From positions 9,809 through 73,808 of the forward strand of contig JAZRZN010000096.1 in NCBI GenBank assembly GCA_045601365.1: a DNA stretch of 64,000 nucleotides, written 5' to 3'. A program made the position numbers and the translations under genes. Positions 1-64,000 of the stretch are shown here, piece by piece. The notes under the pieces were generated by a model that saw only the letters and a program-made list of their open reading frames with translations, was not told where the DNA came from and made no database searches. Positions within the stretch are counted from its first letter, which is position 1, and each line of letters begins with the position of its first letter. Source of the DNA: Clostridia bacterium (GTDB lineage: Bacteria; Bacillota; Clostridia; Christensenellales; QALW01).

Positions 1-44
1 TGTATCACTTTTACAAATGCTTTGTTCACTTACTTGACATTATA

Positions 45-76
45 AAAGAGACGGAAAACCGATTCCCGTCTCTTTT
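45..76 (-). terminator. Candidate rho-independent terminator after the 123..449 gene
   Basis: Perfect 10-bp inverted repeat AAAGAGACGG (45-54) / CCGTCTCTTT (66-75) with an 11-nt loop. On the minus strand the stem runs into TCTTTTAT. It lies about 47 nt past the stop at 123. Confidence 0.5.
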
Positions 77-122
77 CATATTAGTTTTTATGCACTTGAT
101 TTGATTTTTTATCTGCCGTTTT

Positions 123-449
123 TCATTCCCACGAAAGAAGTCCGTTTTCTTCCATGAATGCATCGTGATATTCAAAATACAGCTCGATCAGCTCGGAAAG
201 CTCATCACCGCCAATATCTGACAGCGCGTTTGAAATATGCTCAGCGATAAAATCAAAGGCATCGTCCTCGTCATAGTATTCATCGGTGAATGCGCCGTCC
301 TTTATTATTCCCGCGCTCGCCATATAATCAAGGTCGTATGTCATCGCCAGATTGAACACAGTCTTTGCCGTATCCGCATCTTGTTCCGGGCAATTTTCAT
401 TAAGCATGGCAAGCATGTATTCAAGAGCCTCGTCATTAAATCCCGTCAT
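123..449 (-). CDS. Hypothetical small acidic protein (108 aa), translationally coupled to pepF
   Basis: From the ORF track. ATGA stop/start overlap with pepF at 446-449. Very D/E-rich, with no family motif I recognise. Confidence 0.6.
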   Translation of the reverse strand: MTGFNDEALEYMLAMLNENCPEQDADTAKTVFNLAMTYDLDYMASAGIIKDGAFTDEYYDEDDAFDFIAEHISNALSDIGGDELSELIELYFEYHDAFMEENGLLSWE

Positions 450-2239
450 ACACTCATCATCTCCTCAAATTCGTCAAGTGTTGCATCAAACACCTTCAAA
501 GCATCAGTGACAGTCTCTTTCTTTGAAAGATCGACTCCTGCAAGCTTCAACAATTCAACAGGGAAATCACTTCCGCCGGATGAAAGGAATTTTATATAGC
601 CGTCAACAGCAGGCTGACCCTCGGAAAGTATTTTATCCGCAATAGCCACTGCCGCCGAAAAGCCCGTAGCATACTGATAAACATAATAGCAATTATAAAA
701 ATGCGGTATGCGCGACCATTCGGTCTCAATAAACTTATCGGTGTCGATGACATCGGAATAATACATGCGGTTAAGGTCTCCGTAAAGCTTATTGAGCGCA
801 CTTACGGTAAGACTTTCTCCGTTTTCCGCCATAGTGTGCGCCTTAAGCTCAAATTCGGCAAACATTGTCTGACGGTGTACGGTCGTGCGGAACTGCTCCA
901 GAAAATGGTTGAGCAAATACGCTCTTGATGTCTTATCTGTCGATTTTTTCAGCAGATATTTAAGCAACAGCACTTCGTTTACCGTTGAAGCGACCTCGGC
1001 AACAAATATACGGTATTGCGCCTTTTCATAAGGCAGAGATGTATCCGAAAAATATGTGTGCATCGAATGACCGAGCTCGTGTACCAATGTGAAAACATCA
1101 TCAAGCCGTTCGTGGTAATTGAGCAACATATACGGATGAACACCGTATGCTCCCCACGAATACGCGCCGCTCGTTTTGCCCTTGCTTTCGTAAACGTCTA
1201 TCCAATTTTCGCTGAATGCGCGGTCGAGCAAGCGGATATACTCTTCACCCAACGGTGCAAGTGCGTCTTTTGCAAGCTGCTGTGCGTCGGCATAAGTGTA
1301 CTTTTTTTCGTCGGCTTCTACAACGGGAACATTGATATCGTACATTTTAAGCTCATCGACACCGAGCAGTTTTTTGCGCAATGCGATATAGCGGTGAAGC
1401 TGAGGCAGATCATCATGTACTGCCTCGCAAAGTCCTTCATATACGCTTACCGGGATATTACCTGAAAACAGTTCGCCCTCAAGCACACTGTTGTATTTAC
1501 GCGCACGCGAATAGAATACATCCTTTTTTACGTTTGATGCGTACAGTGCCGCCAGCGTGTTGATACTGTCCGTGTGCGCATTATACATTGATTCATAAGC
1601 CTGTCTGCGAACATTGCGGTCCTTGCTTTGCATAAGCAAACCGTACATTCCGTGCGAAAGCTCTGTGAGTGTTCCGTCAGCCATTTTGACAGGCTCAAAT
1701 TTCATGTCAACGTCGTCAAGCATCGTAAATATCGTATCATAGGAGCTTGCCAATTCTCCTGAGAGCGCAAGCAGACGTTCTTCGGCCTCCGAAAGCAAAT
1801 GTTCCTTATTTCTCACAATAGCCTTAAGAAAAAGTGAGTTATCTTCAAACATCTGTTCATTTGCCCATTCAAGCAGAATAGCATCATCTATGGCATTGAG
1901 TTCAGGTGTCACAAATGCGGTATCGGTTTCAAGCTTTGTAAACAGCGCATATGCGCGGTCGCACATTGCAACACTTGCATCGTTGCCGTTATCCTCGTCA
2001 CGCTTCATTTTTGCGTACACAAACAGCTTTTCAGCCGAAATTGAAACCTCATGGTCAAGCTCAAAAAACTTTTTAAGCTCATTTTTATCGCTTAGCTTGC
2101 CCTTGAATGCGCACATTTGCGGGATCATTTCTTTAATCTTGATAAATTGCTTTTCCCACTCCGCATCACCGTTTATGATGTCGTTCAGATTCCATTTGAA
2201 TTTTTCGTCGATATCCTTGCGTTCCTTCAGTTCGCTCAT
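446..2239 (-). CDS. pepF: Oligoendopeptidase F (M3B metallopeptidase)
   Basis: 597 aa. HEXXH zinc motif in the context VHELGHSMH. Length and overall pattern are typical of PepF. GGAG lies 9 nt upstream of the ATG. Confidence 0.9.
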   Translation of the reverse strand: MSELKERKDIDEKFKWNLNDIINGDAEWEKQFIKIKEMIPQMCAFKGKLSDKNELKKFFELDHEVSISAEKLFVYAKMKRDEDNGNDASVAMCDRAYALFTKLETDTAFVTPELNAIDDAILLEWANEQMFEDNSLFLKAIVRNKEHLLSEAEERLLALSGELASSYDTIFTMLDDVDMKFEPVKMADGTLTELSHGMYGLLMQSKDRNVRRQAYESMYNAHTDSINTLAALYASNVKKDVFYSRARKYNSVLEGELFSGNIPVSVYEGLCEAVHDDLPQLHRYIALRKKLLGVDELKMYDINVPVVEADEKKYTYADAQQLAKDALAPLGEEYIRLLDRAFSENWIDVYESKGKTSGAYSWGAYGVHPYMLLNYHERLDDVFTLVHELGHSMHTYFSDTSLPYEKAQYRIFVAEVASTVNEVLLLKYLLKKSTDKTSRAYLLNHFLEQFRTTVHRQTMFAEFELKAHTMAENGESLTVSALNKLYGDLNRMYYSDVIDTDKFIETEWSRIPHFYNCYYVYQYATGFSAAVAIADKILSEGQPAVDGYIKFLSSGGSDFPVELLKLAGVDLSKKETVTDALKVFDATLDEFEEMMSV

Positions 2240-2256
2240 TGTAATTCGCTCCGGGT

Positions 2257-3609
2257 TTATTTTATTTTGCCGTCACATGCCTTTTCTATCGCCTTTGCTA
2301 TCGAAAGAGCATAGCGGTCAATTTCGTCTATATCGTTGCCCTCAAGCATTACGCGGACAAGCGGTTCGGTGCCGCTTGCACGGATAAGCGTGCGTCCGCG
2401 CCCCTTAAGAGCATCATCAGCCTTTTTGATTTCCGCAAGTACCGATTCATCTGTCTTGAAGAAATTCTTTTTGCTGTTATCGACTTTTATATTTATAAGC
2501 ACCTGCGGAAGATTCTGCATATCTTTCACAAGCTCACTCATTTTAAGCTTTGTAAGCACCTTAGCTCTTAACAGTTGAAGCGCACTCACCATGCCGTCAC
2601 CTGTCGTATTGTATTCAAGGAAAATGACATGTCCGCTTTTTTCACCGCCGATGCTCAGATCCTTTTCAAGCATGCGTTCAAGCACATATCTGTCGCCGAC
2701 AGCGGTCTTTTCAAATTTAAGACCCGCTTTCTGCGTGAATATCTCAAGCCCCATATTGCTCATTACCGTGCCGACGATGGTATCCTGCTTGAGTCTGCCT
2801 TCATTATGAAGCATTCTTCCGCAAGCGGCAAGTACATGGTCGCCGTCAACCTCTACACCGCGCTCATCACAAGCGATAAGACGGTCGGCATCGCCATCGA
2901 ATGCAAGTCCGAGATCGGCACCTGTTTCCTTTACAAGCTCACATATCCTGTCAGAATGCGTTGATCCGCAGTTTTTATTGATATCAGTGCCGTCGGGATG
3001 ATTATAATAAGCAAGCACCTCTGCGCCAAGCTCTTTGAAAAGCACAGGCGCGATCTCGCTTGAAGCGCCGTTTGCGCAATCAACAACTATCTTCATTCCG
3101 TCAAGGCGGACATCTACCGTTGATTCAAGGAAATCGAGATAATCGCGTACCGCGTTATCCATCGTAAATCTGCTGCCGACATCAGTGCCTGTGGGGTGCG
3201 GCATATCACCGTTTTCGATAAGCTCCTGTATTTTGTCTTCTACCGCATCAGGAAGCTTGAATCCCTTGCCGTCGAAAAATTTGATGCCGTTAAACTCTAC
3301 CGAGTTGTGTGAAGCCGAAATCACAACGCCTGCGTCAGCATGATAAAGCCGTGTCAGATAAGCAACTGCCGGTGTGGGAATAACACCGACTATAAGCACA
3401 TCGGCGCCCACGCTCATTATGCCCGCAGAAAGTGCGGCTTCGAGCATGTGACCCGAAATCCTGGTATCGCGCCCGATAAGTATTTTGGGTCTGTTTATTT
3501 CACTTGCAAGCACTGTAGCGCCTGCCTGACCGAGCTTGAATGCAAGCTCCGGTGTAAGCTCACTGTTTGCGACTCCGCGCACGCCGTCTGTTCCGAATAA
3601 TCTTGCCAT
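2257..3609 (-). CDS. glmM: Phosphoglucosamine mutase
   Basis: 450 aa. N-terminus MARLFGTDGVRGVAN, phosphoserine loop SASHNS, and metal loop FDGDADRL. Confidence 0.95.
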   Translation of the reverse strand: MARLFGTDGVRGVANSELTPELAFKLGQAGATVLASEINRPKILIGRDTRISGHMLEAALSAGIMSVGADVLIVGVIPTPAVAYLTRLYHADAGVVISASHNSVEFNGIKFFDGKGFKLPDAVEDKIQELIENGDMPHPTGTDVGSRFTMDNAVRDYLDFLESTVDVRLDGMKIVVDCANGASSEIAPVLFKELGAEVLAYYNHPDGTDINKNCGSTHSDRICELVKETGADLGLAFDGDADRLIACDERGVEVDGDHVLAACGRMLHNEGRLKQDTIVGTVMSNMGLEIFTQKAGLKFEKTAVGDRYVLERMLEKDLSIGGEKSGHVIFLEYNTTGDGMVSALQLLRAKVLTKLKMSELVKDMQNLPQVLINIKVDNSKKNFFKTDESVLAEIKKADDALKGRGRTLIRASGTEPLVRVMLEGNDIDEIDRYALSIAKAIEKACDGKIK

Positions 3610-3704
3610 ATGTAGTATTCTCCTAAACTGTTAATTTATGTATGAAGAAAAAAACCTTCACCAAATAAATTATATCATGTATTGCTTGAAAATGCAACAA
3701 ACAA

Positions 3705-3971
3705 TTAAAGTTTAGCGGCTTTTATCGCAAGGTATTTTTTTCTTGTTGCTATCCCTCCGCGGATATGGCGTTCATCCTTATGCTCTTCAAGAATAAGCTT
3801 GACCGCCGTAAACAGTGTCGGATCGATATGCTCTAAGCGTTCTGTCACATCCTTGTGTACCGTGCTTTTGCTGATGCCGAATTTTTTTGCCGCGCCGCGC
3901 ACGGTATCGCGTGTATCAATGATATAAGCGGCTAATTCCACGGCGCGTTCTTCTATGGAAGAATCAAACAT
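3705..3971 (-). CDS. spoIIID: Sporulation transcriptional regulator SpoIIID
   Basis: HTH core GISKSTVHKDVTERL and C-terminal HIRGGIATRKKY match the SpoIIID pattern. I prefer ATG 3971 (AAAGGAA 8 nt upstream) over the ORF-track start at 4049, which would add a non-conserved 26-aa extension. Confidence 0.85.
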   Translation of the reverse strand: MFDSSIEERAVELAAYIIDTRDTVRGAAKKFGISKSTVHKDVTERLEHIDPTLFTAVKLILEEHKDERHIRGGIATRKKYLAIKAAKL

Positions 3972-4064
3972 AACACCCATTCCTTTCGTTATGCTAAAGC
4001 ATATTCCGAAAAGGAAAGAGTTAGAACTTTTTTCAGGCTGATAGCACAAGTGAGGCGAACTCTC

Positions 4065-7000
4065 TTATGCTATATGTATATACTGCTTCAGAAGAACGGA
4101 ATCCTTTGCGTTTATTACGCCGTCGCCGTTCATATCGGCGGCATCAAAGTCAGGAATACTGCCGCCCTTAAGAAGATATTCACGCAAAACCGATGTATCA
4201 AATGCATCGGCAAGCCCGTCACCGTTTTTCAGCATACTGTAGTTTGCGGGCAAATACAACATATTTGCAAACAGTTCACCGACATATGTACCCGGTGCCA
4301 CGCCGGTTATTTTTGCATCTGCAATATTATATAACGGCGATTCGATGCGTCTGTATGCGGGCATCTGTACGCTCACTTCCGAATATCCCGTAAACGCACC
4401 GCAGTAACGCGCACGAAGCGTGACGGTTTTGCCGAGGTCGTTTTCACCCGGAATATATACAGCACCTGTTGCCGCTGTATTACCGTTGATCAGCCATTCG
4501 AAAACTGCGGGCATCGGCGCGTTTGCGGTAAGCGCCGCACCGATATCCGGTGTGCCGATGATTTCCGCCGATATGTTTTCGGCGGCGGTGAGCATTGACA
4601 CATCAATAGGAACGCTCACAAGCTGAGGATGCAGATAACCGTCCCTGAATGTCCAGATATCCGTAAAATCGAAGTTTCCGAAAGAAGCTCGCTTGACCGA
4701 ATCATTCCATGCAAGCTTCACAGCGTGGCTGTCAGTATCAGCAAAACAGAAGCAATCACTCACCGTGTTGCTTATCGCGGTTGCAACAACAGCACCCGAA
4801 CGAACCGTATTGTAGCTATAGCAGTCCATATCGCCGAAGGTATATGCATGTGCAAGCGTCGCGCCGACGTTATCAAGCGAAGAAATTATGCCCCCGGCAT
4901 AGATCAGACCTAAATCCGAACGGGCATATATATCACCCGCGTTGAAAAGATTTTCAGCCGAAAGCGTACTGTTCGCACTGCCCGAGGCAAACCTGTAACC
5001 GCCTATCAGTCCTCCCGACATAACATTTGAAGCTTCAACGGAAATATTGCCGAAGTTGAAGCATTCCGAAACCGTGCTGTGAGATATACCGCCGGATGCA
5101 GGCGCGAGTGAACCTGCTGGTGAAGCTGCATTCCGAAACCGTGCTGTGAGATATACCGCCGGATGACGCTATTATGCCGATTATTCCGCCTGCATAGGTG
5201 TTACCGCCATTGGTTACCGTTATACTGCCGTAAGATGCTGAATCGGTGACCGACAGCTTGCTTCCCGAAGCGGCAAAGCACATACCGGCTATTCCTCCCG
5301 CGGCGGTGTTGTCGGTGTAACTTTCGATCATGACGCTGCCCGAAAATCCGCATTCGGAAATTCCTGTCACGTCGGAAAGCGTGCATTCATAATACCCCGC
5401 TATTCCCCCGCAGTAAACTATACCGAACAACGGTGAAGCTTTTACTGCGGCATCGGATACTACACCGTGAAGCAGTGTATTCCTTGCATGGCATACAGCC
5501 GAACCTGCACACCCTGATGCCGAAACATTACCCGAAATCTTTATGTCGGTTATCGCCGCACCGTCACATACATTGAACAATGCAGATGAATTACCGCCAA
5601 GTGTGACGGTATATCCGTTACCGATCACCGTTCCGGTGAACGGCTCGTCAATGCTGCCTATCCCGGCAAAATCGGTCACTTCGACATCATTCATAAAATA
5701 GTAACTGTTGTTCGGGAAAAAGCGTGCAGTTTCAAGATTTTTTCCCGAATATATCGGAATATAACCGTCCCCGAGCGAACGTAACAAATCACGTTCGGAA
5801 TAAGAAGCGAACATATTTATATTGTAGTACGCCGAAGCACCGCCATAAGATAATGTTATCTTATTAGGACCGGGCATTAACGTGTCGCGCTGTACCGTAA
5901 AACCGCTCGTAAGCGTTTCAGACGTACCGTCCGTATAAACGACTTTTAGCGAAAGTCCCGATGTTGAAAACGATGTATCGCCTGCAACACATTCCGTCAA
6001 CACGGGAAGTGACGCAATGCTAAGCTCCGCAGGTTTTTTATCGAATACTATCGGGTTACTTTTCAGCTGTGGGTACTTAAATTCACCGTTTGAAGCAAAC
6101 TCCCAAGTATCAGCAAAATCAAATCCCGTAAAATTCGATTTAATGCACATCTGCTCATATGTCAACGGAGTGTCGGAAGCATTCGGAACACTGTGTAAAA
6201 CTGAATTATTCAGGAAAAAACAGTCCGAAGCCGTAAGTTTGTTTTCACCCGCGATACCTCCGCAAGCATTCGTCAACGTTATGATCCCGGCATTATAGCA
6301 ATTGTTGAGTGACAGTGAATGCGATGCCCTTGAAGAAGTACCTCCAACGATACCGCCCAGAATAGCAGTCGTGCTTTCGGAAAAAACAGAACCGAGATTA
6401 AAGCAATCCTCAATTACCGTAACACCGTCTGCTGTCGAGCTTCCGAGTATCCCGCCGCCATACACGCCGTAAGTGACGGTCTTTCCTGTGTTGAAACTAT
6501 TGGAAATCATTATAGTGTTATAATTGAATTGGCATATGTTTGTCCGATAAGTCCCCCTGTATATGCATCCGCGGTTATCTTTGCCGAATTGGAGCATATG
6601 CTTACCGATCCGCCGGTAAGCCGCCCGCAGATGCCGCCGCAATAGCTTTCGGCAATAATGTCGCCATAATTACGGCAGTTTACAAAATCACTGCCGAGAC
6701 TTATACCGCAAAATCCTCCTGCATATGGATCGCATGAAACATCACAGTAATTATTGCAGTTTTCAAAAACGGAATCTCTGCATCCTCCGGCAAACGCGCC
6801 GCAGTACGATGTCGTGATCCGCTCAAACTGTTGGAGCGAAATACGGTCATCAATGCTCCCATACAGCGACATATCCGATATTTTTGCCCCGTATACGAAC
6901 GCAAAAAATCCGCAATAGCTCTTTTTAGTGCCAAGTGCTATATTCTTGACCGAATGCCCGTTCCCGTCAAATGTTCCCGTGAACGGTGACGCGGCTGTAC

Positions 7001-7192
7001 CGATAGGTACCCATTTTTCCGAAAGCACTATATCATTCATGAGCTTGTAACTGCCCGAAAGATCGTTTGCAATGTTTTTAAGATCATTTTCGGTATAAAT
7101 ATACTGTACAGAATCTGCGGCAACGGTCATTATTGATGAAAATATGAATATTACAGTAAACACAATGCACATACATGTATACAGTTTTTCAT
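4065..7192 (-). pseudogene. Frameshifted gene for a large secreted GLUG-repeat surface protein with a C-terminal dockerin
   Basis: ORF-track pieces 6510..7238, 5035..6642 and 4065..5021 are consecutive on one strand, in different frames. Together they read as one protein. It starts with a hydrophobic signal-like N-terminus (IVFTVIFIFSSIMTVAADS). It carries many G-G-[ILF]-x-G (GLUG-type) repeats: GGFCG, GGICG, GGLIG, GGILG, GGIVG, GGIAG, GGIIG. It has FDFxDxW...YPQL segments. It ends in a dockerin-like pair (NGDGLADAFDTSVL / DMNGDGVINAKDSVLLKQYI). Frame breaks lie near 6525 and in 5099-5127. The best start (ATG 7192, with a GGAGG RBS) is also one base out of frame. Confidence 0.7.
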
Positions 7193-7226
7193 TAAATGTG
7201 GCCTCCGCACAAAAATTCGTATTATC

Positions 7227-7255
7227 AGTATACCACATTCGTGCGACAGTTGCAA
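7227..7255 (-). promoter_or_regulatory. Sigma-A-type promoter of the GLUG/dockerin gene
   Basis: On the minus strand: TTGCAA (7255-7250), a 17-nt spacer, then TATACT (7232-7227). The -10 box lies inside the ORF-track start region (ATG 7238), so that ATG is unlikely to be the real start. Confidence 0.5.
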
Positions 7256-7423
7256 GTTTTATTTGATTTGACGGATCCCTTTACGACCTGATGCAGGTTT
7301 TACCGACTGCAATATGCAAACATACAACGCCCTGACGTACAGAATCGGCAGATGATTTGCGATCACTGCCGATTCCGTGTGTTTATTATTATATGCTGAA
7401 GCCAAAATCGCATGGTTTTGGCA

Positions 7424-7473
7424 GAAAAAAAGCATGAAAATGCTTTCCCCCCCTGCCGACGGCGTGTCGGCAG
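7424..7473 (-). terminator. Terminator region after the Gfo/Idh/MocA gene (two hairpins)
   Basis: A GC hairpin CTGCCGAC-GGCGT-GTCGGCAG (7453-7473) sits 15 nt past the stop. A second hairpin AAGCAT-TTTC-ATGCTT (7430-7445, minus-strand sense) follows and runs into a T-run (plus-strand A-run 7425-7429). Confidence 0.5.
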
Positions 7474-7487
7474 TTATTCAGCAGATA

Positions 7488-8756
7488 TTATTTATGTACT
7501 TTTACCGTGATGCCTCCTGCAAGGCGTGATTCTTCGGCACTTATACCGATAAGATGACTTTCGACCGATTCCTCAAGTGATGTCACATTTTGTTTTTTGC
7601 CGGTAAGGATCCCGTAAAGCTCGCTGACGAGCTTTTCATCGCCGCCGCCGTGATTGTGTCCTTTTTCTACAAGCGTATTTAACTCAAGTATTTCGGGTTT
7701 TTCGCCATAACGGCGAATTTCAAGAGTGTTGCTGCGTTCGTCAAGAAGAAGCTCTCCGAGCGTACCGAAAAGATTGATCCTGCGTCCGCCGCACTCGGCA
7801 AAAAACATTTTAAGTGTTGCCTTTACTCCGTTTGCAAACTGCATTTGAACCATTTGGTTGTCAACAACATGTTCATTGCCTTCGTTTGCGCATCTGAATA
7901 CACATTTGCCGAAATACGATGTTCTTATCCCGTCGTAGAGTTCTTTTTCGGTAGTCGGCATTTTGAGTGATACCTTGTTGAACGGCCATATGAATTTCGG
8001 TTCACCAAGTTCATGCCAGCGGTCGATATATATTCGTTTTGCACTGTACGGACACGATTCGATTTTCGGGCAATCAAGACAGTATTCGGTCGAATCCTCG
8101 GGTGCCTGCTCTTTTCTGAAAAATCGGAGATCGCCGACGGAGCTTACATATTCGCACTTCGCTCCGGCATAGCTTTGGACAAGGTCAAGATCATGACTGC
8201 ACTTTGCCAGAATTATCGGATGTCCGTCATGATTATGCGCCGACTGTATACGGACATACGCCTGCGCAAAATGCCAATAATATACGCGTTCCATGGCATC
8301 TATCGTCATAAGCTGTCCTATTGTTCCGGCTTCAAGCAACTCCTTGAGTTTAACAAATGCCGCACCGTAACGCAATTCATGGCACACTGCTACTTTGCGT
8401 CCCGTCGCCTTTTGCACGGCAAGTATTTCTTCTATCTCTTCCCTTGAATCACTTATCGGCTTTTCAAGCAGAATATCATAACCGAGCTTCATGGCATAAA
8501 CGCACTGACGGACATGATCCTTATCGCATGTCGCTATCACCATAACATCTCCGCGTTTTGTGCTGAAAAATTCCCGTTCGCTTTCGAACAGCTTATCATC
8601 AGCCAAGCCAAGAAGCCGTTTGCACTTTTCAAGCTGTTTTGGATTGGTATCACATATCGCGCTGATCTCAAATTCATCTTTACGTTTCTGCATCAATTCT
8701 GCGAACATTGATCCGCGGTTGCCTGCGCCGAGTATAGTTACTGCAAATTTTTTCAT
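7488..8756 (-). CDS. Gfo/Idh/MocA family oxidoreductase
   Basis: 422 aa. N-terminal Rossmann motif ILGAGNRG and the family EKP motif (LLEKPIS). Confidence 0.85.
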   Translation of the reverse strand: MKKFAVTILGAGNRGSMFAELMQKRKDEFEISAICDTNPKQLEKCKRLLGLADDKLFESEREFFSTKRGDVMVIATCDKDHVRQCVYAMKLGYDILLEKPISDSREEIEEILAVQKATGRKVAVCHELRYGAAFVKLKELLEAGTIGQLMTIDAMERVYYWHFAQAYVRIQSAHNHDGHPIILAKCSHDLDLVQSYAGAKCEYVSSVGDLRFFRKEQAPEDSTEYCLDCPKIESCPYSAKRIYIDRWHELGEPKFIWPFNKVSLKMPTTEKELYDGIRTSYFGKCVFRCANEGNEHVVDNQMVQMQFANGVKATLKMFFAECGGRRINLFGTLGELLLDERSNTLEIRRYGEKPEILELNTLVEKGHNHGGGDEKLVSELYGILTGKKQNVTSLEESVESHLIGISAEESRLAGGITVKVHK

Positions 8757-8902
8757 TTTCTTTCTCCCGTATCTTTTATTGATATGCGTTAATTATACCA
8801 TATCGGCTATGATAATTCCATGTACTTTACGATTACTTTTTTGTACTTTTTGATATAAAACGATGTCTGCTGAATAACTGTCGGCATTTTGCTGCACTTG
8901 CC

Positions 8903-8932
8903 AAAAAGCAATGCCGCCCAAACGGGCGGCAT
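8903..8932 (-). terminator. Rho-independent terminator after the Cys-Asp repeat gene
   Basis: On the minus strand: ATGCCGCCC-GTTT-GGGCGGCAT (8932-8911) followed by TGCTTTTT. It begins about 20 nt past the stop at 8954. Confidence 0.7.
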
Positions 8933-8953
8933 AAATGCTTCATTTTAAGAAAA

Positions 8954-9433
8954 TCATTCTGCGGATTCCAGCTTAGTGCCACAGTTCGGGCATACAAGCT
9001 CGTCATCTTCAAAATCACCTGAGAACGATACGGTTTCACCGCAATTCGGGCATTTGTACTCCTCATACTCAAACTCATCGTCGCAATCACAATCGCAATC
9101 ACAATCGCAGTCACAATCACAATCGCAATCGCAGTCACAATCACAATCACAATCACAATCACAGTCGCAACCGCATCCGCATCCGCACTTGCATCCGTCA
9201 CCGCACTCATCGTCGTCATAAAGCTCTTCTTCAACATCAAGCAAATCGTTGTCAAGCTCCTCAACATACTCATTAAGCTCGGTTATCTCATCATTCATAT
9301 CGCTGATTTCATCGGCAATAACATTGAGTGTGTCAACAATAGCAAGCAGAAGCTTTCCCTCGGCAGTGTCCTTTGAAATGCTGAGACCTTCCGCAAGTCC
9401 CTTAAGATATTCAACTTTCTTTTCTACTGACAT
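8954..9433 (-). CDS. CD1247-like protein: helical N-domain, (Cys-Asp)14 tract, C-terminal zinc ribbon
   Basis: 159 aa. The N-terminus MSVEKKVEYLKGLAEGLSI is followed by an acidic helical region. Then comes CKCGCGCG(CD)14, then CPNCG...17 residues...CPNCG. It sits directly upstream of efp in transcription order. Confidence 0.75.
   Translation of the reverse strand: MSVEKKVEYLKGLAEGLSISKDTAEGKLLLAIVDTLNVIADEISDMNDEITELNEYVEELDNDLLDVEEELYDDDECGDGCKCGCGCGCDCDCDCDCDCDCDCDCDCDCDCDCDCDCDDEFEYEEYKCPNCGETVSFSGDFEDDELVCPNCGTKLESAE
9080..9187 (-). repeat. In-frame hexanucleotide microsatellite (TGY-GAY)n encoding alternating Cys-X dipeptides
   Basis: Plus strand 9080-9163 is 14 units of (GTC/ATC)(GCA/ACA), which is (Cys-Asp)14 on the minus strand. 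Units encoding CG CG CG CK extend it to 9187. Confidence 0.95.
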
Positions 9434-9479
9434 TATACTACTCCATTCCGCCGCGGAAAATATCCAAACGGCAATTTAA

Positions 9480-10037
9480 TCAAACACGGTCCATATACTC
9501 GCCGGTACGGGTATCTATTCTTATTCTGTCGCCTACATTGACGAACAACGGAACAGCTACTTTGTAACCGGTCTCGATGGTAGCCTGTTTTGTAACATTG
9601 GTAGCTGTATCGCCCTTAACGCCGGGCTCTGCGTCGATGATCTCAAATTCAACGAAGTTCGGAGCTTCTACCGAGAACGCGGCACCCTTGTAGAATTTGA
9701 TGGTAACGGTAAGGCTGTCCTTTAAGTAAGGAAGTGCCGAATCGACCTGATCCTTGTTGAGCGCGATCTGCTCATAGCTTTCGTTATCCATGAAATAATA
9801 AAGCTCTTCGTCGTTATAAAGATACTGCATCTCTTTGCGTTCGATATGAGCAAGAGGATACTTTTCATTGGGGTTGAAGGTACGCTCAAGCACCTGACCC
9901 GTCATAACGTTTTTGAGCTTGGTGCGCACGAACGCCGCACCCTTACCGGGCTTAACGTGAAGAAAGTCAACGATTATATATACGTTGCCGTCAATTTCCA
10001 CTGTAATGCCCTTTCTGAATTCACCTGCTGAAATCAT
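9480..10037 (-). CDS. efp: Elongation factor P
   Basis: 185 aa. N-terminus [15 protein letters not shown] loop ([17 protein letters not shown]), and the canonical length. Confidence 0.97.
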
Positions 10038-10061
10038 TTGAGATTCCTCCTAATAATATTA

Positions 10062-11090
10062 TTATAAAATAATCAATTTTTTATCCGAACGGGTCAGATT
10101 TTTCTTGCCCGTTCGGTTGATTTCGTACATATTTTCTATTCTTATGCCGCAAAAGCCTTCAATATATACGCCAGGCTCTACCGTAACTATGCTTCCGATA
10201 TCAAGCACGGCTTTGTTTCCCGGCGACAGTCTCGGTTCCTCATGTATCTGTATTCCGACACCGTGACCGAGTGAATGCGTAAAAAACTTATCAAGCTCAT
10301 ACTTTTTCAGGACCTCGCGTGCGGCAAAATCAACATCACCGCATATCGCATTCGGTTCAAGCATACTTGCCGATTCGTTGTGCGCTTCAAGCACTGCGGA
10401 ATAAATGCGCTTCATTTCATCGGAAATGTTGCCGACCGCAACGGTGCGCGTCATATCCGAATCATAATTATCAAGCCTTGCACCGAAATCAAGCGTTACA
10501 AAATCGCCGCTCTGTATCTTTCTGTCACCCGGTACTGCGTGCGGCTTTGCGCCGTTTTCGCCGGAAGCGACTATGGTATCGAATGCTATGCCGTCAGCGC
10601 CGAGGGAAAACATTATATATTCAAGCCTTGCTCTTATCTGTTTTTCCGTGACACCCGGCTTTATATATTCAAGTATCTCCGAAAACGCCTTGTCGGTTAT
10701 CGCCTGCGCCGCGGATATCTTATCGGCTTCCGCATCGGTTTTTAAGGCACGCAAAGAGGTGAATATCCCTTTTGTCGGTATAAGCTCAAAGCCCTTTGAA
10801 GAAAGGAACAAATAATCCTTTGCCGTGAGGGAATCCTCCTGAATGCCCAAAGCAGAAAAGCTTTTTGCTTCTTCTGCTATCGCCTCGATATACGAGCGGC
10901 ATATCACCGTGCGGCACGAAGCAACATGCGATGCAACTTCATAGCGACTGTCCGTGGCAAGCACGGGCTCGTCCGAATAAAGCAGAATACAATCTTCGCA
11001 GTAGAAGCCCGTAAGATAAAATATATCGGCGGGTTCGGTCACTACGAATGCCTGCGCCGACGGAAAACGTTCCGTAAGCTCGCGTATCAA
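10062..11090 (-). CDS. Xaa-Pro aminopeptidase / M24B family peptidase
   Basis: 342 aa. Metal-ligand context HSLGHGVGIQIHEEP and VEPGVY...IRIEN, with a creatinase-like N-domain. An efp-adjacent position is typical of Firmicutes. Confidence 0.85.
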   Translation of the reverse strand: MIRELTERFPSAQAFVVTEPADIFYLTGFYCEDCILLYSDEPVLATDSRYEVASHVASCRTVICRSYIEAIAEEAKSFSALGIQEDSLTAKDYLFLSSKGFELIPTKGIFTSLRALKTDAEADKISAAQAITDKAFSEILEYIKPGVTEKQIRARLEYIMFSLGADGIAFDTIVASGENGAKPHAVPGDRKIQSGDFVTLDFGARLDNYDSDMTRTVAVGNISDEMKRIYSAVLEAHNESASMLEPNAICGDVDFAAREVLKKYELDKFFTHSLGHGVGIQIHEEPRLSPGNKAVLDIGSIVTVEPGVYIEGFCGIRIENMYEINRTGKKNLTRSDKKLIIL

Positions 11091-11244
11091 TGCATGCTCC
11101 TTTATATTAACACAATTCTTCGAATTTGTATATCACTATTTTTATTTTGACGGTAACACGCAATAATTATATAACAAAATCGGCTTGTGCGCAAGCTTTT
11201 TTTGATAATGTTATCAACAAAACAAGGCAACAGTGAGCATTTTG

Positions 11245-11736
11245 CTAAAATTCTATACCCTTTAATTTTCCGAAAAGCTGCATGTTTTCGAAATTATTCT
11301 GCCGCAGAGCCTCATATAAAACTATTGCGACGCTGTTGCTCAGATTCAGCGACCGTGCGCCGTCTACCATCGGTATACGAATGCACGAATCAAGATTGGC
11401 TTCAAGCAACGGTTCGGGAAGTCCCTTTGTCTCCTTGCCGAAAACTATGAAGCAATTATCCGGAAATACTGCATCGGTATAAACATGTCCGCCCTTTGTA
11501 GTAGCATAAAAGAACGGTGCATCGGGGAATTTCGCCTTGACCTCAGCAAAGGAATCGTAATACGTTATATCGAGCAAATGCCAATAATCAAGTCCCGCAC
11601 GCTTGAGCTTTTTGTCGTCAAGCTCAAAGCCGAACGGGCGCACCATGTGAAGTGATGCTCCGCTTGCGGCGCAGGTACGGGCGATATTGCCTGCGTTTGC
11701 CGGTATTTCCGGCTCAACAAGAACTATGTTTATCAT
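11245..11736 (-). CDS. trmL: tRNA (cytidine/uridine-2'-O)-methyltransferase TrmL (SpoU/TrmH family)
   Basis: 163 aa. N-terminus VLVEPEIPANAGNIARTC and C-terminal SLNLSNSVAIVLYE match the TrmL pattern. Confidence 0.85.
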   Translation of the reverse strand: MINIVLVEPEIPANAGNIARTCAASGASLHMVRPFGFELDDKKLKRAGLDYWHLLDITYYDSFAEVKAKFPDAPFFYATTKGGHVYTDAVFPDNCFIVFGKETKGLPEPLLEANLDSCIRIPMVDGARSLNLSNSVAIVLYEALRQNNFENMQLFGKLKGIEF

Positions 11737-12911
11737 TATAAATTCTCCGTAAAATGCCTGATGCGCTTCAATGCCTCGGTGATATTCTTAAGTGAGGCGG
11801 CATACGAACAGCGCACAAAGCCTTCGCCGCTTACACCGAAAGCAGTGCCCGGCACAACGGCTACATGTTCTTTTTCAAGAAGCTTTTGTGCAAATTCCTC
11901 GCTCGAAAGCCCCGTGCTTTTGATGCATGGGAATATGTAGAACGCTCCCTTCGGCTCAAACGCCGTCAACCCTATATCGTTGAAACCGCGGTATATGACA
12001 CGCCGACGCATGTCGTAATCGTCGTGCATGTGCTTGACATCGGCAAAATCATCCGCAAAGCTTTTTTCAAGAGCCTCTGCCGCCGCCATCTGGCTCATCG
12101 TCGATGCGCACATAATAACATACTGATGTATCTTTTTCATTGCGGAAAGCGCCTCTTTATCGGCGCACACGAAGCCTGTACGCCAACCCGTCATCGCAAA
12201 GGATTTCGAAAAGCCGTTGATTACTACCGTGCGGTGACGCATATCGCCTATTGACGCTATGGAAACATGGGGCTTGCCGTATGTAAGCTCGGAATAGATC
12301 TCATCCGAAATAACTATCAGGTCATGTTTTTCAATGACCTTGGCTATCTCTTCAAGATGTTCTTTCAGCATTACCGCGCCGGTCGGGTTGTTCGGATACG
12401 GCAGAATGACAGCCTTCGTCCTTTCGGTTACGGCATTTTCCAGCTCCGCCGGCGTTATGCGGAAATCATTTTCCGCTTTTGTCGCCACCGGCACCGGCAC
12501 ACCGTGTACCATCGTGACGTTAGGCATGTATGAAACATAGCTCGGATCGGGGATTATCACCTCGTCGCCCGGGTCTATCAGCGCACGCATCGCAAGGTCT
12601 ATCGCCTCGGACGCGCCGACAGTCACGAGTATTTCCGAATCGGGATCGTAGCAGAGCGAAAAACGACGGCGCATGTATTCCGATATCGCCTTGCGCAGAC
12701 GCGGATGTCCCGCGTTCGATGTATATGCCGTTTCACCGTTGCGTATCGAATCTATCGCCGCCTGACGGATGTGCCACGGAGTAATAAAATCAGGCTCGCC
12801 TACGCCGAGCGAAACGGCATCCGGCATAGTTTGCACGATATCGAAGAATTTTCGTATTCCCGACGGCGGTATCGACTGTATATTGGGTGATATTTTATCG
12901 TTCCAATTCAC
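11736..12911 (-). CDS. Class I/II PLP-dependent aminotransferase (aspartate aminotransferase-like)
   Basis: 391 aa. NPTG motif (YPNNPTGAV) and PLP-lysine motif SKSFAMTGWRTG. Its stop overlaps the trmL start. Confidence 0.9.
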   Translation of the reverse strand: MNWNDKISPNIQSIPPSGIRKFFDIVQTMPDAVSLGVGEPDFITPWHIRQAAIDSIRNGETAYTSNAGHPRLRKAISEYMRRRFSLCYDPDSEILVTVGASEAIDLAMRALIDPGDEVIIPDPSYVSYMPNVTMVHGVPVPVATKAENDFRITPAELENAVTERTKAVILPYPNNPTGAVMLKEHLEEIAKVIEKHDLIVISDEIYSELTYGKPHVSIASIGDMRHRTVVINGFSKSFAMTGWRTGFVCADKEALSAMKKIHQYVIMCASTMSQMAAAEALEKSFADDFADVKHMHDDYDMRRRVIYRGFNDIGLTAFEPKGAFYIFPCIKSTGLSSEEFAQKLLEKEHVAVVPGTAFGVSGEGFVRCSYAASLKNITEALKRIRHFTENL

Positions 12912-13399
12912 AGTGATATCACCTGACGCTTATCGTCACTGTCGCCCATAAATACAGTACCGTTCTGTTTATAACGCTTAAGGATGAAATGCGTTGCACA
13001 GCTCAAAACATTATCAAGCACCGAAAGCTTTTCCGACACGAAGCCCGCTACGTCGCGTATATTTTTGCCCTCAACTATTACCATGAGATCAAATGCGCCG
13101 CTCATAAGATAACAGGACTGCACCTCGGGAAAAGAATATATAGTGCGTGCGATTGCATCGAAGCCACGGTCACGCTGAGGCGTTATCTTCACCTCGATAA
13201 GTGCGCTGACCTTGTCGTCGCCGAGCTTCTCGGTGTTGACTATCGCACCGTAGCCCATTATTATTCCCGATGCTTCCATTTCGGCTATGGCATCCGCCAC
13301 GGCCTGCTCGCTTATATCAAGCATTATGGCTATCGTCTTACAATCAAGCTTTGCGTCTTGGTGTAAAAGCTCAAGAATCTTTATGCTTTGCTCGTCCAT
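12908..13399 (-). CDS. Lrp/AsnC family transcriptional regulator
   Basis: 163 aa. N-terminal wHTH (ILELLHQDAKLDCKTIAIMLDISEQAV) plus a C-terminal AsnC-type domain. 4-nt overlap with the aminotransferase gene. Confidence 0.85.
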   Translation of the reverse strand: MDEQSIKILELLHQDAKLDCKTIAIMLDISEQAVADAIAEMEASGIIMGYGAIVNTEKLGDDKVSALIEVKITPQRDRGFDAIARTIYSFPEVQSCYLMSGAFDLMVIVEGKNIRDVAGFVSEKLSVLDNVLSCATHFILKRYKQNGTVFMGDSDDKRQVISL

Positions 13400-13405
13400 T
13401 TTTAT

Positions 13406-14005
13406 TTAACCTCCATGACCATCTGTGATATTTTGTTCATTTATTGCATTTATCGCATCAAGCTCTCCGCCGAACAGACAGTTGCGGAAATCAGCAGTCA
13501 TATATATATGTCCCGAAGCAGGTGATACTATTACCGTACAGCGCATCGAAACACGCTCATCGGTAGTCTTTACATGCTTCAGGAATATCGCGTTCCATTC
13601 GTTTTCAAGTCCGCGATCGGTAAACTCCTTGCTCTCGGCTTCGCATTTGGCAAGATATTCAGAATACTCCTTTATCGTCTCGCCGTATGCTTTGACAAGG
13701 CTCATCTGTTCGATCACCGTATCAACGTAAACAAGTCCGCTGTCGCTGTCCTTCTTCATGCTCCATATTTCATACGAAATATCCTTAAAAATGTAATCAT
13801 TTACATCGCAGTCGTCTATCTCTGCTTTGATGTCATCAGAAACCTGAACACACATCGCGTTCGCGGACGCATATTCACCTGCCGAAAGATACGCAAAATA
13901 TGATGCCACGGTGCTTCTGACACTTGCTTTTTCGCCGGATGACATACAGCCCGCAAGCAAAACGGCAAGCAATATCACCGACAGTGCGGATATCAGCTTT
14001 TTCAT
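13406..14005 (-). CDS. Hypothetical lipoprotein
   Basis: 199 aa. Signal peptide with lipobox LLAGC. ATGA overlap with the ddl stop. No recognisable family. Confidence 0.6.
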   Translation of the reverse strand: MKKLISALSVILLAVLLAGCMSSGEKASVRSTVASYFAYLSAGEYASANAMCVQVSDDIKAEIDDCDVNDYIFKDISYEIWSMKKDSDSGLVYVDTVIEQMSLVKAYGETIKEYSEYLAKCEAESKEFTDRGLENEWNAIFLKHVKTTDERVSMRCTVIVSPASGHIYMTADFRNCLFGGELDAINAINEQNITDGHGG

Positions 14006-15216
14006 ATTTTGCCTGCTTTTCCGAATCCGAATTTCCCTGCTTTTTGCGAATTCTGTGCAAATTTGGATATTATTTCGGAATCGAATGCAAAATTATTGGC
14101 TTTGCGCGTTTCATTAGCCTTTATTGCGTATTCAATTAGCCTGTCGATAAGCTTACCGTAAGGAATGCCGAGCGGCTCCCAAAGATAGAACGCAAATGAG
14201 CCGGGTATAGTATTTATTTCGTTCACATACAGCTCTTTCAGGTCGTGATCGCAGATATAATCAATGCGCACAACGCCCTTGCAATCCATGAGCTTGAATA
14301 TATCAACGGTCATTTGACGCACACGCTCCGTCATTTCATCCGGGATAGGCGCGGGAATACGGCGTGCAAGTGCTTCCATGCTTGCCTGATTCTTTCCGCC
14401 ATTGAGATATTTATCCGAAAAAGTAAGAAATTCATCGCTGTTATATGGCATCTCGCACACCGATGCGGTAACGTCATCGCCGAAGCCGAGCGCGGAGCAG
14501 TTTATTTCTTTAGGAGCGTCAAGTCCTTTTTCAACAAGGATCCTGTGATCGTATTCTACAGCCACATCAATGGCGTTTTCAAGCTCACGTCTGTCGTGAG
14601 CCTTTGAGATGCCGATACTTGAGCCTAAGTTTGATGGCTTCACGAACATCGGATAATCAAGTGCGGCTTCGCATTTATCAAGTATCGCATTTTTATCCTT
14701 TTGCCATGCTTCACGGTCAAAATATGTATACGGCAGGACCGGGAAACCCGCGCCGATATATGCCGCCTTCATAAGTATCTTATCCATGCCGGCGGATGAG
14801 CCGAGTACACCGCTGCTTGTATACGGAATACCCGCAAGTTCAAGAAGTCCCTGAAGCGAACCGTCCTCACCGTTCAGACCGTGCATTGCAATGATAGCCG
14901 CGTCGATGCGCGCGTAAACATTGCTTTCTTCCTTTTTGAACAAGCCTTTCTTTTCCGTGTTGAATCGGTAAAGCTGTTTTACGCGGGTATTTGCGGGAAT
15001 GTAGACACGTTCTATATCCTTATCGCTTTTGTCAAAATGCGAAAACGCTTCGATGCTTGCAAGCTTTTCTCCGCTGAACCAATCACCGTCGCGCGTGATG
15101 TAAACGGGAATGACATTGTACTTTTCCCTGTCTGTGTTTTGTATGAGCTGTTGCGCCGTGACTATCGAAACATCATGTTCAACGCTCTTTCCGCCGAAAA
15201 ATACGGCAATATTCAT
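14002..15216 (-). CDS. ddl: D-alanine--D-alanine ligase (long form with a basic C-terminal tail)
   Basis: 404 aa. N-terminus MNIAVFFGGKSVEHDVSI and ATP-grasp signature VNEINTIPGSF. Confidence 0.9.
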   Translation of the reverse strand: MNIAVFFGGKSVEHDVSIVTAQQLIQNTDREKYNVIPVYITRDGDWFSGEKLASIEAFSHFDKSDKDIERVYIPANTRVKQLYRFNTEKKGLFKKEESNVYARIDAAIIAMHGLNGEDGSLQGLLELAGIPYTSSGVLGSSAGMDKILMKAAYIGAGFPVLPYTYFDREAWQKDKNAILDKCEAALDYPMFVKPSNLGSSIGISKAHDRRELENAIDVAVEYDHRILVEKGLDAPKEINCSALGFGDDVTASVCEMPYNSDEFLTFSDKYLNGGKNQASMEALARRIPAPIPDEMTERVRQMTVDIFKLMDCKGVVRIDYICDHDLKELYVNEINTIPGSFAFYLWEPLGIPYGKLIDRLIEYAIKANETRKANNFAFDSEIISKFAQNSQKAGKFGFGKAGKI

Positions 15217-15249
15217 ATAAGCATCTCCTTTGCTGTGCAGTTTTCAAAA

Positions 15250-16719
15250 TCAGTAATTATCCGGCAGGTCGTTTTCAAACAATACTACGTCGCCGCCTAC
15301 GGAAATTTTTTGTAATAGTGCAGTCGCTTCGTCAAGTGAATCGACAACATGCACTTCTCCGCCAAAGTCTGCAAGCCCCTCAACTATCTTTTCGGTGCGC
15401 TTTTTCCCGACAAGTATCGCAATGTCAGCATTTGCCTTTATCTTTTCTCCGAGAGCAACATGATATCGGTCTTCATCCTTGCCAAGCTCCACAAATCCGG
15501 GCGTGACTATTATCCGCCTGCCCGTAAATGAACCCAACACATCAAGTGCCGCCGAAGCTCCGTTCGGGCTTGAATTGAAAGCATCGTCTATGACGGTGAC
15601 GGGCTTTTGCGAAACTATCTGCAAGCGATGCTCTATCGGTTGCAGCTTGGATATGCCGCGTGAGACCTCGTCAAGCGTAAGTCCCATTTCAAGCGCCATT
15701 GCCGCCGCAACGAGAATGTTTGAAATATTATGTTTTCCGAGCAACCGTGTAGTGCATTCGGCGCATTCCCCGTTTTTTGCAACGAGTGTGAATGCGCTTC
15801 CGCTGCAGCCGACGGAGATATTTTCCGCGCGCACCGCATCGTTTTCATTGAAACCCGCGGTAAGTTTAACACAGTCTGCTTTTTTGTACAGCTCAAGTAT
15901 ATGCTCATTCGTCGAAGCGAATACTGCCGTACCGCGTGGCGGCAATGCTTCGATAAGCTCGAATTTACCCTTTTTTACGCCCTCTATCGAACCGAAGGTT
16001 TCAAGATGCTGAGGACCTATTGAAGTTATTATGGCGTTGTCGGGATGCACGAAATCGCATATTTGTTTTATATCGCCTATGTGCCGCGAACCCATTTCGC
16101 AAATGAATACTTCGTCATCCGGCTGAAGCCGCTCACGTATCACGCGCACGACGCCCATCGTCGTGTTGTAGCTTGACGGCGGTGTAAGCACGGAATATTT
16201 TTCACTCAAAATCGTCGAAAGAATAAACTTTGTACTTGTCTTGCCGTAGCTTCCCGTTATCGCAACTATTTTCAGGTCTTTGCGCGCCTCAAGACGTTTT
16301 TTTGCATCGTGAACATACCAAGATGCTATCATTTTTTCTATCGGAGCGCACACAAAAGCGGCAACAAGCACCCAAACCGATGTTAGCAGCACCGACACTA
16401 TGCACAATGCCGACGACGGAAAATGCAGTACAGCGGTGAGCTGTTTTGAAAATATCAACGCAACGCACGTATCGAACAGCAGGGCAAGTATGCCGAATAC
16501 AACGTAAAGCCGTATCACGCGCGAGGTGAATTTCAGCGGTTTTTTAGCCTTTTGCGGTGAAAACAAAAGCTTCGGTGAACGTATATGTGCAAACAGATGA
16601 CGGTAATACTGCGAGATAAAATAGCCCTCAAGCTGAAGCATATGTATGTAGTATTTTCCCGCCAGCAGTGTGAGCGCGACGGAAGAAATTATAAGGCATA
16701 TCCTTGCGGTCAGAATCAT
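15250..16719 (-). CDS. murF: MurF-like Mur ligase with an N-terminal multi-pass membrane domain
   Basis: Mur ligase P-loop ITGSYGKTSTK with central and C-terminal Mur ligase regions. The first ~150 aa are hydrophobic segments. I prefer ATG 16719 (AAGGAG 8 nt upstream, 5 nt after the upstream stop) over the ORF-track start at 16917, which overlaps the hydrolase gene. Confidence 0.8.
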   Translation of the reverse strand: MILTARICLIISSVALTLLAGKYYIHMLQLEGYFISQYYRHLFAHIRSPKLLFSPQKAKKPLKFTSRVIRLYVVFGILALLFDTCVALIFSKQLTAVLHFPSSALCIVSVLLTSVWVLVAAFVCAPIEKMIASWYVHDAKKRLEARKDLKIVAITGSYGKTSTKFILSTILSEKYSVLTPPSSYNTTMGVVRVIRERLQPDDEVFICEMGSRHIGDIKQICDFVHPDNAIITSIGPQHLETFGSIEGVKKGKFELIEALPPRGTAVFASTNEHILELYKKADCVKLTAGFNENDAVRAENISVGCSGSAFTLVAKNGECAECTTRLLGKHNISNILVAAAMALEMGLTLDEVSRGISKLQPIEHRLQIVSQKPVTVIDDAFNSSPNGASAALDVLGSFTGRRIIVTPGFVELGKDEDRYHVALGEKIKANADIAILVGKKRTEKIVEGLADFGGEVHVVDSLDEATALLQKISVGGDVVLFENDLPDNY

Positions 16720-16724
16720 ATCGG

Positions 16725-17471
16725 TCACTCCTTGAAAAACGTCTTGGCTATCGCTACCGTGCGCGGAGCTTCCTCCAAAAACGCATAGTGTGTGCGCCCC
16801 ATATAAACTACCTTTGCGCAATCGGGTATTTCGCGTTCCATTATATCCGACATATACAGCGGCGTCGCGGTATCGTTTTCGCCCCAGACAAGGAAAACGG
16901 GACAGCTTATGCCGCATAACAAAGGTGTAAGATCCTCGTTTACGATATTTGAAAATGTGGCTTTCATTACAGGGGAAAGCTTTCTGTAATCCTCAGAGCC
17001 CTTGCCCTGTTGCCACGAATCAAGCTTTTTAGGCGCAAATGTCTTAATAAAAAACTTCGCAAGCTTGTATTTATATGTTTTTATGTAATAGCCGACTTTA
17101 CGTTCCGGGCGTATTCCCGCCGCGCCGCAAAGCAACATTTTATCGACAAGCGCAGGGTATTTCGATGCAAGTATTATCGCAAGCCTGCACCCGAACGAAT
17201 GTCCTATGATGCACACATGCTCAAGCTCAAGCTTTTCGATAAGCCCGCGCACAATAAGCGCGTAATCGTATACGGTCATCGGTTTTTCCGGCTCGGCGGT
17301 ATGACCGTGTCCCGGCATATCGGCAAGCGTTACGCAAAAGCTGTCGGACAGCGCATGTGCAAAGCGTTCAAGCAGGCTTATATCGTAGCCCCAGCCGTGC
17401 AGGATAAGCACGTCGCGTCCTTCACCGAACTGTTCGTAATTTATATCAAAACCGTTTATGCTTACAGTCAT
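16725..17471 (-). CDS. Alpha/beta hydrolase
   Basis: HG oxyanion motif (LILHGWG) and nucleophile elbow GHSFG. Start ATG 17471 has a GGAGG RBS and an ATGA overlap with the rimI stop. Confidence 0.8.
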   Translation of the reverse strand: MTVSINGFDINYEQFGEGRDVLILHGWGYDISLLERFAHALSDSFCVTLADMPGHGHTAEPEKPMTVYDYALIVRGLIEKLELEHVCIIGHSFGCRLAIILASKYPALVDKMLLCGAAGIRPERKVGYYIKTYKYKLAKFFIKTFAPKKLDSWQQGKGSEDYRKLSPVMKATFSNIVNEDLTPLLCGISCPVFLVWGENDTATPLYMSDIMEREIPDCAKVVYMGRTHYAFLEEAPRTVAIAKTFFKE

Positions 17472-17908
17472 AGCTCCTCCAGCCACATGATATATGCATC
17501 CTCACCGTCGGGATAAAATGACGGACGGACACCTGCATTTTTGAATCCCAACGACGTATAAAGACTTATCGCGGGCGCATTGCTTACCCGCACTTCAAGC
17601 GTCATCGCGCGGATGCCTTTTGATTTTGCGTGTGCGATAAGCTCGCACATCAGCATTTTTCCGTAACCCATTGAACGAAATCCGCTTCTGACGGCGATAT
17701 TCGTTATCTGTGCCTCATCCGCAACATGCCGGAAGCCGCCGTAAGCGATCACAGCACCGTCAGCCTCTATTACAGCATAATCCGCAAGCGGATTGGTTAT
17801 TTCACTTCTGTACGAAGTCTCCGACCACGGGAAAGCAAAGCTGTCGTTTTCTATTTCTACTATGTCCTTGAGAAAACGCTCCTCAAGCTTATGAATGCTT
17901 GTTTTCAT
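17468..17908 (-). CDS. rimI: Ribosomal-protein-alanine N-acetyltransferase (GNAT)
   Basis: GNAT acetyl-CoA motif RSMGYGKMLM. Position directly after tsaB is the conserved tsaE-tsaB-rimI order. Start taken at MKTSIHKLEE (17908). Confidence 0.8.
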   Translation of the reverse strand: MKTSIHKLEERFLKDIVEIENDSFAFPWSETSYRSEITNPLADYAVIEADGAVIAYGGFRHVADEAQITNIAVRSGFRSMGYGKMLMCELIAHAKSKGIRAMTLEVRVSNAPAISLYTSLGFKNAGVRPSFYPDGEDAYIMWLEEL

Positions 17909-18557
17909 ATTCTCTTTCCGCCTGCGGCTTGCGCAGATATATCGCATCAAGTGCTTCGGGCGTGATCGGCTCAGCGCTCTGCGCAAGATATGCCGCGCAC
18001 GATGCTCTTGTAAAATTATGCTGTGGCGGCGCGAATAATGCGTTATCGCCCATTATTTCAATAAGACGGTTTTTGAACGTCTTTACGCCGTCGCCCAAAA
18101 ACACGGTCTGTTTATCAAGCAAAAATCCTGCTATATCCTCGATCGGGCATGCATCATATTCGCGTATCAGCTTGCCGTTTTCATATACGGCGCTGTACAC
18201 CTGCCCGCGTCTTGCATCCATTATCGGGCAGACGTAACGCGCGAACGGTACATTCTCCTTTAAGCAATCAAGAGTGTTCACCGCAACGCATTTTTCAGAA
18301 AGTGCCTGTGCAAACCCTTTTACGGCGCACACGCCGATACGCACCCCGGTAAACGAGCCCGGACCGGCTACGCATGCAAACAGGTCTATGTCGGCTATAT
18401 CGAAGCCTGCCCCGCAAAGTGTGCTTTCGACAAGCGGCATGAGCGACTTGGAATGAACGAGGCCGTTCCTTTCGGTTTTTTCGCCCAATATCTCGCCGTC
18501 CGAAAGCAGGGCGCAGGAAGCATATACACTTGAAGTGTCTATTGCAAGAATATTCAT
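17889..18557 (-). CDS. tsaB: tRNA t6A biosynthesis protein TsaB
   Basis: 222 aa. N-terminus MNILAIDTSS and GPGSFTGVRIG motif. Confidence 0.88.
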   Translation of the reverse strand: MNILAIDTSSVYASCALLSDGEILGEKTERNGLVHSKSLMPLVESTLCGAGFDIADIDLFACVAGPGSFTGVRIGVCAVKGFAQALSEKCVAVNTLDCLKENVPFARYVCPIMDARRGQVYSAVYENGKLIREYDACPIEDIAGFLLDKQTVFLGDGVKTFKNRLIEIMGDNALFAPPQHNFTRASCAAYLAQSAEPITPEALDAIYLRKPQAEREYENKHS

Positions 18558-18997
18558 AACAGTTCCTTTGTAAGCAGACCGTTTTCATCGGTTATTTCGG
18601 CTCTGCGTGAATTTTCGCCCGTCTTTATCAGGCATACGTTCAACGTATGAGGCGGAAGTGAAGTCAGCCGTTCGCTCCATTCGACAGCGCATATGATGCT
18701 TTCATCATAGAAAAAATCATCAAAGCCCATCGAATAGCACTCATTCTCTGTGATGCGGTACAGGTCAAAATGGCACAGCTCTTTTTTGCCGAAATATTGG
18801 CACATCACCGTATACGTCGGGCTTGTCACACGTTCCTTTATGCCGAGCCCCTCCGCAAGTCCCTTAACGAATACGGTCTTACCGGCGCCGAGGTCTCCCG
18901 AAAGCGCAATGAATGCTCCGTTTTTTAAGTTTTCGGCGATTTTCGCGCCCAAAGCGAGCGTATCGGCTTCGCTCGATAAATCAAAACAGTATTTCAT
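18554..18997 (-). CDS. tsaE: tRNA t6A biosynthesis ATPase TsaE
   Basis: P-loop GDLGAGKT with a canonical N-terminus starting at MKYCFDLSSEADT. The ORF-track TTG at 19036 adds an unlikely extension. Confidence 0.85.
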   Translation of the reverse strand: MKYCFDLSSEADTLALGAKIAENLKNGAFIALSGDLGAGKTVFVKGLAEGLGIKERVTSPTYTVMCQYFGKKELCHFDLYRITENECYSMGFDDFFYDESIICAVEWSERLTSLPPHTLNVCLIKTGENSRRAEITDENGLLTKELL

Positions 18998-19069
18998 GCT
19001 GTATATTATATTATAAAATCGGATAATCCGCAACAAAAAAATTATTCAAAAAAAAGAAGCATAAAAACC

Positions 19070-19098
19070 TTGCATTTAGCATTTTGATATGTTACAAT
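19070..19098 (+). promoter_or_regulatory. Sigma-A-type promoter for the 19151 gene
   Basis: TTGCAT (19070-19075), 17-nt spacer, TACAAT (19093-19098). AAGAGG RBS precedes ATG 19151. Confidence 0.55.
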
Positions 19099-19150
19099 TA
19101 ACAGGACTTGAAAAGGTCAAAGAAAGGAATTTTTTAAGAGGTGATCAAAC

Positions 19151-20776
19151 ATGAAAGTGAAAACATGGCTTGCAAATGAGATCAAGCTTACCAGCAGCAA
19201 GACTTACGAAAACCCGTTTGAAGACGTTGATGTTGACGTAACGTTCAAATCGGGCAGAACAAAGCTTACGCTTCCGGCATTCTGGGACGGCGGCAACACA
19301 TGGATAGTGCGTTTTGCGCTTCCCAAAGTCGGCGAATGGCAGTATTCAAGCGTATGCACAGACGAAAAGAATAAAGGGCTCACGGTATCGGGAACTGTTG
19401 AATGCGTTAAATACGACGGTGATCTTGATATATATAAGCACGGCTTCGTTAAGACCGCGCCGGACAAGCGTTACTTTATCTACGATGACGGTACGCCGTT
19501 CTTCTATCTCGGTGATACTCACTGGAATTTCTCGGAAGAAGAATTTGATGAACCCGGCGATCACGCAGGTGACCTGAAGTGCGATTCGCATTTCAAATAC
19601 ATCGTTGACAGAAGACGCGAGCAGGGGTTCAACGTTTATCAGTCAGAGCCTATCGGAGCAAAATACAAGATCGGTAACGGGTTGCATGAGGATGCAATAG
19701 AGGGCTTCCGCGATCTTGACAGACGCTTCAAATATATCGCAGACAAGGGCTTCGTGCATGCCAATGCACAGCTCATGTTCCCCCGCCAGTTCGTATATAT
19801 CGAGCGCTATAAGGACAAGGACTATATCAAGCGCCTTGCACGCTATTGGGCGGCACGTTACGCGGCATATCCCGTAATGTGGACACTCGGTCAGGAAGTC
19901 GATAACGATTTCTATTATACTCGCGGCGATCAGAGAGTTTTCCAGAAGGAAGACAACCCCTTCAAGATAATTGCCGCAGGGCTTCATGAAAACGATCCGT
20001 ATTCACATCCGCTTACGGGACACATGGAATTTACATCCATCCTGCCCGGACCTGCCGGTGACGGCACATGTCCCTCAACATCGGCATTCCGTGAGGTCGA
20101 AGGACACGATTGGTACGGCTACCAGTGGAGCAGAGGTCTTACAAGTCCCATTGATTACGGCTTTGCCAAGGACGGCTGGCTGAACGGTCAGGGCAAGGTG
20201 TGCATACTTTACGAATCGCGCTATGACGGTCTGTGGACAAAGCATTTCGGTGCGCGAAGCGAAGGCTGGCTCGCATTCCTTAACGGTCTTTACGGCTACG
20301 GCTACGGCGCGATAGATATCTGGCTGTATAAGAGTACATACGATATACACAGAGAATCCAACGACGGCGTTGATGTCATCACGCCCGAGGATAAGCAGAC
20401 ACCGTGGTCTGTAAGCGTCGAATACGAGACCGCCATTCAGATGGGCTACATGCGTTCGTTCTTTGAAAAGCTCGAATGGTGGAAGCTCATCCCGAGATTC
20501 GATTCGCCTGCGTTCTTTACAAGCGAAAAGGAAAACTATCACGCAATAGCGACCGACGAGCGTAATACGATAGTTATGTATTTCTGCAACTACAACGCAT
20601 TCGAAACCGGTATGCTCCGCAACCTTGAGCTTTGCACATATACATATCAGTGGTTCAATCCGAGAACCGGCGAATATTCCGCAAAACGCGAGTTCTTCCC
20701 CGACGTTCACCGCATGTACAAGATCGAGCAAAAGCCCGATAAATTCGACTGGGTACTGCTTGTTCAAAAGGCATGA
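19151..20776 (+). CDS. DUF5060 + DUF4038 (GH140 apiosidase-like) glycoside hydrolase family protein, no signal peptide
   Basis: 541 aa. Blocks LTLPAFWDGGNTWIVRFALP, LDIYKHGFV, DDGTPFFYLGDTHWN, SHFKYIVDRRREQGFNVYQSEP, YPVMWTLGQEVDND and HPLTGH. Paralogous to three other ORFs in the window. Confidence 0.8.
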   Translation: MKVKTWLANEIKLTSSKTYENPFEDVDVDVTFKSGRTKLTLPAFWDGGNTWIVRFALPKVGEWQYSSVCTDEKNKGLTVSGTVECVKYDGDLDIYKHGFVKTAPDKRYFIYDDGTPFFYLGDTHWNFSEEEFDEPGDHAGDLKCDSHFKYIVDRRREQGFNVYQSEPIGAKYKIGNGLHEDAIEGFRDLDRRFKYIADKGFVHANAQLMFPRQFVYIERYKDKDYIKRLARYWAARYAAYPVMWTLGQEVDNDFYYTRGDQRVFQKEDNPFKIIAAGLHENDPYSHPLTGHMEFTSILPGPAGDGTCPSTSAFREVEGHDWYGYQWSRGLTSPIDYGFAKDGWLNGQGKVCILYESRYDGLWTKHFGARSEGWLAFLNGLYGYGYGAIDIWLYKSTYDIHRESNDGVDVITPEDKQTPWSVSVEYETAIQMGYMRSFFEKLEWWKLIPRFDSPAFFTSEKENYHAIATDERNTIVMYFCNYNAFETGMLRNLELCTYTYQWFNPRTGEYSAKREFFPDVHRMYKIEQKPDKFDWVLLVQKA

Positions 20777-20806
20777 TATTCGGCAGAGCATGAAAACATA
20801 AATAAT

Positions 20807-20848
20807 GGGACTGTGGCGAAAGAAATTTTTCGTCGCAGTCCCTTTTTT
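20807..20848 (+). terminator. Rho-independent terminator (possibly bidirectional)
   Basis: GGGACTGTGGCGA (20807-20819) pairs with TCGTCGCAGTCCC (20830-20842), followed by TTTTTT (20843-20848). It lies between convergent genes. Confidence 0.75.
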
Positions 20849-20876
20849 AATACCATATTTCAAAACATGAATTATC

Positions 20877-21905
20877 TTAATAACATCTCGCACAAGGAGT
20901 GTATCCGTTTGATACAGCAGTTTCCAATGAAACCTGCATAGGATTTTTCATTCCGCTGCAGCTCGACTTTGAATGATATTTAGTTCCGCCATTTGTCGGA
21001 ACCCATACTAAATTACCTTTGGTTTCCTCTTTATTCGGAACGGTTACCCCCGATTTTTCTGTCGAATTGTCACCGTTTGTTTGAGTTTGAGATGATGCAC
21101 CTGTTTTATTGTCTTCAGACGATTCTACGTTATTTTGAGCGGTTTTACCGGGATCTTCTGTCGAATCGCCATCATTTGTTTGAGCTTGAGAGGAGTCATC
21201 TGTTTTTTTGATTTCAGGTGCCTCGGTTTTCATAGGCTTCACGCGATAATCAATTTGTATTTTGATATTCTTCTCCCATTGCTCACCTTTTTCAAAAGTA
21301 CGTATCTCACCATTCTCGCCTATGGCAATATTGACTACACTTCCTTCAAAAATATTATTTTCGTTATATTCAATTTCGCGTGCTACACAGGCAATATTAG
21401 TAAACCCGGCATCTTCGAACAGTTTCTTTACATCTTCACAGTGTTTCTCTAACAAGTTTGTCCATGTATCCGGCGTTTCTGCCATATCTGCCGATTTTTC
21501 ATCAATACCGTTGTCTTGGCTTTTGGAAACAAGTTCAATAAATTCACAAGGTATTTTCCAAGAACCTAATAAAAAAATTTTTGTTGGCTCTTCTGTAATG
21601 CGTACTACAACAGTATCACCTTGATTTACATCTATTTCTTCTTCGAATATAAAGTTAAGGTGTTCGCCCGCATGACAATTGATACCTAATGCAGAATCCG
21701 GTGCATATTCTTTCACAATAAATTGAATAAATTTTCCTTTTGTTTGTGTTTCATTGACAAGATCAGTTTCAAAAGTTGCCGCATCATCATAATCAACAGT
21801 ATAATCTGATATATCTCCTGATGTGTTATCCGTAATGACGCTATCGCATCCTGCAAACAAAAAAACGAGTGAAAGTATAATTATAAAAGATAAAATCTTT
21901 TTCAT
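20877..21905 (-). CDS. Hypothetical lipoprotein with a Ser/Thr/Asn-rich linker and a C-terminal Cys/His motif
   Basis: Start ATG 21905 (AGGAG 7 nt upstream). Lipobox LFAGC. C-terminus KYHSKSSCSGMKNP...GYTPCARCY (YH-x3-C...PC-x2-C). Visibly AT-richer than its neighbours. Confidence 0.65.
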   Translation of the reverse strand: MKKILSFIIILSLVFLFAGCDSVITDNTSGDISDYTVDYDDAATFETDLVNETQTKGKFIQFIVKEYAPDSALGINCHAGEHLNFIFEEEIDVNQGDTVVVRITEEPTKIFLLGSWKIPCEFIELVSKSQDNGIDEKSADMAETPDTWTNLLEKHCEDVKKLFEDAGFTNIACVAREIEYNENNIFEGSVVNIAIGENGEIRTFEKGEQWEKNIKIQIDYRVKPMKTEAPEIKKTDDSSQAQTNDGDSTEDPGKTAQNNVESSEDNKTGASSQTQTNGDNSTEKSGVTVPNKEETKGNLVWVPTNGGTKYHSKSSCSGMKNPMQVSLETAVSNGYTPCARCY

Positions 21906-22039
21906 GCTAAAGCTCCTGATGATTATCACTGTTTTTAATTATTTTAACATATATTGTCGGTTATTGCAACCGATAATGATCCCCCACACCTCTTTCGAAA
22001 GTGTTGTCTTTTTCACGCAAATCAAGAATCCGTTCATGA

Positions 22040-22600
22040 TCACATATTGCAATTATCTACCTGAAACACAAGAGTGATGACGGTCATATAAACGATGCCC
22101 CCGACACCAAATCGGGACGCCGTATCGCCGCCGCGCGAAAACTGCTTGACTACTGTAACAACCGCACGAAAAGTCTTGAGCTTGCCATTCGCACTAATGA
22201 GCAGGTGACCGAGTCCCGCACGCAGGACGAAATGATGCGCGATGAATTCTTCAAGGGGCTCAGCAAAGAGGAACTCGGCGCGTACATCAAAGGTTTGAAC
22301 CAGACTGCATTGCGCCCGAACAACGATCTGCAGACGGTCTCCAAGATAGGCAGTCAGATCATCGCCGCCACCTTATTCGCACAGAAAAACGGCATTACCG
22401 CAGAACAGCTCCACCTCGATCAGGATGACATCACTGCCGCAAAAGCGAATATCAATGCGGGCAGAAAAGCCAATGTCGAACTGCGAAAGCAAAAGGTAAA
22501 AAAGAACAACGCCGTGCAGGATCAAAACGCACCGAAAAAAGAGACAAAGAAAAAAGTGCAACCTAAAATCACAAAAAAAGCGATCATGTCGGAAAGATAA
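22040..22600 (+). pseudogene. Orphan open frame, possibly the 3' remnant of a truncated gene
   Basis: The ORF track calls 22205..22600 from a GTG start. The same frame stays open back to 22040 with no ATG and no RBS. The product has a Lys-rich tail. No family recognised. Confidence 0.3.
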
Positions 22601-22651
22601 AAAGCAAAGTGATATTATGATTTTTCATTCAAAAACATGTGCGAGCTTCAA

Positions 22652-23491
22652 TCAAAGATACTGCTTATCATAGTTTTCACAGTATTCTTTAGGCGTCAAT
22701 CCGTACATCTGACGGAACATCTTTATAAAATACGATACCGAATTGAAGCCCGACGCTTCCGCGACCTGTTTCACGGGTATTCTGCTTACGCGCAATAGCT
22801 TTTCGGCATAGATCAATCTGCGCATGTTTATATATTGTGGGAACGTCATATTCGTTGTTTTTTTCAGCATATCGGCAACATAATTTTGGCTTCTGCCCAC
22901 CTGCTGTGAAAGCGTATACATGGAAAAATACGAATCGTGCAGGTTTTCTTCTATGCAACGCATCATATTACGCACAAGGATTCCCTTTTCGTCACCTTCG
23001 TTTTTATCATGGCACTCATTTATCAAAAATACAATGAGATAATTTAGCAGTGCATATATCGCTACCTCCGCATACTCTTTTTTTCCGTAAAACGCATCAC
23101 TTATCATCTCGCAAACGCTTATAAAACGCCGGCGCTTATCATCGGAAAGCTGGCATTCGGGTTGTTTTTTGAACAGTGTCAGCTCTGTCAGAAGCTCCGT
23201 CTGCACCCAACGCTTATCGAATCGCAAAGTATAAAGCTCAACAAATTCATCAGCCTCGGTATGATATGTATGAAAATTATCCGGCATTATGAGAAACGCA
23301 TAGCCGCTTTTTGAATCATGCAGTACGCCATTAAGCTCGTGAACGGTATGCCCCGAAATGACAATGCTCATCTCGATATGCTTATGTGCATGTAAATTAT
23401 TCTGGAAGCTCTCAAGCTGACTGTCGATTTTTCTCACTATAGAAAAATCGCCGTCTTTCTTCGGGATATCCATGTACCTTAACTGTGGCAT
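22652..23491 (-). CDS. AraC family transcriptional regulator (cupin sensor + HTH)
   Basis: 279 aa. N-terminal cupin-like region (HKHIEMSIVISGH...). C-terminal AraC HTH (FPQYINMRRLIYAEKLL...ASGFNSVSYFIKMFRQMYGLTPKEY). Confidence 0.9.
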   Translation of the reverse strand: MPQLRYMDIPKKDGDFSIVRKIDSQLESFQNNLHAHKHIEMSIVISGHTVHELNGVLHDSKSGYAFLIMPDNFHTYHTEADEFVELYTLRFDKRWVQTELLTELTLFKKQPECQLSDDKRRRFISVCEMISDAFYGKKEYAEVAIYALLNYLIVFLINECHDKNEGDEKGILVRNMMRCIEENLHDSYFSMYTLSQQVGRSQNYVADMLKKTTNMTFPQYINMRRLIYAEKLLRVSRIPVKQVAEASGFNSVSYFIKMFRQMYGLTPKEYCENYDKQYL

Positions 23492-23612
23492 CTTACCGTC
23501 TCCTTTTCCGTATAATTTCTATCCTTACATCATTGTATCAAATCAAAAATACGATGTCAATATATCAAAGGCTTCCAAAAAAGCGATCCGTTTCCGAATC
23601 GCTTTTCACTAC

Positions 23613-26123
23613 TTAAATATCGGTTCTTTTCTTTGCGGTCACCGCAACAAATGCAAGTGCCGCAATGAACGCAAATATCGGAAGCATCATGAGCCCGTCA
23701 CCCGTGCCCTTGCTGTTGCCTGCCGCCGTAAGGATGATATCCTCGACATCAATGGACTCGATATCCTCGTACCCTGCCATATTTGAGAAGCATATCTGAA
23801 GCGATTTTATGTCTTTGATATCGTCTGCCGTTATCGTAACGGTCTTGGAGAACTCCTGCCACTGACCGTCAAAAACTATCTTACCGTCAGCAAGGCTGTT
23901 GGCAAGCTCGGTGTTGCCGCTCCAACGGAAGCGAAGATTTGCTTTCGATTCGCCGTCATCCGCCATTGTTCCGCGATACGAGAACGCTATCGTAAGCGTT
24001 ACCGATTTTGCTTTTCCCATCATATCGCGCACCGTGGAAAGTATTTCGACCTGCGGTGAATTGTAATTTGTAGTGAAGCCTGACGCAAAACGCGAGAACG
24101 TCTTTCCGTTTTCGGTCACTGTCTGCTTCTGCTGTGACTTATCCCAGCCTGTCCACGAAAGCTTTGCTTCGCTCGGTGCTTGTTCCACGGTCGCCGCGGA
24201 AAGCATCACATCCGTCAGCTCGATCGCGTCGATGTTTTCAAATCCGCTCATGCTTGAGAAGCATATGTATAAAGAAGTCAGATCCTTCACATCAGCATCT
24301 GTCAAGCTCACAGCCGCTTTTAATTCGTGCCACTGACCATCGAACAGGATAGTACCTGTGGCTATTTCATTTTTCAGTTGAGTTTCTCCGGTAAAGCGGA
24401 AACGCAGATTCGCCTTTGAAGCATCCGCTTCATCCTTCAGTGCGGCTCTGTACGAAAACTGCACGGTCATATCACCGTTTCCGTTTTTGAGCAGTTCTCT
24501 TACTTTATCAAGCACTTCGGCTTTCGGCGAATTATAGTTCGTTGTAAATCCGCCGCTCACGCGAGTAAAGCTCTTTCCGTTTTCGGTAACATTTGCAACA
24601 GTCTGGCTTTTATCCCAGCCCGTCCACGATGCCGCAGTCTGTTCCTGTTCCTGTTCTCCGCCCTCTTGCTTTTGAACAACCGTTATCGACGGCGTTTTGA
24701 CATCTATCGATGCCAGATTTTGATAATCCGATATTCCCGAGAAGCACATATACAGCGATGTCAGTTCTTTTATATCGTCTTTGGTGACGGTTACGGTTTT
24801 GTCAAGCGTCTGCCAAGTACCGTCGAACACAATCGAGCCTGTAGCAATTTCGTTTGCAAGAGCTGTGTTGCCCTCCCAACGAAAGCGGAAATTCGCCTTT
24901 GCCGCATCTATGCTTGCTTTCATCGTGCCGCGATATTCAAAACGGATATTGCAATCAATACTGCTCTTGTCCTGCATAAGTCCCGTCAGTGTAGAAAGCA
25001 CCTCATACTTGGGTGAATTGTAATTGCTTGCGAATACGGTAAATGTATCATATTCCCCGTTTTCGGTCTTTATCTGCGATTTATCCCACGGTGTCCACGC
25101 CGTCGGCGTTGTCGGCTCCGTCTGACCGCCCTGTGTACCGGATTCGGAAAGCGTTATTTCCGGCAGCTTAACGTCGATCGAATCAAGATTCTCATATCCG
25201 CTCATACCCGAGAAACATATATACAGCGATGTGAGCTGTGCGATATCCGTCTTTGTCACCGTGACGGTTTTCTCAAACGTACGCCATGTACCGTCAAAGG
25301 TCAGGCTGTTGCCCGCTATATCATTATTGAGCGAAGTATCTCCGCTCCAACGGAAGCGCAGGTTCGCTTTTGTTGCTTCCTGTCCAATTGCCATATTGCC
25401 GCGGTACTCAAGCTTTATCTTGATATCCGCGCTTTCATTTGCGCCGATAAGTGTTTTGACCTTATCAAGCACTTCATATGTCGGCGAATCGTAATTCGTC
25501 GGAAATCCCTTAAATGTACTGTAATCACCGTTGTCTATTTCGGTCTGCGATTTACTCCACGGTTTCCACACCGTGCCCGCCGCAGTTTGTATCGTCAGCG
25601 CAGGCAGTTTAACATCGACCGAATCAAGATTCTCATATCCGTTCATGCCCGAGAAGCATATATACAGCGATGTGAGCTGTGCGATATCCGTCTTTGTTAC
25701 CGTGACGGTTTTCTCAAACGTACGCCATGTGCCGTCAAAGGTCAGGCTGTTGCCCGCTATATCGTTATTGAGCAAAGTATCGCCGCTCCAACGGAAGCGA
25801 AGGTTCGCTTTTGTTGCTTCCTGTCCAATTGCCATATTGCCGCGGTATTCAAGCTTTATCTTGATATCCGCGCTTTCATTTGCGCCGATAAGTGTTTTGA
25901 CCTTATCAAGCACTTCACATTTCGGTGAATTATAGTTGGTAGCAAAATTTGTAAAACGGAAATAATTCCCGTCGGCGTCATTATATTCATTTTTTGTCTG
26001 CGAGCCATCCCATGTATTCCATGCAAGGCTGTCGGCACCCGCTCCTGCGATCACGCCGAATACCGCAAAAACCGATGCAAGCATCGCCATAACGGTAAGT
26101 ACAGCAATAAGTCTTTTCTTCAT
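23613..26123 (-). CDS. Secreted, C-terminally membrane-anchored protein with five tandem ~147-165 aa modules
   Basis: 836 aa. Signal peptide MKKRLIAVLTVMAMLASVFAVFGVIAGAGA. Five units each begin W-x2-W-[DS]-[KG]-SQ. Each contains NY[ND]SP, ANLRFRW and FDG-x-W, and ends LTSLY[IM]CFS. The C-terminus has a hydrophobic helix plus KKRTDI. Confidence 0.85.
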   Translation of the reverse strand: MKKRLIAVLTVMAMLASVFAVFGVIAGAGADSLAWNTWDGSQTKNEYNDADGNYFRFTNFATNYNSPKCEVLDKVKTLIGANESADIKIKLEYRGNMAIGQEATKANLRFRWSGDTLLNNDIAGNSLTFDGTWRTFEKTVTVTKTDIAQLTSLYICFSGMNGYENLDSVDVKLPALTIQTAAGTVWKPWSKSQTEIDNGDYSTFKGFPTNYDSPTYEVLDKVKTLIGANESADIKIKLEYRGNMAIGQEATKANLRFRWSGDTSLNNDIAGNSLTFDGTWRTFEKTVTVTKTDIAQLTSLYICFSGMSGYENLDSIDVKLPEITLSESGTQGGQTEPTTPTAWTPWDKSQIKTENGEYDTFTVFASNYNSPKYEVLSTLTGLMQDKSSIDCNIRFEYRGTMKASIDAAKANFRFRWEGNTALANEIATGSIVFDGTWQTLDKTVTVTKDDIKELTSLYMCFSGISDYQNLASIDVKTPSITVVQKQEGGEQEQEQTAASWTGWDKSQTVANVTENGKSFTRVSGGFTTNYNSPKAEVLDKVRELLKNGNGDMTVQFSYRAALKDEADASKANLRFRFTGETQLKNEIATGTILFDGQWHELKAAVSLTDADVKDLTSLYICFSSMSGFENIDAIELTDVMLSAATVEQAPSEAKLSWTGWDKSQQKQTVTENGKTFSRFASGFTTNYNSPQVEILSTVRDMMGKAKSVTLTIAFSYRGTMADDGESKANLRFRWSGNTELANSLADGKIVFDGQWQEFSKTVTITADDIKDIKSLQICFSNMAGYEDIESIDVEDIILTAAGNSKGTGDGLMMLPIFAFIAALAFVAVTAKKRTDI
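25170..25921 (-). repeat. Near-identical tandem duplication (441-bp period) inside the 836-aa gene
   Basis: About 310 bp at roughly 25170-25480 recur at 25611-25921 with only scattered substitutions. For example ATATACAGCGATGTGAGCTGTGCGATATCCGTCTTTGT occurs at 25219 and 25660. The offset is 441 nt, or 147 codons. Confidence 0.9.
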
Positions 26124-26146
26124 ATTTTATACTCTCCTTTTATTAT

Positions 26147-27859
26147 TTAGCGGTGACATTCAATAAGTGTTACCACCCAATCATTTTCATCCGGACGCTT
26201 TTCAAGCTTGTACGCAGGCTGTCCGTTTTCATCGACAGCATTCGCCGTCACCGTATCGGATGTTTTTCTCCCCGTTTGCGGATCAAGCCATTCAAGAACA
26301 TACTTCGCATCCTTTTCAAGTCCCGTAAACATGCCGCTTCCGTTCGAAGGATTATACAGATAAACTATCCTGCGTTCACCCGGAACGACTGCACACACAC
26401 CGATAGCACCGTCATCGCATTTGAAACGCTCTCCGTTATAGAAATCGGGGATCATTTTCCACCATTCAAAGCTTTCGAAATATTCACGCATATAGCCAAC
26501 CTGATATGCCGACGGAAATTCAACAGCTTCATCCCATTTTTTATTTTTCATTTCGACCGTTATCGTCGAAATCCCGTCATACCGCACCGTATCCTTGTCA
26601 AGGTCATAAGTTCCCTTGTACAGCCAGATGTCAGCCGCGCCATAACCGTAACCGAACATTCCGCAAAGGTACGATATCCAGCCCTGTGCGCGTCCGCCGA
26701 AATCGTTTGTCCAAAGGTTGACATAGCGTCCCTCGTAGTTTACGGTTATCTTTTTTGACTGCCAGAATTCCTTTGCCGCATCAAGGATCGAATAATCCTT
26801 ACGTTTTGTCGATCCCAAGTCATTGCTTGCAAAGCTCGGCTTCCATTGAGCCCCGAACCAATCATGCCCGGTCACGCTGTCATCCTCTTTGGTGAACACC
26901 GAATTTTCAGCCTGCACGTCAGTTGAGCCCTCCTGATGTCCCGTAAGCGGATGCGAATACGCATCGTATTTGTGAATGAATTTGGCGACCTCTACCCACG
27001 GGTTGTTTGCCACAGTCCAGCCCGGATGCTTGCCGTTATCCGCATTTTCCTGTGTCCAATAGAAATCGTCATCTATTTCCTGCGCGAGCGTCCACATCAC
27101 GGGATATGCGCCAAAACGTGCCACCCAATAGCGGGATATCAGCTCCAGATACTCAAAATTTATAACATCTCCGCGCATCTCCGCCGCAAAAAAGAACTGC
27201 GCATTTGTATGCACCAAGCCTTTTGAAGCGATATAGGCGAAATATCTGTCCGCTTTTTTGAAGCCCTCCACCGTTTCGCGCGTAAACCCTTTTGCAAGTG
27301 AGAACGGCGCTCCGATAGGCTCGGATTCATAAACGGTAAAGCCCTGTGCGACACGTTTGTCAACGATATATCTGAAATGTGAATCTGTGTTCACGTTGCC
27401 TGCATGGTCGCCCTTTTCGTCAAATTCCTCCATTAAGAAATTCCAATGCGTATCACCTAAAAAGAAGAACGGTGTGCCGTCGTCGTACACAAAATACTTA
27501 TTGCCGTTGCTTTTTACAAAGCCGTGCTTATATATTTCGTTTTCTCCTCTGTATTTCACCGCACCGACACTGCCGGTAAGCCCGTCGAGCGATGCGTCTT
27601 TTTCACAAACAGTAAAAAATTTCCACACTCCCGTCTCGGTCGGAGCAAAGCGGACACGGAATATGTCACCGCCGTCCCAAAATGAGGACAGTGTCAGCTC
27701 TTTTCCGCTATTCTCGTTCACAAAGCGCACATACGGTGCGTTCGCAAGTGCCTCAGTAGGGCTGTTATCATAGTTTTGATCGGATATAAACGTTATTTCC
27801 GTCGGTATCCATACTTCGGTCATACGATCGACCGATAAAGGATCGAGACCTTGATTCAT
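26147..27859 (-). CDS. DUF5060 + DUF4038 (GH140-like) glycoside hydrolase family protein, no signal peptide
   Basis: 570 aa. Blocks LTLSSFWDGGDIFRVRFAP, NEIYKHGFV, DDGTPFFFLGDTHWN, SHFRYIVDKRVAQGFTVYESEP, YPVMWTLAQEIDDD and HPLTGH. GGAGG RBS 7 nt upstream. Confidence 0.8.
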   Translation of the reverse strand: MNQGLDPLSVDRMTEVWIPTEITFISDQNYDNSPTEALANAPYVRFVNENSGKELTLSSFWDGGDIFRVRFAPTETGVWKFFTVCEKDASLDGLTGSVGAVKYRGENEIYKHGFVKSNGNKYFVYDDGTPFFFLGDTHWNFLMEEFDEKGDHAGNVNTDSHFRYIVDKRVAQGFTVYESEPIGAPFSLAKGFTRETVEGFKKADRYFAYIASKGLVHTNAQFFFAAEMRGDVINFEYLELISRYWVARFGAYPVMWTLAQEIDDDFYWTQENADNGKHPGWTVANNPWVEVAKFIHKYDAYSHPLTGHQEGSTDVQAENSVFTKEDDSVTGHDWFGAQWKPSFASNDLGSTKRKDYSILDAAKEFWQSKKITVNYEGRYVNLWTNDFGGRAQGWISYLCGMFGYGYGAADIWLYKGTYDLDKDTVRYDGISTITVEMKNKKWDEAVEFPSAYQVGYMREYFESFEWWKMIPDFYNGERFKCDDGAIGVCAVVPGERRIVYLYNPSNGSGMFTGLEKDAKYVLEWLDPQTGRKTSDTVTANAVDENGQPAYKLEKRPDENDWVVTLIECHR

Positions 27860-27890
27860 TTTTTCGCCTCCAAATCAAGTTTCTATATTA

Positions 27891-27919
27891 ATTGTATTTT
27901 ATTATTTATGTTTTTTCAA
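27891..27919 (-). promoter_or_regulatory. Candidate sigma-A-type promoter for the 27859 gene
   Basis: On the minus strand: TTGAAA (27919-27914), 17-nt spacer, TACAAT (27896-27891). The region is AT-rich, so a chance match is possible. Confidence 0.4.
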
Positions 27920-28110
27920 TAACAAAAAAACACAATTGACATAATATTTTCTTATAAAGCAGTTATTCGAGTTTTATTACACAGATATGTGATTCTTGTT
28001 CAAAATCCCGTTTATCGCACGCAATTATTACATAGCATATTGAACGTTTAACAGCGCAAAAATCTCCCGACGTTGCATTGCGCCGGGAGAGAAAAATTCT
28101 GTGCTGTTGC

Positions 28111-28458
28111 TCATTCACCGAAAACATCATCCGGCAGCTCTATGGGAGCATCGGGATCTGTTACCGACGAAGCAAAGTATTCATCGTAGCCTGCCCAGCC
28201 GTCGATGTATCTTGAAAGGATCATTCTGTCCTTGGGCGTTACCTTGCCGTTGCCGTCGATATCGGCGGCATCGGTGTCGATATCGGAATATTCATCCCAC
28301 CCGGCGATGAAACGTGCAAGTATCATTCTGTCAGCCGCTTCTACCTGTCCGTTTCCGTCAAGGTCACCGACATTGCCTGTGCCGCCCGCCGCAAATACAG
28401 ATGTGCCGAGGCACACGGTCAAAACGGTCAGCAATAAAATAAAAGCTATTTTTTTCAA
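28111..28458 (-). CDS. Stand-alone dockerin protein (signal peptide + one type-I-like dockerin)
   Basis: 115 aa with a TTG start. Signal peptide MKKIAFILLLTVLTVCLGTSVFA. Two Ca-binding dockerin segments, DLDGNGQVEAADRMILARFIAGW and DIDGNGKVTPKDRMILSRYIDGW. No catalytic or binding module. Confidence 0.75.
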   Translation of the reverse strand: MKKIAFILLLTVLTVCLGTSVFAAGGTGNVGDLDGNGQVEAADRMILARFIAGWDEYSDIDTDAADIDGNGKVTPKDRMILSRYIDGWAGYDEYFASSVTDPDAPIELPDDVFGE

Positions 28459-28658
28459 AAAGGTTCAACTCCTTTATACTTCATAATTCTGCCGGCAGAG
28501 CAATGTCTGCCGACAGATATATAATCCGCGATGCTAAAGAACAAAAAAAGTGCAAAAATAAAGAAAGGAAAACGCATCGCAAGGATTACCGTAAATAATG
28601 GGAACTTTTTTTCGGCACGCGCCCGAAAAGGCTTCTGCGTATTCGGACGCGTTCCGCG

Positions 28659-29405
28659 TCATTCTGTCCAGCCGTGAGCTTTAAGTCCCGAAAAGCTCGT
28701 TGCCATTTCTTCAAAGCAGTCTTTATCGACAGCATTGTCCTGTTCGACATAGGCGACCTTTGTTCCGGCTTCACACAATGCCTGCATAATACTGTCAACA
28801 GGAATATTGCCCTTGTATATCGGTACTATGCTCGGACCGTTAAAATCCTTAAGATGTACATATTGAAGCCGCGGCGCGATTTTTTTGATGAGTGCGACCG
28901 TGTCCGCGCCCGTATGCGACGCCCAACCCGTGTCAAGGATAAAGTTCCAATCGGTACGTTCAATAAGCACATCCATCGCGCAATAGCCGCCCTGATCGAA
29001 AAACTCATAGTGATGATTGTGATACCCGAATTTCAATCCGGCATCATTCAGTTTTTTTACCGCGGGTGTAAAATCACGGATCAGCTTTTCCAAATCGAAA
29101 CGCTTTGTACCGTGGTCATAGTACCCTTGCGGGAATCCAATGCCCACCATATCCGCGCCTATGAGCTTATGTTTTTTTATTACCTCGTCGGTATTGTTGA
29201 GTATCTCATCAACGGGAGTGTGCGTAACGCCTATATGTATGCCGATCTCCTCGCTGTATGCGCGAAGCTTTTCGGCATCATACGGAAAGCCGCTGACCTG
29301 CACACTGCCGTATCCGATCTGTTTTAATTTTTTCAAAGTGTCACGTATTCCGTCTTCATTTTCACACATTGTCCTGACAGAATACATTTGCGCTCCGATG
29401 ATCAT
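28659..29405 (-). CDS. Sugar phosphate isomerase/epimerase (xylose-isomerase-like TIM barrel)
   Basis: 248 aa. N-terminus IGAQMYSVR...LKKLKQIGYGSVQV is typical of the family, and internal HNHHYEF matches the metal-site pattern. GGAGG RBS. Confidence 0.8.
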   Translation of the reverse strand: MIIGAQMYSVRTMCENEDGIRDTLKKLKQIGYGSVQVSGFPYDAEKLRAYSEEIGIHIGVTHTPVDEILNNTDEVIKKHKLIGADMVGIGFPQGYYDHGTKRFDLEKLIRDFTPAVKKLNDAGLKFGYHNHHYEFFDQGGYCAMDVLIERTDWNFILDTGWASHTGADTVALIKKIAPRLQYVHLKDFNGPSIVPIYKGNIPVDSIMQALCEAGTKVAYVEQDNAVDKDCFEEMATSFSGLKAHGWTE

Positions 29406-29428
29406 GTTTTACAATTTCCTCCAAACCG

Positions 29429-29596
29429 TTACTGACCTGAACCGACTTGAATGTTTATATCATCCTGAGGTGTCGATGAGCCTTCTTCAAAAGAATCAAT
29501 TGCATCAACAAGATCAATAGGACCGCTTGAAGTGATGATATCAGTATTTTCCAATTTTATTATTTCTACCTCAGGAGCTACGCATAACTTCTTCAT
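29429..29596 (-). CDS. Unannotated 55-codon ORF (acidic peptide), translationally coupled to the 787-aa gene
   Basis: Hand translation gives MKKLCVAPEVEIIKLENTDIITSSGPIDLVDAIDSFEEGSSTPQDDINIQVGSGQ*. The ATG shares its A with the upstream TAA (TAATG). GGGAG lies 9 nt upstream. It fills the otherwise empty 190-nt gap. It is below the 60-aa cutoff of the ORF track. Confidence 0.55.
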   Translation of the reverse strand: MKKLCVAPEVEIIKLENTDIITSSGPIDLVDAIDSFEEGSSTPQDDINIQVGSGQ

Positions 29597-31950
29597 TACT
29601 GATCACTCCCTTTAACCTGCTCCGAATAAGCCTTCGCTGAATCACCGTATGCGGCAAGAGCTATAATGATGTCGCCTACTTTTTCATCATTATATTTTGC
29701 AGCTATATATGCATTGGCGTTGTATTCAACATAATGTTCGTCGATTTTAAGCTTATACACCTTATCAAGGTTATTGTAATAAATACCGTCGGTGTAGATG
29801 TATGTATAATCATCGTCGGGGATTATTTCGGAAGGCTCCACCATAGCTTCGTCTGTATAAAGCTCTGCGCTGTCGGCTTGTTCCGCCATCACCTTAAAGA
29901 ATATCCTTACGGTATCGCCGAGTGAAAGGCTCGCGCCCTTGATAAAATCGCCATGTTCCGCGGTATTCTTTATAATACTTTCCGCAGAAATCGTAACTTC
30001 TTTTGATTTGCATTCGCCTACCCAATCAAGACCAGCTGTTACAAGGTTATCCGTTTCGTACTCCGCAAATTTCTGAGCCTTCGCGCCATATGTGAGCATA
30101 TCGGCAAGAAGCCTGTTAAGTTCATCATCATTCGGGAACAGTTCGTGCAGTTTTTCGCAGTAAGCTTTTACACTGCATGTTTTTTCAAGGTCGTATTCTT
30201 TATCTCCGACACAAAGCACCATTGTGATATCATCGCCCATGCACTGCGGATTTACTTTGTACTCAAAGCAGAAACGCCCACTGCCTTCTTCTTCTGTTCC
30301 TATTACTTCATCCGTATGACCGTTTCTTGTGAGCTTCATTGTAACATTATCAGCCATATATGATTTAGTGAAATCGGTAACGTTAGTAGACATTTTGAAT
30401 GTCAGTGAATTTGATATCTCAAGCTGAACATCTATTGCGCGTCCCTTTTCGATTTTTGTGTTCTTGATTTTTATCTCTTGGATATTACCTTGCTTACCAT
30501 CCGCAAGCGTTCCGGTACACAGATACGTTCCGTCCACTATTTTTTCATTTTTTCCACTCACCCATTCATTGAAGTGCAAAACGCCTACAGCAGTATGCCA
30601 CTTGCCGTCGAGTATAATATTTGTACCCGAAGAATCCATGATATCGCCGACATTAGCGCCTCTTGAGCGGAATCCGGTAAAAGGAGCAGTTCCATCCGTA
30701 ACTTCGACCGCATAATCAAAGCTGAATTTTACCCAACCTGTTCCCTCATTGCCGAGAATTTCTTTCATTTTCTCATAAACAGATGCCGATTTGATGCAGT
30801 TATAACGATCCGTGGAGTTAGTAAAACCGGTAAACGAATAATATGCTTCGTTGCTTTCACTATCGAATTTTACATTTTTAACGACATTTGATTGTTTATC
30901 CCACGAAAGCCCCTCAACATCCTCATCGCCATAAGCTCTTTCAACCACAGTGTTTTTGAATCTTAATTCGTAATTTTGATTGTTCAAATTCGAAGTGTTA
31001 AAACGTGCCCAAGAATCTGCATTTATCTGTTTGTCCTTGTGTGTAGCCGTAGAAGCCGTAAAATTCGTAAAATCGACTACAAATTCGACATGATTCCAAA
31101 CTTCAGTAAATTTAAGATTTCCTGACGTTGGTGATATATCTCCCAACGGTCGGCTGGCGTCCGTGCCATCACGCATTGCAGTAACGCCGGATATCGTTAT
31201 CGGAGTGTCACTTGCTATTCTGAAATCATACGATATTCTTACCTTGCCCGTACCGGTGTCCGGCAAAGCCTTGCTTATAGCGTCATACAACGGCAAGCCC
31301 ATATAATGATTCATTTGCGAACCCGTAAACGCATAACAATATTCATTGGTAAGGTCATCTTTAACTATTGCGCGCGTTACAGTTGAATTATAAGACTTCC
31401 ATTCAAGTCCCTCAACATCGCTCGCGTCAAGAATGCGTTCAACGGTTGCATTTTTTACATCAATACAAAGACCCTCAATGTTGCTTATTGAAGAAAATAC
31501 TACTTTCCACGACGAAGCAAGTTCAAAGTCGCTTTTTGTTACAGTTACAGATGCTTCAAATTGCTGCCAATCACCATTAAATTTCAAGCTGGATTTAAGG
31601 CTGTTGTTTACAGCTCCAACATCGTTTCCACCCGTGTTCCAGCGAAATCTTACATTTGCAGTCACATCAGCTGTTCCGCAATACTCAAATTTTATATTCG
31701 CCGTAACAACATCTCTGTCTTTTAATAATTCTTCGAGCCTACCATTGATTTCCAGAGCAGGTGATGAAGAATTTGCACTGAAACCTGTTGCATGGTAATG
31801 GTCTCCCTCAACTTCAACCTTTGCACCACCAAAAGACTCCCATGGAAGTCCTTCCACTTCCCCGTCCGCCAGGACGTTGAAGCTCATCCCGGCAAAGACC
31901 GAAACGAACATCGCAAGTATCACAAGCCAAGTAAATGCTTTCTTTTTCAT
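29596..31950 (-). CDS. Secreted modular protein: three copies of the ~150-165 aa module plus a ~270-aa C-terminal module
   Basis: Start taken at ATG 31950 (MKKKAFTWLVILAMFVSVFAG), matching the start of the 1769-aa paralogue. Three units begin EGL[PES]W. The C-terminal region is shared with the 1769-aa protein (LLADMLTYGAKAQKF, LSLGDTVRIFFKV, ALAAYGDSAKAY). Confidence 0.85.
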   Translation of the reverse strand: MKKKAFTWLVILAMFVSVFAGMSFNVLADGEVEGLPWESFGGAKVEVEGDHYHATGFSANSSSPALEINGRLEELLKDRDVVTANIKFEYCGTADVTANVRFRWNTGGNDVGAVNNSLKSSLKFNGDWQQFEASVTVTKSDFELASSWKVVFSSISNIEGLCIDVKNATVERILDASDVEGLEWKSYNSTVTRAIVKDDLTNEYCYAFTGSQMNHYMGLPLYDAISKALPDTGTGKVRISYDFRIASDTPITISGVTAMRDGTDASRPLGDISPTSGNLKFTEVWNHVEFVVDFTNFTASTATHKDKQINADSWARFNTSNLNNQNYELRFKNTVVERAYGDEDVEGLSWDKQSNVVKNVKFDSESNEAYYSFTGFTNSTDRYNCIKSASVYEKMKEILGNEGTGWVKFSFDYAVEVTDGTAPFTGFRSRGANVGDIMDSSGTNIILDGKWHTAVGVLHFNEWVSGKNEKIVDGTYLCTGTLADGKQGNIQEIKIKNTKIEKGRAIDVQLEISNSLTFKMSTNVTDFTKSYMADNVTMKLTRNGHTDEVIGTEEEGSGRFCFEYKVNPQCMGDDITMVLCVGDKEYDLEKTCSVKAYCEKLHELFPNDDELNRLLADMLTYGAKAQKFAEYETDNLVTAGLDWVGECKSKEVTISAESIIKNTAEHGDFIKGASLSLGDTVRIFFKVMAEQADSAELYTDEAMVEPSEIIPDDDYTYIYTDGIYYNNLDKVYKLKIDEHYVEYNANAYIAAKYNDEKVGDIIIALAAYGDSAKAYSEQVKGSDQ

Positions 31951-32013
31951 TTTTATCAAAAACTCCTTCTTTATTTTTTAGGGGAAGACGGGCTTCCCCT
32001 GTTTTACAAAGCC

Positions 32014-35000
32014 TTAGTTTTTTGTTATGAGCAACGCCCAATCATTGCTGTCGGGCTTTGCCGTGAATTTATAAGATGATACATTTTCTATCGTCACTGT
32101 GCGCGAATCGTCAAACGCTCCCATGCGTGTATTGAACCAGCGTGCGGTATAAGTTGCATTTACATCAAGACCGCAAACAGTACCGAATTTTGTATTCTCC
32201 CTATAGGAATAGATAACTATCGCATCATCGCTTGCCGCACACGCCGAAAGCGTACCCGTTTCCGGGATGAAATGTGCGTTGCTGTCAAAATCGGGAACGA
32301 GCTTCCACCATTCGATCTGACTGAAGAAATTCTTCATGAATCCGCATTGCGACGATGAGCCTGCATTCACCGTTTCCGACCAATACTTCTGCTTATCGGC
32401 AACGGTTACCGTTGAACGACCGTCTATTCTTACCGACGGTGCATCCATATCGTAATCGGATTTGTAGTACCATATATCCTGACAGCCGTACCCATAGCCG
32501 TAGAAGCCGTTAAGATATGACAGCCAGCCCTGTACGCGTCCACCGAAGTTATCCGTCCAAAGATAAACATATCTGCCTTCGTAGTTTACCGCTATTTTGG
32601 ATGATTCCCAATAATCCTTTGCCATTTCGGTATAAGCCGTTTCGTTGCTCGCAAGATTCGGCTTCCACTGCGCGGCAAACCAATCGTGGCCGGTACGCGC
32701 CGTGACCTCATCCGAAAGGAATATCGACGCGCCGTTGTTGCTTGCATCGGCTACGGTTATGCCGCGTCCGGTAACAGTGGTGTTCGTCGCCCCCTCCTGA
32801 TGTCCTGTGAGCGGATGCGCATATGCATCGTATTTATGAACATATTCCGCTACCTTGAGCCACGGATTATCTGTATGATCCCAATCAGGTTCAGCATCGT
32901 TTTCGGCATAGCAGTCGTTATCGACCTCCTGCGCAAGCGTCCACATTACGGGATATGCGCCGAAGCGCGCCACCCAATAACGGGAGATCTTTTCAAGATA
33001 TGCCTCGTTCTGTGCAAGCTCCGCTGTGAGATTGTTTACAAAGAACAGCATCGCATTTGCGTGAACCATGCCCTTTTCGGCAATATACGCAAAATAATTA
33101 TCCGCTTCCTGCAAGCCTTCAAGATCGTACATATCAAAGCTTGCATCGTAAAGCCTGAATTTTCCGCCGAGAGGCTCACTCTGGTATACCGTAAAGCCCT
33201 GTGAAACGCGTCTGTCAACTATATATTTGAAATGTGAATCCGTATCAAGCGTTCCTGCATGATCGCCTGCGGAATCGAATTCCTCCGAAAGCATCGTCCA
33301 ATGCGTATCACCGAGGTAGAAGAACGGTGTTCCGTCGGCGTATGTGAAATACTTCTGCCCGTATGATGATGTAACGAAGCCGTGTTTATATATATCAAGA
33401 TTACCGGTGTACTCCGTTGCACCGACAGTGCCTGTAAGCCCGTCAAGCGTTTCATCCTGCGGACACTTGGTCATGTATTCCCACACGCCCTTTTCCGTAG
33501 GAGCGAAACGGACACACCAAACGTTATCACCGTTCCAGAATGCAGGAATGGTAAGCGTTGTGCCTGTAACCTTATTCGTAAATACGACATCCTGCATAAC
33601 ATCAAACGCTTTTTCCGGCGAAGCATACGATTTTCCGCTTACAAACGTTATTTCAGTCGCTTTCCACGTCTGTGCCATAAGGTTCACCGTGATTTCATCG
33701 GGTTCATAATCAGCCGCCGAACGTGCATAGTTGTAAAGTGCCTTTGCAAGTGCGTTGCTTGCGCCCTTGCGGCTTATATAATCGTAAGCACTGTAGGTAA
33801 CATAGCTTCCGTCGGCAAGCTCAAGCGTGTACTTATCCGCAAGCTGTGATATCGGGATATCACTGCTGTATACGCGAGTGTACTGCCCGTCATCCGCAAC
33901 GGTGTAAGGAACAAGAGTGCCGTTCTTGTACAATCCCGAAACAGCCGTGCCGTTCTTTACCTTGAACAGCAATCTTACCGTATCGCCAAGCTCAAGTGAT
34001 GCGCTGTAGATATCGCCGTGAGCCGATGTATCGGCTGTATATGCCGGAGCATTATACACAGCTGTCTTATTTGCTTCTACCCATGCCGCCGCGCTTGTAA
34101 CAAGCTCACTGCGTCCGACATATTTTTGCGCTTCCGCACCGTAAACAAGCATATCCGAAAGCAGCTTTATGAATGCGCTGTCACTGCTGTACTTTTGATA
34201 CATGGCATCGCAATACTCAAGCACGCTGTATTCGCATGAAGTAAACCTATATCCGTTCACATACAACTCCGCGGTAACGGTATCGCCCATGTGCTGAGGA
34301 TAGATATCCTCGCAGGTGAGCTTTGCAAGCTTTTTGATCTCGCCGGAAATGATAACATTACCTGCTTCCGCAGTTTCGTCAGCCGTAAGTTCCGTTCCGT
34401 TGCGGAAGAATTTCATTGAAAGCGTTGCATATTCTGCGGCATCCGCATAGAAGTTCATCGCTATGGATGAGCCTATTTCAAGGTTTGCACCCCTTAACCC
34501 GAACGGCTCTGTATGAACGCCCTTTATGTCAAATGATTCGACATACTGATTTATCGTACCGCTTTCGGTAAATAATCCGCTTAAGCACAAGCCCCATTTT
34601 GTCATTCCGCCTGAAAACTCGTCGTCGGAAAGCGGAATGATTATCTCCGCTGTATGCCAATCATCATCCTCGAACGGACGGTTGTGCATCTGATACTCAT
34701 TATTGAGTAATATGTTTCCGCTGTCGTTGCGGAACATATTGCCCGAGTACGACGCAAAGTCGCTTGCGGCGGCTCTTATTATCGCAGAACCGACAGAGCC
34801 CGTTTTAATAATGTTAGCTCTGTAATCGAATGTAACACGCGCCGCGCTCGCCCCGGATGCATACATCTCCTGCATTGCAGGAAGAATATCGCACTGCGGG
34901 AACGTATAGCTTGCAGTAACGTCGGTCACATGATAGTACACATCATGGTTTGCATCGCTCTCTACGGTCAATTGTTCACCGTGACCCGATGACTGCCACT

Positions 35001-37323
35001 TTAAGCCGTCGATAAGCTCATCGGTATTATAATTCGTTATCGTGGCATCCTTAAAACGCACTTCGGCGATCGAAGAAGCGTTTGTTATTGTACCGAAGCA
35101 GATATATTCCTTGTCGTTTATCGCTTCGGTTTTATCCGAAAATACCCAATTTTCGATATCGAGGACTGCAACCGCTTCATGCCAAATGCCGTCAAGCTTC
35201 AAGCCTTTGATATCACCCATGCGGTTTATTCCCGCACTGTCGCCGTCGCGGCGTGAACGGAAGCCGTTGCAGGAAGGTACATCCGCAGAATCGGTCTTTG
35301 GAATAACGCAGTATGCCAGCTTGATGTAGACCGTACCTGTTCCGCTGTCGCCTACTACATCCTTTATTGCATCATACATATAAAGCGACGCCGAGTAATA
35401 CTGACCGATATTTGTAAACGAATAACATACATCCCCGGTTATATCGTCGATTTTGATCTCCCGTGCCGTGCCGCTCGCGCTTTTGGATACCTGCCATTCA
35501 AGTCCGTTGACATCGCTTTCCGAAAGGATCTTTCTGACCGATGTATCCTTAAAATATACCGCCTGCAAGGATGCGGCATTAGTTATTGTGCCGAAGCAAA
35601 GATATTCTTTTTCGCCTATAGCCTCGCTTCTGCCCTGCACTACCCAATTATTGAGCTTGAATACCGCCGTTGCCGTATGCCATGCGCCGTCAAATTTAAC
35701 ACCGCCGATATCTCCCATACGGTTAAGCCCGCTCGAATCGTTATCGCGTCTTGCGCGGAAGCTGTTGCATGTAGGTGCAGCCGAATCCGCCTTGACCGTT
35801 CCGCGATATTTGAAGCTTATCTCGACCGCGCCCGTGCCGTTTTCGCCGAGTGCATCCTTGATGGCATCATATACATATAAGCCCGCAGAAGAATACTGTC
35901 CGATCGGTGAGAACGAATAGCACGCTTCGCCCGTAAGCTCGTCGCGGGCAACGGTTCTTACCGTAGAGCCGGTAGTTGATTTCCACTCAAGCCCGTTGAT
36001 ATCCGCCTCTGTATACGCTTTGGTTATCGCAGTGTCCTTGAAGCGAACCTCGGTCAGCGACGAAGCATTAGTTACCGTGCCGAAGCAAAGGAACTCTTTT
36101 TCGTTTATCGCTTCGCTTTTACCGCTTACCACCCAATTTTCGATATCAAAAGTCTTTGATACGGTATGCCAATCGCCATCGAATTTAACACCGCTTATAT
36201 CGCCTAAGCGGTTTGCGCCCGCGCCGTCGTTATCACGGCGCGCACGGAAGCTGTTGCATGTAGGCGTAGCCGCATTCGGATCAACGATACCGCGATATGT
36301 AACGCTGATAACAAATCTGCCGGTGCCGTCTTCTCCCACGGCATCCTTTATCGCATCAAAGAGATAAAGTCCTGCCGAATAATACTGCCCGACGGGTGAA
36401 AACGAATAACACTTATCACCTGTTTTTTCATCAACAACGATGCTTTTTACCGAATTACCGCCTATTGCCGAATGCCATACAAGACCGTTTACCTCGGTTG
36501 TGAACTCAGCTACGGCATCAAGCTTACCGCCTGTTATCGGCAATGCTTCCTGCGCATTTGTCGAAAACAGCTCGCCGTCTATGTACCAGCCCGCGAAACT
36601 GCAACCGATGTTCGGTGTAGCTGTAACAAATATCACTTCGCGATCTGCCTTTACATATTCGATGTTCTCCGAAGCGCTTACCGTACCTCGATCAGCCTTA
36701 TTTGCCCGTATGCTCAAATCTGCATATTCAAATATTTCTCCATTTGAACCGATACCTTTGTTCTCAATTGAGAACGATGTTGCCATATCGACATCTTCTA
36801 TTATAAGCTTTGCCGTCGTATCGGCCGTATAAGTTGCGCCGACCTTATAGAAGAAGCCGCCGTCGGCAACCCTGATAGTCCACTCACCGGTTCCCCATGT
36901 ATTGTTATACTCCGCAGGGATATTCGTAAAATTGAATTTTACGGTCTGCCCTGCCGGGACATCAAGGTGCTTCAATATTCCTCCTATTTCGTTATGCGCC
37001 CAACCGTAAACCTGCGTTCCCTCATTGAACGCCCAACCGATGCAAAGCTGAAGCTTCACCTTGACATCGAAATCGTTGGGATTTGTAATTGCGACCGTAT
37101 CACTGTAGGTCGTTCCGCCTGCATTGATCGTAGGCTTTTGAAGCTTAAGAACGGAAACGCTTTTGTAATTGCCCGCGCTTGAATAGATATCACTTCCCGA
37201 AACGATATCAAACATATACGCGACTCTTTGCGCACCGTCTGCCGATACCGTGAGATTCACTCCGGCAAAAACCGAAACGAACATCGCCAATATCAAAAGC
37301 CATGTAAATGCTCTCTTTTTCAT
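32014..37323 (-). CDS. 1769-aa secreted multidomain enzyme: N-terminal region, InlB-B-repeat-like segment, four module repeats, shared ~270-aa module, C-terminal DUF5060+DUF4038 (GH140-like) domain
   Basis: Signal peptide MKKRAFTWLLILAMFVSVFAG. ATPNIGCSFAGWYIDGELFS resembles a Listeria-Bacteroides repeat. Four repeats begin GL[VEK]W. The C-terminal ~560 aa carry LTIPAFWNGDNVWCVRFAP, LDIYKHGFV, ADGTPFFYLGDTHWT, SHFKYIVDRRVSQGFTVYQSEP, YPVMWTLAQEVDND and HPLTGH. Confidence 0.85.
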   Translation of the reverse strand: MKKRAFTWLLILAMFVSVFAGVNLTVSADGAQRVAYMFDIVSGSDIYSSAGNYKSVSVLKLQKPTINAGGTTYSDTVAITNPNDFDVKVKLQLCIGWAFNEGTQVYGWAHNEIGGILKHLDVPAGQTVKFNFTNIPAEYNNTWGTGEWTIRVADGGFFYKVGATYTADTTAKLIIEDVDMATSFSIENKGIGSNGEIFEYADLSIRANKADRGTVSASENIEYVKADREVIFVTATPNIGCSFAGWYIDGELFSTNAQEALPITGGKLDAVAEFTTEVNGLVWHSAIGGNSVKSIVVDEKTGDKCYSFSPVGQYYSAGLYLFDAIKDAVGEDGTGRFVISVTYRGIVDPNAATPTCNSFRARRDNDGAGANRLGDISGVKFDGDWHTVSKTFDIENWVVSGKSEAINEKEFLCFGTVTNASSLTEVRFKDTAITKAYTEADINGLEWKSTTGSTVRTVARDELTGEACYSFSPIGQYSSAGLYVYDAIKDALGENGTGAVEISFKYRGTVKADSAAPTCNSFRARRDNDSSGLNRMGDIGGVKFDGAWHTATAVFKLNNWVVQGRSEAIGEKEYLCFGTITNAASLQAVYFKDTSVRKILSESDVNGLEWQVSKSASGTAREIKIDDITGDVCYSFTNIGQYYSASLYMYDAIKDVVGDSGTGTVYIKLAYCVIPKTDSADVPSCNGFRSRRDGDSAGINRMGDIKGLKLDGIWHEAVAVLDIENWVFSDKTEAINDKEYICFGTITNASSIAEVRFKDATITNYNTDELIDGLKWQSSGHGEQLTVESDANHDVYYHVTDVTASYTFPQCDILPAMQEMYASGASAARVTFDYRANIIKTGSVGSAIIRAAASDFASYSGNMFRNDSGNILLNNEYQMHNRPFEDDDWHTAEIIIPLSDDEFSGGMTKWGLCLSGLFTESGTINQYVESFDIKGVHTEPFGLRGANLEIGSSIAMNFYADAAEYATLSMKFFRNGTELTADETAEAGNVIISGEIKKLAKLTCEDIYPQHMGDTVTAELYVNGYRFTSCEYSVLEYCDAMYQKYSSDSAFIKLLSDMLVYGAEAQKYVGRSELVTSAAAWVEANKTAVYNAPAYTADTSAHGDIYSASLELGDTVRLLFKVKNGTAVSGLYKNGTLVPYTVADDGQYTRVYSSDIPISQLADKYTLELADGSYVTYSAYDYISRKGASNALAKALYNYARSAADYEPDEITVNLMAQTWKATEITFVSGKSYASPEKAFDVMQDVVFTNKVTGTTLTIPAFWNGDNVWCVRFAPTEKGVWEYMTKCPQDETLDGLTGTVGATEYTGNLDIYKHGFVTSSYGQKYFTYADGTPFFYLGDTHWTMLSEEFDSAGDHAGTLDTDSHFKYIVDRRVSQGFTVYQSEPLGGKFRLYDASFDMYDLEGLQEADNYFAYIAEKGMVHANAMLFFVNNLTAELAQNEAYLEKISRYWVARFGAYPVMWTLAQEVDNDCYAENDAEPDWDHTDNPWLKVAEYVHKYDAYAHPLTGHQEGATNTTVTGRGITVADASNNGASIFLSDEVTARTGHDWFAAQWKPNLASNETAYTEMAKDYWESSKIAVNYEGRYVYLWTDNFGGRVQGWLSYLNGFYGYGYGCQDIWYYKSDYDMDAPSVRIDGRSTVTVADKQKYWSETVNAGSSSQCGFMKNFFSQIEWWKLVPDFDSNAHFIPETGTLSACAASDDAIVIYSYRENTKFGTVCGLDVNATYTARWFNTRMGAFDDSRTVTIENVSSYKFTAKPDSNDWALLITKN
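34511..36490 (-). repeat. Four tandem coding repeats (~486-498 bp period) inside the 1769-aa gene
   Basis: Repeat starts GLVWH (~36490), GLEWK (~35995), GLEWQ (~35507) and GLKWQ (~35013). The first three share CYSF[ST]..GQY.SA.LY.YDAIKD..G..GTG, CN[SG]FR[AS]RRD.D..G.NR.GDI.G.K.DG.WH and E.[FLI]CFGT[VI]TNA[AS]S. The fourth is divergent. Confidence 0.85.
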
Positions 37324-37336
37324 TTTTTCCTCCCCT

Positions 37337-39247
37337 TTATTTGTTTTTTGTAATCAACAGTACCCAATCGGCTTTATCGGGCTTCTGTTTTACATTATAA
37401 GAGTACTTGCCGTTCCCATCCTTTTGCGTGGGCTTGATCTCTTCCTTTTCGCCCGAAAACTTACCCGACCTCGGATCGAACCATTGCAATGTATATTCTG
37501 TCTTATCAAGTCCGCACACCGTACCGAATTTGGTATTTTCGTTATACGCATATACGATCATCACATCGTCAGCTATAGCCGCGCAAGAATACAGTGTGCC
37601 GCCGACCATCTTACCGAATCCGTTGTTTACGCCTTCATCACCGATAAAATGCTCTTTACTGTCGAAATCCGGCACGAGCCTCCACCAATCTAAGCCTTCA
37701 AGGAATTTTTTCATATACGCGCACTGGTAGCCGGATTCGAATTCTATCGCCTCCGACCATTTTTTCTGCTTATCCTTGACGGTTATGGTCGATCTGCCAT
37801 CCTGACGCACAGTGTCTTTCTCTGTATCGTAGGTCGAATTGTAATACCACAAATCTATACATCCATAGGCATAACCGGCGAAACCGTTGAGCATCGTTAC
37901 CCAACCGCGGACACGCGCACCGTAATCATCGGTCCAGAGGTTTACATACCTATCCTCATAATTCACGGCTACCTTGCCCGATTCCCAATAGTCTCTCGCG
38001 GAAACAAAGTTCGGCAAAATATCAACATTCTGCTTCCACTGTGCGCCAAACCAATCGTGTCCCGTGCGTGCCGTTACCTCATCTCCGAGGAAAACCGATA
38101 TGCCCTTGTTGCTCACCTTTGAGAAATCTTGACCCGCTACATTGTACCCTTCAAGCCCTTTTCCCGTAACAGTGGTATTGCTTGAACCTTCCTGATGCCC
38201 CGTAAGCGGATGCGCATACGCATCATACTTGTGGATATACGCGGCTACCTCTACCCACGGATTATTTGAATAATTCCACGATATAGTCGGATTGCTTTTA
38301 TTTTCGGCATAGAAATCGTTATCTATTTCCTGAGCAAGCGTCCACATTACGGGATATGCACCGAAGCGTGCCACCCAATAACGGGATATCGCCTCAAGAT
38401 AAGTAGTCTTTTTGACCATAAAGTCGTCAAGTGAAGAAGCAAAGAAGAACTCCGCATTTGCGTGAACCATACCTTTTTCGGCGATATACGCATAATACTT
38501 ATCAGCTTTCTTGAAGCCTTCCACCGTTCTCTCGCTGAATTTTCCTACTGAAAGATCGAACGGAGCCTGTATCGGTTCACTCTGATATACCGTATACCCC
38601 TGCTCTACGCGTTTGTCTACGATATATTTGAAATGGGATTCCGCACCGGTGTCTCCGGCAAATGCTCCGGGCGAATCAAATTCTTCGGCATACATCGTCC
38701 AATGTGTATCGCCGAGATAGAAGAACGGCGTGCCGTCGTCATACACAAAATACTTACTGCCGTTGGTTTTTACAAAGCCGTGTTTATAAAGTTCAAGTGT
38801 TCCTTTATATCCGTTTGCACCGACAGTGCCTTTTTTACCCGACAGCGAAGCATCCTTTTCGCACGATGTTTCATAATCCCATATTCCGTATTCCGTTGGA
38901 GCAAAACGCACCTTGAACGTATTATCTCCGTCATAAAATGCCGGAACGGTAAGCTTTGTTCCCGTCTCGCGGTTTGTAAATACGGCATCCATAACAAGAT
39001 ACAGTGCATCACTTGCTTCTATCGGGGTTTCACTCACAAAAGCAAGCTCACACATTTTCCACTGCTCTGTAAGAACATCGACCGTATCCGCAGGAATATC
39101 CTTGCCTACGGGTTTAACGGTATTACCTCCGCCGTCATCGCCGTTTATAGGAACTTCTTCAATAAAAAAGCTCATATCGCACGCCGAAAGCAAAAGTGTT
39201 AAAACAAGTAATACCGCGATACATGATTTTTTAATTATTCTTTTCAT
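37337..39247 (-). CDS. DUF5060 + DUF4038 (GH140-like) glycoside hydrolase family lipoprotein
   Basis: Start ATG 39247 lies 4 nt after the upstream stop. Lipobox LLLSAC. Blocks LTVPAFYDGDNTFKVRFAP, LELYKHGFV, DDGTPFFYLGDTHWT, SHFKYIVDKRVEQGYTVYQSEP, YPVMWTLAQEIDND and HPLTGH. The ORF-track start at 39367 would overlap the upstream gene. Confidence 0.8.
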   Translation of the reverse strand: MKRIIKKSCIAVLLVLTLLLSACDMSFFIEEVPINGDDGGGNTVKPVGKDIPADTVDVLTEQWKMCELAFVSETPIEASDALYLVMDAVFTNRETGTKLTVPAFYDGDNTFKVRFAPTEYGIWDYETSCEKDASLSGKKGTVGANGYKGTLELYKHGFVKTNGSKYFVYDDGTPFFYLGDTHWTMYAEEFDSPGAFAGDTGAESHFKYIVDKRVEQGYTVYQSEPIQAPFDLSVGKFSERTVEGFKKADKYYAYIAEKGMVHANAEFFFASSLDDFMVKKTTYLEAISRYWVARFGAYPVMWTLAQEIDNDFYAENKSNPTISWNYSNNPWVEVAAYIHKYDAYAHPLTGHQEGSSNTTVTGKGLEGYNVAGQDFSKVSNKGISVFLGDEVTARTGHDWFGAQWKQNVDILPNFVSARDYWESGKVAVNYEDRYVNLWTDDYGARVRGWVTMLNGFAGYAYGCIDLWYYNSTYDTEKDTVRQDGRSTITVKDKQKKWSEAIEFESGYQCAYMKKFLEGLDWWRLVPDFDSKEHFIGDEGVNNGFGKMVGGTLYSCAAIADDVMIVYAYNENTKFGTVCGLDKTEYTLQWFDPRSGKFSGEKEEIKPTQKDGNGKYSYNVKQKPDKADWVLLITKNK

Positions 39248-39251
39248 CGGA

Positions 39252-40208
39252 TCATTCCTTATTATTTTTCTCAAGCTGTGCAAAACGCTTTTTAACATAT
39301 ATGAAGCCGAACACTTCAGCCGCAATAAGCAGTACCACAAGCAATGCCATTCCGCAAAGTGCCACAACGCCCGCCGTGGTAAGCTTAAGCTTTACACTTC
39401 CCGTTGCACCCGGATCAGTGCCGTTCTTGTTGTCGGTATTATTCTTGCTTCCGCTATTTGCGGTCGCCGTAGGTGCATTACCCGAGGGAGCTTCGGTAGC
39501 CTGCGGTACAGCCGTAGCTTCCGGCGTCGGAGACGGTGTAGGTGTTACCGGCACGGGTGTCGCCTGCCCGTCATCATCTCCGGCATACACACCCGTGTTG
39601 CGGAACATCAGCTTTTCTATCGAGTCAAACCCCTTGCACGATGACAGACAGAAATTCCACTGATCGAATATCCCGTCGGAAAGGTCATCGGCAAACACAT
39701 CGAATGTAACCACGTAGTGTTCCCATGTCTCGTCAAGCTGGATCGGTGAAGCGAAGCCCGAACCGATTATATTTATCGCATCTATCTTTTTGAAAAGTGA
39801 ACCTTCGTAGAGATCGGCAAATGAAGTTGGATCCGAGGCATTGGCATCCGCGCTGATCTTTCCGGCACGCATTACCGGCGTTCCCATGAACGCTTTATCT
39901 TCATCGGATATCCCTGCCTTAAATTCAACGCGTGCATCGAACGAGATCGTTACGGTCGCATCATCCTGGTCGCCGATTACCTGTTTGATAGCTCCGTAAA
40001 CATCTATTTGAGGCGACATATATGCCGCATTCAATCCGCCGATGCTGTAAACGATCATACCGTCCGCATCCTTTGATTTATTGATATCGCCGTTTGCCGT
40101 CCCCTTTTTCCAATCGCCCGTAAGCAGATTTTCGACAGCAAATGTCTGCATACACAAAAGTGCAAATGCAATTACCAATACAGAAACAAGTGTTAACAGT
40201 TTTTTCAT
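39252..40208 (-). CDS. Secreted single-module protein with a Pro/Thr linker and a C-terminal membrane anchor
   Basis: 318 aa. Signal peptide, then one divergent copy of the module (ends WNFCLSSCKGFDSIEKLMF). Linker TPVPVTPTPSPTPEATAVPQATEAP. C-terminal hydrophobic helix plus KKRFAQLEK. GGAGGAA RBS. Confidence 0.8.
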   Translation of the reverse strand: MKKLLTLVSVLVIAFALLCMQTFAVENLLTGDWKKGTANGDINKSKDADGMIVYSIGGLNAAYMSPQIDVYGAIKQVIGDQDDATVTISFDARVEFKAGISDEDKAFMGTPVMRAGKISADANASDPTSFADLYEGSLFKKIDAINIIGSGFASPIQLDETWEHYVVTFDVFADDLSDGIFDQWNFCLSSCKGFDSIEKLMFRNTGVYAGDDDGQATPVPVTPTPSPTPEATAVPQATEAPSGNAPTATANSGSKNNTDNKNGTDPGATGSVKLKLTTAGVVALCGMALLVVLLIAAEVFGFIYVKKRFAQLEKNNKE

Positions 40209-40234
40209 AGAAATTCCTCCTTTTCTATACCAAT

Positions 40235-40263
40235 ATTATAAATCTTTGAAATTCTGACGTAAA
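40235..40263 (-). promoter_or_regulatory. Candidate promoter of the 40208-to-28659 gene string
   Basis: On the minus strand: TTTACG (40263-40258), 17-nt spacer, TATAAT (40240-40235). It lies about 27 nt upstream of ATG 40208. The -35 box is weak. Confidence 0.35.
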
Positions 40264-40342
40264 TAACACATTTCTACAACTAATAGAAAAAATGCACAAT
40301 ATCATTCAAACAGCTCATAATATATTTTTCAGCAAAAGGAAA

Positions 40343-40384
40343 CCTCCTTTTATTTGGTGATATTATTTACCAAATAAAAGGAGG
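40343..40384 (-). terminator. Perfect 16-bp hairpin between ppdK and the glycan locus
   Basis: CCTCCTTTTATTTGGT (40343-40358) pairs with ACCAAATAAAAGGAGG (40369-40384) over a 10-nt loop. On the minus strand it is followed by TTTCCTTTT. Confidence 0.6.
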
Positions 40385-40412
40385 TATAAAAATGTGCGAT
40401 TTTGCCGAAGAC

Positions 40413-40450
40413 GCAAAAATCCCCGTACCTCTTTCGGAAGTACGGGGATT
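40413..40450 (-). terminator. Rho-independent terminator of ppdK
   Basis: 11-bp stem AATCCCCGTAC (40418-40428) / GTACGGGGATT (40440-40450). On the minus strand it runs into TTTTTG. It lies about 130 nt past the ppdK stop. Confidence 0.7.
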
Positions 40451-40582
40451 CGTTTCAGATATACAGCGTTACCTTAATGTCCTTCCACCTATGCACACGG
40501 TGCTTCGTGGAATCGGCGTAAAGGTACTTCTGTGCATCGGCTTTGGTGAGCGTAAACTCAGCGAACCGATACGGTTTGGAAC

Positions 40583-43225
40583 TTAGTTCCTGCCTTCCTT
40601 GATCGCTGCCTGTGCTGCTGCAAGGCGGGCGATCGGAACGCGGAAGGGTGAGCAGGATACATAGTCGAGGCCGATCTTATGGCAGAACTCAACTGATGAG
40701 GGATCGCCGCCGTGTTCGCCGCAGATACCTACGTGAAGCGACTGACGTGCGCCCTTGCCGAGTGTGATAGCCATATCCATGAGCTTACCTACGCCGGTCT
40801 GGTCGAGCTTAGCGAAGGGATCGTTCTCGAATATCTTGGCATCGTAGTAAGCGCCGAGGAACTTGCCCGCATCGTCACGCGAGAAGCCATATGTCATCTG
40901 CGTAAGGTCGTTTGTACCGAAGCAGAAGAACTCAGCTTCCTTAGCGATATCGTCAGCGGTAAGAGCCGCGCGGGGGATCTCGATCATTGTACCTACTTCA
41001 TACTTAAGGTCGATGCCTGCGGCAGCGATCTCAGCATCGGCAGTAGCTACAACGCTGTTCTTAACGAACTTGAACTCCTTGACTTCGCCTACGAGCGGGA
41101 TCATGATCTCGGGAACTATCTTCCATTCCGGATGAGCCTTCTGCACGTTGATAGCCGCACGGATGACAGCCTTTGTCTGCATAACGGCGATTTCGGGATA
41201 GGTAACGGTAAGACGGCATCCACGATGACCCATCATGGGGTTGGACTCATGAAGAGCCGCAATGATAGCCTTGATGTCCTCTACGCTCTTGTTCTGAGCC
41301 TTGGCAAGAAGAGCGATCTCTTCCTCCTCGGTGGGAACGAACTCGTGCAGGGGCGGGTCAAGGAAACGGATGGTAACGGGTGTGCCTTCAAGAGCAACAT
41401 AAAGAGCCTCGAAGTCAGCCTGCTGCATGGGCATGATCTTAGCAAGAGCAGCCTCACGCTCTTCCTTTGTATCGGCGCAGATCATCTCACGGAATGCGGC
41501 GATACGCTCGGGATCGAAGAACATATGCTCTGTACGGCAAAGTCCGATACCTTCAGCGCCAAGCTCACGTGCTTTCTTTGCGTCACGGGGAGTATCGGCA
41601 TTGGTGCGAACCTTAAGTCTTCTGTACTTATCGGCCCATGCCATTATTCTGCCGAATTCACCGGCGATCTGAGCGTCAACTGTGGGGATGATGCCCTCAT
41701 AGATATTACCTGTTGAGCCGTCGATGGAAATGTAGTCGCCTTCCTTGAATGTCTTGCCGGCAAGCTCAAACTTCTTGTTTTCTTCGTCCATGTTGATGTC
41801 GCCGCAACCGGAAACACAGCATGTACCCATACCACGGGCAACAACGGCAGCGTGTGAAGTCATACCGCCGCGAACGGTCAAAATACCCTGAGCGGCCTTC
41901 ATGCCGGTGATATCTTCAGGCGATGTCTCAAGACGTACAAGAACTACCTTTTCGCCGCGAGCGTTCCACTCTTCGGCATCGTTGGCAGTGAAAACGATCT
42001 TACCGCAAGCAGCTCCGGGAGATGCGCCGAGACCCTTTCCGAGAGGTGTGGCGGCCTTAAGAGCCTTTGCGTCGAACTGCGGGTGAAGCAGTGTATCAAG
42101 GTTTCTGGGATCGATCATGGCAACAGCCTTCTTCTCGTCGATCATGCCCTCGTCAACAAGGTCACATGCGATCTTGAGAGCCGCCTGAGCGGTACGCTTG
42201 CCGTTGCGGCACTGAAGCATATAGAGCTTGCCGTTCTCAACGGTGAACTCCATATCCTGCATATCACGGTAATGAACCTCAAGGATATCGCAAACCTTTA
42301 CGAATTCGGCATAAGCCTCGGGGAACTTTTCAGCCATCTGAGAGATAGGCATGGGAGTACGAACACCTGCAACAACGTCTTCGCCCTGTGCATTTGTAAG
42401 GAATTCACCCATAAGCTTGTTTTCGCCTGTAGCGGGGTCACGGGTGAACGCAACGCCTGTACCTGAATTTTCGTTGAGGTTACCGAATACCATGGGCATT
42501 ACGTTGACCGCAGTACCCCATGAATACGGGATATCATTGTCACGGCGATATACGTTGGCACGGGGGTTGTCCCATGAACGGAATACCGCACGGATAGCTT
42601 CATAAAGCTGTACTTTCGGGTCTGACGGGAAGTCATTACCGATCTGTTTCTTGTACTCTGCCTTGAACTGCTCAGCAAGCTCTTTAAGGTCAGCGGCAGT
42701 AAGCTCAACGTCGAACTTAACGCCCTTCTTTTCTTTCATCTCGTCGATGAGCTGCTCGAAATACTTCTTACCTACTTCCATAACTACATCCGAGAACATC
42801 TGGATGAATCTGCGGTAAGAGTCGTATACGAAACGTTCAAATTTGGGATCGGGGTTGCCCTTTATCATAGCGGCAACTACCTCGTCGTTAAGACCGAGGT
42901 TAAGAATGGTATCCATCATGCCGGGCATTGATGCGCGGGCACCTGAACGTACCGAAACAAGAAGCGGATTTGTAAGATCGCCGAACTTTTTGCCGTTGAT
43001 CTTCTCCATTTCCTCAACATTTTTCATGATCTCGGCCATGATCTCATCATTGATCTGGCGACCGTCCTCATAATACTGTGTGCAAGCTTCAGTTGAAATA
43101 GTGAAGCCCTGAGGTACCGGAAGTCCGATACGGGTCATTTCGGCAAGGTTTGCGCCTTTGCCGCCGAGAAGCTCACGCATGTTTGCGTTGCCTTCGCTGA
43201 AAAGGTAAACATACTTTTTCGACAT
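40583..43225 (-). CDS. ppdK: Pyruvate, phosphate dikinase
   Basis: N-terminus MSKKYVYLFSEGNANMRELLGGKGANLAEM, phosphohistidine loop GGMTSHAAVVARGMG, and C-terminal PEP-utilising TIM-barrel motifs (CRTEHMF, SFGTNDLTQ-like FGTNDLTQM). Start ATG 43225 has an AGGAGGA RBS. The ORF-track ATG at 43333 falls inside the promoter. Confidence 0.95.
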   Translation of the reverse strand: MSKKYVYLFSEGNANMRELLGGKGANLAEMTRIGLPVPQGFTISTEACTQYYEDGRQINDEIMAEIMKNVEEMEKINGKKFGDLTNPLLVSVRSGARASMPGMMDTILNLGLNDEVVAAMIKGNPDPKFERFVYDSYRRFIQMFSDVVMEVGKKYFEQLIDEMKEKKGVKFDVELTAADLKELAEQFKAEYKKQIGNDFPSDPKVQLYEAIRAVFRSWDNPRANVYRRDNDIPYSWGTAVNVMPMVFGNLNENSGTGVAFTRDPATGENKLMGEFLTNAQGEDVVAGVRTPMPISQMAEKFPEAYAEFVKVCDILEVHYRDMQDMEFTVENGKLYMLQCRNGKRTAQAALKIACDLVDEGMIDEKKAVAMIDPRNLDTLLHPQFDAKALKAATPLGKGLGASPGAACGKIVFTANDAEEWNARGEKVVLVRLETSPEDITGMKAAQGILTVRGGMTSHAAVVARGMGTCCVSGCGDINMDEENKKFELAGKTFKEGDYISIDGSTGNIYEGIIPTVDAQIAGEFGRIMAWADKYRRLKVRTNADTPRDAKKARELGAEGIGLCRTEHMFFDPERIAAFREMICADTKEEREAALAKIMPMQQADFEALYVALEGTPVTIRFLDPPLHEFVPTEEEEIALLAKAQNKSVEDIKAIIAALHESNPMMGHRGCRLTVTYPEIAVMQTKAVIRAAINVQKAHPEWKIVPEIMIPLVGEVKEFKFVKNSVVATADAEIAAAGIDLKYEVGTMIEIPRAALTADDIAKEAEFFCFGTNDLTQMTYGFSRDDAGKFLGAYYDAKIFENDPFAKLDQTGVGKLMDMAITLGKGARQSLHVGICGEHGGDPSSVEFCHKIGLDYVSCSPFRVPIARLAAAQAAIKEGRN

Positions 43226-43304
43226 ACTTTTCCTCCTAAATTTACGAGCTTTCGCTCTTTTGTTCGCATTTTGCCAAGCAAGGCTTACAACCTCGCTCTG
43301 CACT

Positions 43305-43333
43305 ATTATAGCTGAAATCCAAATATATGGCAA
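43305..43333 (-). promoter_or_regulatory. Sigma-A-type promoter of ppdK
   Basis: On the minus strand: TTGCCA (43333-43328), 17-nt spacer, consensus TATAAT (43310-43305). About 80 nt upstream of the start codon. Confidence 0.6.
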
Positions 43334-43354
43334 CTGTTTTTTTGGATATTTGAG

Positions 43355-44092
43355 TCATACGAGATCATATTTCGAAATATAATCCATTATTTGTAGTCTT
43401 TCATCAAAAAAAAATGCGGTATATTCGCACGAAACGCGGTAAAGCTCTTTTAGCTGTTTTTCCGACGGTTTAAGCACAAATATGTTTTCGATATCGTCCG
43501 CAAGTATTTTGCGCATATAAAAAATGCATGCCCCCGAAACAGGCATATGCTCGCAATCTATGCAGTCCTTACACACCGCTCCGCCCCTTTCGGGCGAAAC
43601 CGCGATCAGCTCGTTTTTTCCGCACAGACATTTATCCAGCCGCGGTTCATAGCCCAACAGTCCGCACAGCCTGAGCATGAACACCGACACCGTAAGCCCT
43701 GCCGGGATATCATGCTCACGCAATTTATCAAGGCATCTCAAAAGCAATGTAAACAGAAACGGTTCTTCCGAGCCTTCCGTCGCGGCGGCATCGGAAACTT
43801 TTAACAGCAACGCGCCCGCGCTGAGCCGGTCAAAGTCATCACGCAATTCGTGGAACGGCTCTACGGAATCATACCCTGTAACGGTATATCGTCCGCGTGT
43901 TTCGGTCAATATGTAATTGCCGAAAGCAAACAGTTCACTTCCGGCACGCAGTTTTGAATTTTGCTTTTTGACTCCCTTTACCGATACCGTCAGCTTGCCT
44001 TTTTCGGGCGAAAGCAATGTAAGTATACGGTCATTGTCCCTGTAATCCGTCTTTTTCAGCACTACCGCCTGTATTTTCAGCGGTTCTCCCAT
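43355..44092 (-). CDS. recO: DNA repair protein RecO
   Basis: N-terminal OB-fold pattern (IQAVVLKKTDYRDNDRILTLL) and a C-x2-C...C-x2-C zinc motif (CLCGKN...CKDC). Start ATG 44092 has AAAGGAG 6 nt upstream. Confidence 0.88.
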   Translation of the reverse strand: MGEPLKIQAVVLKKTDYRDNDRILTLLSPEKGKLTVSVKGVKKQNSKLRAGSELFAFGNYILTETRGRYTVTGYDSVEPFHELRDDFDRLSAGALLLKVSDAAATEGSEEPFLFTLLLRCLDKLREHDIPAGLTVSVFMLRLCGLLGYEPRLDKCLCGKNELIAVSPERGGAVCKDCIDCEHMPVSGACIFYMRKILADDIENIFVLKPSEKQLKELYRVSCEYTAFFFDERLQIMDYISKYDLV

Positions 44093-44186
44093 TCTTGCTC
44101 CTTTCGATGCCGCGAGCCACATAGTATCGCGGGTCACCTGTCCTCATAAACATTTCCATGAATATTCTTTCGCGCGTATCGTCCAT
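44031..44186 (-). CDS. yqzL: YqzL-like small protein
   Basis: 51 aa starting at ATG 44186, with GGAGG 7 nt upstream. F..TG....YY pattern (MFMRTGDPRYYV). It holds the conserved position between era and recO. It overlaps the recO start by 62 nt. Confidence 0.55.
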   Translation of the reverse strand: MDDTRERIFMEMFMRTGDPRYYVARGIERSKNGRTAENTGGSAEKDGLQGQ

Positions 44187-44228
44187 TTTACCGCCTCCGA
44201 CAAATATTCTTTGCAAAAGCGCATAAAA

Positions 44229-45113
44229 CTATTCCGTATATCCGAGGTCTTTGAGCGCAGAAGCCGAATTTCGCCAATTATCGCGCACCTTTACAAAAAG
44301 CTCGATATACACCTTTGTTTCAAAAAGCGCCTCAAGCTCCTCGCGTGCCTGAGTGCCGATGAGCCTTATCATGCTTCCTTTTTTGCCTATTATTATGCCT
44401 TTGTGCGATTCGCGCTCGCATATTATATCAGCGCTTATTTTTATATTGCCGTTGTCCTGCTCCTGCATGGCTTCTATCGAAACGCCGATGCCGTGCGGCA
44501 CTTCGTCGCTGAGGTTCATAAGTGCCTTTTCTCTTATTATCTCCGATGCCAGAAAGCGTTCGGGAAAATCGCATACCATATCATCGGGGAAATACTGCGG
44601 GCCTTCATCAAGACTTTCGGTTATCATTTTGAGCAGCTCGTCACAGCCATCGCCGGTCACCGCCGATACGGGGACTATCGGGACATTGTATTCGCCAAGC
44701 CGCGCAAGCGTATCAAGTACGGTATTCTTATCCGCCATATCGATCTTATTAAGCACTATCGCGCATGGAGTACCCGATGAAGAATACTCCTTTATTATAT
44801 GCTCATCCGTCTTGCCTATCGGCTGTGTGATATCAAGCATGATACATGTAAAATCCGCGCCTATCGCCGCTTCACGCTGAGTTTTTACCATAAACTCATT
44901 CAGCTTGCTTTTCGGTTTGTGTATGCCGGGAGTATCAAGAAAAACTATCTGGAAATCTTTTTCCGTCAGTATTCCCCGTATGCAGTTGCGCGTCGTCTGC
45001 GCCTTTGGCGAAACTATTGCTATTTTCTGCCCGACAAAATGATTCATAAGTGTGGATTTTCCCACGTTCGGTCTACCGCACAGTACGCAGAAGCCGGATT
45101 TGAATTCTGACAT
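44229..45113 (-). CDS. era: GTPase Era
   Basis: G1 GRPNVGKST, G3 DTPG, G4 NKID, and a C-terminal KH domain (VRDNWR tail). Start ATG 45113 lies 1 nt after the GH28 stop. Confidence 0.95.
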   Translation of the reverse strand: MSEFKSGFCVLCGRPNVGKSTLMNHFVGQKIAIVSPKAQTTRNCIRGILTEKDFQIVFLDTPGIHKPKSKLNEFMVKTQREAAIGADFTCIMLDITQPIGKTDEHIIKEYSSSGTPCAIVLNKIDMADKNTVLDTLARLGEYNVPIVPVSAVTGDGCDELLKMITESLDEGPQYFPDDMVCDFPERFLASEIIREKALMNLSDEVPHGIGVSIEAMQEQDNGNIKISADIICERESHKGIIIGKKGSMIRLIGTQAREELEALFETKVYIELFVKVRDNWRNSASALKDLGYTE

Positions 45114-45114
45114 A

Positions 45115-46377
45115 TTATTTCCTTTCACGCACCTTGATGCCGTCGAAGCTGTCAAGCTCAAGCTTGGTATCCTTGTCCTTTACCGTAAGCACCATTCCGC
45201 TTATATCGGCATTCACGTTTTTTATCCGCGCGAACGGCTTTTCGGTAAGGTTTATCTGATGTCCGCCTATCGCGTAATTCTCTATCTCGCGCACGCGGAA
45301 ATCATGTATCGAAATATCGAATTTTTCACAGTCCGTTCCGTTGTCGATAAGCACCGCCGCCTCCGCATTGCCGAACACATCCGAAACGCTTATATTATCA
45401 ACAGGTGTCTTGTGCAAGTCATTCAGGCTGAGCATACAGCCGACGCTTTCCGCGCTGACATGCGAAACCGATATGTCCTCCATCGGAGTTCCGCGCGACG
45501 GGAGCCATTCGGGGCAGAAACACAGTCCCTGTCCGGCACGCTCGATCACGATATCGGATATCCGAACATGGCGTATCGGGAATGTTCCCACGCCTATCCT
45601 TACGGCGCACGCCGATGAACGCAATACGCAATTAGTCACCGTTACATATTCGCAAGCCCGTCCTTCCTGTTCAACAAGACGCTTGCCGTTTCCGCGAACG
45701 GTCAGTGCATCGTCTCCCGTAAGTATCACGCAGTCGGAAACCGTAACATAGCGGCTCGTGTCGATATCTATACCGTCGGTGTTGAGATAATCGCGCGGAT
45801 TCAGTATCCTTACGCCGTATACGAACGCATGTGTACATCCGTAGATATATATGCTCCAGCTCGTAGTATTGCGGACGGTGATGTTTTCGATATGTACATT
45901 TTCGCACTCTGCAAAAACTATCGCCTGTCCCGGGCGGAGACGTTCTGTATCCTTACTCCATCGCCAACCGTACTGCCACGCAAATTCCACTATGTTATTA
46001 TCTTTGTTTTCCGCAAAAAACGCCTGACCGTTGCCGTCGATACAGCCGAAGCCCGTTATGCTTACGTTTTTCTGTCCACTGCAATATATAAGATGCTTTG
46101 CGTTCCAGCCCTCCGACGGCACACCGAAATTCTGCGGATACGCATCGTCGGCGTTATAATCATCAAGATTTTCCGAAGCAAGCAATACGGCACCGCTCTC
46201 AAGATGAAGCTCGACATTGCTTTTAAGCTCTATACTTCCCGTTTTGAATGTTCCCGCAGGCACTGTAACTCTGCCGCCGCCGCTTGCGGTACATTCGTCT
46301 ATCGCTTTTTGAATGCTTGCTCTGTTTTCGCGCACGCCGTCACCGACAGCACCGTATGACAAAATATTTACTTCCAT
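45115..46377 (-). CDS. Glycoside hydrolase family 28-like beta-helix protein (polygalacturonase-like), no signal peptide
   Basis: 420 aa. N-terminus SYGAVGDGVRENRASIQKAIDEC...GGGRVTVPAGTFKTG, plus the NTDGIDID and GDDALTV motifs of GH28. Confidence 0.8.
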   Translation of the reverse strand: MEVNILSYGAVGDGVRENRASIQKAIDECTASGGGRVTVPAGTFKTGSIELKSNVELHLESGAVLLASENLDDYNADDAYPQNFGVPSEGWNAKHLIYCSGQKNVSITGFGCIDGNGQAFFAENKDNNIVEFAWQYGWRWSKDTERLRPGQAIVFAECENVHIENITVRNTTSWSIYIYGCTHAFVYGVRILNPRDYLNTDGIDIDTSRYVTVSDCVILTGDDALTVRGNGKRLVEQEGRACEYVTVTNCVLRSSACAVRIGVGTFPIRHVRISDIVIERAGQGLCFCPEWLPSRGTPMEDISVSHVSAESVGCMLSLNDLHKTPVDNISVSDVFGNAEAAVLIDNGTDCEKFDISIHDFRVREIENYAIGGHQINLTEKPFARIKNVNADISGMVLTVKDKDTKLELDSFDGIKVRERK

Positions 46378-48224
46378 TTTTTCTTACCTCTTGTATTCAT
46401 ATTATTTTTGCCGCGCCCCGATGTGCGCGGCTTTATAAGGCAGTTTTCGCCAAAGCCGATAAGGTCTTGTCTGCCCGCCTGAATAAGCGCCCTTTTAACG
46501 GTTTCGTAATTTTCGGGCTTTCCGTATTGCAACAGCGCCCTCTGCATTATTTTTTCGGGTATTGATTTTGCAACGTAGATGCTTTTCATCGTACGCGGGT
46601 CTTTTTCGGTATAGTACATGCAAGTTGAAAGCGTACCCGGCGTAGGATAAAATTCCTGCACCTGCTCCGGATTTATGTGATGCTTATGAAGATACTCCGC
46701 AAGGCGCACCGCTTCCTTAAGGTCACTGCCCGGATGCCCGGAAATCAAATACGGCACAAGGTACTGTTCTTTTTGAATCTGTTTATTCGTTTCGGCATAT
46801 CGCCTGCAAAATTCATTATATACCTTTTCGCCCGGCTTGCCCATAAGTGAAAGCACCTTATCGGAAATATGCTCGGGCGCGACCTTCAGCTGCCCCGAAA
46901 CATGATACTCGCACAGCGTTTTCAAAAATTCGTTGCCATGCTGTCTGTCGGCGAGCATGCAGTCGAACCGCAGTCCCGAACGGATGAATACTTTTTTGAC
47001 CTTCGGCACATCGCGCAAGCGCTTCAACAGCTTCATGTATGGCGTGTGGTCGGGCTTGAACGCCGGGCATATCTGCGGATAAAGGCACTGCCTGTCCGTG
47101 CAAGCGCCTGCTTTTTTCTGTTTTTCACAGCCCTGCCCATAGAAATTCGCCGTCGGTCCGCCAACATCATGTATATAACCCTTAAAACCCGGGAGCGTCG
47201 TCAACAGCTCGGCTTCCTCAACGACCGAATCCTCACTCCTGCTTTGAAGCACACGCCCCTGATGGAACGTTATCGCGCAGAACGAGCATGCACCGACACA
47301 GCCGCGATTTGCGGTTATCGAAAACTCGACCTCGCTTATTGCGGGTATGCCGCCGAGCGCATCGTACATCGGATGCGGTCTGCGTGTGTACGGAAGTGCA
47401 TATACCGCATCAAGCTCACTTTGTGAAAGGGGCTCCGCAGGAGGATTTACAGCAACATATGATTTACCGTGCTTTTGCAAAAGTGTTTTTCCGCTTACAT
47501 GATTCTGATTGTTGTACTGCGTCATAAACGCTCTGCAATACGCATCCCTATCTGTCTTTACCTGTTCAAAACTTTCGATCTCGACCGCATCGTACACATT
47601 TTCAGCATTTTCGGTAAGATACGCCGTACCGTTTATATATGTGATATCTTTTATTGAAAGCCCGCTGTCAAGCGCGTCTGCAAGCTCAACTATAGTCCGT
47701 TCTCCCATGCCGTACATAAGCAGATCTGCCCCGCTGTCAACGAGTATCGACGCGCGAACCTTGTCGTCCCAACAGTCATAGTGAGCAAAGCGACGCAGGC
47801 TCGCCTCAACACCGCCGATGGCGATAGAAGCGTTTTTGTACGCCTGTCGGATGCAGTTACAGTAAACTATGTCGGCTCTGTCCGGGCGCATTCCCGCTTT
47901 ACCGCCCGGCGAATATGCATCGCTGCTGCGCCGTTTGTGCGCCGCGGTATAATGATTCACCATCGGATCGATATTCCCCGACGAAACAAGAAACGCAAGC
48001 CGCGGTCTGCCGAACTTTTTGAATGCGTCGATATTACGCCAATCGGGCTGTGCAAGGATAGCTACTTTATAGCCGTGGCTCTCAAGCACCCGTGAAATTA
48101 TCGCCGGGCCGAAGCTCGGATGATCGACATAAGCGTCGCCTATAACATATACAAAATCCGGTCTGTCCCACCCGCGTTCAATGCATTCCTCAAGTGTGAC
48201 CGGCAAAAATCCACCGTTAAGCAT
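46368..48224 (-). CDS. ygiQ: YgiQ family radical SAM protein
   Basis: N-terminus FLPVTLEE...GDAYVDHPSFG and radical-SAM cluster motif CVGACSFCAITFHQGR. Start ATG 48224 (AAGGAA RBS) is preferred over the ORF-track GTG at 48251. Confidence 0.85.
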   Translation of the reverse strand: MLNGGFLPVTLEECIERGWDRPDFVYVIGDAYVDHPSFGPAIISRVLESHGYKVAILAQPDWRNIDAFKKFGRPRLAFLVSSGNIDPMVNHYTAAHKRRSSDAYSPGGKAGMRPDRADIVYCNCIRQAYKNASIAIGGVEASLRRFAHYDCWDDKVRASILVDSGADLLMYGMGERTIVELADALDSGLSIKDITYINGTAYLTENAENVYDAVEIESFEQVKTDRDAYCRAFMTQYNNQNHVSGKTLLQKHGKSYVAVNPPAEPLSQSELDAVYALPYTRRPHPMYDALGGIPAISEVEFSITANRGCVGACSFCAITFHQGRVLQSRSEDSVVEEAELLTTLPGFKGYIHDVGGPTANFYGQGCEKQKKAGACTDRQCLYPQICPAFKPDHTPYMKLLKRLRDVPKVKKVFIRSGLRFDCMLADRQHGNEFLKTLCEYHVSGQLKVAPEHISDKVLSLMGKPGEKVYNEFCRRYAETNKQIQKEQYLVPYLISGHPGSDLKEAVRLAEYLHKHHINPEQVQEFYPTPGTLSTCMYYTEKDPRTMKSIYVAKSIPEKIMQRALLQYGKPENYETVKRALIQAGRQDLIGFGENCLIKPRTSGRGKNNMNTRGKKKWK

Positions 48225-48324
48225 ATTATTTCCTTTTATTATTGATGGCACTATTATATGTTAATTCAGCGCAAAAGTCAATTCGTTTTAAGGCGTGCAG
48301 ATGCAATACGGCTTTCGACACTGC

Positions 48325-48356
48325 AAAAAAATCCGCCGTGGAGATCCACAGCGGAT
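48325..48356 (-). terminator. Rho-independent terminator ending the ABC importer locus
   Basis: On the minus strand: ATCCGCTGTGG-ATCTC-CACGGCGGAT (one mismatch) followed by TTTTTTT (plus-strand A-run 48325-48330). It begins 10 nt past the stop at 48366. Confidence 0.75.
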
Positions 48357-48365
48357 GATTTGTTT

Positions 48366-49403
48366 TTAGCCTACCATACCTGATCTTTCGATACTCTGAA
48401 CGAAGAATCTCTGGCAGAAGCAATAAAGGATAACAATAGGTGCGATGTGCATAACGGTACATGCCGCCTGATACAGAGAGCTTAGTACCGCGTCGCCCGT
48501 AACGCCAAGCACCGAGCTGACATATTTGCCGCCCATGCCCAGCATTTGTGTGGACATAACTTTTGCCGTCGGGTTCAGTATCTGGATATACTGCGTATCG
48601 TTATACTGCCATACGAACGCGAACAGGAATACCGTTACGAGCATTGGCAACGCACTCGGAAGCATTACCTGCACAAATGTACGGAAAGGACCTGCGCCGT
48701 CGATATAAGCGGCTTCCTCCAATTCCTTGGGCTGGTTGATGAAATACTGACGCAGCAGGAATACGAACAGACCGTTGCGATACATGGTTGCCGTGGCGCT
48801 CAAAAGTCCTATAGCCGTCCAACCGCGGGTAAGGTCGATATTCGGTATTCTGTAAAGCTGTTCGCCGAACGTGAACATATACAAGGGGTTAAACGTCTTG
48901 TATCTGAACATCATCGACTTTGTCAGCATCTGCACCGGTACCATAAGTGTGAAGATGCACATGAGGAAGAAGAAGTTATTGCCCTTGAATTTGAATCTTG
49001 CAAGCCCGTATGCAACAAACATGCACGAACACATCTGCACGAGCGCGAACGCAAGCGATGATGTAAATGAAGCAAGATACAGTGTAGGTATCTTCGCGAA
49101 CTTCCACATTGCCACATAGCTGCTGACGTTTAATGAACGCGGGATAAGAATTACCGTCGGGTCATAAACGTCTGCCGATGTCATAAACGAAGTAATGAGT
49201 GTTATGAGCATGGGATATATTACGAGGTAACATATACCGAGCAAAAGAACGAATCTGAGCAATCCCCAAATTATATCAAATGTACGCTTTCCGAAAATCG
49301 CACGTTTGAATTTCTGCCACGGAGTAAGTACGGGTATGACGAAGTTATCGACTTCTTCTGCGCCGACTTCATTTGTCAGCTTTACTTTGTCTGCTTTTTC
49401 CAT
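48366..49403 (-). CDS. Carbohydrate-type ABC transporter permease (second pair, MalG-like)
   Basis: 345 aa, multi-pass. EAA loop EAAYIDGAGPFRTFVQVMLP. Confidence 0.85.
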   Translation of the reverse strand: MEKADKVKLTNEVGAEEVDNFVIPVLTPWQKFKRAIFGKRTFDIIWGLLRFVLLLGICYLVIYPMLITLITSFMTSADVYDPTVILIPRSLNVSSYVAMWKFAKIPTLYLASFTSSLAFALVQMCSCMFVAYGLARFKFKGNNFFFLMCIFTLMVPVQMLTKSMMFRYKTFNPLYMFTFGEQLYRIPNIDLTRGWTAIGLLSATATMYRNGLFVFLLRQYFINQPKELEEAAYIDGAGPFRTFVQVMLPSALPMLVTVFLFAFVWQYNDTQYIQILNPTAKVMSTQMLGMGGKYVSSVLGVTGDAVLSSLYQAACTVMHIAPIVILYCFCQRFFVQSIERSGMVG

Positions 49404-49415
49404 ATCCGCACCCCC

Positions 49416-50309
49416 TTAGTTCTCATAATAAACAAGCTTTGAAATGATTCCCGCGACAACGCTTATCACTATCGCCGTCATAAGGAAGTACATCCAGCTC
49501 ATCGCCATTATATCGACCTGGTCAGCCTGACCTTCCTGCGAAAAGAGGTATCTGAGCATCGGATTGCTCATTCCGCAAAGAACATCTATCATCGAATATA
49601 CAGCGTTAACGAGGATCATCGGGCTTATCATCGGGAAAGTTATCTTCCAGAAGTTTTCCCAACCTGTTGCACCTTCGACCTTTGACGATTCAAATATTGA
49701 AGGTGAGATGGTTTGCAGACCCGAAAGGAAAATCAGTGTAGGAACACCTGCACCGTTGATTATCGAAGTAAGCTTGTCAAAAGCCTTACCGATAAAATCA
49801 CCGAACGCACCGCCTATCGAGTTTTGTATACTGCCGGCAAGGTTCATCGCCTGTGAACCGACAGATGCCATCTGGTTTGCATCAACAGCGCCTTCAGCGC
49901 CGAGGAGCGAAGCCGCAACGCCCGCCGAAGTTATTACAGGCATGAAAAGTATCGCTCTGGCAAGTGTTCTGCCGTGGAAATTCTGGTTAAGGATATTCGC
50001 CATAAGGAAGCTGAATATCAGGATCGACGGAACCATTATCAACAGATTTCCGCCCGAAGAAAGCAGATTGTTGATGAAGTTCGCCTGAGCCGTAAATGCA
50101 TCTATATAGGCTTGGAAGCCGTATGGCTGAATGCCTATAACGTTTGTGACATCATCGAACGTCTGAGTATTGAACGAAAGTACAAGCGCCGTATACAACG
50201 GTGAAAGCACAAAGAATATCAGACCGATGATAAAGGGAAGAATAAACAACCAACCCGATAATGAACGGCGTGTCATCAATCCCAATTTATAGGTTCTCGG
50301 TTTTTTCAT
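49416..50309 (-). CDS. Carbohydrate-type ABC transporter permease (second pair, MalF-like)
   Basis: 297 aa, multi-pass. Degenerate EAA loop ESSKVEGATGWENFWKITFP. Confidence 0.8.
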   Translation of the reverse strand: MKKPRTYKLGLMTRRSLSGWLFILPFIIGLIFFVLSPLYTALVLSFNTQTFDDVTNVIGIQPYGFQAYIDAFTAQANFINNLLSSGGNLLIMVPSILIFSFLMANILNQNFHGRTLARAILFMPVITSAGVAASLLGAEGAVDANQMASVGSQAMNLAGSIQNSIGGAFGDFIGKAFDKLTSIINGAGVPTLIFLSGLQTISPSIFESSKVEGATGWENFWKITFPMISPMILVNAVYSMIDVLCGMSNPMLRYLFSQEGQADQVDIMAMSWMYFLMTAIVISVVAGIISKLVYYEN

Positions 50310-53023
50310 TACTTAATTCCCCCTTTCGCAAACGAGTTAGCCTTGACGACTGTTCCGTCATCAGCGGTATAATCAAAATCGTTGTAATTGATATATACCG
50401 AAACTCCGTTACCGTATGTAACCTTGCTGACATCTTCGGCAACGGTCTCATGTGATGTCATAAATTCACCCGAAACCGAAGAAAGCAGATCATTGTATTC
50501 CTTATACATTTCAACCGCATTATCGAACCATGAAATGTAACTGAGTGAATACATGCCGTCAAAGAGCAGATCTTTTACCTGATCGTTCGGAACGTAGCAC
50601 CAGCGATAATACATTCCCGAGCCGGCTTCAACTGCCTGAAGGAACGCTGTACGCGCATCGCCGTTCAGATTGATCGGTTCACCCGAATACTGTATGCAAC
50701 CGTGAATTACCATCTGATAGAACGGGATCGAATAATCCGCAAGATTGAACATACTGCTCGTATTGCTTATTTCGAAAATACTGTCAACATTTTCAAGGAG
50801 GAAACCGTTGCCGCCTTTGACCATAACATCCATGCTTTCGGCAAACTTCGCGGCAACCGCTTTATAAGTATCGGCAACATTCGTCCTGTCATAGAAATCC
50901 TTGATCTTGTAGTTGCCCGGGAGATTCCAACCGAGACTGCCGAGGCTTACATGCTTGATGTTAAGCTCTGCAAGGTCGTTAAGCACCTTGATGGCGTTGC
51001 TCTTGCTGTTGTCCTCTGCCTTCGTGTTGTAGATGACCGACGGTGAAACTATTGTCGCCGCACGCTCATTATCAATAAGGTTCCAATCGACCCAATACTG
51101 ATTATGATAAGCTATATCTCTCGTTACAAGTCTCGATGCCTGTGTAAGCTGGCTGTAGCCGTCGAACATCTTTGATTTGTAAACAAGCGCAAGCTCGGTC
51201 TCAAAGTAAAGCTTTACGCCGAGGCTTTCGGCAAGCTCAAGCAGATCCGAAAGACCGTTCTTTCCGCCAAGTGCCTTAAGCACATCCACCTTACTGTAGC
51301 AGGTGTTCATAAGACCGTTATTCGCCCAACCTTTGTAGTTGATCGAAATATTCTTGATGCCCGCGTCGCTGAGCTTCTTAATAAGCTCACCGCACTGATC
51401 GAACGTTGTCAGCGCACGCATCTCGGTATAGCTTACACCGAGGAACGCAGTATCGTGGTCATAAGCTCCGATAAGCTCGATGTTGAACGGAATATCCGTG
51501 AATTTCTGCTGTTTAAGCACTCCCGACTTTATGAGATAATTGCGGTAATACTCAGCCATGCCGTTGTAATTTGCCTTTTCGCCGTTCAGAACGGTGTAAG
51601 TTACCGAAATATCAGCCGAGTTCATCGTATTCTGATAAATTCTCGATGTCTTGCCGGCATTTTTGAACTGAAGCTCCTCATATTCCGCCATCTTAAAGCT
51701 TGTATAGCATTTATTGCGATCCATCGTGTTCTGTTTCTTGCCGGCGATATCCGAGATTATTGTCGCGTTCTCGTCACCGCTCTCGATTATGGCGAACAGC
51801 GCACTCGCGTCCTTTTTGATGCCGAATACCGGGAGGTATGCACTTTGGTTCGCAAAAGGCTTCTTCAGCTTTTCGCGTCCGTCATCAAGCCCGTAAAGCT
51901 GTATTCTCAAGTCACCGGGAATATTGGTTTTACCGTTGTTGAAGTTGATTATCGCGCCTGAGCCGTCGGGAACGAACATATACCCTTGTTCGTTCTTTGA
52001 TGCCGATCCGAAATACTGCAACAGATTGATCGACGCTATTGCAAATGTCGAAGTATCATACTGTATTTCGTCATTCGGTATCGTAACATTAAGACCGTTC
52101 TCGGTGAGCTTGTAGTCAACGGGTATCCAGAAGTTCTTGGCAGGATCGGCAACAACGCCGAACTCGTCATTTATCGCATCACGTTCATCAACATTCATGC
52201 CGATAACTTCAGTGAAGCCCTTCTGGAGCTGACTCATAACCTGAGCATTGTTCCACTTGTTTTTATCGCCGATGATATAGACCGTCTTGCCTTCTTTTAT
52301 GAAGTCACCCATATTCGGTGCGATCGCAAGCAACTCATCCTGTCTGTCAGAGGGATAAGACGCCCATGTTTTCGGCGATATTTTTGAATATATGCTTCCG
52401 CCGCTTATATACTTGGAAACCGCAAGGAAGCCTTCTGTTTTTTTAAGCTTGTCGATGTACTCCGTTGCTCTTTCTTCGTCGAGGCAGGTCGGAATAACGT
52501 AATCCGCCTTGACCTGACCGAGGATGTATATAACGCGAAGGTGTCCGTCATGGTTTACGATGTAATACTGATGAAGACCGCTTTCGTTATCTTCCTTCTC
52601 ATTCATCACGCAATCCATGAAGCTTTCAAGCATTTTCTGGCTGCCGTCGGTCTTATTCAGATAGAACAGAGTTACCTGACTGCTCATTTCACTCTTTATA
52701 CCTGCTTCGCGATCTGACGGTGAGGGGTTTGAATACCATGTTTCGCCGCTCTTCTTGTCACGGAGAGCTATTTCGAGGATAGTTTTATTGAAATACAACT
52801 CGTAGTTGTCATTCTCCTCAACAAGCGTAAATTCGGTATTCTTCGCTTCGTCATCATCCTGACGGATCATTGTCTTTGCGTCTTTCTTAAATTCAAACAG
52901 CTTTTCCGTATTCGTCGGAGTAATGAAGCCTTCGCTCTCTTCGGTTGTACAACCCGTTGTGAATGCCACTACCGAAACGAGCATAACGGCAACAAGTAAA
53001 GCAGAAATGATTTTATTTTTCAT
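50309..53023 (-). CDS. Large extracytoplasmic lipoprotein (904 aa), DUF5696-like by context
   Basis: Start ATG 53023 with GGAGG 9 nt upstream. Lipobox FTTGC. No catalytic motif recognised by eye. The DUF5696 label is recalled from similar Firmicutes loci and is not verified here. Confidence 0.7.
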   Translation of the reverse strand: MKNKIISALLVAVMLVSVVAFTTGCTTEESEGFITPTNTEKLFEFKKDAKTMIRQDDDEAKNTEFTLVEENDNYELYFNKTILEIALRDKKSGETWYSNPSPSDREAGIKSEMSSQVTLFYLNKTDGSQKMLESFMDCVMNEKEDNESGLHQYYIVNHDGHLRVIYILGQVKADYVIPTCLDEERATEYIDKLKKTEGFLAVSKYISGGSIYSKISPKTWASYPSDRQDELLAIAPNMGDFIKEGKTVYIIGDKNKWNNAQVMSQLQKGFTEVIGMNVDERDAINDEFGVVADPAKNFWIPVDYKLTENGLNVTIPNDEIQYDTSTFAIASINLLQYFGSASKNEQGYMFVPDGSGAIINFNNGKTNIPGDLRIQLYGLDDGREKLKKPFANQSAYLPVFGIKKDASALFAIIESGDENATIISDIAGKKQNTMDRNKCYTSFKMAEYEELQFKNAGKTSRIYQNTMNSADISVTYTVLNGEKANYNGMAEYYRNYLIKSGVLKQQKFTDIPFNIELIGAYDHDTAFLGVSYTEMRALTTFDQCGELIKKLSDAGIKNISINYKGWANNGLMNTCYSKVDVLKALGGKNGLSDLLELAESLGVKLYFETELALVYKSKMFDGYSQLTQASRLVTRDIAYHNQYWVDWNLIDNERAATIVSPSVIYNTKAEDNSKSNAIKVLNDLAELNIKHVSLGSLGWNLPGNYKIKDFYDRTNVADTYKAVAAKFAESMDVMVKGGNGFLLENVDSIFEISNTSSMFNLADYSIPFYQMVIHGCIQYSGEPINLNGDARTAFLQAVEAGSGMYYRWCYVPNDQVKDLLFDGMYSLSYISWFDNAVEMYKEYNDLLSSVSGEFMTSHETVAEDVSKVTYGNGVSVYINYNDFDYTADDGTVVKANSFAKGGIK

Positions 53024-53038
53024 TTTTTCCACCTCCCG

Positions 53039-53680
53039 TTACCTTCTCAGCTCAAGCTCGCGGTATATCGTGTAGCCGAAGTTCCATATTTCCTGCACAA
53101 GGAAGAAGAACATCATGCCGAGGAACACGATTACCACCATGCCGAGCAGAATAACGATAAGCGTAAGGAACGTTTTTCCGCCGGAATACTGGTGCGTCGT
53201 CATCGTACCTGTATACAGGAGGATCGCCGTCCACCCTATGCCTATGTAGGTCACAAGAGAAACGATCGTCGCCTCATTCGATGTGAGGATATTCGTAAGC
53301 GGAAGAAGCAGTATTTGCGAAAGCACTATCGGGAGCATTGAATATCCCGTATAGAGCAGGATGTCCTTCATACTGCCTTCACCGTCGAACAGTGTCGTAA
53401 GTCCCCAGTTGGAGGCTACCCATATTATAACGACGAGCGCTACTTTTACGAATGTGCCTATGATGTTGATGTTTTCGGGGAAAACCCTGTCAGCGTTGAA
53501 GTAGTAGTTATCAAACTGCTTGTCGAGGATGCTTGTGATAACGTAAAGGACTATCATCAGAATAGCAATGTAGGTCTTTCCTCTTTTTTCATGTTTAAGA
53601 TCCCAGAAACCGTCAAGCGGGTGTGTGGCGACATGAAACGTATACAAAAGGTCCTTGCCGAATGTTTTAAGCTTTCCCAT
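53039..53680 (-). CDS. Yip1-domain integral membrane protein
   Basis: 213 aa. N-terminal HPLDGFWDLKHEKRG followed by five hydrophobic spans. ATGA-type overlap with the upstream stop. Confidence 0.7.
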   Translation of the reverse strand: MGKLKTFGKDLLYTFHVATHPLDGFWDLKHEKRGKTYIAILMIVLYVITSILDKQFDNYYFNADRVFPENINIIGTFVKVALVVIIWVASNWGLTTLFDGEGSMKDILLYTGYSMLPIVLSQILLLPLTNILTSNEATIVSLVTYIGIGWTAILLYTGTMTTHQYSGGKTFLTLIVILLGMVVIVFLGMMFFFLVQEIWNFGYTIYRELELRR

Positions 53681-55485
53681 TATTCAGGTCTTCCTCCCGT
53701 CTTGATGAATTTCTTGAACTTCTTATACCAGCCGAACAGCACTGCCGCTACCGCAACAACTATGATACCCGTCATGAGATACGGCATGATATCCTCAAGC
53801 ACCTTATCGCGGTACTTATAGAATGCTTTACCGTATTCATCCTGCGAATAGCCCTTCATGAAGTAATCCGCCGCATCAAGGTAACCCTGACGTTGTTTAT
53901 CGGAATCAAGCTCCTCGGCGGCATCCATGTAAAGCACCTTGCCGACACCGCGGTATGCAAGCGATGAGTTCGATGACATGCCGAGTATCTTGTTCCACGA
54001 TTCAACGGCATCCTCATACCGCCGTTCCTCATGGCTGTTTACAGCTTCTCTCATGATAAGCCCGTATTCGGTGGGAACGTAAGTCGTCATCTGTGCGCCT
54101 TCGGAGTCAAGTATCACTATCGTCTGGTCATCAAGCAGAAGCTCTATAGCAGTCGGTGTAAGGCTCGTTCCCTTTGTAAAGCCGACCTGCTCTTCACGGG
54201 TGACGTTATCAAGTTCTTCGCCCGTTGTCGTAAGTCGCTGACCGAGTGCGCCGAAGACGTACAGCAGCTCACCGGTGCTTGTATAAGTAAATACTCTTCC
54301 TTTCTGGGAATCAAGTATGCTTGAAAGTCCGTTTTCGGAAACCGCAACATCTACTATATATGAATACGTTGAACGGTTAGCGCCGTCGCCCTCGTCGCCC
54401 GAGGGAGGTATGATACCCTGACGCTGTAAAACGTCCGAGCCCGCGGCGTTGAGCTTTCTGAGCGCCGCGCCGACCTCCGAGCTGCTGGTGAAATGCGATT
54501 TGAGGTCTTCAACGGCAAGCTGTGATATCGTGCCGTACACAAAGCCTTCCGCATCAAGTGCTACATTACTGTATACAGTGGAAAGGTTTTGCTGCATAAG
54601 CTCCTTCGCCTTAGCGGTGAACAGACGGTTAAGCAGTGACGAAAGTGTCTGCTTTGTTTTGGTCGCACCGAAGAACTTGGTGAAATTGCCGTCCTTATCA
54701 AGCTCTACAAGTCCCTGATAGCAATCCTTCGAAACAACGAACATTCTCATTGAATGGTCGATAACTATCTTCAAAGGCTTATAAGTTATATCGGAAACCG
54801 ATGATGTGCCGGTAGTCTCATTCGTGTTTATTTCTTCGTCGGCTTCACCGCCTTCCGTATTTTCGGCAGCGTCGGTATTTTCCGTTTCATCGGTAGTGAC
54901 ATTTTCGTCAGTCTCCGCATCGGCGGGAGCTTCCTCGCCTTCGCCTTCGGTTTCCGCGTCGGGATCAAAGGTCTTGGAGAAATACTGTGAGATATCGGGA
55001 TCGTCGAATGTTCTGTCGAAGCTGAACAATCCGGCTTCGATATCAAATGTAAAGCGTACTATGCGTTTGTTATCCGTATCGCAGACATAAAGCATATGTT
55101 CTTCATCGTAAAAGTCGATGCCGTTGGGTGATGCGAAACCGTCTTCCGTACCGTTGTTATCCCAATTCTTTATTATCTGCTTAACAGTGTGCATGTCTTC
55201 ATCAAGCACGATTATGCGGTTATTGCCCGTATCGGATATAATGATGTTGCCGTTATAATCGAACTGCTTCATATCCTGCGGATTGCTCATCGGCACTCCG
55301 TCAAGACTTTCAACACCGATCGAGCCGCTGTCGATGACCGTATCGGGAACATACGCCTGCGGCTCGGGATAGAAGCCCGATTCCGTTATCGTATAGTTCT
55401 GATACGGTGCGGCGAACGATGTTACCGAAACCGTCAGTGCGATCACGGCGGTAAGCGCAATACAAGTAAATTTCTTTAATTTCAT
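53680..55485 (-). CDS. NHL-repeat protein with signal peptide, acidic low-complexity insert and C-terminal TM anchor
   Basis: 601 aa. NHL-type strands (NGNIIISDTGNNRIIVLDED, LYVCDTDNKRIVRF). Asp/Glu/Thr-rich stretch (ETDENVTTDETENTDAAENTEGGEADEE). C-terminal helix plus a KKFKKF tail. Confidence 0.75.
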   Translation of the reverse strand: MKLKKFTCIALTAVIALTVSVTSFAAPYQNYTITESGFYPEPQAYVPDTVIDSGSIGVESLDGVPMSNPQDMKQFDYNGNIIISDTGNNRIIVLDEDMHTVKQIIKNWDNNGTEDGFASPNGIDFYDEEHMLYVCDTDNKRIVRFTFDIEAGLFSFDRTFDDPDISQYFSKTFDPDAETEGEGEEAPADAETDENVTTDETENTDAAENTEGGEADEEINTNETTGTSSVSDITYKPLKIVIDHSMRMFVVSKDCYQGLVELDKDGNFTKFFGATKTKQTLSSLLNRLFTAKAKELMQQNLSTVYSNVALDAEGFVYGTISQLAVEDLKSHFTSSSEVGAALRKLNAAGSDVLQRQGIIPPSGDEGDGANRSTYSYIVDVAVSENGLSSILDSQKGRVFTYTSTGELLYVFGALGQRLTTTGEELDNVTREEQVGFTKGTSLTPTAIELLLDDQTIVILDSEGAQMTTYVPTEYGLIMREAVNSHEERRYEDAVESWNKILGMSSNSSLAYRGVGKVLYMDAAEELDSDKQRQGYLDAADYFMKGYSQDEYGKAFYKYRDKVLEDIMPYLMTGIIVVAVAAVLFGWYKKFKKFIKTGGRPE

Positions 55486-55500
55486 AAATACGCTCCCTCC

Positions 55501-56346
55501 TTAATCCTTCATACCTGACGTAGCCATCGTTTCGATAATGTTGCTCTGAGAAATGATGAACATCACTATCGGCACAAACATCAGTATTACCGTTACGGCA
55601 TTCGCTACGCCCTGACGCGCTATACCGGTCGAAACTATCTGGTTGAGCGCGTAAGGCAATGTCTTTAATTGCTCACTTTGAATGAATACCGAAGCACCGA
55701 GGTTCCAGAGGTTCTGCACCGAGAATATCATAAGTGTCAGCCATGCTGATTTTACCTGCGGAAGCACTATCGACCAGAATATTTTGAAGCTTCCCGCGCC
55801 GTCGATACGCGCGGCTTCTATAAGCGACTTCGGTATCTGGCTCATGAACTGCTGCATGAGGTACATACCCATCGAAGCACCGAACGTCGGGATGATTATC
55901 GCCCAATAGGTATCTATCATGCCGAGACGTGCCTTTATCATGAACAACGGGATCCAAAGCACCGTACCGTTGAACATAAGAGAAGTAACGATCATGCCGG
56001 AGATGAACTTTCTGCCCGGAAAGTTATAGAGCGAAAGCGGATATGCGCACATCGAGCAGAAAACTATCTGTCCGAATGTACCGACCGAGGTAATCAACAG
56101 TGTGTTGAAGAAATATCTCGTAAACGGTACCCATGAATTACCCATCAGCACGAACAGGTCCGTATAGTTGTTGGTGACCCAACGGTTTGGCAGAAGCGTC
56201 GGAGGGAATTTGAAAAGCTCATCCATAGGTTTGAAGGAGTTTCCGACCGCATACACCATGGGCAGTACCATCAGGCATGCAACTATGCACAGGAATGCGA
56301 TTCCGACAAAATTACCCGCGCCGGAGCGGTTGAGTTTTTTTGCCAT
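55501..56346 (-). CDS. Carbohydrate ABC transporter permease (first pair, MalG-like)
   Basis: 281 aa. EAA loop EAARIDGAGSFKIFWSIVLP. Confidence 0.88.
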   Translation of the reverse strand: MAKKLNRSGAGNFVGIAFLCIVACLMVLPMVYAVGNSFKPMDELFKFPPTLLPNRWVTNNYTDLFVLMGNSWVPFTRYFFNTLLITSVGTFGQIVFCSMCAYPLSLYNFPGRKFISGMIVTSLMFNGTVLWIPLFMIKARLGMIDTYWAIIIPTFGASMGMYLMQQFMSQIPKSLIEAARIDGAGSFKIFWSIVLPQVKSAWLTLMIFSVQNLWNLGASVFIQSEQLKTLPYALNQIVSTGIARQGVANAVTVILMFVPIVMFIISQSNIIETMATSGMKD

Positions 56347-56348
56347 GC

Positions 56349-57296
56349 TTACTCACCCACCTTCGAAAGTAATTTTTTGATTATCTTATTGGTAACGATC
56401 ATCATAAGGAACAGCAGTACCGCGATCGCGCAGGCATAACCAAGCTCCATTCGGTTATTGGCGTAGTCCTCCATGTGGTGGATAAGCGTATTGGCAACGT
56501 AGTCCTGCGACGGGAAGCCGACGAGGTTCGTTATCTGTGCGCCTACCGAGAATGCACCGGTGATGCTCATTACAGCACCGAACATAAGCTGAGGCTTCAT
56601 ATAAGGAAGTGTTATGAACCACAGCTCCTGCCATCTGTTCTTTACGCCGTCTATCGCGCCCGCCTCATAAAGAGTGCGGTCAACGTTCTGCAAGCCGGCG
56701 ATGAATGTAAGGAAGCTCGTGCCCAAGCTCGACCACAATATAACTATCAGACAGCATGGGACGATGTAATTGACATCTTCAAGCCATTTGATGTTGGTGA
56801 GCGTGATGCCGGTATTCATAAGGAAACCGTTAAGCAAGCCGTACTGGTCCGATGAAAAGATTATCTTCCATACGGGGTAAACACTTGCAAGGCTGGGCGC
56901 GTAATAGAACAGTGTCATTACGGCTCTCGTTCTTCTGCCAAGCTCATTTATGAGCCAGGCGAAGAACAGTGACATGAGATATCCGCCGGGACCTATGATG
57001 ACCGCGAAGAATATCGTGTTCTTGAACGATGTCATGAACAGGTCATCGGCAGTGAAAAGTCTTATATAGTTTTCCCATCCGGTGAATACCGGGGGCTCAA
57101 GCACGTTGAAGTATGTGAAGCTGAAGTAAATGGCAACGAATACCGGAAGCACCGTAAATACTATAAATACCAACAAATACGGAAGCATAAAGAGGTAAAG
57201 GCTGCCGCTCTTGCGCATCTCACGGAATTGGTAGTGAAGCCAATCCGCGAAAAATGACTTCTTTTTAGGCTGAGCGAGTTCTTGTTCGTTAGTCAT
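56349..57296 (-). CDS. Carbohydrate ABC transporter permease (first pair, MalF-like)
   Basis: 315 aa. EAA loop YEAGAIDGVKNRWQELWFITLP. Confidence 0.88.
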   Translation of the reverse strand: MTNEQELAQPKKKSFFADWLHYQFREMRKSGSLYLFMLPYLLVFIVFTVLPVFVAIYFSFTYFNVLEPPVFTGWENYIRLFTADDLFMTSFKNTIFFAVIIGPGGYLMSLFFAWLINELGRRTRAVMTLFYYAPSLASVYPVWKIIFSSDQYGLLNGFLMNTGITLTNIKWLEDVNYIVPCCLIVILWSSLGTSFLTFIAGLQNVDRTLYEAGAIDGVKNRWQELWFITLPYMKPQLMFGAVMSITGAFSVGAQITNLVGFPSQDYVANTLIHHMEDYANNRMELGYACAIAVLLFLMMIVTNKIIKKLLSKVGE

Positions 57297-60200
57297 TATC
57301 CTTTACTTCCTTTCGGTTTAGTCATTTCGACGATCTTGTCGGCAAATTCTTCACGCTTACGCGCTATTTCCTGGTTGATCTTGCTGACGTACTCAACGAA
57401 TGTCGTATTCGGGTCGGTATCATTGTTGATAACTTCCTTCCATGCGAACTCGATGTTACGCGCTGTATAGTAACCGCCGGGAACCTGAGGTACTGCCTTG
57501 GCATGCTCCCACTGGAGCTGTATCATGCTCATGGATTTCTTATCCCACGGCAATCTTGCCATAGCCTTCAGGTTTGCGGTCTGATAACGTGCCGCCGCGC
57601 CGAGCAAGCTTTCGATCTCGGTACCGAAGCGGTACTGCGCGTCATCGCCGGTCCACCATTTCATGAATTCCCATGCACGCTTTGCTCTGTTCATACCTTT
57701 TTCGGTAGTGGTATCTATCGAAAGCATTACGCAACCGCTCGTAGAGCTTGCGCAGGAGTGATCCACAACAAGCTCGCCGTTTTCATCATAGAGCTTATTG
57801 CCGTTCTCGTCATACTGTACCGTGCCGGGAACAAGAGAGAATTCCCAAAGTCCCTGTATTTCGGGAGCAAATACGGCAAGCTGTGAATACTGACTGTAGC
57901 TTGCGATACCTACCGGAACCTCACCAGTTCTGAAACGGTTGGAGAAATCGTAGGTATTCGGAAGATCGTAAAGTGTGTAGAACTGAGTCCATTCCTTGAA
58001 GGCGTCAAGCGCCGGATCGGAAGTCAGGTCAGTCGTCACACGGTCATCCGTGTAATACTTTCCGCCCTTCTGATAAAGAAGCATTGCATAGGAAAGGTTA
58101 CCGCTTCCTACCGCACCTACTACGGGAACGGGCATTGCGAACGTCATCTGTTTGTTCTGCAATTCGCCGATGATGAAGTAAACATCTTCCCATGTCTGCG
58201 GAGGCTCAAGTCCCATTTCGTCAAGGATATCGGTACGGTAGAATATCATGTAGAAATCCTGCGTTTCGGGCACGGCATAAATTCCGTTACCGAATGTGAA
58301 GGGGTCTACCGCACTTGAAGCAAATCTTTCGGTATTGCAAAGAATATCCGCGTAATCGGGGAACAGCTCTTCGTCAGCCAGATTCATTACCGCGCCGCGG
58401 AATGCATAGTTGACCGCCGCCTCAGCATTACGTGAAAGACATATCTCGGGACCTATTCCCGAAAGCACCGAGGGAAGAAGCGAGCCGCCCGCAACAAGTC
58501 GCGTGCTGACCATTATTCCCGATTCGGTCGTAAACATATCGTCGATAAGCTGTTTAAGTATGGTAGCGTTATCGCGCGAGCCGGTAAGACCTGCGCCGGT
58601 CTCAAGCCATACTATAACGGGATCCTGACCGTCGGTCGAAACGGTGCCGCCGATGTTGTCGTAGTCCTCTGTGAATGATGCTATGAACGAGCGTATCTCG
58701 TGGAACATCTTCGCAAAGAATCCGGCATCGGCATTCGGTATCTGCTTGGCGTTGATGGCTTCTTCGGTCGTAACCGCCAAGTAATCGATCTCAAGCGGGT
58801 TCTCACTCATGTCGTTTATCCATGTACCCATCGCGGCGATGGCATCCTTGAAGTTTCCGAACAGAGTGTTTATCTTTGTATAGTCGCCGTCTATCTGCTT
58901 AAGGATAAGTATCATGTTCTTGATGCTTGAAAGCTGTGCGCTTGCGCTCTTGCCGAATACTTCGACAAATTCAGCCTCAAGGTCAAGAAGATGACCGTAT
59001 TCAACATGTATTATGCTGAGTGCATCCGGCACCATGGTGTTGAGCATGTAGTCGGCGTTCGCGTCGGGTGTTGAGCCCGTTATCATAAGTATACGTCTGT
59101 ACGCAACGTTAAGCTGAGTAAGTATGCTCTGAGCTTCCGCAAGCATATCACCGAGGTCGCCGAGCGTCGTCTCAAGACGTATCTTGTTCTTGCCTTCGTT
59201 AAAGTAGAAGTAATATGTGCCGTTCTCCTCATCACCGAGAAGGTAGTTGGAGAATGAGTTATCATATTGGAATTGCAGGTTACCGGCTTCAAGACATGGC
59301 TGTACACCGTTTATCGTAAGCTTACGGGTAGTGTACATACCGTTAAGAGTGTTCTGGCGTGCCTTGAAGTTGATGGCATAAAGACCCGCTTTTTCTACCT
59401 CTACCGCCCACTCTACCCACTCGTTGGGGCTCTGCCACTTATCCGCACCGATAGTATTGTATCTTATCTTGCTGTGATGGTACGGTGCCGTAACGGGAGA
59501 CGATCTGTCTGTTATCGCATAAAGCGTCGGCGATGACTTGAGGATATCATATGTAACATCCTTCGTTGCATCGTATGCGGTAGTATCAACAGGGTCGATA
59601 TAATTATTATACTTATTGATTATATCCGTGTTAAGGAATGTATCCGCCTGCTTGCCGGTATACGTTGACGGATCGTGCAGACCTTCAGCCTGAATGAATA
59701 CCGTCTTGACGCCCTGTGCCTTTGTATATCCCGCGGCGGCATATTCCTTTGCAAGCTCGGCATAAGACGGTGCCGCTTCTATCTGATGGATCTTTGCAAA
59801 CTCAACGACCATGCCTTCCTTTACGGCTTCGAAGGCAAGGACATGCGTGCCTGCTTCAAAATAGAATTTGAAGGGTTCAAGCTCGTAGCCCATATAGTCG
59901 CGGACGGATACCTCCTGCCACTGACCTGTCTCCTGCTGATAGGGACGCTTTTCGTTCAGTGTCTGAGAATCTACCGTCAGAAGTCCGGAATCCTTCCATA
60001 CTCTTTCAAAGTTTACCTGTCTGGCCTCATAGAAAGGTACTTTGCCGTCGATGTAGACTTTTCTCTGCACTGCGGAGCTTTTACTTTCGGTGGTGTACTG
60101 CACACCGTCTTTTTCGTAAGTAAGCTCATCGTAGGCGAAATACGAAAGAGTAATGTTATATAAGCCGGATGTTTTTACATCAAACTTCCAGCCGCATATT

Positions 60201-60592
60201 CCTTCGTCATAGAACAGTGCGCCCTCACGGAGATCTTCGGGTGTGTTGTCTGCGGCGACCTTGACGATCGGAAGTGTTCCCTTGTTTTCTCCCGTCTCGC
60301 CGTCAAATTCAACAGCTTCCTTTCCGCTTAATACGATCTGTTCTTCCGGCAAAGCCGCGTCCTTATATTTACCGCGATATACCGCATAGTCATCATTGGT
60401 ATCGACTTTACCGTTGAATGCTGCGGTATCGGTAATATCAGCCGCTTCTTCGCCTTTTTGATCTTCTGTTGCGTTTATCTGCTGTTCTCCCGATGTGTCA
60501 TCCGGTGCAGCGAACGATACGCATGCAAGCACCGATAGCACCATTGAAGCTACGAGAACAAAGATAAGCGCTTTGTTAAGCAAAGACTTCAT
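57296..60592 (-). CDS. Giant extracellular solute-binding protein (1098 aa) with a ~655-aa N-terminal extension
   Basis: Signal peptide with a possible lipobox (VLACVS). The last ~440 aa look like a family-1 sugar SBP (PVIVWLETGAG...QTWEDVYFI...FMKWWTGDDAQ). The first ~655 aa lie outside the SBP fold. It is the first gene of the importer operon. Confidence 0.8.
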   Translation of the reverse strand: MKSLLNKALIFVLVASMVLSVLACVSFAAPDDTSGEQQINATEDQKGEEAADITDTAAFNGKVDTNDDYAVYRGKYKDAALPEEQIVLSGKEAVEFDGETGENKGTLPIVKVAADNTPEDLREGALFYDEGICGWKFDVKTSGLYNITLSYFAYDELTYEKDGVQYTTESKSSAVQRKVYIDGKVPFYEARQVNFERVWKDSGLLTVDSQTLNEKRPYQQETGQWQEVSVRDYMGYELEPFKFYFEAGTHVLAFEAVKEGMVVEFAKIHQIEAAPSYAELAKEYAAAGYTKAQGVKTVFIQAEGLHDPSTYTGKQADTFLNTDIINKYNNYIDPVDTTAYDATKDVTYDILKSSPTLYAITDRSSPVTAPYHHSKIRYNTIGADKWQSPNEWVEWAVEVEKAGLYAINFKARQNTLNGMYTTRKLTINGVQPCLEAGNLQFQYDNSFSNYLLGDEENGTYYFYFNEGKNKIRLETTLGDLGDMLAEAQSILTQLNVAYRRILMITGSTPDANADYMLNTMVPDALSIIHVEYGHLLDLEAEFVEVFGKSASAQLSSIKNMILILKQIDGDYTKINTLFGNFKDAIAAMGTWINDMSENPLEIDYLAVTTEEAINAKQIPNADAGFFAKMFHEIRSFIASFTEDYDNIGGTVSTDGQDPVIVWLETGAGLTGSRDNATILKQLIDDMFTTESGIMVSTRLVAGGSLLPSVLSGIGPEICLSRNAEAAVNYAFRGAVMNLADEELFPDYADILCNTERFASSAVDPFTFGNGIYAVPETQDFYMIFYRTDILDEMGLEPPQTWEDVYFIIGELQNKQMTFAMPVPVVGAVGSGNLSYAMLLYQKGGKYYTDDRVTTDLTSDPALDAFKEWTQFYTLYDLPNTYDFSNRFRTGEVPVGIASYSQYSQLAVFAPEIQGLWEFSLVPGTVQYDENGNKLYDENGELVVDHSCASSTSGCVMLSIDTTTEKGMNRAKRAWEFMKWWTGDDAQYRFGTEIESLLGAAARYQTANLKAMARLPWDKKSMSMIQLQWEHAKAVPQVPGGYYTARNIEFAWKEVINNDTDPNTTFVEYVSKINQEIARKREEFADKIVEMTKPKGSKG

Positions 60593-60924
60593 GTTTTTCC
60601 TCCTGAAAAATTTTGCTTTCCGCTACGGTGACTTTCCCGTCTGCCGCGGCGGAAAAGGGTACACTTTTGCAGAGTGATACATAATATCTACTGTATGATA
60701 CCACCAAGAAACGAAAAAGTCAATATCCAACATTAAATTTTTTGTTATAATGTCGAAGCCGGTTGCGCGCGTTTTATGCCGAATTTACGGGCAATTTATT
60801 TTTTCTTCGCCATCAGTTAAAAAATAATTTACATTTATCTTTCATCTCAAGTACCGCTTTATCGGCGCAGATTTTCCTTTTATTATTTTTACTGCGATTC
60901 GCGTTGTTTTTTTCATTTTAGGTA

Positions 60925-60953
60925 TTGACATATCCGTCGGATTAGAGTATAGT
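60925..60953 (+). promoter_or_regulatory. Sigma-A-type promoter of the ABC exporter pair
   Basis: Consensus TTGACA (60925-60930), 17-nt spacer, TATAGT (60948-60953). About 50 nt upstream of ATG 61003. Confidence 0.6.
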
Positions 60954-61002
60954 TATCAGTGACAATTCAGGAACTTTTTCCGGCGTATGTGAGGTGTTTA
61001 TC

Positions 61003-62796
61003 ATGAAAACACTAAAACAACTGTTCCATTATTTCACACCTTATTTGGGTATCATGGTACTGTACTTGTTTATGGGTGCTTTGATAGTGTCGTTGGCTAT
61101 GCTTTTGCCAATGATAACAAAGTACATCATATCGTCAGTTATCGGTGATGCTCCTTTTTCGATTTTGGGAATAAGCATAACCGATAAGGGGCAACTTTTC
61201 CTGTGGCTCGCTCTGGCATGGATAACGATAATCGTTGTCCGTCAGGGGCTTGCATACCTGCGTTCGTATCTCATGACGAACAGCTCGATAAAGGCAGTAT
61301 GCAAAATGCGCGAAGATGTTTTTCAAAAAATGCTGTGGCAGTCCAAGACATTCATGCGCAACGAGAACACCGGCAACATTCTCACTGTCATCAACGGCGA
61401 TACCGAAATGATAAAGACTTTCATCACCGGCACGATCCCGGCTATCATCGAAGCGCTGTTCGGCTTCATCTTCGCCAGCATAATGATAGGCAGAATGAGC
61501 TATATAATGGTTATAACCGCATATATCTTTACCGTGCCGCTGTTCATATTCTCGCGCAAGTTCAGCAAAGTGTTTTATAAGTGGTATCATTTCGTGCGTG
61601 AATCAAGCGCCGAGTTGAGTACCGTTACACAGGAAAACCTCAACGGTATAAGGATAGTAAAGGCGTATGCGCAGGAGGAGCAGGAAAAAGTCAAATTCGA
61701 GAAGAAGAACGATCTTTTCCGCTATCACGCAATAAATTATATGGTAATATGGGGTAAAAATTTCATTCCCTTCGGCGTAATAAGCTATCTGCCCAACATC
61801 GTGCTGACCGCCGTCGCCGCCATGCTCGTCATCAACGGCAAAAACGGCTTCATGGGTATTTCGCAGACGATGCAGCTTGCGGAATTTGTTGCCATAGGCG
61901 GATATGTCGGCTATATCCTCGTTCCGTTCCAGAATGCCAATAACTGGCTCAATCAGGCACAGCAGGCAGTGACAAGTGCCGAAAAGGTCTGCAACTTCAT
62001 CAATTCCGGCTCGCTTATCGCATCAAAGCCCAACGCAAAAAAGCCCGACGTTTCATCGGTTGACATCAAGCTTGAAAACGTAAGCTTTTCGGTAAACAAA
62101 AAGGTTATATTAAAAGATGTCAATATTGATCTTCCGCAGGGCAAATCGCTCGGTATAATGGGCACGACCGGAAGCGGAAAGACTGTTATAACCACGATGA
62201 TGGCTCGCTTTTTCGATCCTACAAGCGGCAAGGTAACTGTAAACGGCATTGATGTGCGTGATATTGATCTGAACACACTGCGTTCATGCTTCGCGCCTGT
62301 TTTGCAGGATGTGTTCCTGTTCTCCGATACGATAGCCAAAAACATCGCATTCGGAAAGCCCGACGCAACTTTTGAAGATGTGCGCAGATGTGCAGAGATC
62401 GCTCAGGCACATGATTTCATCACCGAAACGCCCGATGAATACAACACTATCGTAGGCGAACGAGGAATGGGGCTTTCCGGCGGACAAAAGCAACGTATCT
62501 CTATCGCAAGAGCATTGCTCTATGACGCACCCGTGCTTGTTTTTGACGATGCCACAAGTGCGCTTGACATGGAGACCGAGCAAAAGCTTTATGCGGCGCT
62601 CCGTTCCGACGGGAGCAACAGAAGCCACATAATAGTTGCACACAGGATATCCTCGCTCAAGGATTGCGATGAGATCATCGTTATGGATCACGGCAGTATC
62701 GTTGAGCGCGGAACGCATGATGAGCTTGTCGCGCTCGGCGGGCTTTACTACGACATTTACAAGGAACAGTACGGCACTGTTCTTGATGCGATGTAA
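61003..62796 (+). CDS. ABC exporter, fused permease/ATP-binding subunit (heterodimer partner 1)
   Basis: Six-TM N-terminal half. Walker A GTTGSGKT, signature LSGGQKQR, Walker B VLVFDDATSALD. Start ATG 61003 with a GAGGTG RBS. Confidence 0.92.
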   Translation: MKTLKQLFHYFTPYLGIMVLYLFMGALIVSLAMLLPMITKYIISSVIGDAPFSILGISITDKGQLFLWLALAWITIIVVRQGLAYLRSYLMTNSSIKAVCKMREDVFQKMLWQSKTFMRNENTGNILTVINGDTEMIKTFITGTIPAIIEALFGFIFASIMIGRMSYIMVITAYIFTVPLFIFSRKFSKVFYKWYHFVRESSAELSTVTQENLNGIRIVKAYAQEEQEKVKFEKKNDLFRYHAINYMVIWGKNFIPFGVISYLPNIVLTAVAAMLVINGKNGFMGISQTMQLAEFVAIGGYVGYILVPFQNANNWLNQAQQAVTSAEKVCNFINSGSLIASKPNAKKPDVSSVDIKLENVSFSVNKKVILKDVNIDLPQGKSLGIMGTTGSGKTVITTMMARFFDPTSGKVTVNGIDVRDIDLNTLRSCFAPVLQDVFLFSDTIAKNIAFGKPDATFEDVRRCAEIAQAHDFITETPDEYNTIVGERGMGLSGGQKQRISIARALLYDAPVLVFDDATSALDMETEQKLYAALRSDGSNRSHIIVAHRISSLKDCDEIIVMDHGSIVERGTHDELVALGGLYYDIYKEQYGTVLDAM

Positions 62797-62808
62797 GGAG
62801 GCGGTATT

Positions 62809-64000
62809 ATGGCACGCAACAGATATCTTGACGACGAAGAAGACAAGGCAAGGCTCAACACCTCCATTTTGAAGCGGCTGTTCCGCTACACCCTACCGTA
62901 CAAAAAAATGTTCATCATCGGACTTATCCTGCTCGTGATAGAGGTGCTTATATCGCTTTTGTGGCCCCGGCTCGTGCAGTGGCTCATCGACGATGTGCTT
63001 AATACGGGTTCAAGGTACGAAAACAATGTCGGCATCATGCTTGCGGGCATAGGTGCAGTGACCGCCGCGCTGATGTTCGATGTATTCATCACATCCAAGC
63101 GCGTGGTATACATAACACGGCTCGGTCACGATACGATACACGATATTCGGAAAGAGCTTTTTGACCACATACAGACATTGACATTCAAGTATTTTGATGA
63201 CCGCCCGGCGGGTAAGATACTTGTCCGTGTAACATCTTATGTCGATTCGCTTGCCAATCTGCTTTCAAGCCAGATATTACAGCTCATAGTCGATGCGTTT
63301 ACTATTTTCTGCATAACCGTGATAATTTTCGTCATGAATTGGCGTTTGGCACTTATAAGTCTTGCCGTCCTCGTTCCTCTTGTGTTGTTTACAAATTACA
63401 TAAGAAAGGTCATTGCGCATCACTCGCGTCTGGTGCGCAACAAAACGAGCAACCGTACCGCGTATATACACGAAAACATAATGGGCTTGTTCATCACGCA
63501 GTCATTCAACCGTGAGGACTACAACCACCGTGAGCTTGAACGCCTTGATAATGAAGTAAATGACCGCTATATCCCCTTCCATCTTGTAAGCTCTACAATG
63601 GGGCCCGTTGTTGAAATTCTTTCGACCGTTGCGCAGATACTTGTCTATTTCTTTGCGATACGCTTCATCGCCAACGGTGAAATGACGCTCGGTGCATTGA
63701 CCGCATTCGCCTCATATATGACGCGTTTCTGGCAGCCGATATCATCGTTCACCACAATATTCAACCAGTTCTGCGAAGCGACGGGAAATATCGAAAAGAT
63801 ATTTGAGACCATCGACGAAACGCCCGATATAACCGATTCCGAAAACGCATATGAGCTTCCCGAGGTCAAAGGGCGTGTGGAATACAAAAATGTTACCTTC
63901 GCTTACGATAAGGACAATATAGTGCTTGACAACGTTTCGTTTACCGTTGAGCCGGGACAGATGATAGCTTTTGTCGGTCCTACCGGCGCGGGCAAAACTA
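62809..64000 (+). CDS. ABC exporter, fused permease/ATP-binding subunit (partner 2), truncated by the window end
   Basis: Hand-read from ATG 62809, 12 nt after the upstream stop, with an AAGGAGG RBS. Begins MARNRYLDDEEDKARLN...LPYKKMFIIGLILLV. The frame is open to 64000 and ends inside Walker A (GPTGAGKT). It is absent from the ORF track because it has no stop in the window. Confidence 0.85.
   Translation, partial: MARNRYLDDEEDKARLNTSILKRLFRYTLPYKKMFIIGLILLVIEVLISLLWPRLVQWLIDDVLNTGSRYENNVGIMLAGIGAVTAALMFDVFITSKRVVYITRLGHDTIHDIRKELFDHIQTLTFKYFDDRPAGKILVRVTSYVDSLANLLSSQILQLIVDAFTIFCITVIIFVMNWRLALISLAVLVPLVLFTNYIRKVIAHHSRLVRNKTSNRTAYIHENIMGLFITQSFNREDYNHRELERLDNEVNDRYIPFHLVSSTMGPVVEILSTVAQILVYFFAIRFIANGEMTLGALTAFASYMTRFWQPISSFTTIFNQFCEATGNIEKIFETIDETPDITDSENAYELPEVKGRVEYKNVTFAYDKDNIVLDNVSFTVEPGQMIAFVGPTGAGKT

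Follow-up and report, generated by a model that had tools for sequence, protein, structure and literature searches.

What does a Gram-positive gut bacterium do with four copies of an enzyme family, GH140/PF13204, that is known from two characterised apiosidases only? The question is raised by a 64,000-nucleotide stretch of a genome from uncultured herbivore-gut Clostridia (hereafter, the window), in which four predicted glycoside hydrolases lie within a 21.5-kb island whose bounds we set by comparison with a related MAG (Table 1). PF13204 matches tend to be read as 'pectin/RG-II apiosidase' (e.g. PMC8637618), a reading that is unsafe for the clade described here. We instead favour, with better than even confidence, a surface-capture and two-compartment glycan-degradation system built on a GH140-like clade (DUF5060 + PF13204 + PF12904) in a Gram-positive herbivore-gut bacterium.

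Table 1 Features of the island, with positions in the window.
Feature	Position	Strand	Description
Island extent	19037..40578	.	~97%-identity stretches to related MAG stop there
Paralogue A	19151..20776	+	541 aa; signal-less; DUF5060 + PF13204 (β/α)8 + C-terminal β-sandwich; predicted E249 acid/base, E355 nucleophile
Terminator-like hairpin after A	20807..20842	+	16-bp stem + T-run
Lipoprotein	20877..21929	-	LFAGC lipobox, low-complexity linker, Cys-rich C-terminal motif
AraC-family regulator	22652..23491	-	cupin sensor + HTH_18 (Pfam)
rep836 surface protein	23613..26123	-	836 aa; signal peptide, 5 modules (DNA 23694-26039), C-terminal TM helix + KKR tail
Paralogue B	26147..27859	-	570 aa; signal-less GH140-like enzyme; predicted E261/E376
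Terminator-like hairpin just after dockerin ORF	28063..28090	-	10 bp, 7 GC, T-run
Dockerin mini-protein	28111..28458	-	115 aa; signal peptide + type I dockerin; TTG start, AAGGAG ribosome-binding site; Dockerin_1 E 9.6e-12
Xylose-isomerase-like (XI-like) TIM-barrel protein	28659..29405	-	248 aa; predicted cytoplasmic; PF01261 (Pfam)
Secreted 3-module protein	29596..31959	-	787 aa; signal peptide, 3 modules (30424-31860), domain X (29596-30423)
Gene encoding paralogue C, whole	32014..37323	-	secreted, 1769 aa
Paralogue C	32014..33717	-	catalytic unit, aa ~1203-1769 (~567 codons) of the 1769-aa protein; predicted E1465/E1581
Domain X of 1769-aa protein	33718..34521	-	aa 935-1202; unannotated ~285-aa domain
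Four modules of 1769-aa protein	34522..36495	-	aa 277-934
Paralogue D	37337..39247	-	636 aa; lipoprotein GH140-like enzyme, signal LLSAC; predicted E307/E431
rep318 surface protein	39252..40208	-	318 aa; signal peptide, one module (39561-40127), Pro/Thr linker, C-terminal TM helix + basic tail

Four paralogues with a predicted Glu/Glu catalytic pair

The initial annotation had recognised four open reading frames as clear paralogues from shared motifs, and our comparisons bear this out: pairwise BLASTP gave 42–56% identity over 540–600 residues (E 1e-145 to 0), a similarity that at the sequence level far exceeds chance, and the listed motifs form invariant blocks in the alignment of the four copies. 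Among themselves, the core stretches of B, C, and D share 65–88% nucleotide identity. As had been anticipated, every copy scored above the Pfam cut-offs for the PF13204 'Apiosidase-like catalytic domain' (formerly DUF4038; 107–121 bits, cut-off 26.5; E 2.5e-30 to 7.9e-35) and for DUF5060 (49–68 bits, cut-off 27.2; E 1e-13 to 7e-19). Matches to PF12904 were weaker: A and D exceeded its cut-off, B and C fell short of it. NCBIfam assigned no family to any of the four. Signal peptides are absent from A and B, whose ORFs both begin with the first start codon downstream of a stop codon.

In the AF2 model of A (pLDDT 86, pTM 0.90), two predicted catalytic carboxylates are placed after β4 (E249) and at the end of β7 (E355). 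All four copies and 120 of 120 homologues have both glutamates, so that the predicted Glu/Glu pair at β4/β7, a feature in question since the initial annotation, is intact throughout. Profile alignment set E249 opposite the Asp of a 'GGD' motif and E355 opposite the Glu of a 'DGEP' motif in BT1012, the founding GH140 member, whose catalytic pair is Asp187 and Glu284 (PMC4032388); although the chain numbering differs in the alignment, these residues probably correspond. AF2, Foldseek, and alignments thus agree on a barrel-then-β-sandwich fold with carboxylates at the two BT1012 positions, the acid/base residue being Glu rather than Asp, as in 17% of PF13204 members (PMC4032388). The enzymes are presumably retaining glycoside hydrolases of the clan-GH-A type.

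The clade to which they belong is Firmicute-rich and large (1464 matching protein clusters at E ≤ 1e-5), and its proteins are publicly named only 'DUF4038/DUF5060 domain-containing protein'. It is found mainly in uncultured Clostridia living in ruminant and equine guts, and forms long tandem arrays: four copies in each of two related loci (L080, L045), seven in a third (L021), and six in each of a pair of overlapping loci that share a contig (L034/L041). Copy numbers in relatives run from four to at least seven, arrays of this kind are common across the lineage, and the fourfold expansion, initially considered unusual, is ordinary for the clade. Together, the 42–56% paralogue divergence and these long arrays suggest several linkage specificities rather than one.

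Distance from characterised GH140 apiosidases

The reference points for the family are BT1012 from Bacteroides thetaiotaomicron (PDB 3KZS/5MSY), the founding GH140 β-D-apiosidase of an RG-II PUL, and 8T9W, a GH140 apiosidase from a mangrove metagenome. The paralogues have in common with them PF13204, the PF12904 β-sandwich, the (β/α)8 barrel, and carboxylates after β4 and at the β7 end, and profile homology to 8T9W, 4N0R, 4QFU, and BT1012 spans both barrel and β-sandwich. Sequence similarity is nevertheless low. Single-sequence phmmer with a paralogue query returned 8T9W at E 1.4e-5 and did not find BT1012, a 20-sequence family profile reached 8T9W at E 1.1e-17 (through the N-terminal strand and the C-terminal part only) and BT1012 at E 4.7e-7, and structural alignments to both yielded 13–18% identity, with 4N0R and a GH5 mannanase scoring higher. 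The initial annotation had moreover taken DUF5060 plus DUF4038 as the GH140 architecture; this does not apply to BT1012, which consists of PF13204 and PF12904 only (PMC4032388), whereas all four copies add an Ig-like N-terminal DUF5060. BT1012 is one periplasmic enzyme amid an RG-II enzyme set, while the paralogues of this Gram-positive are predicted to occur as a lipoprotein, within a secreted multidomain protein, and as cytoplasmic enzymes, and the island has no such surrounding set. Given the 13–18% identity, the Glu-for-Asp exchange, and the N-terminal domain absent from BT1012, apiosidase activity is not transferable to the paralogues.

Nor do the closer structural matches supply a function. 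The best one, BVU_0362 of Phocaeicola (Bacteroides) vulgatus (4N0R; Foldseek E 5e-25, 16% identity), has the same DUF5060 plus TIM-barrel layout and an acid/base Glu ('ANEWD'), but is itself an uncharacterised structural-genomics 'putative glycoside hydrolase', so no function was transferred from it. ManDH5, a GH5 β-mannanase from Dictyoglomus thermophilum (PDB 9GPA and related), has a similar three-domain shape (Foldseek E 2e-22, TM about 0.66), but at 13% identity and with no sequence-level match in PDB searches, the resemblance is one of fold within clan GH-A only.

β-Apiosidase activity of the paralogues is possible. That all four are genuine β-D-apiosidases, with the island harvesting RG-II side-chain stubs, apiogalacturonan or small apiosides such as apiin and its XI-like TIM protein acting on apiose, nonetheless strikes us as unlikely. 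PF13204 membership speaks for it, since the characterised members are apiosidases only (bioRxiv 10.64898/2026.03.13.711244), as do a GH28 gene 5 kb from the island (45115–46377), the D-apiose isomerase step of the known apiose pathway (PMC13001218), and clade members elsewhere that have GH106/GH78 rhamnosidases and a cluster for L-rhamnose catabolism as neighbours, echoing the Rha-Api linkage of BT1001/BT1012. Besides the distances and the acid/base Glu described above, however, there is no obvious need of one linkage type for at least four divergent paralogues here and at least seven in relatives; other RG-II enzyme families are absent from the island, genes for apulose kinase and transketolase are missing, and the XI-like family bears only the generic name 'sugar phosphate isomerase/epimerase', without an NCBIfam equivalog.

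A rare CBM4/CBM22-like module on surface proteins

Thirteen copies of a ~155-aa module, detected with a module HMM, are distributed over four secreted proteins: the 1769-aa enzyme and three secreted repeat proteins, which bear out the surface proteins named as supporting context in the initial annotation. The AF2 model of rep318 is confident over its module region (pLDDT block means of 91–98 at aa 31–210), and the top PDB matches of the module model were CBM22 4XUP (E 9e-5, TMt 0.60), CBM4-2, and CBM4 1GU3, with modest Foldseek E-values of 9e-5 to 1e-3. The modeled fold is thus a β-jelly-roll of the CBM4/CBM22 kind, best matched by modules such as the Xyn10C CBM22 (4XUP) and the Rhodothermus CBM4-2 (2Y64), from which the island's module differs in sequence (about 10% identity) and in its usual context of signal peptide, module, Pro/Thr linker, and C-terminal TM anchor. 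In Pfam, the modules did not reach the CBM_4_9 threshold (two of twelve gave sub-threshold matches, best E 7e-4), rep836 matched no family at its curated cut-off, and a profile search of the PDB with the modules returned nothing meaningful. Modules 1 and 2 of rep836 have a common 300-nt repeat at 96% identity.

The module family is rare, with 126 cluster representatives among 1.84 billion proteins. Eight of these are fused to the same enzyme clade, about 82 combine a signal peptide, the module, and a C-terminal TM helix, and most database module proteins are without any fused enzyme. Domain X, which has no counterpart by sequence in the PDB and whose Pfam matches do not fall below E 0.04, likewise recurs with clade enzymes (L042, L045, L051, L052, P0200, P0209). 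Bona fide CBM_4_9 domains occur on other members of the enzyme clade (P0083, P0110).

Regulator and isomerase-like partner genes

An AraC-family regulator and an XI-like TIM barrel, both noted earlier, are confirmed as parts of the island. AraC genes also adjoin clade members in four other loci (L004, L012, L078, L080), and XI-like homologues elsewhere adjoin genes for GFO/IDH/MocA oxidoreductases (L172, L173, L029, L078). The latter arrangement allows for a different reading, in which the cytoplasmic part would be an oxidoreductive route (GFO/IDH/MocA plus XI-like TIM protein), with GH140-like enzymes supplying or acting on unusual glycosides and the key chemistry being downstream oxidation and isomerisation or elimination, not simple hydrolysis. 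GFO genes were indeed found in 10 of 79 enzyme-centred loci versus 3 of 80 control loci, and XI-like genes in 4 of 79 versus 0 of 80; in L080, an AraC-GFO-ThuA group lies a few kb upstream of the four tandem paralogues with one gene between, and in L044 an orthologue of the window's GFO gene (7488–8756) and a clade enzyme are about 2 kb apart. The enrichment is weak, however, with both genes missing from most loci, the window's own GFO gene is separated from the XI-like gene by 20 kb and by housekeeping genes, and the XI-like subfamily is without any known activity. We therefore consider this route improbable.

A conserved, probably exchangeable island without a transporter

The core gene order was found conserved on independent metagenome contigs: module protein, lipoprotein enzyme, XI-like TIM protein, and signal-less enzyme follow one another in the same way in L169 and L170, where the XI-like protein is 48% identical to that of the island and the enzyme of the L169 cassette is 60% identical to D. 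In L171, the gene next after an enzyme encodes a TM protein with four modules. Sampled island stretches are ~97% identical to a relative, compared with about 85% (79–94%) for the core flanks. Paralogue A differs from its counterpart in relative L001 by 50 nucleotides and no amino acid, and D from that in L174 by 40 nucleotides and nine amino acids, revealing purifying selection. Both the retained gene order and the excess of identity over the flanks argue that the island is most likely a real, conserved unit, discrete and exchangeable, whose role in glycan degradation is predicted from its genes. The animals in whose rumen, colon, or faeces relatives occur are goats, sheep, yaks, buffaloes, and horses.

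The initial annotation had called the locus a Gram-positive equivalent of a polysaccharide utilisation locus. Its carbohydrate-type content, behaviour as a unit, and regulator are upheld, but the published definition of a gpPUL asks for enzyme, transporter, and regulator in one locus (PMC5320581), and no transporter gene was found between 19037 and 40578, so the island falls outside that definition. The nearest ABC permeases (48366–50309, 55501–57296) are part of a separate conserved module, and we rejected the ABC cluster at 53.7–60.6 kb as the island's transporter: of 80 loci that surround homologues of the cluster's giant binding protein, none contains the enzyme. Like the gpPULs of Roseburia and Eubacterium rectale (PMC5320581), the island is a cluster of degradative enzymes and a regulator, is carried by a gut Firmicute, and combines surface-exposed CBM-bearing with cytoplasmic enzymes (predicted, in the island's case). 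It differs from them in having no transport system, in using a single enzyme family in several copies, and in that glycan binding would fall to separate membrane-anchored poly-module proteins instead of the transporter's solute-binding protein.

The island genes probably do not form one operon, since A stands alone on the plus strand and has a terminator of its own, and since the dockerin ORF is followed by a strong terminator-like hairpin; this hairpin probably ends a transcription unit running from rep318 to the dockerin gene. Promoter-like sites lie upstream of the AraC gene (23532–23560, the best), paralogue B (27891–27919), and rep318 (40235–40263), although promoters and terminators were all called from matches to consensus sequences only and promoter-like sites were no commoner than in shuffled sequence. 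These several predicted transcription units, the missing transporter, A-type orthologues standing alone among housekeeping genes in L081, and the many module proteins not fused to enzymes could mean that the paralogues are independent neighbours and the repeat proteins general adhesins or cell-envelope proteins, yet we deem this very improbable in view of the cassette order kept on independent contigs, the repeated fusion of modules and domain X to one enzyme clade, and high identity within an island whose flanks have diverged.

A proposed surface-capture and two-compartment system

The analysis shows domain content, the conserved Glu/Glu pair, predicted localisation signals, module fold, cassette order, and purifying selection; in the two-compartment system that we favour, binding, cleavage, and the order of events would be as follows. 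Membrane-anchored rep318 and rep836, with the secreted 3-module protein, would hold the glycan at the cell surface, where the secreted 1769-aa enzyme and lipoprotein D would cut it extracellularly. Fragments would be imported by a transporter encoded elsewhere, and the signal-less A and B would complete hydrolysis in the cytoplasm, after which the XI-like TIM protein may convert the released sugar or an intermediate. Expression would be controlled by the AraC regulator. A plant-derived glycan is the most likely substrate. Elsewhere, clade members lie in varied genomic surroundings (GH106/GH78 rhamnosidases, GH92, GH2, WbsX-like genes), which point to no single substrate.

More tentatively, and with less confidence than in the two-compartment system itself, we suggest that the island may be the type example of a herbivore-gut-expanded, non-apiosidase clade of DUF5060 + PF13204 enzymes with a Glu/Glu pair. 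The clade would act together with CBMs of a new family and with domain X as a new accessory domain, in a Gram-positive apparatus for glycan capture at the surface whose membrane-anchored poly-module proteins replace SusD-like or solute-binding proteins. If true, this would add new glycosidase specificities and a new CBM family and account for the long arrays in rumen and hindgut Clostridia; so abundant and amplified a clade suggests substantial, unassigned fibre-degrading capacity. With two soluble-looking cytoplasmic enzymes, one lipoprotein and one multidomain enzyme, the candidate binding modules, and a conserved TIM-barrel partner, the island offers a compact experimental entry, and identifying its substrate would improve the annotation of herbivore-gut metagenomes.

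Accessory genes in and around the island

The lipoprotein encoded between A and the AraC gene has no Pfam or NCBIfam match, and its membership of the system is uncertain. The dockerin ORF, another of the supporting genes first noted, is real and encodes a type I dockerin with two Ca-binding repeats; no dockerin was found on the four enzymes or the repeat proteins, and no window ORF scanned matched a cohesin. A second dockerin protein is encoded in the window at 4065–5021.

A predicted glycan island set among housekeeping genes

The 19.0–40.6 kb stretch is a coherent island, predicted to capture and degrade a glycan, whose core is an uncharacterised GH140-like enzyme clade. The chromosome segment around it is Clostridia-type and low in GC (about 46%). 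Housekeeping genes flank the island, tsaE/tsaB/rimI to its left and those for pyruvate phosphate dikinase, recO and era to its right. Rfam gave no RNA families in the window, and no tRNA genes were found there. Five kb to the right of the island, a GH28 gene (polygalacturonase or rhamnogalacturonase-like; no signal peptide) separates era from a radical-SAM gene of YgiQ type.

Coordinates of features in the window
Feature	Position	Strand	Remark
Island	19037-40578
Paralogue A	19151-20776	+
Lipoprotein	20877-21929	-	Ser/Thr/Asn-rich linker; between paralogue A and AraC; no family match
AraC gene	22652-23491
rep836	23613-26123		836-aa protein
Direct repeat, copy 1	25162-25461		module 1 of rep836
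Direct repeat, copy 2	25603-25902		module 2 of rep836
Paralogue B	26147-27859	-
Dockerin ORF	28111-28458	-	115 aa
Xylose-isomerase-like TIM-barrel protein	28659-29405	-
787-aa protein	29596-31959
1769-aa protein	32014-37323	-	C-terminal catalytic unit (aa ~1203-1769) = paralogue C
Paralogue D	37337-39247	-
rep318	39252-40208		318-aa protein
Second dockerin region	4065-7238	-
GH28 gene	45115-46377	-
Eight-gene module	48366-60592	-
ABC importer cluster	53680-60592

Four paralogues form a clade apart from characterised apiosidases

The four open reading frames that the initial annotation had picked out as GH140-like (A–D) each combine DUF5060 with PF13204 (‘Apiosidase-like catalytic domain’, formerly DUF4038) and PF12904. 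They are bona fide PF13204 members, this domain scoring 107–121 bits against a Pfam cut-off of 26.5; NCBIfam offered no family name for any of them. Their paralogy was borne out by 42–56% pairwise identity over the whole length (E 1e-145 to 0), and every previously noted motif corresponds to an invariant block in the four-copy alignment. What did not hold was the equation of DUF5060 plus DUF4038 with the GH140 architecture: BT1012, the founding GH140 β-D-apiosidase, carries only PF13204 and PF12904, with Asp187/Glu284 as the proposed catalytic pair (PMC4032388).

When the PDB was searched with a single paralogue, 4N0R was matched in its N-terminal domain only, and 8T9W weakly. A 20-sequence clade profile recovered 8T9W (E 1.1e-17), 4N0R (3e-13), 4QFU (4e-10) and BT1012 (4.7e-7), the last across both barrel and β-sandwich. 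In the profile alignment, which uses chain numbering, E249 of paralogue A (TLGQEVDND) falls on the BT1012 ‘GGD’ Asp and E355 (YE[GS]RY) on the ‘DGEP’ Glu, which we take to be Asp187 and Glu284, respectively. An AlphaFold model of paralogue A (pLDDT 86, pTM 0.90) comprises an Ig-like domain, a (β/α)8 barrel and a β-sandwich, and places E249 immediately behind β4 and E355 where β7 ends—the geometry of clan GH-A. Foldseek ranked the uncharacterised BVU_0362 (4N0R) first, followed by the GH5 β-mannanase ManDH5, for which a literature search yielded nothing of use, and then GH140 structures, all at 13–18% identity. The catalytic carboxylate pair is retained, both Glu being invariant in A–D and in 120 of the 120 best homologues; judging from alignment and model, A–D are very probably active retaining glycosidases. 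Their clade is distinct from the characterised apiosidases, from which A–D differ by an extra domain and by Glu where the apiosidase has Asp; their specificity cannot be inferred.

Secreted proteins carry a candidate binding module

None of the 836-, 787-, 1769- and 318-aa secreted proteins had a Pfam match above curated cut-offs. Comparison of the proteins with themselves, together with an iterated HMM, resolved 13 copies of a ~155-aa module in them (5, 3, 4 and 1, respectively), and two of twelve modules matched CBM_4_9, both below threshold. With the module alignment as query, a word-index search gave 2 proteins only, so that an exhaustive HMMER scan was needed; it yielded just 126 at E ≤ 1e-3 among 1.84 billion representatives. 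Most of these are ~300 aa long and consist of a signal peptide, one module, a Pro/Thr linker, a C-terminal transmembrane (TM) helix and a basic tail, a layout shared by rep318. Eight of the 126 are fusions with an enzyme of the clade to which A–D belong. The rep318 model (pLDDT block means 91–98 over the module) best matched CBM22 and CBM4 jelly rolls, and the module is a candidate new binding-module family. A 61-sequence alignment of the module contained no conserved 7–10-column stretch, and a genome search with a single module protein found a near-identical relative alone.

In the C-termini of rep836, rep318 and ~80 homologues, a hydrophobic helix lies between a short Gly/Ser/Thr-rich stretch and a Lys/Arg tail, which is the three-part layout of a sortase signal; an LPXTG-type motif is absent, and these ends may be either plain TM anchors or a sorting signal. 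Within rep836, modules 1 and 2 form a 300-nt direct repeat of 96% identity, indicative of a recent internal duplication and a likely reason why assemblies of related MAGs break.

The 787- and 1769-aa proteins also share an unannotated domain of ~285 aa (domain X), which elsewhere lies N-terminal to, or within, clade enzymes; it had no sequence match in the PDB and only noise-level ones in Pfam (best E 0.04). WbsX-like (PF14307) domains recur with the enzyme clade (proteins P0200 and P0213, loci L164, L165 and L168 from other genomes). Some are joined to modules and domain X in one protein, which in P0200 includes the enzyme as well; others are encoded by several neighbouring genes. We found no characterised activity for them in the literature.

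The dockerin protein recognised earlier stands alone: apart from the dockerin it has just a signal peptide and an acidic tail of 30 aa, catalytic and binding domains being absent, and its ORF is directly followed by a terminator-like hairpin. Elsewhere in the window, another protein of 318 aa also bears a dockerin (Dockerin_1 E 2.5e-10); it is encoded beside a 535-aa protein without family match and a weak GLUG-motif match, below the per-domain threshold, in an overlapping ORF. Given this second dockerin protein, the organism seems to use cohesin–dockerin assembly; none of the window ORFs scanned gave a cohesin match.

The island expands a conserved core cassette

The same synteny recurs in two independent metagenome contigs (L169 and L170), which encode, in order, a single-module TM protein (32% identity to rep318), a lipoprotein enzyme (60% to D), a xylose-isomerase-like TIM-barrel protein (48% to that of the window) and a signal-less enzyme. 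The window follows this order with rep318, D, the xylose-isomerase-like protein and B, adding the 1769- and 787-aa proteins after D and the dockerin ORF before B; its island is thus a conserved core cassette in expanded form. In a further locus (L171), an enzyme is followed by a four-module TM protein, like B and rep836.

The island probably comprises several transcription units. Going by pattern matches only, paralogue A, alone on the + strand, precedes a 16-bp terminator stem, and three further units appear to be rep318-to-dockerin, B with rep836, and AraC. The lipoprotein encoded between A and AraC bears the C-terminal motif GGTKYHSKSSCSGMKNP...GYTPCARCY.

The window is not MAG JAZRXI01 itself, as ‘100%’ protein identity might have implied: flanks 79–94% identical at the nucleotide level mark a different lineage, and an extra paralogue on locus L013 is the relative's and need not occur in the window genome. 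Paralogue A with its upstream spacer (19037–20776) is 97% identical to the relative at the nucleotide level (L001), and 36745–40578 is 97.4% identical (L174); homology ends at 20774 and 40578, and at each of these junctions other genes adjoin in the relative. Such ~97% segments between less similar flanks, together with the differing junctions, argue for a discrete unit, and suggest that the island was recently recombined or horizontally exchanged. The differences (50 nucleotide and 0 amino-acid in A, 40 and 9 in D) point to purifying selection. Beside the relative's copy, L174:249–908 resembled a recombinase C-terminus by look; it had no Pfam match, and we make no mobility-gene claim.

The initial annotation had read the locus as a Gram-positive equivalent of a polysaccharide utilisation locus. 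Enzymes and surface proteins support this; a transporter is lacking from the island, which consequently falls outside the published gpPUL definition. The ABC importer cluster further right is dismissed as the island's transporter, for none of 80 loci around homologues of the 1098-aa binding protein contained the enzyme and the eight-gene module occurred on its own in 71–80 of them; in Paenibacillus mendelii (L078), a clade enzyme adjoins such a homologue. Beside the 1098-aa protein, whose Paenibacillus homologue has an SBP_bac_1 domain, the module encodes a first pair of permeases, an NHL-repeat protein, Yip1, a DUF5696 protein of 907 aa and a second pair of permeases. This gene order was kept in 71–80 of the 80 Firmicute loci, which came from Clostridia MAGs, Paenibacillus and Cohnella. 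The module looks like an uncharacterised sugar import/processing system with two permease pairs, independent of the island.

Substrate clues are mixed

Neighbourhoods of clade members elsewhere are mixed: three GH106 with five WbsX-like genes (L164), GH78 with WbsX-like (L165), a SusC/D PUL adjoining an L-rhamnose catabolic cluster (L168), GH92 with GH141-like (L163, L166) and GH2 (L167). Apiosidase activity of A–D is possible though unlikely; the clade's rhamnosidase association and the nearby GH28 gene are compatible with pectic Rha-Api-GalA structures, but the island itself has no other RG-II families and nothing specific supports this activity. Homologues of the xylose-isomerase-like protein, for which NCBIfam gave only a weak IolE match below cut-off and whose homologues bear generic names, pair with GFO/IDH/MocA oxidoreductases; one hypothesis would make the window's protein a D-apiose isomerase. 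The window has a GFO oxidoreductase gene at 7488-8756. GFO genes occurred in 10 of 79 enzyme-centred loci versus 3 of 80 control loci, and xylose-isomerase-like genes in 4 of 79 versus 0 of 80. This weak enrichment is no more than a hint that sugars are processed oxidoreductively downstream.

Multi-copy arrays are common in relatives

Fourfold expansion, initially regarded as unusual, proved ordinary in the lineage, in which relatives hold arrays of 4 to at least 7 copies. Two loci have four copies, tandem and cytoplasmic in L080 and three of them with domain X in L045. Far larger are the arrays of sheep-gut Clostridia MAGs, with at least seven tandem secreted copies in 13.5 kb (L021, 1–13548) and six each in the overlapping loci L034 and L041 of one 26.5-kb contig (JAZNXV010000037.1); as these contigs end inside the arrays, true copy numbers may be higher. 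Clade relatives are overwhelmingly MAGs from the rumen, colon or faeces of goat, sheep, yak, buffalo and horse. Remoter members occur in Paenibacillus, Cohnella and Bacteroidota.

Follow-up and report, generated by a model that had tools for sequence, protein, structure and literature searches.

What kind of machine is encoded by a bacterial transport locus that carries two pairs of importer permeases, three further envelope proteins and no ATPase gene? The locus lies at 48366-60592, on the minus strand, of the window (the whole stretch of 64,000 nucleotides that was analysed), and is indeed an operon; its eight genes are tightly packed, with intergenic spacings of -1 to 15 nt. The original prediction had counted nine genes, but its own list also comes to eight; the genes and coordinates that it gave are real. 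Its promoter region upstream and its strong terminator downstream contain the elements listed below, and its domain calls (four times BPD_transp_1, NHL, Yip1 and DUF5696) were recovered by Pfam. The ATG of the 1098-aa gene, at 60592, has an AGGAGG ribosome-binding site in front of it. The start chosen for the 904-aa gene is the ATG at 53023, 8 nt past GGGAGG; a GTG at 53032, giving 907 aa, was rejected because it lies inside that gene's own ribosome-binding site. Following transcription, the features are:

60695-60723, minus strand: promoter-like site TTGACT-17-TATCAT with TG before the -10 hexamer, some 100 nt ahead of the 1098-aa gene (consensus match only)
57296-60592, minus strand: 1098-aa membrane-tethered receptor of module A, with two CBM-like modules, a helical bundle and a family-1 solute-binding (SBP) domain
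59783-60415, minus strand: its first beta-sandwich, about residues 60-270, CBM35/CBM6-like (AF2 pLDDT 84.6; Foldseek)
59165-59545, minus strand: its second beta-sandwich, about residues 350-476, CBM35/CBM6-like (AF2 model; Foldseek)
58805-59155, minus strand: its bundle of long helices, about residues 480-596, placed after the CBM-like modules and before the SBP domain (AF2 model)
57299-58576, minus strand: its family-1 (CUT1-type) solute-binding domain, about residues 673-1098 (phmmer against PDB; Pfam of homologues)
56349-57296, minus strand: permease P1F of module A, 315 aa, UgpA/MalF-like (BPD_transp_1 by Pfam; EAA motif conserved)
55501-56346, minus strand: permease P1G of module A, 281 aa, UgpE/MalG-like (BPD_transp_1 by Pfam; EAA motif conserved)
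53680-55485, minus strand: 601-aa NHL protein (Pfam NHL 28 bits, cut-off 20)
53039-53680, minus strand: 213-aa Yip1-family membrane protein (Pfam Yip1 68 bits, cut-off 28.6; five TM by hydropathy)
50309-53023, minus strand: 904-aa DUF5696 lipoprotein, lipobox FTTGC (Pfam DUF5696 583 bits, cut-off 25.6; hydropathy signal)
49416-50309, minus strand: permease P2F of module B, 297 aa, divergent (BPD_transp_1 at cut-off; start overlaps the DUF5696 stop)
48366-49403, minus strand: permease P2G of module B, 345 aa, UgpE/MalG-like with an N-terminal extension (BPD_transp_1; EAA motif conserved)
48331-48356, minus strand: intrinsic terminator, an 11-bp stem with 7 GC pairs and a T-run, 10 nt past the last gene

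The comparison with related loci covered 85 of them, namely L001-L080 from many Bacillota families and five further look-ups that show the same cassette arrangement. The eight-gene order was found in essentially all, in Clostridia, Lachnospiraceae, Paenibacillus, Cohnella, Bacillus and others: among the first 80, 55 show all eight genes as separate frames, the NHL and Yip1 genes are fused in 12, and nearly all others are truncated by the end of a contig. As a whole, the order is kept in hundreds of Firmicute species. Being kept in 85 other loci, the arrangement is more than chance, and a strain-specific insertion between unrelated transporters, against which the original prediction had proposed to examine gene neighbourhoods, is contradicted. 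The co-occurrence of NHL, Yip1 and DUF5696 in Firmicutes that it had mentioned proves to be very strong. The three accessory proteins are indeed embedded among two permease pairs, as it had said, but they belong to the second pair, with which they form a separable module: the order of the modules is permuted in L082, and L046 has module B without module A, with an ordinary SBP, among GH78/GH106 genes. Such separability is what would be expected if two independent sugar transporters simply lay side by side, the envelope genes between them being three unrelated insertions. However, modules A and B are adjacent at about 30% protein identity and across Bacillota classes wherever the contig is long enough (L046 excepted), and the trio is never apart from P2F/P2G. 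In 46 of 75 loci DUF5696 and P2F share exactly 4 nt; the Yip1 gene overlaps the NHL gene in the window, by 1 nt, and in 63/65 related loci; and the two are fused into a single protein in at least 13 related loci (12 of them in L001-L080). These overlaps and fusions argue for one co-translated assembly, and we regard independent transporters as extremely unlikely.

Module A would be a CUT1-type ABC importer. Its 1098-aa receptor, which has an N-terminal signal/lipobox sequence (by hydropathy and sequence), gave no match in a Pfam search; its residues 673-923 match family-1 sugar SBPs (phmmer against PDB: Lin1841, 5ysb, E 3e-6, and others), and its homologues bear PF01547/PF13416. The CBM assignment is by fold alone, at E 1e-4 to 3e-7 and a low whole-query TM, and two homologues have a precomputed Pfam CBM_35 match. 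In the model, the helical bundle is a probable spacer. The CBM-like modules may hold a polymeric or long oligomeric glycan in front of the SBP domain, which would pass an oligosaccharide on, presumably inwards, to P1F/P1G.

As the original prediction had noted, the eight-gene operon has no gene for a nucleotide-binding subunit, and no MalK/MsmX-like ATPase gene was found anywhere in the 64-kb window or in any of the 80 related loci; the sole ABC ATPase domains in the window are those of divergent fused exporter genes (60994-62796 and 62797 onward). MsmX in B. subtilis, MsmK in streptococci and MsiK in Streptomyces power many CUT1 importers in trans, and an ATPase of the MsmX/MsmK type, encoded elsewhere, would have to energise both translocons. 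The EAA coupling motifs of all four permeases are conserved, in about 75 orthologues each (that of P2F, E-x2-K-x-E-G-A-T...FWKITFP, across 76 sequences), indicating that both pairs are under selection for ATPase docking. We lean, with slightly better than even confidence, towards a glycan capture and import apparatus with two modules and an ATPase in trans. The capture-and-import machine of the original prediction fits the CBM-like modules, the DUF5696 fold and the conservation of the trio, while its gene count, its idea of one SBP and its placement of the trio need amendment.

Module B would comprise a second permease heterodimer, P2F/P2G, and three membrane-anchored partners. The 601-aa protein consists of a signal peptide, a six-bladed NHL propeller (PknD-sensor/Pizza-like), TPR-like helices, a single C-terminal TM helix (residues 566-584 by hydropathy) and a basic cytoplasmic tail; an acidic insert at about residues 174-228 (nt 54802-54966) is found in the window and its two closest aligned relatives. 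Hydropathy and the lipobox agree with the topologies first proposed, that is, a secreted and tail-anchored NHL protein, a five-TM Yip1 protein and a 904-aa lipoprotein. Since NHL and Yip1 are fused outright in some species, they can be regarded as one six-TM unit, which might scaffold or gate the assembly.

The related loci also tell what the machine may handle. An ordinary SBP of about 470 aa, whose nearest PDB entry is the arabino-oligosaccharide binder 6rjy, adjoins the cassette as a ninth gene in 62/80 of them, so the single SBP serving two translocons of the original prediction is not the usual state; in the window clade (L001-L009), no ordinary SBP was found within 10 kb. LacI-type or AraC-type response regulators adjoin the cassette in relatives, the type varying by lineage. 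Downstream of the cassette, GH10 plus GH43 occur in 14 loci and GH26, with GH113 or without it, also in 14, these two sets being linked to distinct DUF5696 lineages; further neighbours are GH38, GH31, GH130 and GH127/GH35, as well as GH78/GH106. On inspection, representative GH10, GH43, GH113 and GH26 sequences have no obvious N-terminal signal peptide, which suggests intracellular enzymes acting on imported oligosaccharides. The best reading is a substrate-adaptable machine, the glycosidase neighbours differing between relatives, and judging from sequence its most likely role is to capture plant-glycan fragments and import them. In the window clade no regulator adjoins the operon and no glycosidase gene lies inside it; with these and the SBP lacking, it is through homologous relatives that the window operon is linked to glycans. 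Near this operon lie GH28 and four GH140-like genes, from which we would guess that the substrate in this organism may be pectic.

Could the machine be mainly a sensor, with extracellular glycan detected by the giant SBP, by the NHL propeller or by both and signalled to regulators, transport being secondary? The NHL domain is similar to the sensor domain of PknD, an AraC-type response regulator stands beside the ordinary SBP in many relatives, and signalling from an SBP to a two-component system is known, for example for CuaD of Ruminiclostridium cellulolyticum (PMC10384115). However, the NHL protein has no kinase or output domain, and on its cytoplasmic side there is nothing but a Yip1 domain or a short basic tail; the regulators differ by lineage and none stands beside the window operon; and four conserved permeases with intact EAA motifs point to real transport. 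We consider a primarily sensory role very improbable.

On DUF5696, a literature search found no paper. Its AF2 model (pLDDT 89.7) has N-terminal beta-sandwiches, a (beta/alpha)8 barrel (about residues 510-810) and a C-terminal beta-sandwich, and its top Foldseek matches are GH129-like DagB (5opq, E 1e-31) and GH129 NagBb (E 6e-24), then GH101, GH31 and GH36. The family profile picks up 8rzk/5opq by sequence alone at E 2.6e-7, and hhalign against a DagB-like alignment gives a probability of 97.4% over 420 columns. DUF5696 is thus a remote GH129-like homologue with the three-domain fold of the GH129/GH101/GH31 type. At or near the column of DagB D486, an Asp is present in just 138/333 members and the window has Ser; the counterpart of E517 adjoins Asn739 (Asn in 317/333 sequences); E531 aligns to a gap. 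The catalytic residues of DagB are not conserved, so DUF5696 may not be an enzyme. Its own invariant set (D353, D380, R713, N739, D763, N785, E799, H858 and N879) is unchanged among cassettes beside very different glycosidase sets, which is not obviously expected of a substrate-specific trimming enzyme. Catalysis has, in our estimate, about an even chance, and binding alone a smaller but sizeable one.

DUF5696 could accordingly be a pseudo-enzyme, a glycosidase-fold binder that replaces or supplements an SBP as docking receptor for P2F/P2G. It sits in the gene slot usually taken by an SBP, directly before an F-type permease with its frequent 4-nt overlap, and it keeps the same residues across cassettes linked to different glycans; in the window clade, where an ordinary second SBP is missing, the second translocon would have no other receptor. 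The data even lend some encouragement to the alternative of the original prediction, in which the 904-aa lipoprotein might act as a second receptor. On the other side, most relatives do have an ordinary SBP, and we know of no type I ABC importer with a receptor that is not an SBP. All solved proteins of this fold among the Foldseek matches are enzymes, and the invariant carboxylates D353, D380, D763 and E799, together with R713, N785 and H858, look like an active site. The acid/base residue is not the same in GH129 as in GH129-like enzymes (PMC5698469), so that the loss of DagB residues is no proof of lost catalysis. We judge a pure receptor possible, but unlikely.

The constancy of these residues whatever the neighbouring glycosidases would also fit one common self substrate, as would be the case if, by analogy with FtsEX-controlled hydrolases, ATP-driven movements of P2F/P2G controlled an extracellular DUF5696 acting on the cell's own wall polymers. 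PknD-type NHL propellers are extracellular sensor or binding domains, and the proteins are membrane-tethered and overlapping or fused; were this true, the wall might be opened for large substrates, or the role might be non-nutritional. However, BPD_transp_1 marks the permease subunits of type I importers, a different fold serves in the known mechanotransmitting ABC systems (FtsX/MacB), module A looks like an ordinary importer, and the cassette is co-located with LacI/AraC-type regulators, SBPs and glycosidases as in sugar utilisation loci. Envelope remodelling thus seems very unlikely. Returning to capture and import, DUF5696 occupies the usual SBP slot, with a P2F overlap of the kind giving translational coupling, and would bind glycan, once captured, at the entrance of the second translocon, probably trimming it.

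The eight-gene cassette has apparently been unstudied so far, and among its closest known counterparts are the MsmX/MsmK-dependent CUT1 importers of Firmicutes, such as AraNPQ, MdxEFG, GanSPQ and YesOPQ of B. subtilis and AbnEFJ of G. stearothermophilus, which take up oligosaccharides that are then degraded by intracellular glycosidases. Like them, it combines a family-1 SBP with an F-type and a G-type BPD_transp_1 permease in an operon without ATPase gene. Unlike them, it has two permease pairs in one operon, an SBP fused to two CBM-like modules and a helical spacer, and three additional conserved envelope proteins, and the window clade has no second SBP. The extracellular six-bladed NHL propeller on a single TM tether recalls the PknD sensor domain (1rwi) and the derived Pizza designs; here there is no kinase domain, TPR-like helices follow the propeller, and the cytoplasmic side consists of a short basic tail or a fused Yip1. 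As in Bacillus YknWXYZ, a five-TM Yip1-family protein is encoded with an ABC transporter, YknW being a factor needed for assembly (PMC4887032); YknYZ, however, is a MacB-type exporter with a membrane-fusion protein, whereas the partner here is a type I importer pair, and the Yip1 protein of the cassette, unlike YknW, is coupled or fused to an NHL/TPR ectodomain. DUF5696 shares with GH129 and GH129-like enzymes (NagBb, 5wzn; Zobellia DagB, 5opq/8rzk) the three-domain architecture (Foldseek E 1e-31 to 1e-24) and a 'PF/LxxM/LVxH' motif, and is more distantly like GH101, GH31 and GH36; it differs by an identity of only about 10-13%, some 250 extra N-terminal residues, the lack of conservation of DagB D486/E517/E531, an invariant set of its own, a lipid or TM anchor and its constant place beside permease genes. 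By function, the cassette resembles gpPULs and the Bacteroidetes Sus in bringing together a surface glycan binder, a glycosidase-fold surface lipoprotein and a transporter. Unlike Sus, it has no SusC/SusD and would use ABC importers over a single membrane. Like gpPULs, the cassettes of relatives are co-located with regulators and glycosidases for various glycans; unlike gpPULs, the window has no regulator or operon glycosidase, and the same trio recurs whatever the neighbouring enzymes.

The cassette consists of eight open reading frames on the minus strand of the window, between 48366 and 60592, packed with intergenic gaps of -1 to 15 nt. The original prediction had announced nine genes, which disagrees with its own list of eight and with the count of ORFs, also eight. 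Taken together we read them, with slightly more belief than doubt, as a surface apparatus for the capture and import of glycans. The genes, in order of transcription, are the following:

57296-60592 (minus strand): 1098-aa giant binding protein (SBP), module A
Minus strand: 315-aa permease P1F, module A
Minus strand: 281-aa permease P1G, module A
Minus strand: 601-aa NHL protein, module B
Minus strand: 213-aa Yip1 protein, module B
Minus strand, starting at 53023: 904-aa DUF5696 protein, module B
Minus strand: 297-aa permease P2F, module B
Minus strand: 345-aa permease P2G, module B

A promoter-like TTGACT-17-TATCAT with a TG before the -10 hexamer precedes the first gene by ~100 nt, and an 11-bp GC-rich hairpin followed by a T-run lies 10 nt past the last one; the start of the 904-aa protein, the ATG at 53023, comes 8 nt after GGGAGG. 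Rfam models found no riboswitch or leader RNA in the whole window. The domains named in the original prediction were all confirmed by Pfam (BPD_transp_1 four times, NHL, Yip1, and DUF5696 with 583 bits), and NCBIfam holds no specific names for the 213-aa and 904-aa proteins. Directly downstream of the cassette terminator there is a YgiQ-type radical SAM gene (Radical_SAM_N + DUF3362; 46368-48251, minus strand), with its own promoter-like site at 48281-48253 and a 10-nt overlap with the start of a GH28 gene. On the other side lies a divergent pair of fused TMD-NBD ABC exporter genes, at 60994-62796 and from 62797 to the end of the window, both on the plus strand. The position of the first of them is kept in the close relatives L001-L004 and L009 and not in other clades, so that the pair is probably an unrelated neighbour of the cassette.

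Conservation of the cassette was studied by scanning a DUF5696 alignment over one genome per species (185,579 species-representative genomes), which gave at least 589 matching genomic stretches, the best 80 of which were analysed. Among these best 80 of at least 589, the order giant SBP, P1F, P1G, NHL, Yip1, DUF5696, P2F, P2G is kept wherever the contig reaches, with L046 as the exception; hence the gene order put forward for comparison across neighbourhoods is indeed conserved, with eight genes. It is found as eight separate genes in 55/80 loci, the rest being nearly all fusions or cut by contig ends, and five additional look-ups, of divergent members, agree. The hosts are uncultured Clostridia, Oscillospiraceae, Lachnospiraceae, Mahella, Defluviitaleaceae, Paenibacillus, Cohnella, Bacillus and Lederbergia, and protein identity across loci is only ~30%. 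Culturable carriers include P. amylolyticus, P. lautus and P. barcinonensis (L023/L067, L068 and L072). Even the junctions between genes recur: the DUF5696 and P2F genes overlap by exactly 4 nt in 46/75 loci, and those of NHL and Yip1 overlap in 63/65. That transporters and accessory genes could have come to lie side by side by accident is contradicted by this synteny, and we give such an explanation hardly any credence. In some genomes the cassette is present twice, as in L059/L064, L015/L066 and L033/L070. The cassette is built of two modules, as seen in two loci: in the divergent L082 (6087-19241) the modules are reversed, with SBP, NHL, Yip1, DUF5696, P2F and P2G followed by giant SBP, P1F and P1G; in L046 (3536-14617) module B stands alone with an ordinary SBP, within a GH78/GH106 rhamnosidase gene cluster.

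All four permeases match PF00528, P2F with a score of 26.4 bits that is exactly at the cut-off, and they also match UgpA/UgpE/MalG models. The hallmark of CUT1-type importers, an F-type and a G-type BPD_transp_1 protein with the EAA motif, is therefore present twice. Since EAA motifs are kept in all four permeases (~75 orthologues each), both pairs are under selection for docking an ATPase. The original prediction that the operon lacks a nucleotide-binding subunit holds, and it extends to the whole 64 kb, where no MalK/MsmX-like subunit is encoded and the sole ABC ATPase domains are those of the divergent fused exporter genes from 60994 on. Nor is there a MalK/MsmX-like ATPase gene in any of the best 80 related loci. 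Supply of the ATPase subunit in trans is the established pattern of the CUT1 family.

The receptor of module A, the 1098-aa protein, has no Pfam match itself. Between residues 673 and 923 it matches PDB entries of sugar SBPs (best Lin1841, E 3e-6), which is the feature of a family-1 SBP, present in the window once per two permease pairs. Its N-terminal 670 residues, used as query, retrieve 83 homologues, all of 930-1150 aa except for a few fragments, most of which carry SBP_bac_1/SBP_bac_8 (PF01547/PF13416) at the C-terminus. The AlphaFold2 model of residues 1-670 (pLDDT 84.6) has three parts:

Residues ~60-270 of the 1098-aa protein: first beta-sandwich module
Residues ~350-476 of the 1098-aa protein: second beta-sandwich module
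Residues 480-596 of the 1098-aa protein: long-helix bundle

In Foldseek the sandwiches hit modules of the CBM35 and CBM6 families (2w1w, 2w47, 2cdp, 7ehg, 2vzp) as well as enzymes that bear a CBM35, with E 3e-7 to 1e-3 and a target TM of 0.55-0.69, and two homologues of the protein have a precomputed CBM_35 (PF16990) match. From the SBP match, the sandwiches, the helix bundle and the CBM_35 matches, the giant SBP is best modelled as a tethered CBM-CBM-spacer-SBP fusion, the CBM call being made by fold. Hydropathy points to signal/lipobox N-termini on both the 1098-aa and the 904-aa proteins. The tether of the giant SBP in the window's clade is a lipobox-like L-A/S/T-C; Paenibacillus giant SBPs have an N-terminal hydrophobic segment without that Cys. 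An acidic linker also follows the signal peptide in the window's clade.

Besides the giant SBP, an ordinary SBP lipoprotein of ~470 aa adjoins the cassette on the same strand in 62/80 loci; it precedes the cassette in Paenibacillaceae and follows it in Lachnospiraceae and others. There is none within 10 kb in the window or in L001-L009, and none in the window's 64 kb, so that the window's clade encodes two translocons with one SBP.

Beside its two permeases module B has a trio of proteins, one of which is the 904-aa lipoprotein. It matches PF18952 (DUF5696) with 583.3 bits against a cut-off of 25.6, over profile positions 6-612 of 612, and belongs to a family of 4,106 clusters at 50% identity (E <= 1e-30). 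Its AlphaFold2 model (pLDDT 89.7, pTM 0.86) is made up of beta-sandwich domains, a (beta/alpha)8 barrel and another sandwich at the C-terminus, for which the top Foldseek match is the GH129-like 3,6-anhydro-D-galactosidase DagB (5opq, E 1e-31); GH129 NagBb (5wzn) has an E of 6e-24, and GH101, GH31 and GH36 enzymes are listed last. The 904-aa sequence alone found nothing in the PDB, a sub-profile of the C-terminal half of the barrel (A3) gave only chance matches there, and a DagB fragment used as query in a protein search found nothing. The DUF5696 family profile reaches DagB by sequence alone (hmmsearch, E 2.6e-7). With an alignment of DagB-like genes, obtained by scanning marine metagenomes with the same DagB fragment, hhalign gives a probability of 97.4% over 420 columns.

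Residues D486, E517 and E531 are essential in DagB (PMC5698469). The catalytic carboxylates of NagBb are D435 and E478. In DUF5696 all three DagB residues are unmatched by hhalign, which may be locally misaligned by a few residues: D486 aligns at or near columns 696-699, and column 696 is Asp in 138/333 sequences, the window having Ser there; E517 and E531 both come to lie in gaps, the former next to Asn739, a position that is Asn in 317/333. The near-invariant set of DUF5696 is D353, D380, R713, N739, D763, N785, E799, H858 and N879. The family is thus distantly related to GH129-type enzymes, and the site that it conserves is a different one. It shares the fold of GH129 and GH129-like enzymes and a detectable homology, yet we do not file it as GH129 because the catalytic carboxylates of DagB are not conserved. 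An equation of D763 and E799 with the nucleophile and acid/base of DagB or GH101, suggested by their spacing and by a look-alike 'PYFDMFEG' motif, was dropped, as the DagB residues that hhalign sets opposite D763 and E799 are Ser and Leu. For a site specific to the family, D763 and E799 are still the best candidates.

Two further columns, at the ends of barrel strands 3 and 4, carry an acid almost in mutual exclusion. In the window they are:

nt ~51194-51196: E610
nt ~50936-50938: S696

Among 333 sequences, 137 have an acid at 696 only, 127 at 610 only, 5 at both and 64 at neither (Fisher p 4e-36, kinship ignored). The pattern may reflect a relocated carboxylate or a specificity switch. A proven catalytic carboxylate migrating between 610 and 696 was rejected, because 64/333 have neither acid and the test ignores phylogeny, and we treat both as lineage or specificity positions. 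The main rival to our reading bears on this protein: it keeps the importer and makes DUF5696 a non-catalytic receptor. The unmatched DagB carboxylates are to be weighed here against the candidate site at D763/E799, and we consider this rival unlikely, if the least so of the alternatives.

The other two members of the trio seem to form a unit. The NHL protein matches PF01436 with 28.3 bits (cut-off 20), and its family profile matches the NHL propellers of Pizza, PknD and TRIM71 over several stretches (E 6e-60 to 1e-24), with TPR repeats matched after the propeller; the latter would be six-bladed, going by the Pizza/PknD templates. Hydropathy gives a signal peptide and one C-terminal TM helix, and the C-terminus of every orthologue consists of a conserved helical motif, a single TM helix and a basic tail. 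Between the blades, residues ~174-228 (nt 54802-54966, minus strand) form an acidic low-complexity insert of ~55 residues, rich in D/E/T/N, which among 18 aligned orthologues the window shares with none but its closest relatives. The Yip1 protein matches PF04893 over residues 16-186 (68.3 bits versus 28.6), and its five hydrophobic segments support five TM helices. NHL and Yip1 are a single polypeptide in 12/80 loci, plus the divergent L081, whose two matches are precomputed; Pfam finds both domains together in the fused proteins of L039 and L046, and TPR too in L039. The predicted topology fits such a fusion: an ectodomain, a TM helix, a cytoplasmic linker and the five Yip1 helices. A Yip1 protein of Bacillus, YknW, is an assembly factor of an ABC transporter (PMC4887032).

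Related cassettes lie beside differing sets of glycosidase genes. Paenibacillaceae have two syntenic types, each with 14 loci: an AraC-type response regulator, SBP and cassette followed by GH10 and GH43 (with or without GDSL), or a LacI regulator, SBP and cassette followed by GH26 (with or without GH113). DUF5696 lineages separate by syntenic type, with 51-58% identity within and 35% between. Elsewhere the cassette lies near GH78/GH106 rhamnosidases, GH38 with a GH42-like gene, GH31, GH130, or GH127/GH35/GH43. From these differing enzyme sets, the same machine appears to have been re-used for different glycans. By inspection, representative glycosidases have no obvious signal peptide, which would be the usual pattern of intracellular enzymes that finish imported oligosaccharides. 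The ordinary SBPs from xylan-type and mannan-type loci could not be told apart in specificity by searching the PDB, the nearest match for both being the arabino-oligosaccharide binder 6rjy. Transporter, regulator and glycan-degrading enzyme, the gene classes of Gram-positive PULs, are clearly present together in the relatives' loci. Of these classes the window has the transporter; no regulator adjoins the cassette, as in the rest of its clade, and DUF5696 is the only candidate enzyme, the GH28 sitting beyond the terminator and the radical-SAM gene. As readings of the cassette, a device that remodels the envelope strikes us as very unlikely, and a sensor as marginally more so.

The neighbours of the cassette in the window are housekeeping genes, one GH28 and four GH140-like genes, from which a pectic substrate in the source organism can only be guessed. 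The latter are paralogous DUF5060 + apiosidase-like (GH140-type) genes within 20 kb:

19151-20776 (plus strand): GH140-type gene
26147-27859 (minus strand): GH140-type gene
32014-37323 (minus strand): GH140-type gene
37337-39367 (minus strand): GH140-type gene

The product of one of them is 1769 aa long and lacks a Pfam match over its first ~1200 residues. Together with the GH28 (45115-46377), these genes hint that this uncultured gut Clostridia bacterium is specialised on apiose-containing pectin (RG-II or apiogalacturonan). Two large ORFs lie between the GH140-like genes, at 29596-31959 and 23613-26123 (minus strand; 787 and 836 aa), the first without a Pfam match and the second with a sub-threshold YdbH-like match only. 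A 318-aa protein (4065-5021, minus strand) ends in a type I dockerin domain, which makes cellulosome-like scaffolding probable in the organism; beside the gene of this protein, a 535-aa ORF (5035-6642) has no Pfam match.

Under the import reading, the CBM-like modules of module A would hold a polymer or a long oligosaccharide off the membrane, and its SBP domain would pass the oligosaccharide to P1F/P1G. On module B, DUF5696 would sit on the outer face of P2F/P2G, either trimming the substrate or acting as its receptor, the unit of NHL-TPR and Yip1 would scaffold or gate the assembly, and one shared MsmX-type ATPase would power both translocons. These contacts, the inward direction, the substrates and any catalysis are our inference; what the analysis shows directly is which domains are present, how the cassette is conserved, where genes are fused or overlap, and that an ATPase gene is missing. 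A bolder idea, which we hold to be doubtful, is that module B is a new class of type I ABC importer, in which a membrane-anchored glycosidase-fold protein sits on the translocon as receptor or coupled processing enzyme, kept there by a scaffold based on Yip1, and which is re-used for xylan, mannan, rhamnosides and others. If true, such a class would feed long glycan chains straight into an ABC channel, without or beside a classical SBP, in Gram-positives.

ABC sugar importers are the main uptake route for plant fibre fragments in Gram-positive gut and soil bacteria. Three parts of the cassette have no known role, and our literature searches retrieved nothing relevant on DUF5696 (PF18952), Yip1 with NHL, Yip1 with Paenibacillus, or CBM-fused SBPs. 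In the literature searched there is no description of five features: two translocons in a fixed pair, an SBP fused to CBMs, the DUF5696/NHL-TPR/Yip1 trio that goes with the second translocon, the fusion of NHL to Yip1, and the re-use beside different enzyme sets. Were the trio a receptor, enzyme or scaffold on a translocon, the view of how large oligosaccharides are taken up across a single membrane would change, the catalogue of carbohydrate enzymes would gain a glycosidase-fold family, and uncultured gut Clostridia would have a marker for fibre-utilisation loci. The Paenibacillus copies beside mannanase or xylanase genes make the question testable in culturable strains. Among known systems, the core of the cassette is an ABC importer of the CUT1 type served by an ATPase in trans, and its setting in relatives is that of Gram-positive PULs. 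Compared with the standard view of a four-part machine made of an SBP, two permeases and an ATPase, the cassette is far larger, fixed in composition and conserved: it adds to a textbook class of transporters a large accessory system that is wholly uncharacterised.
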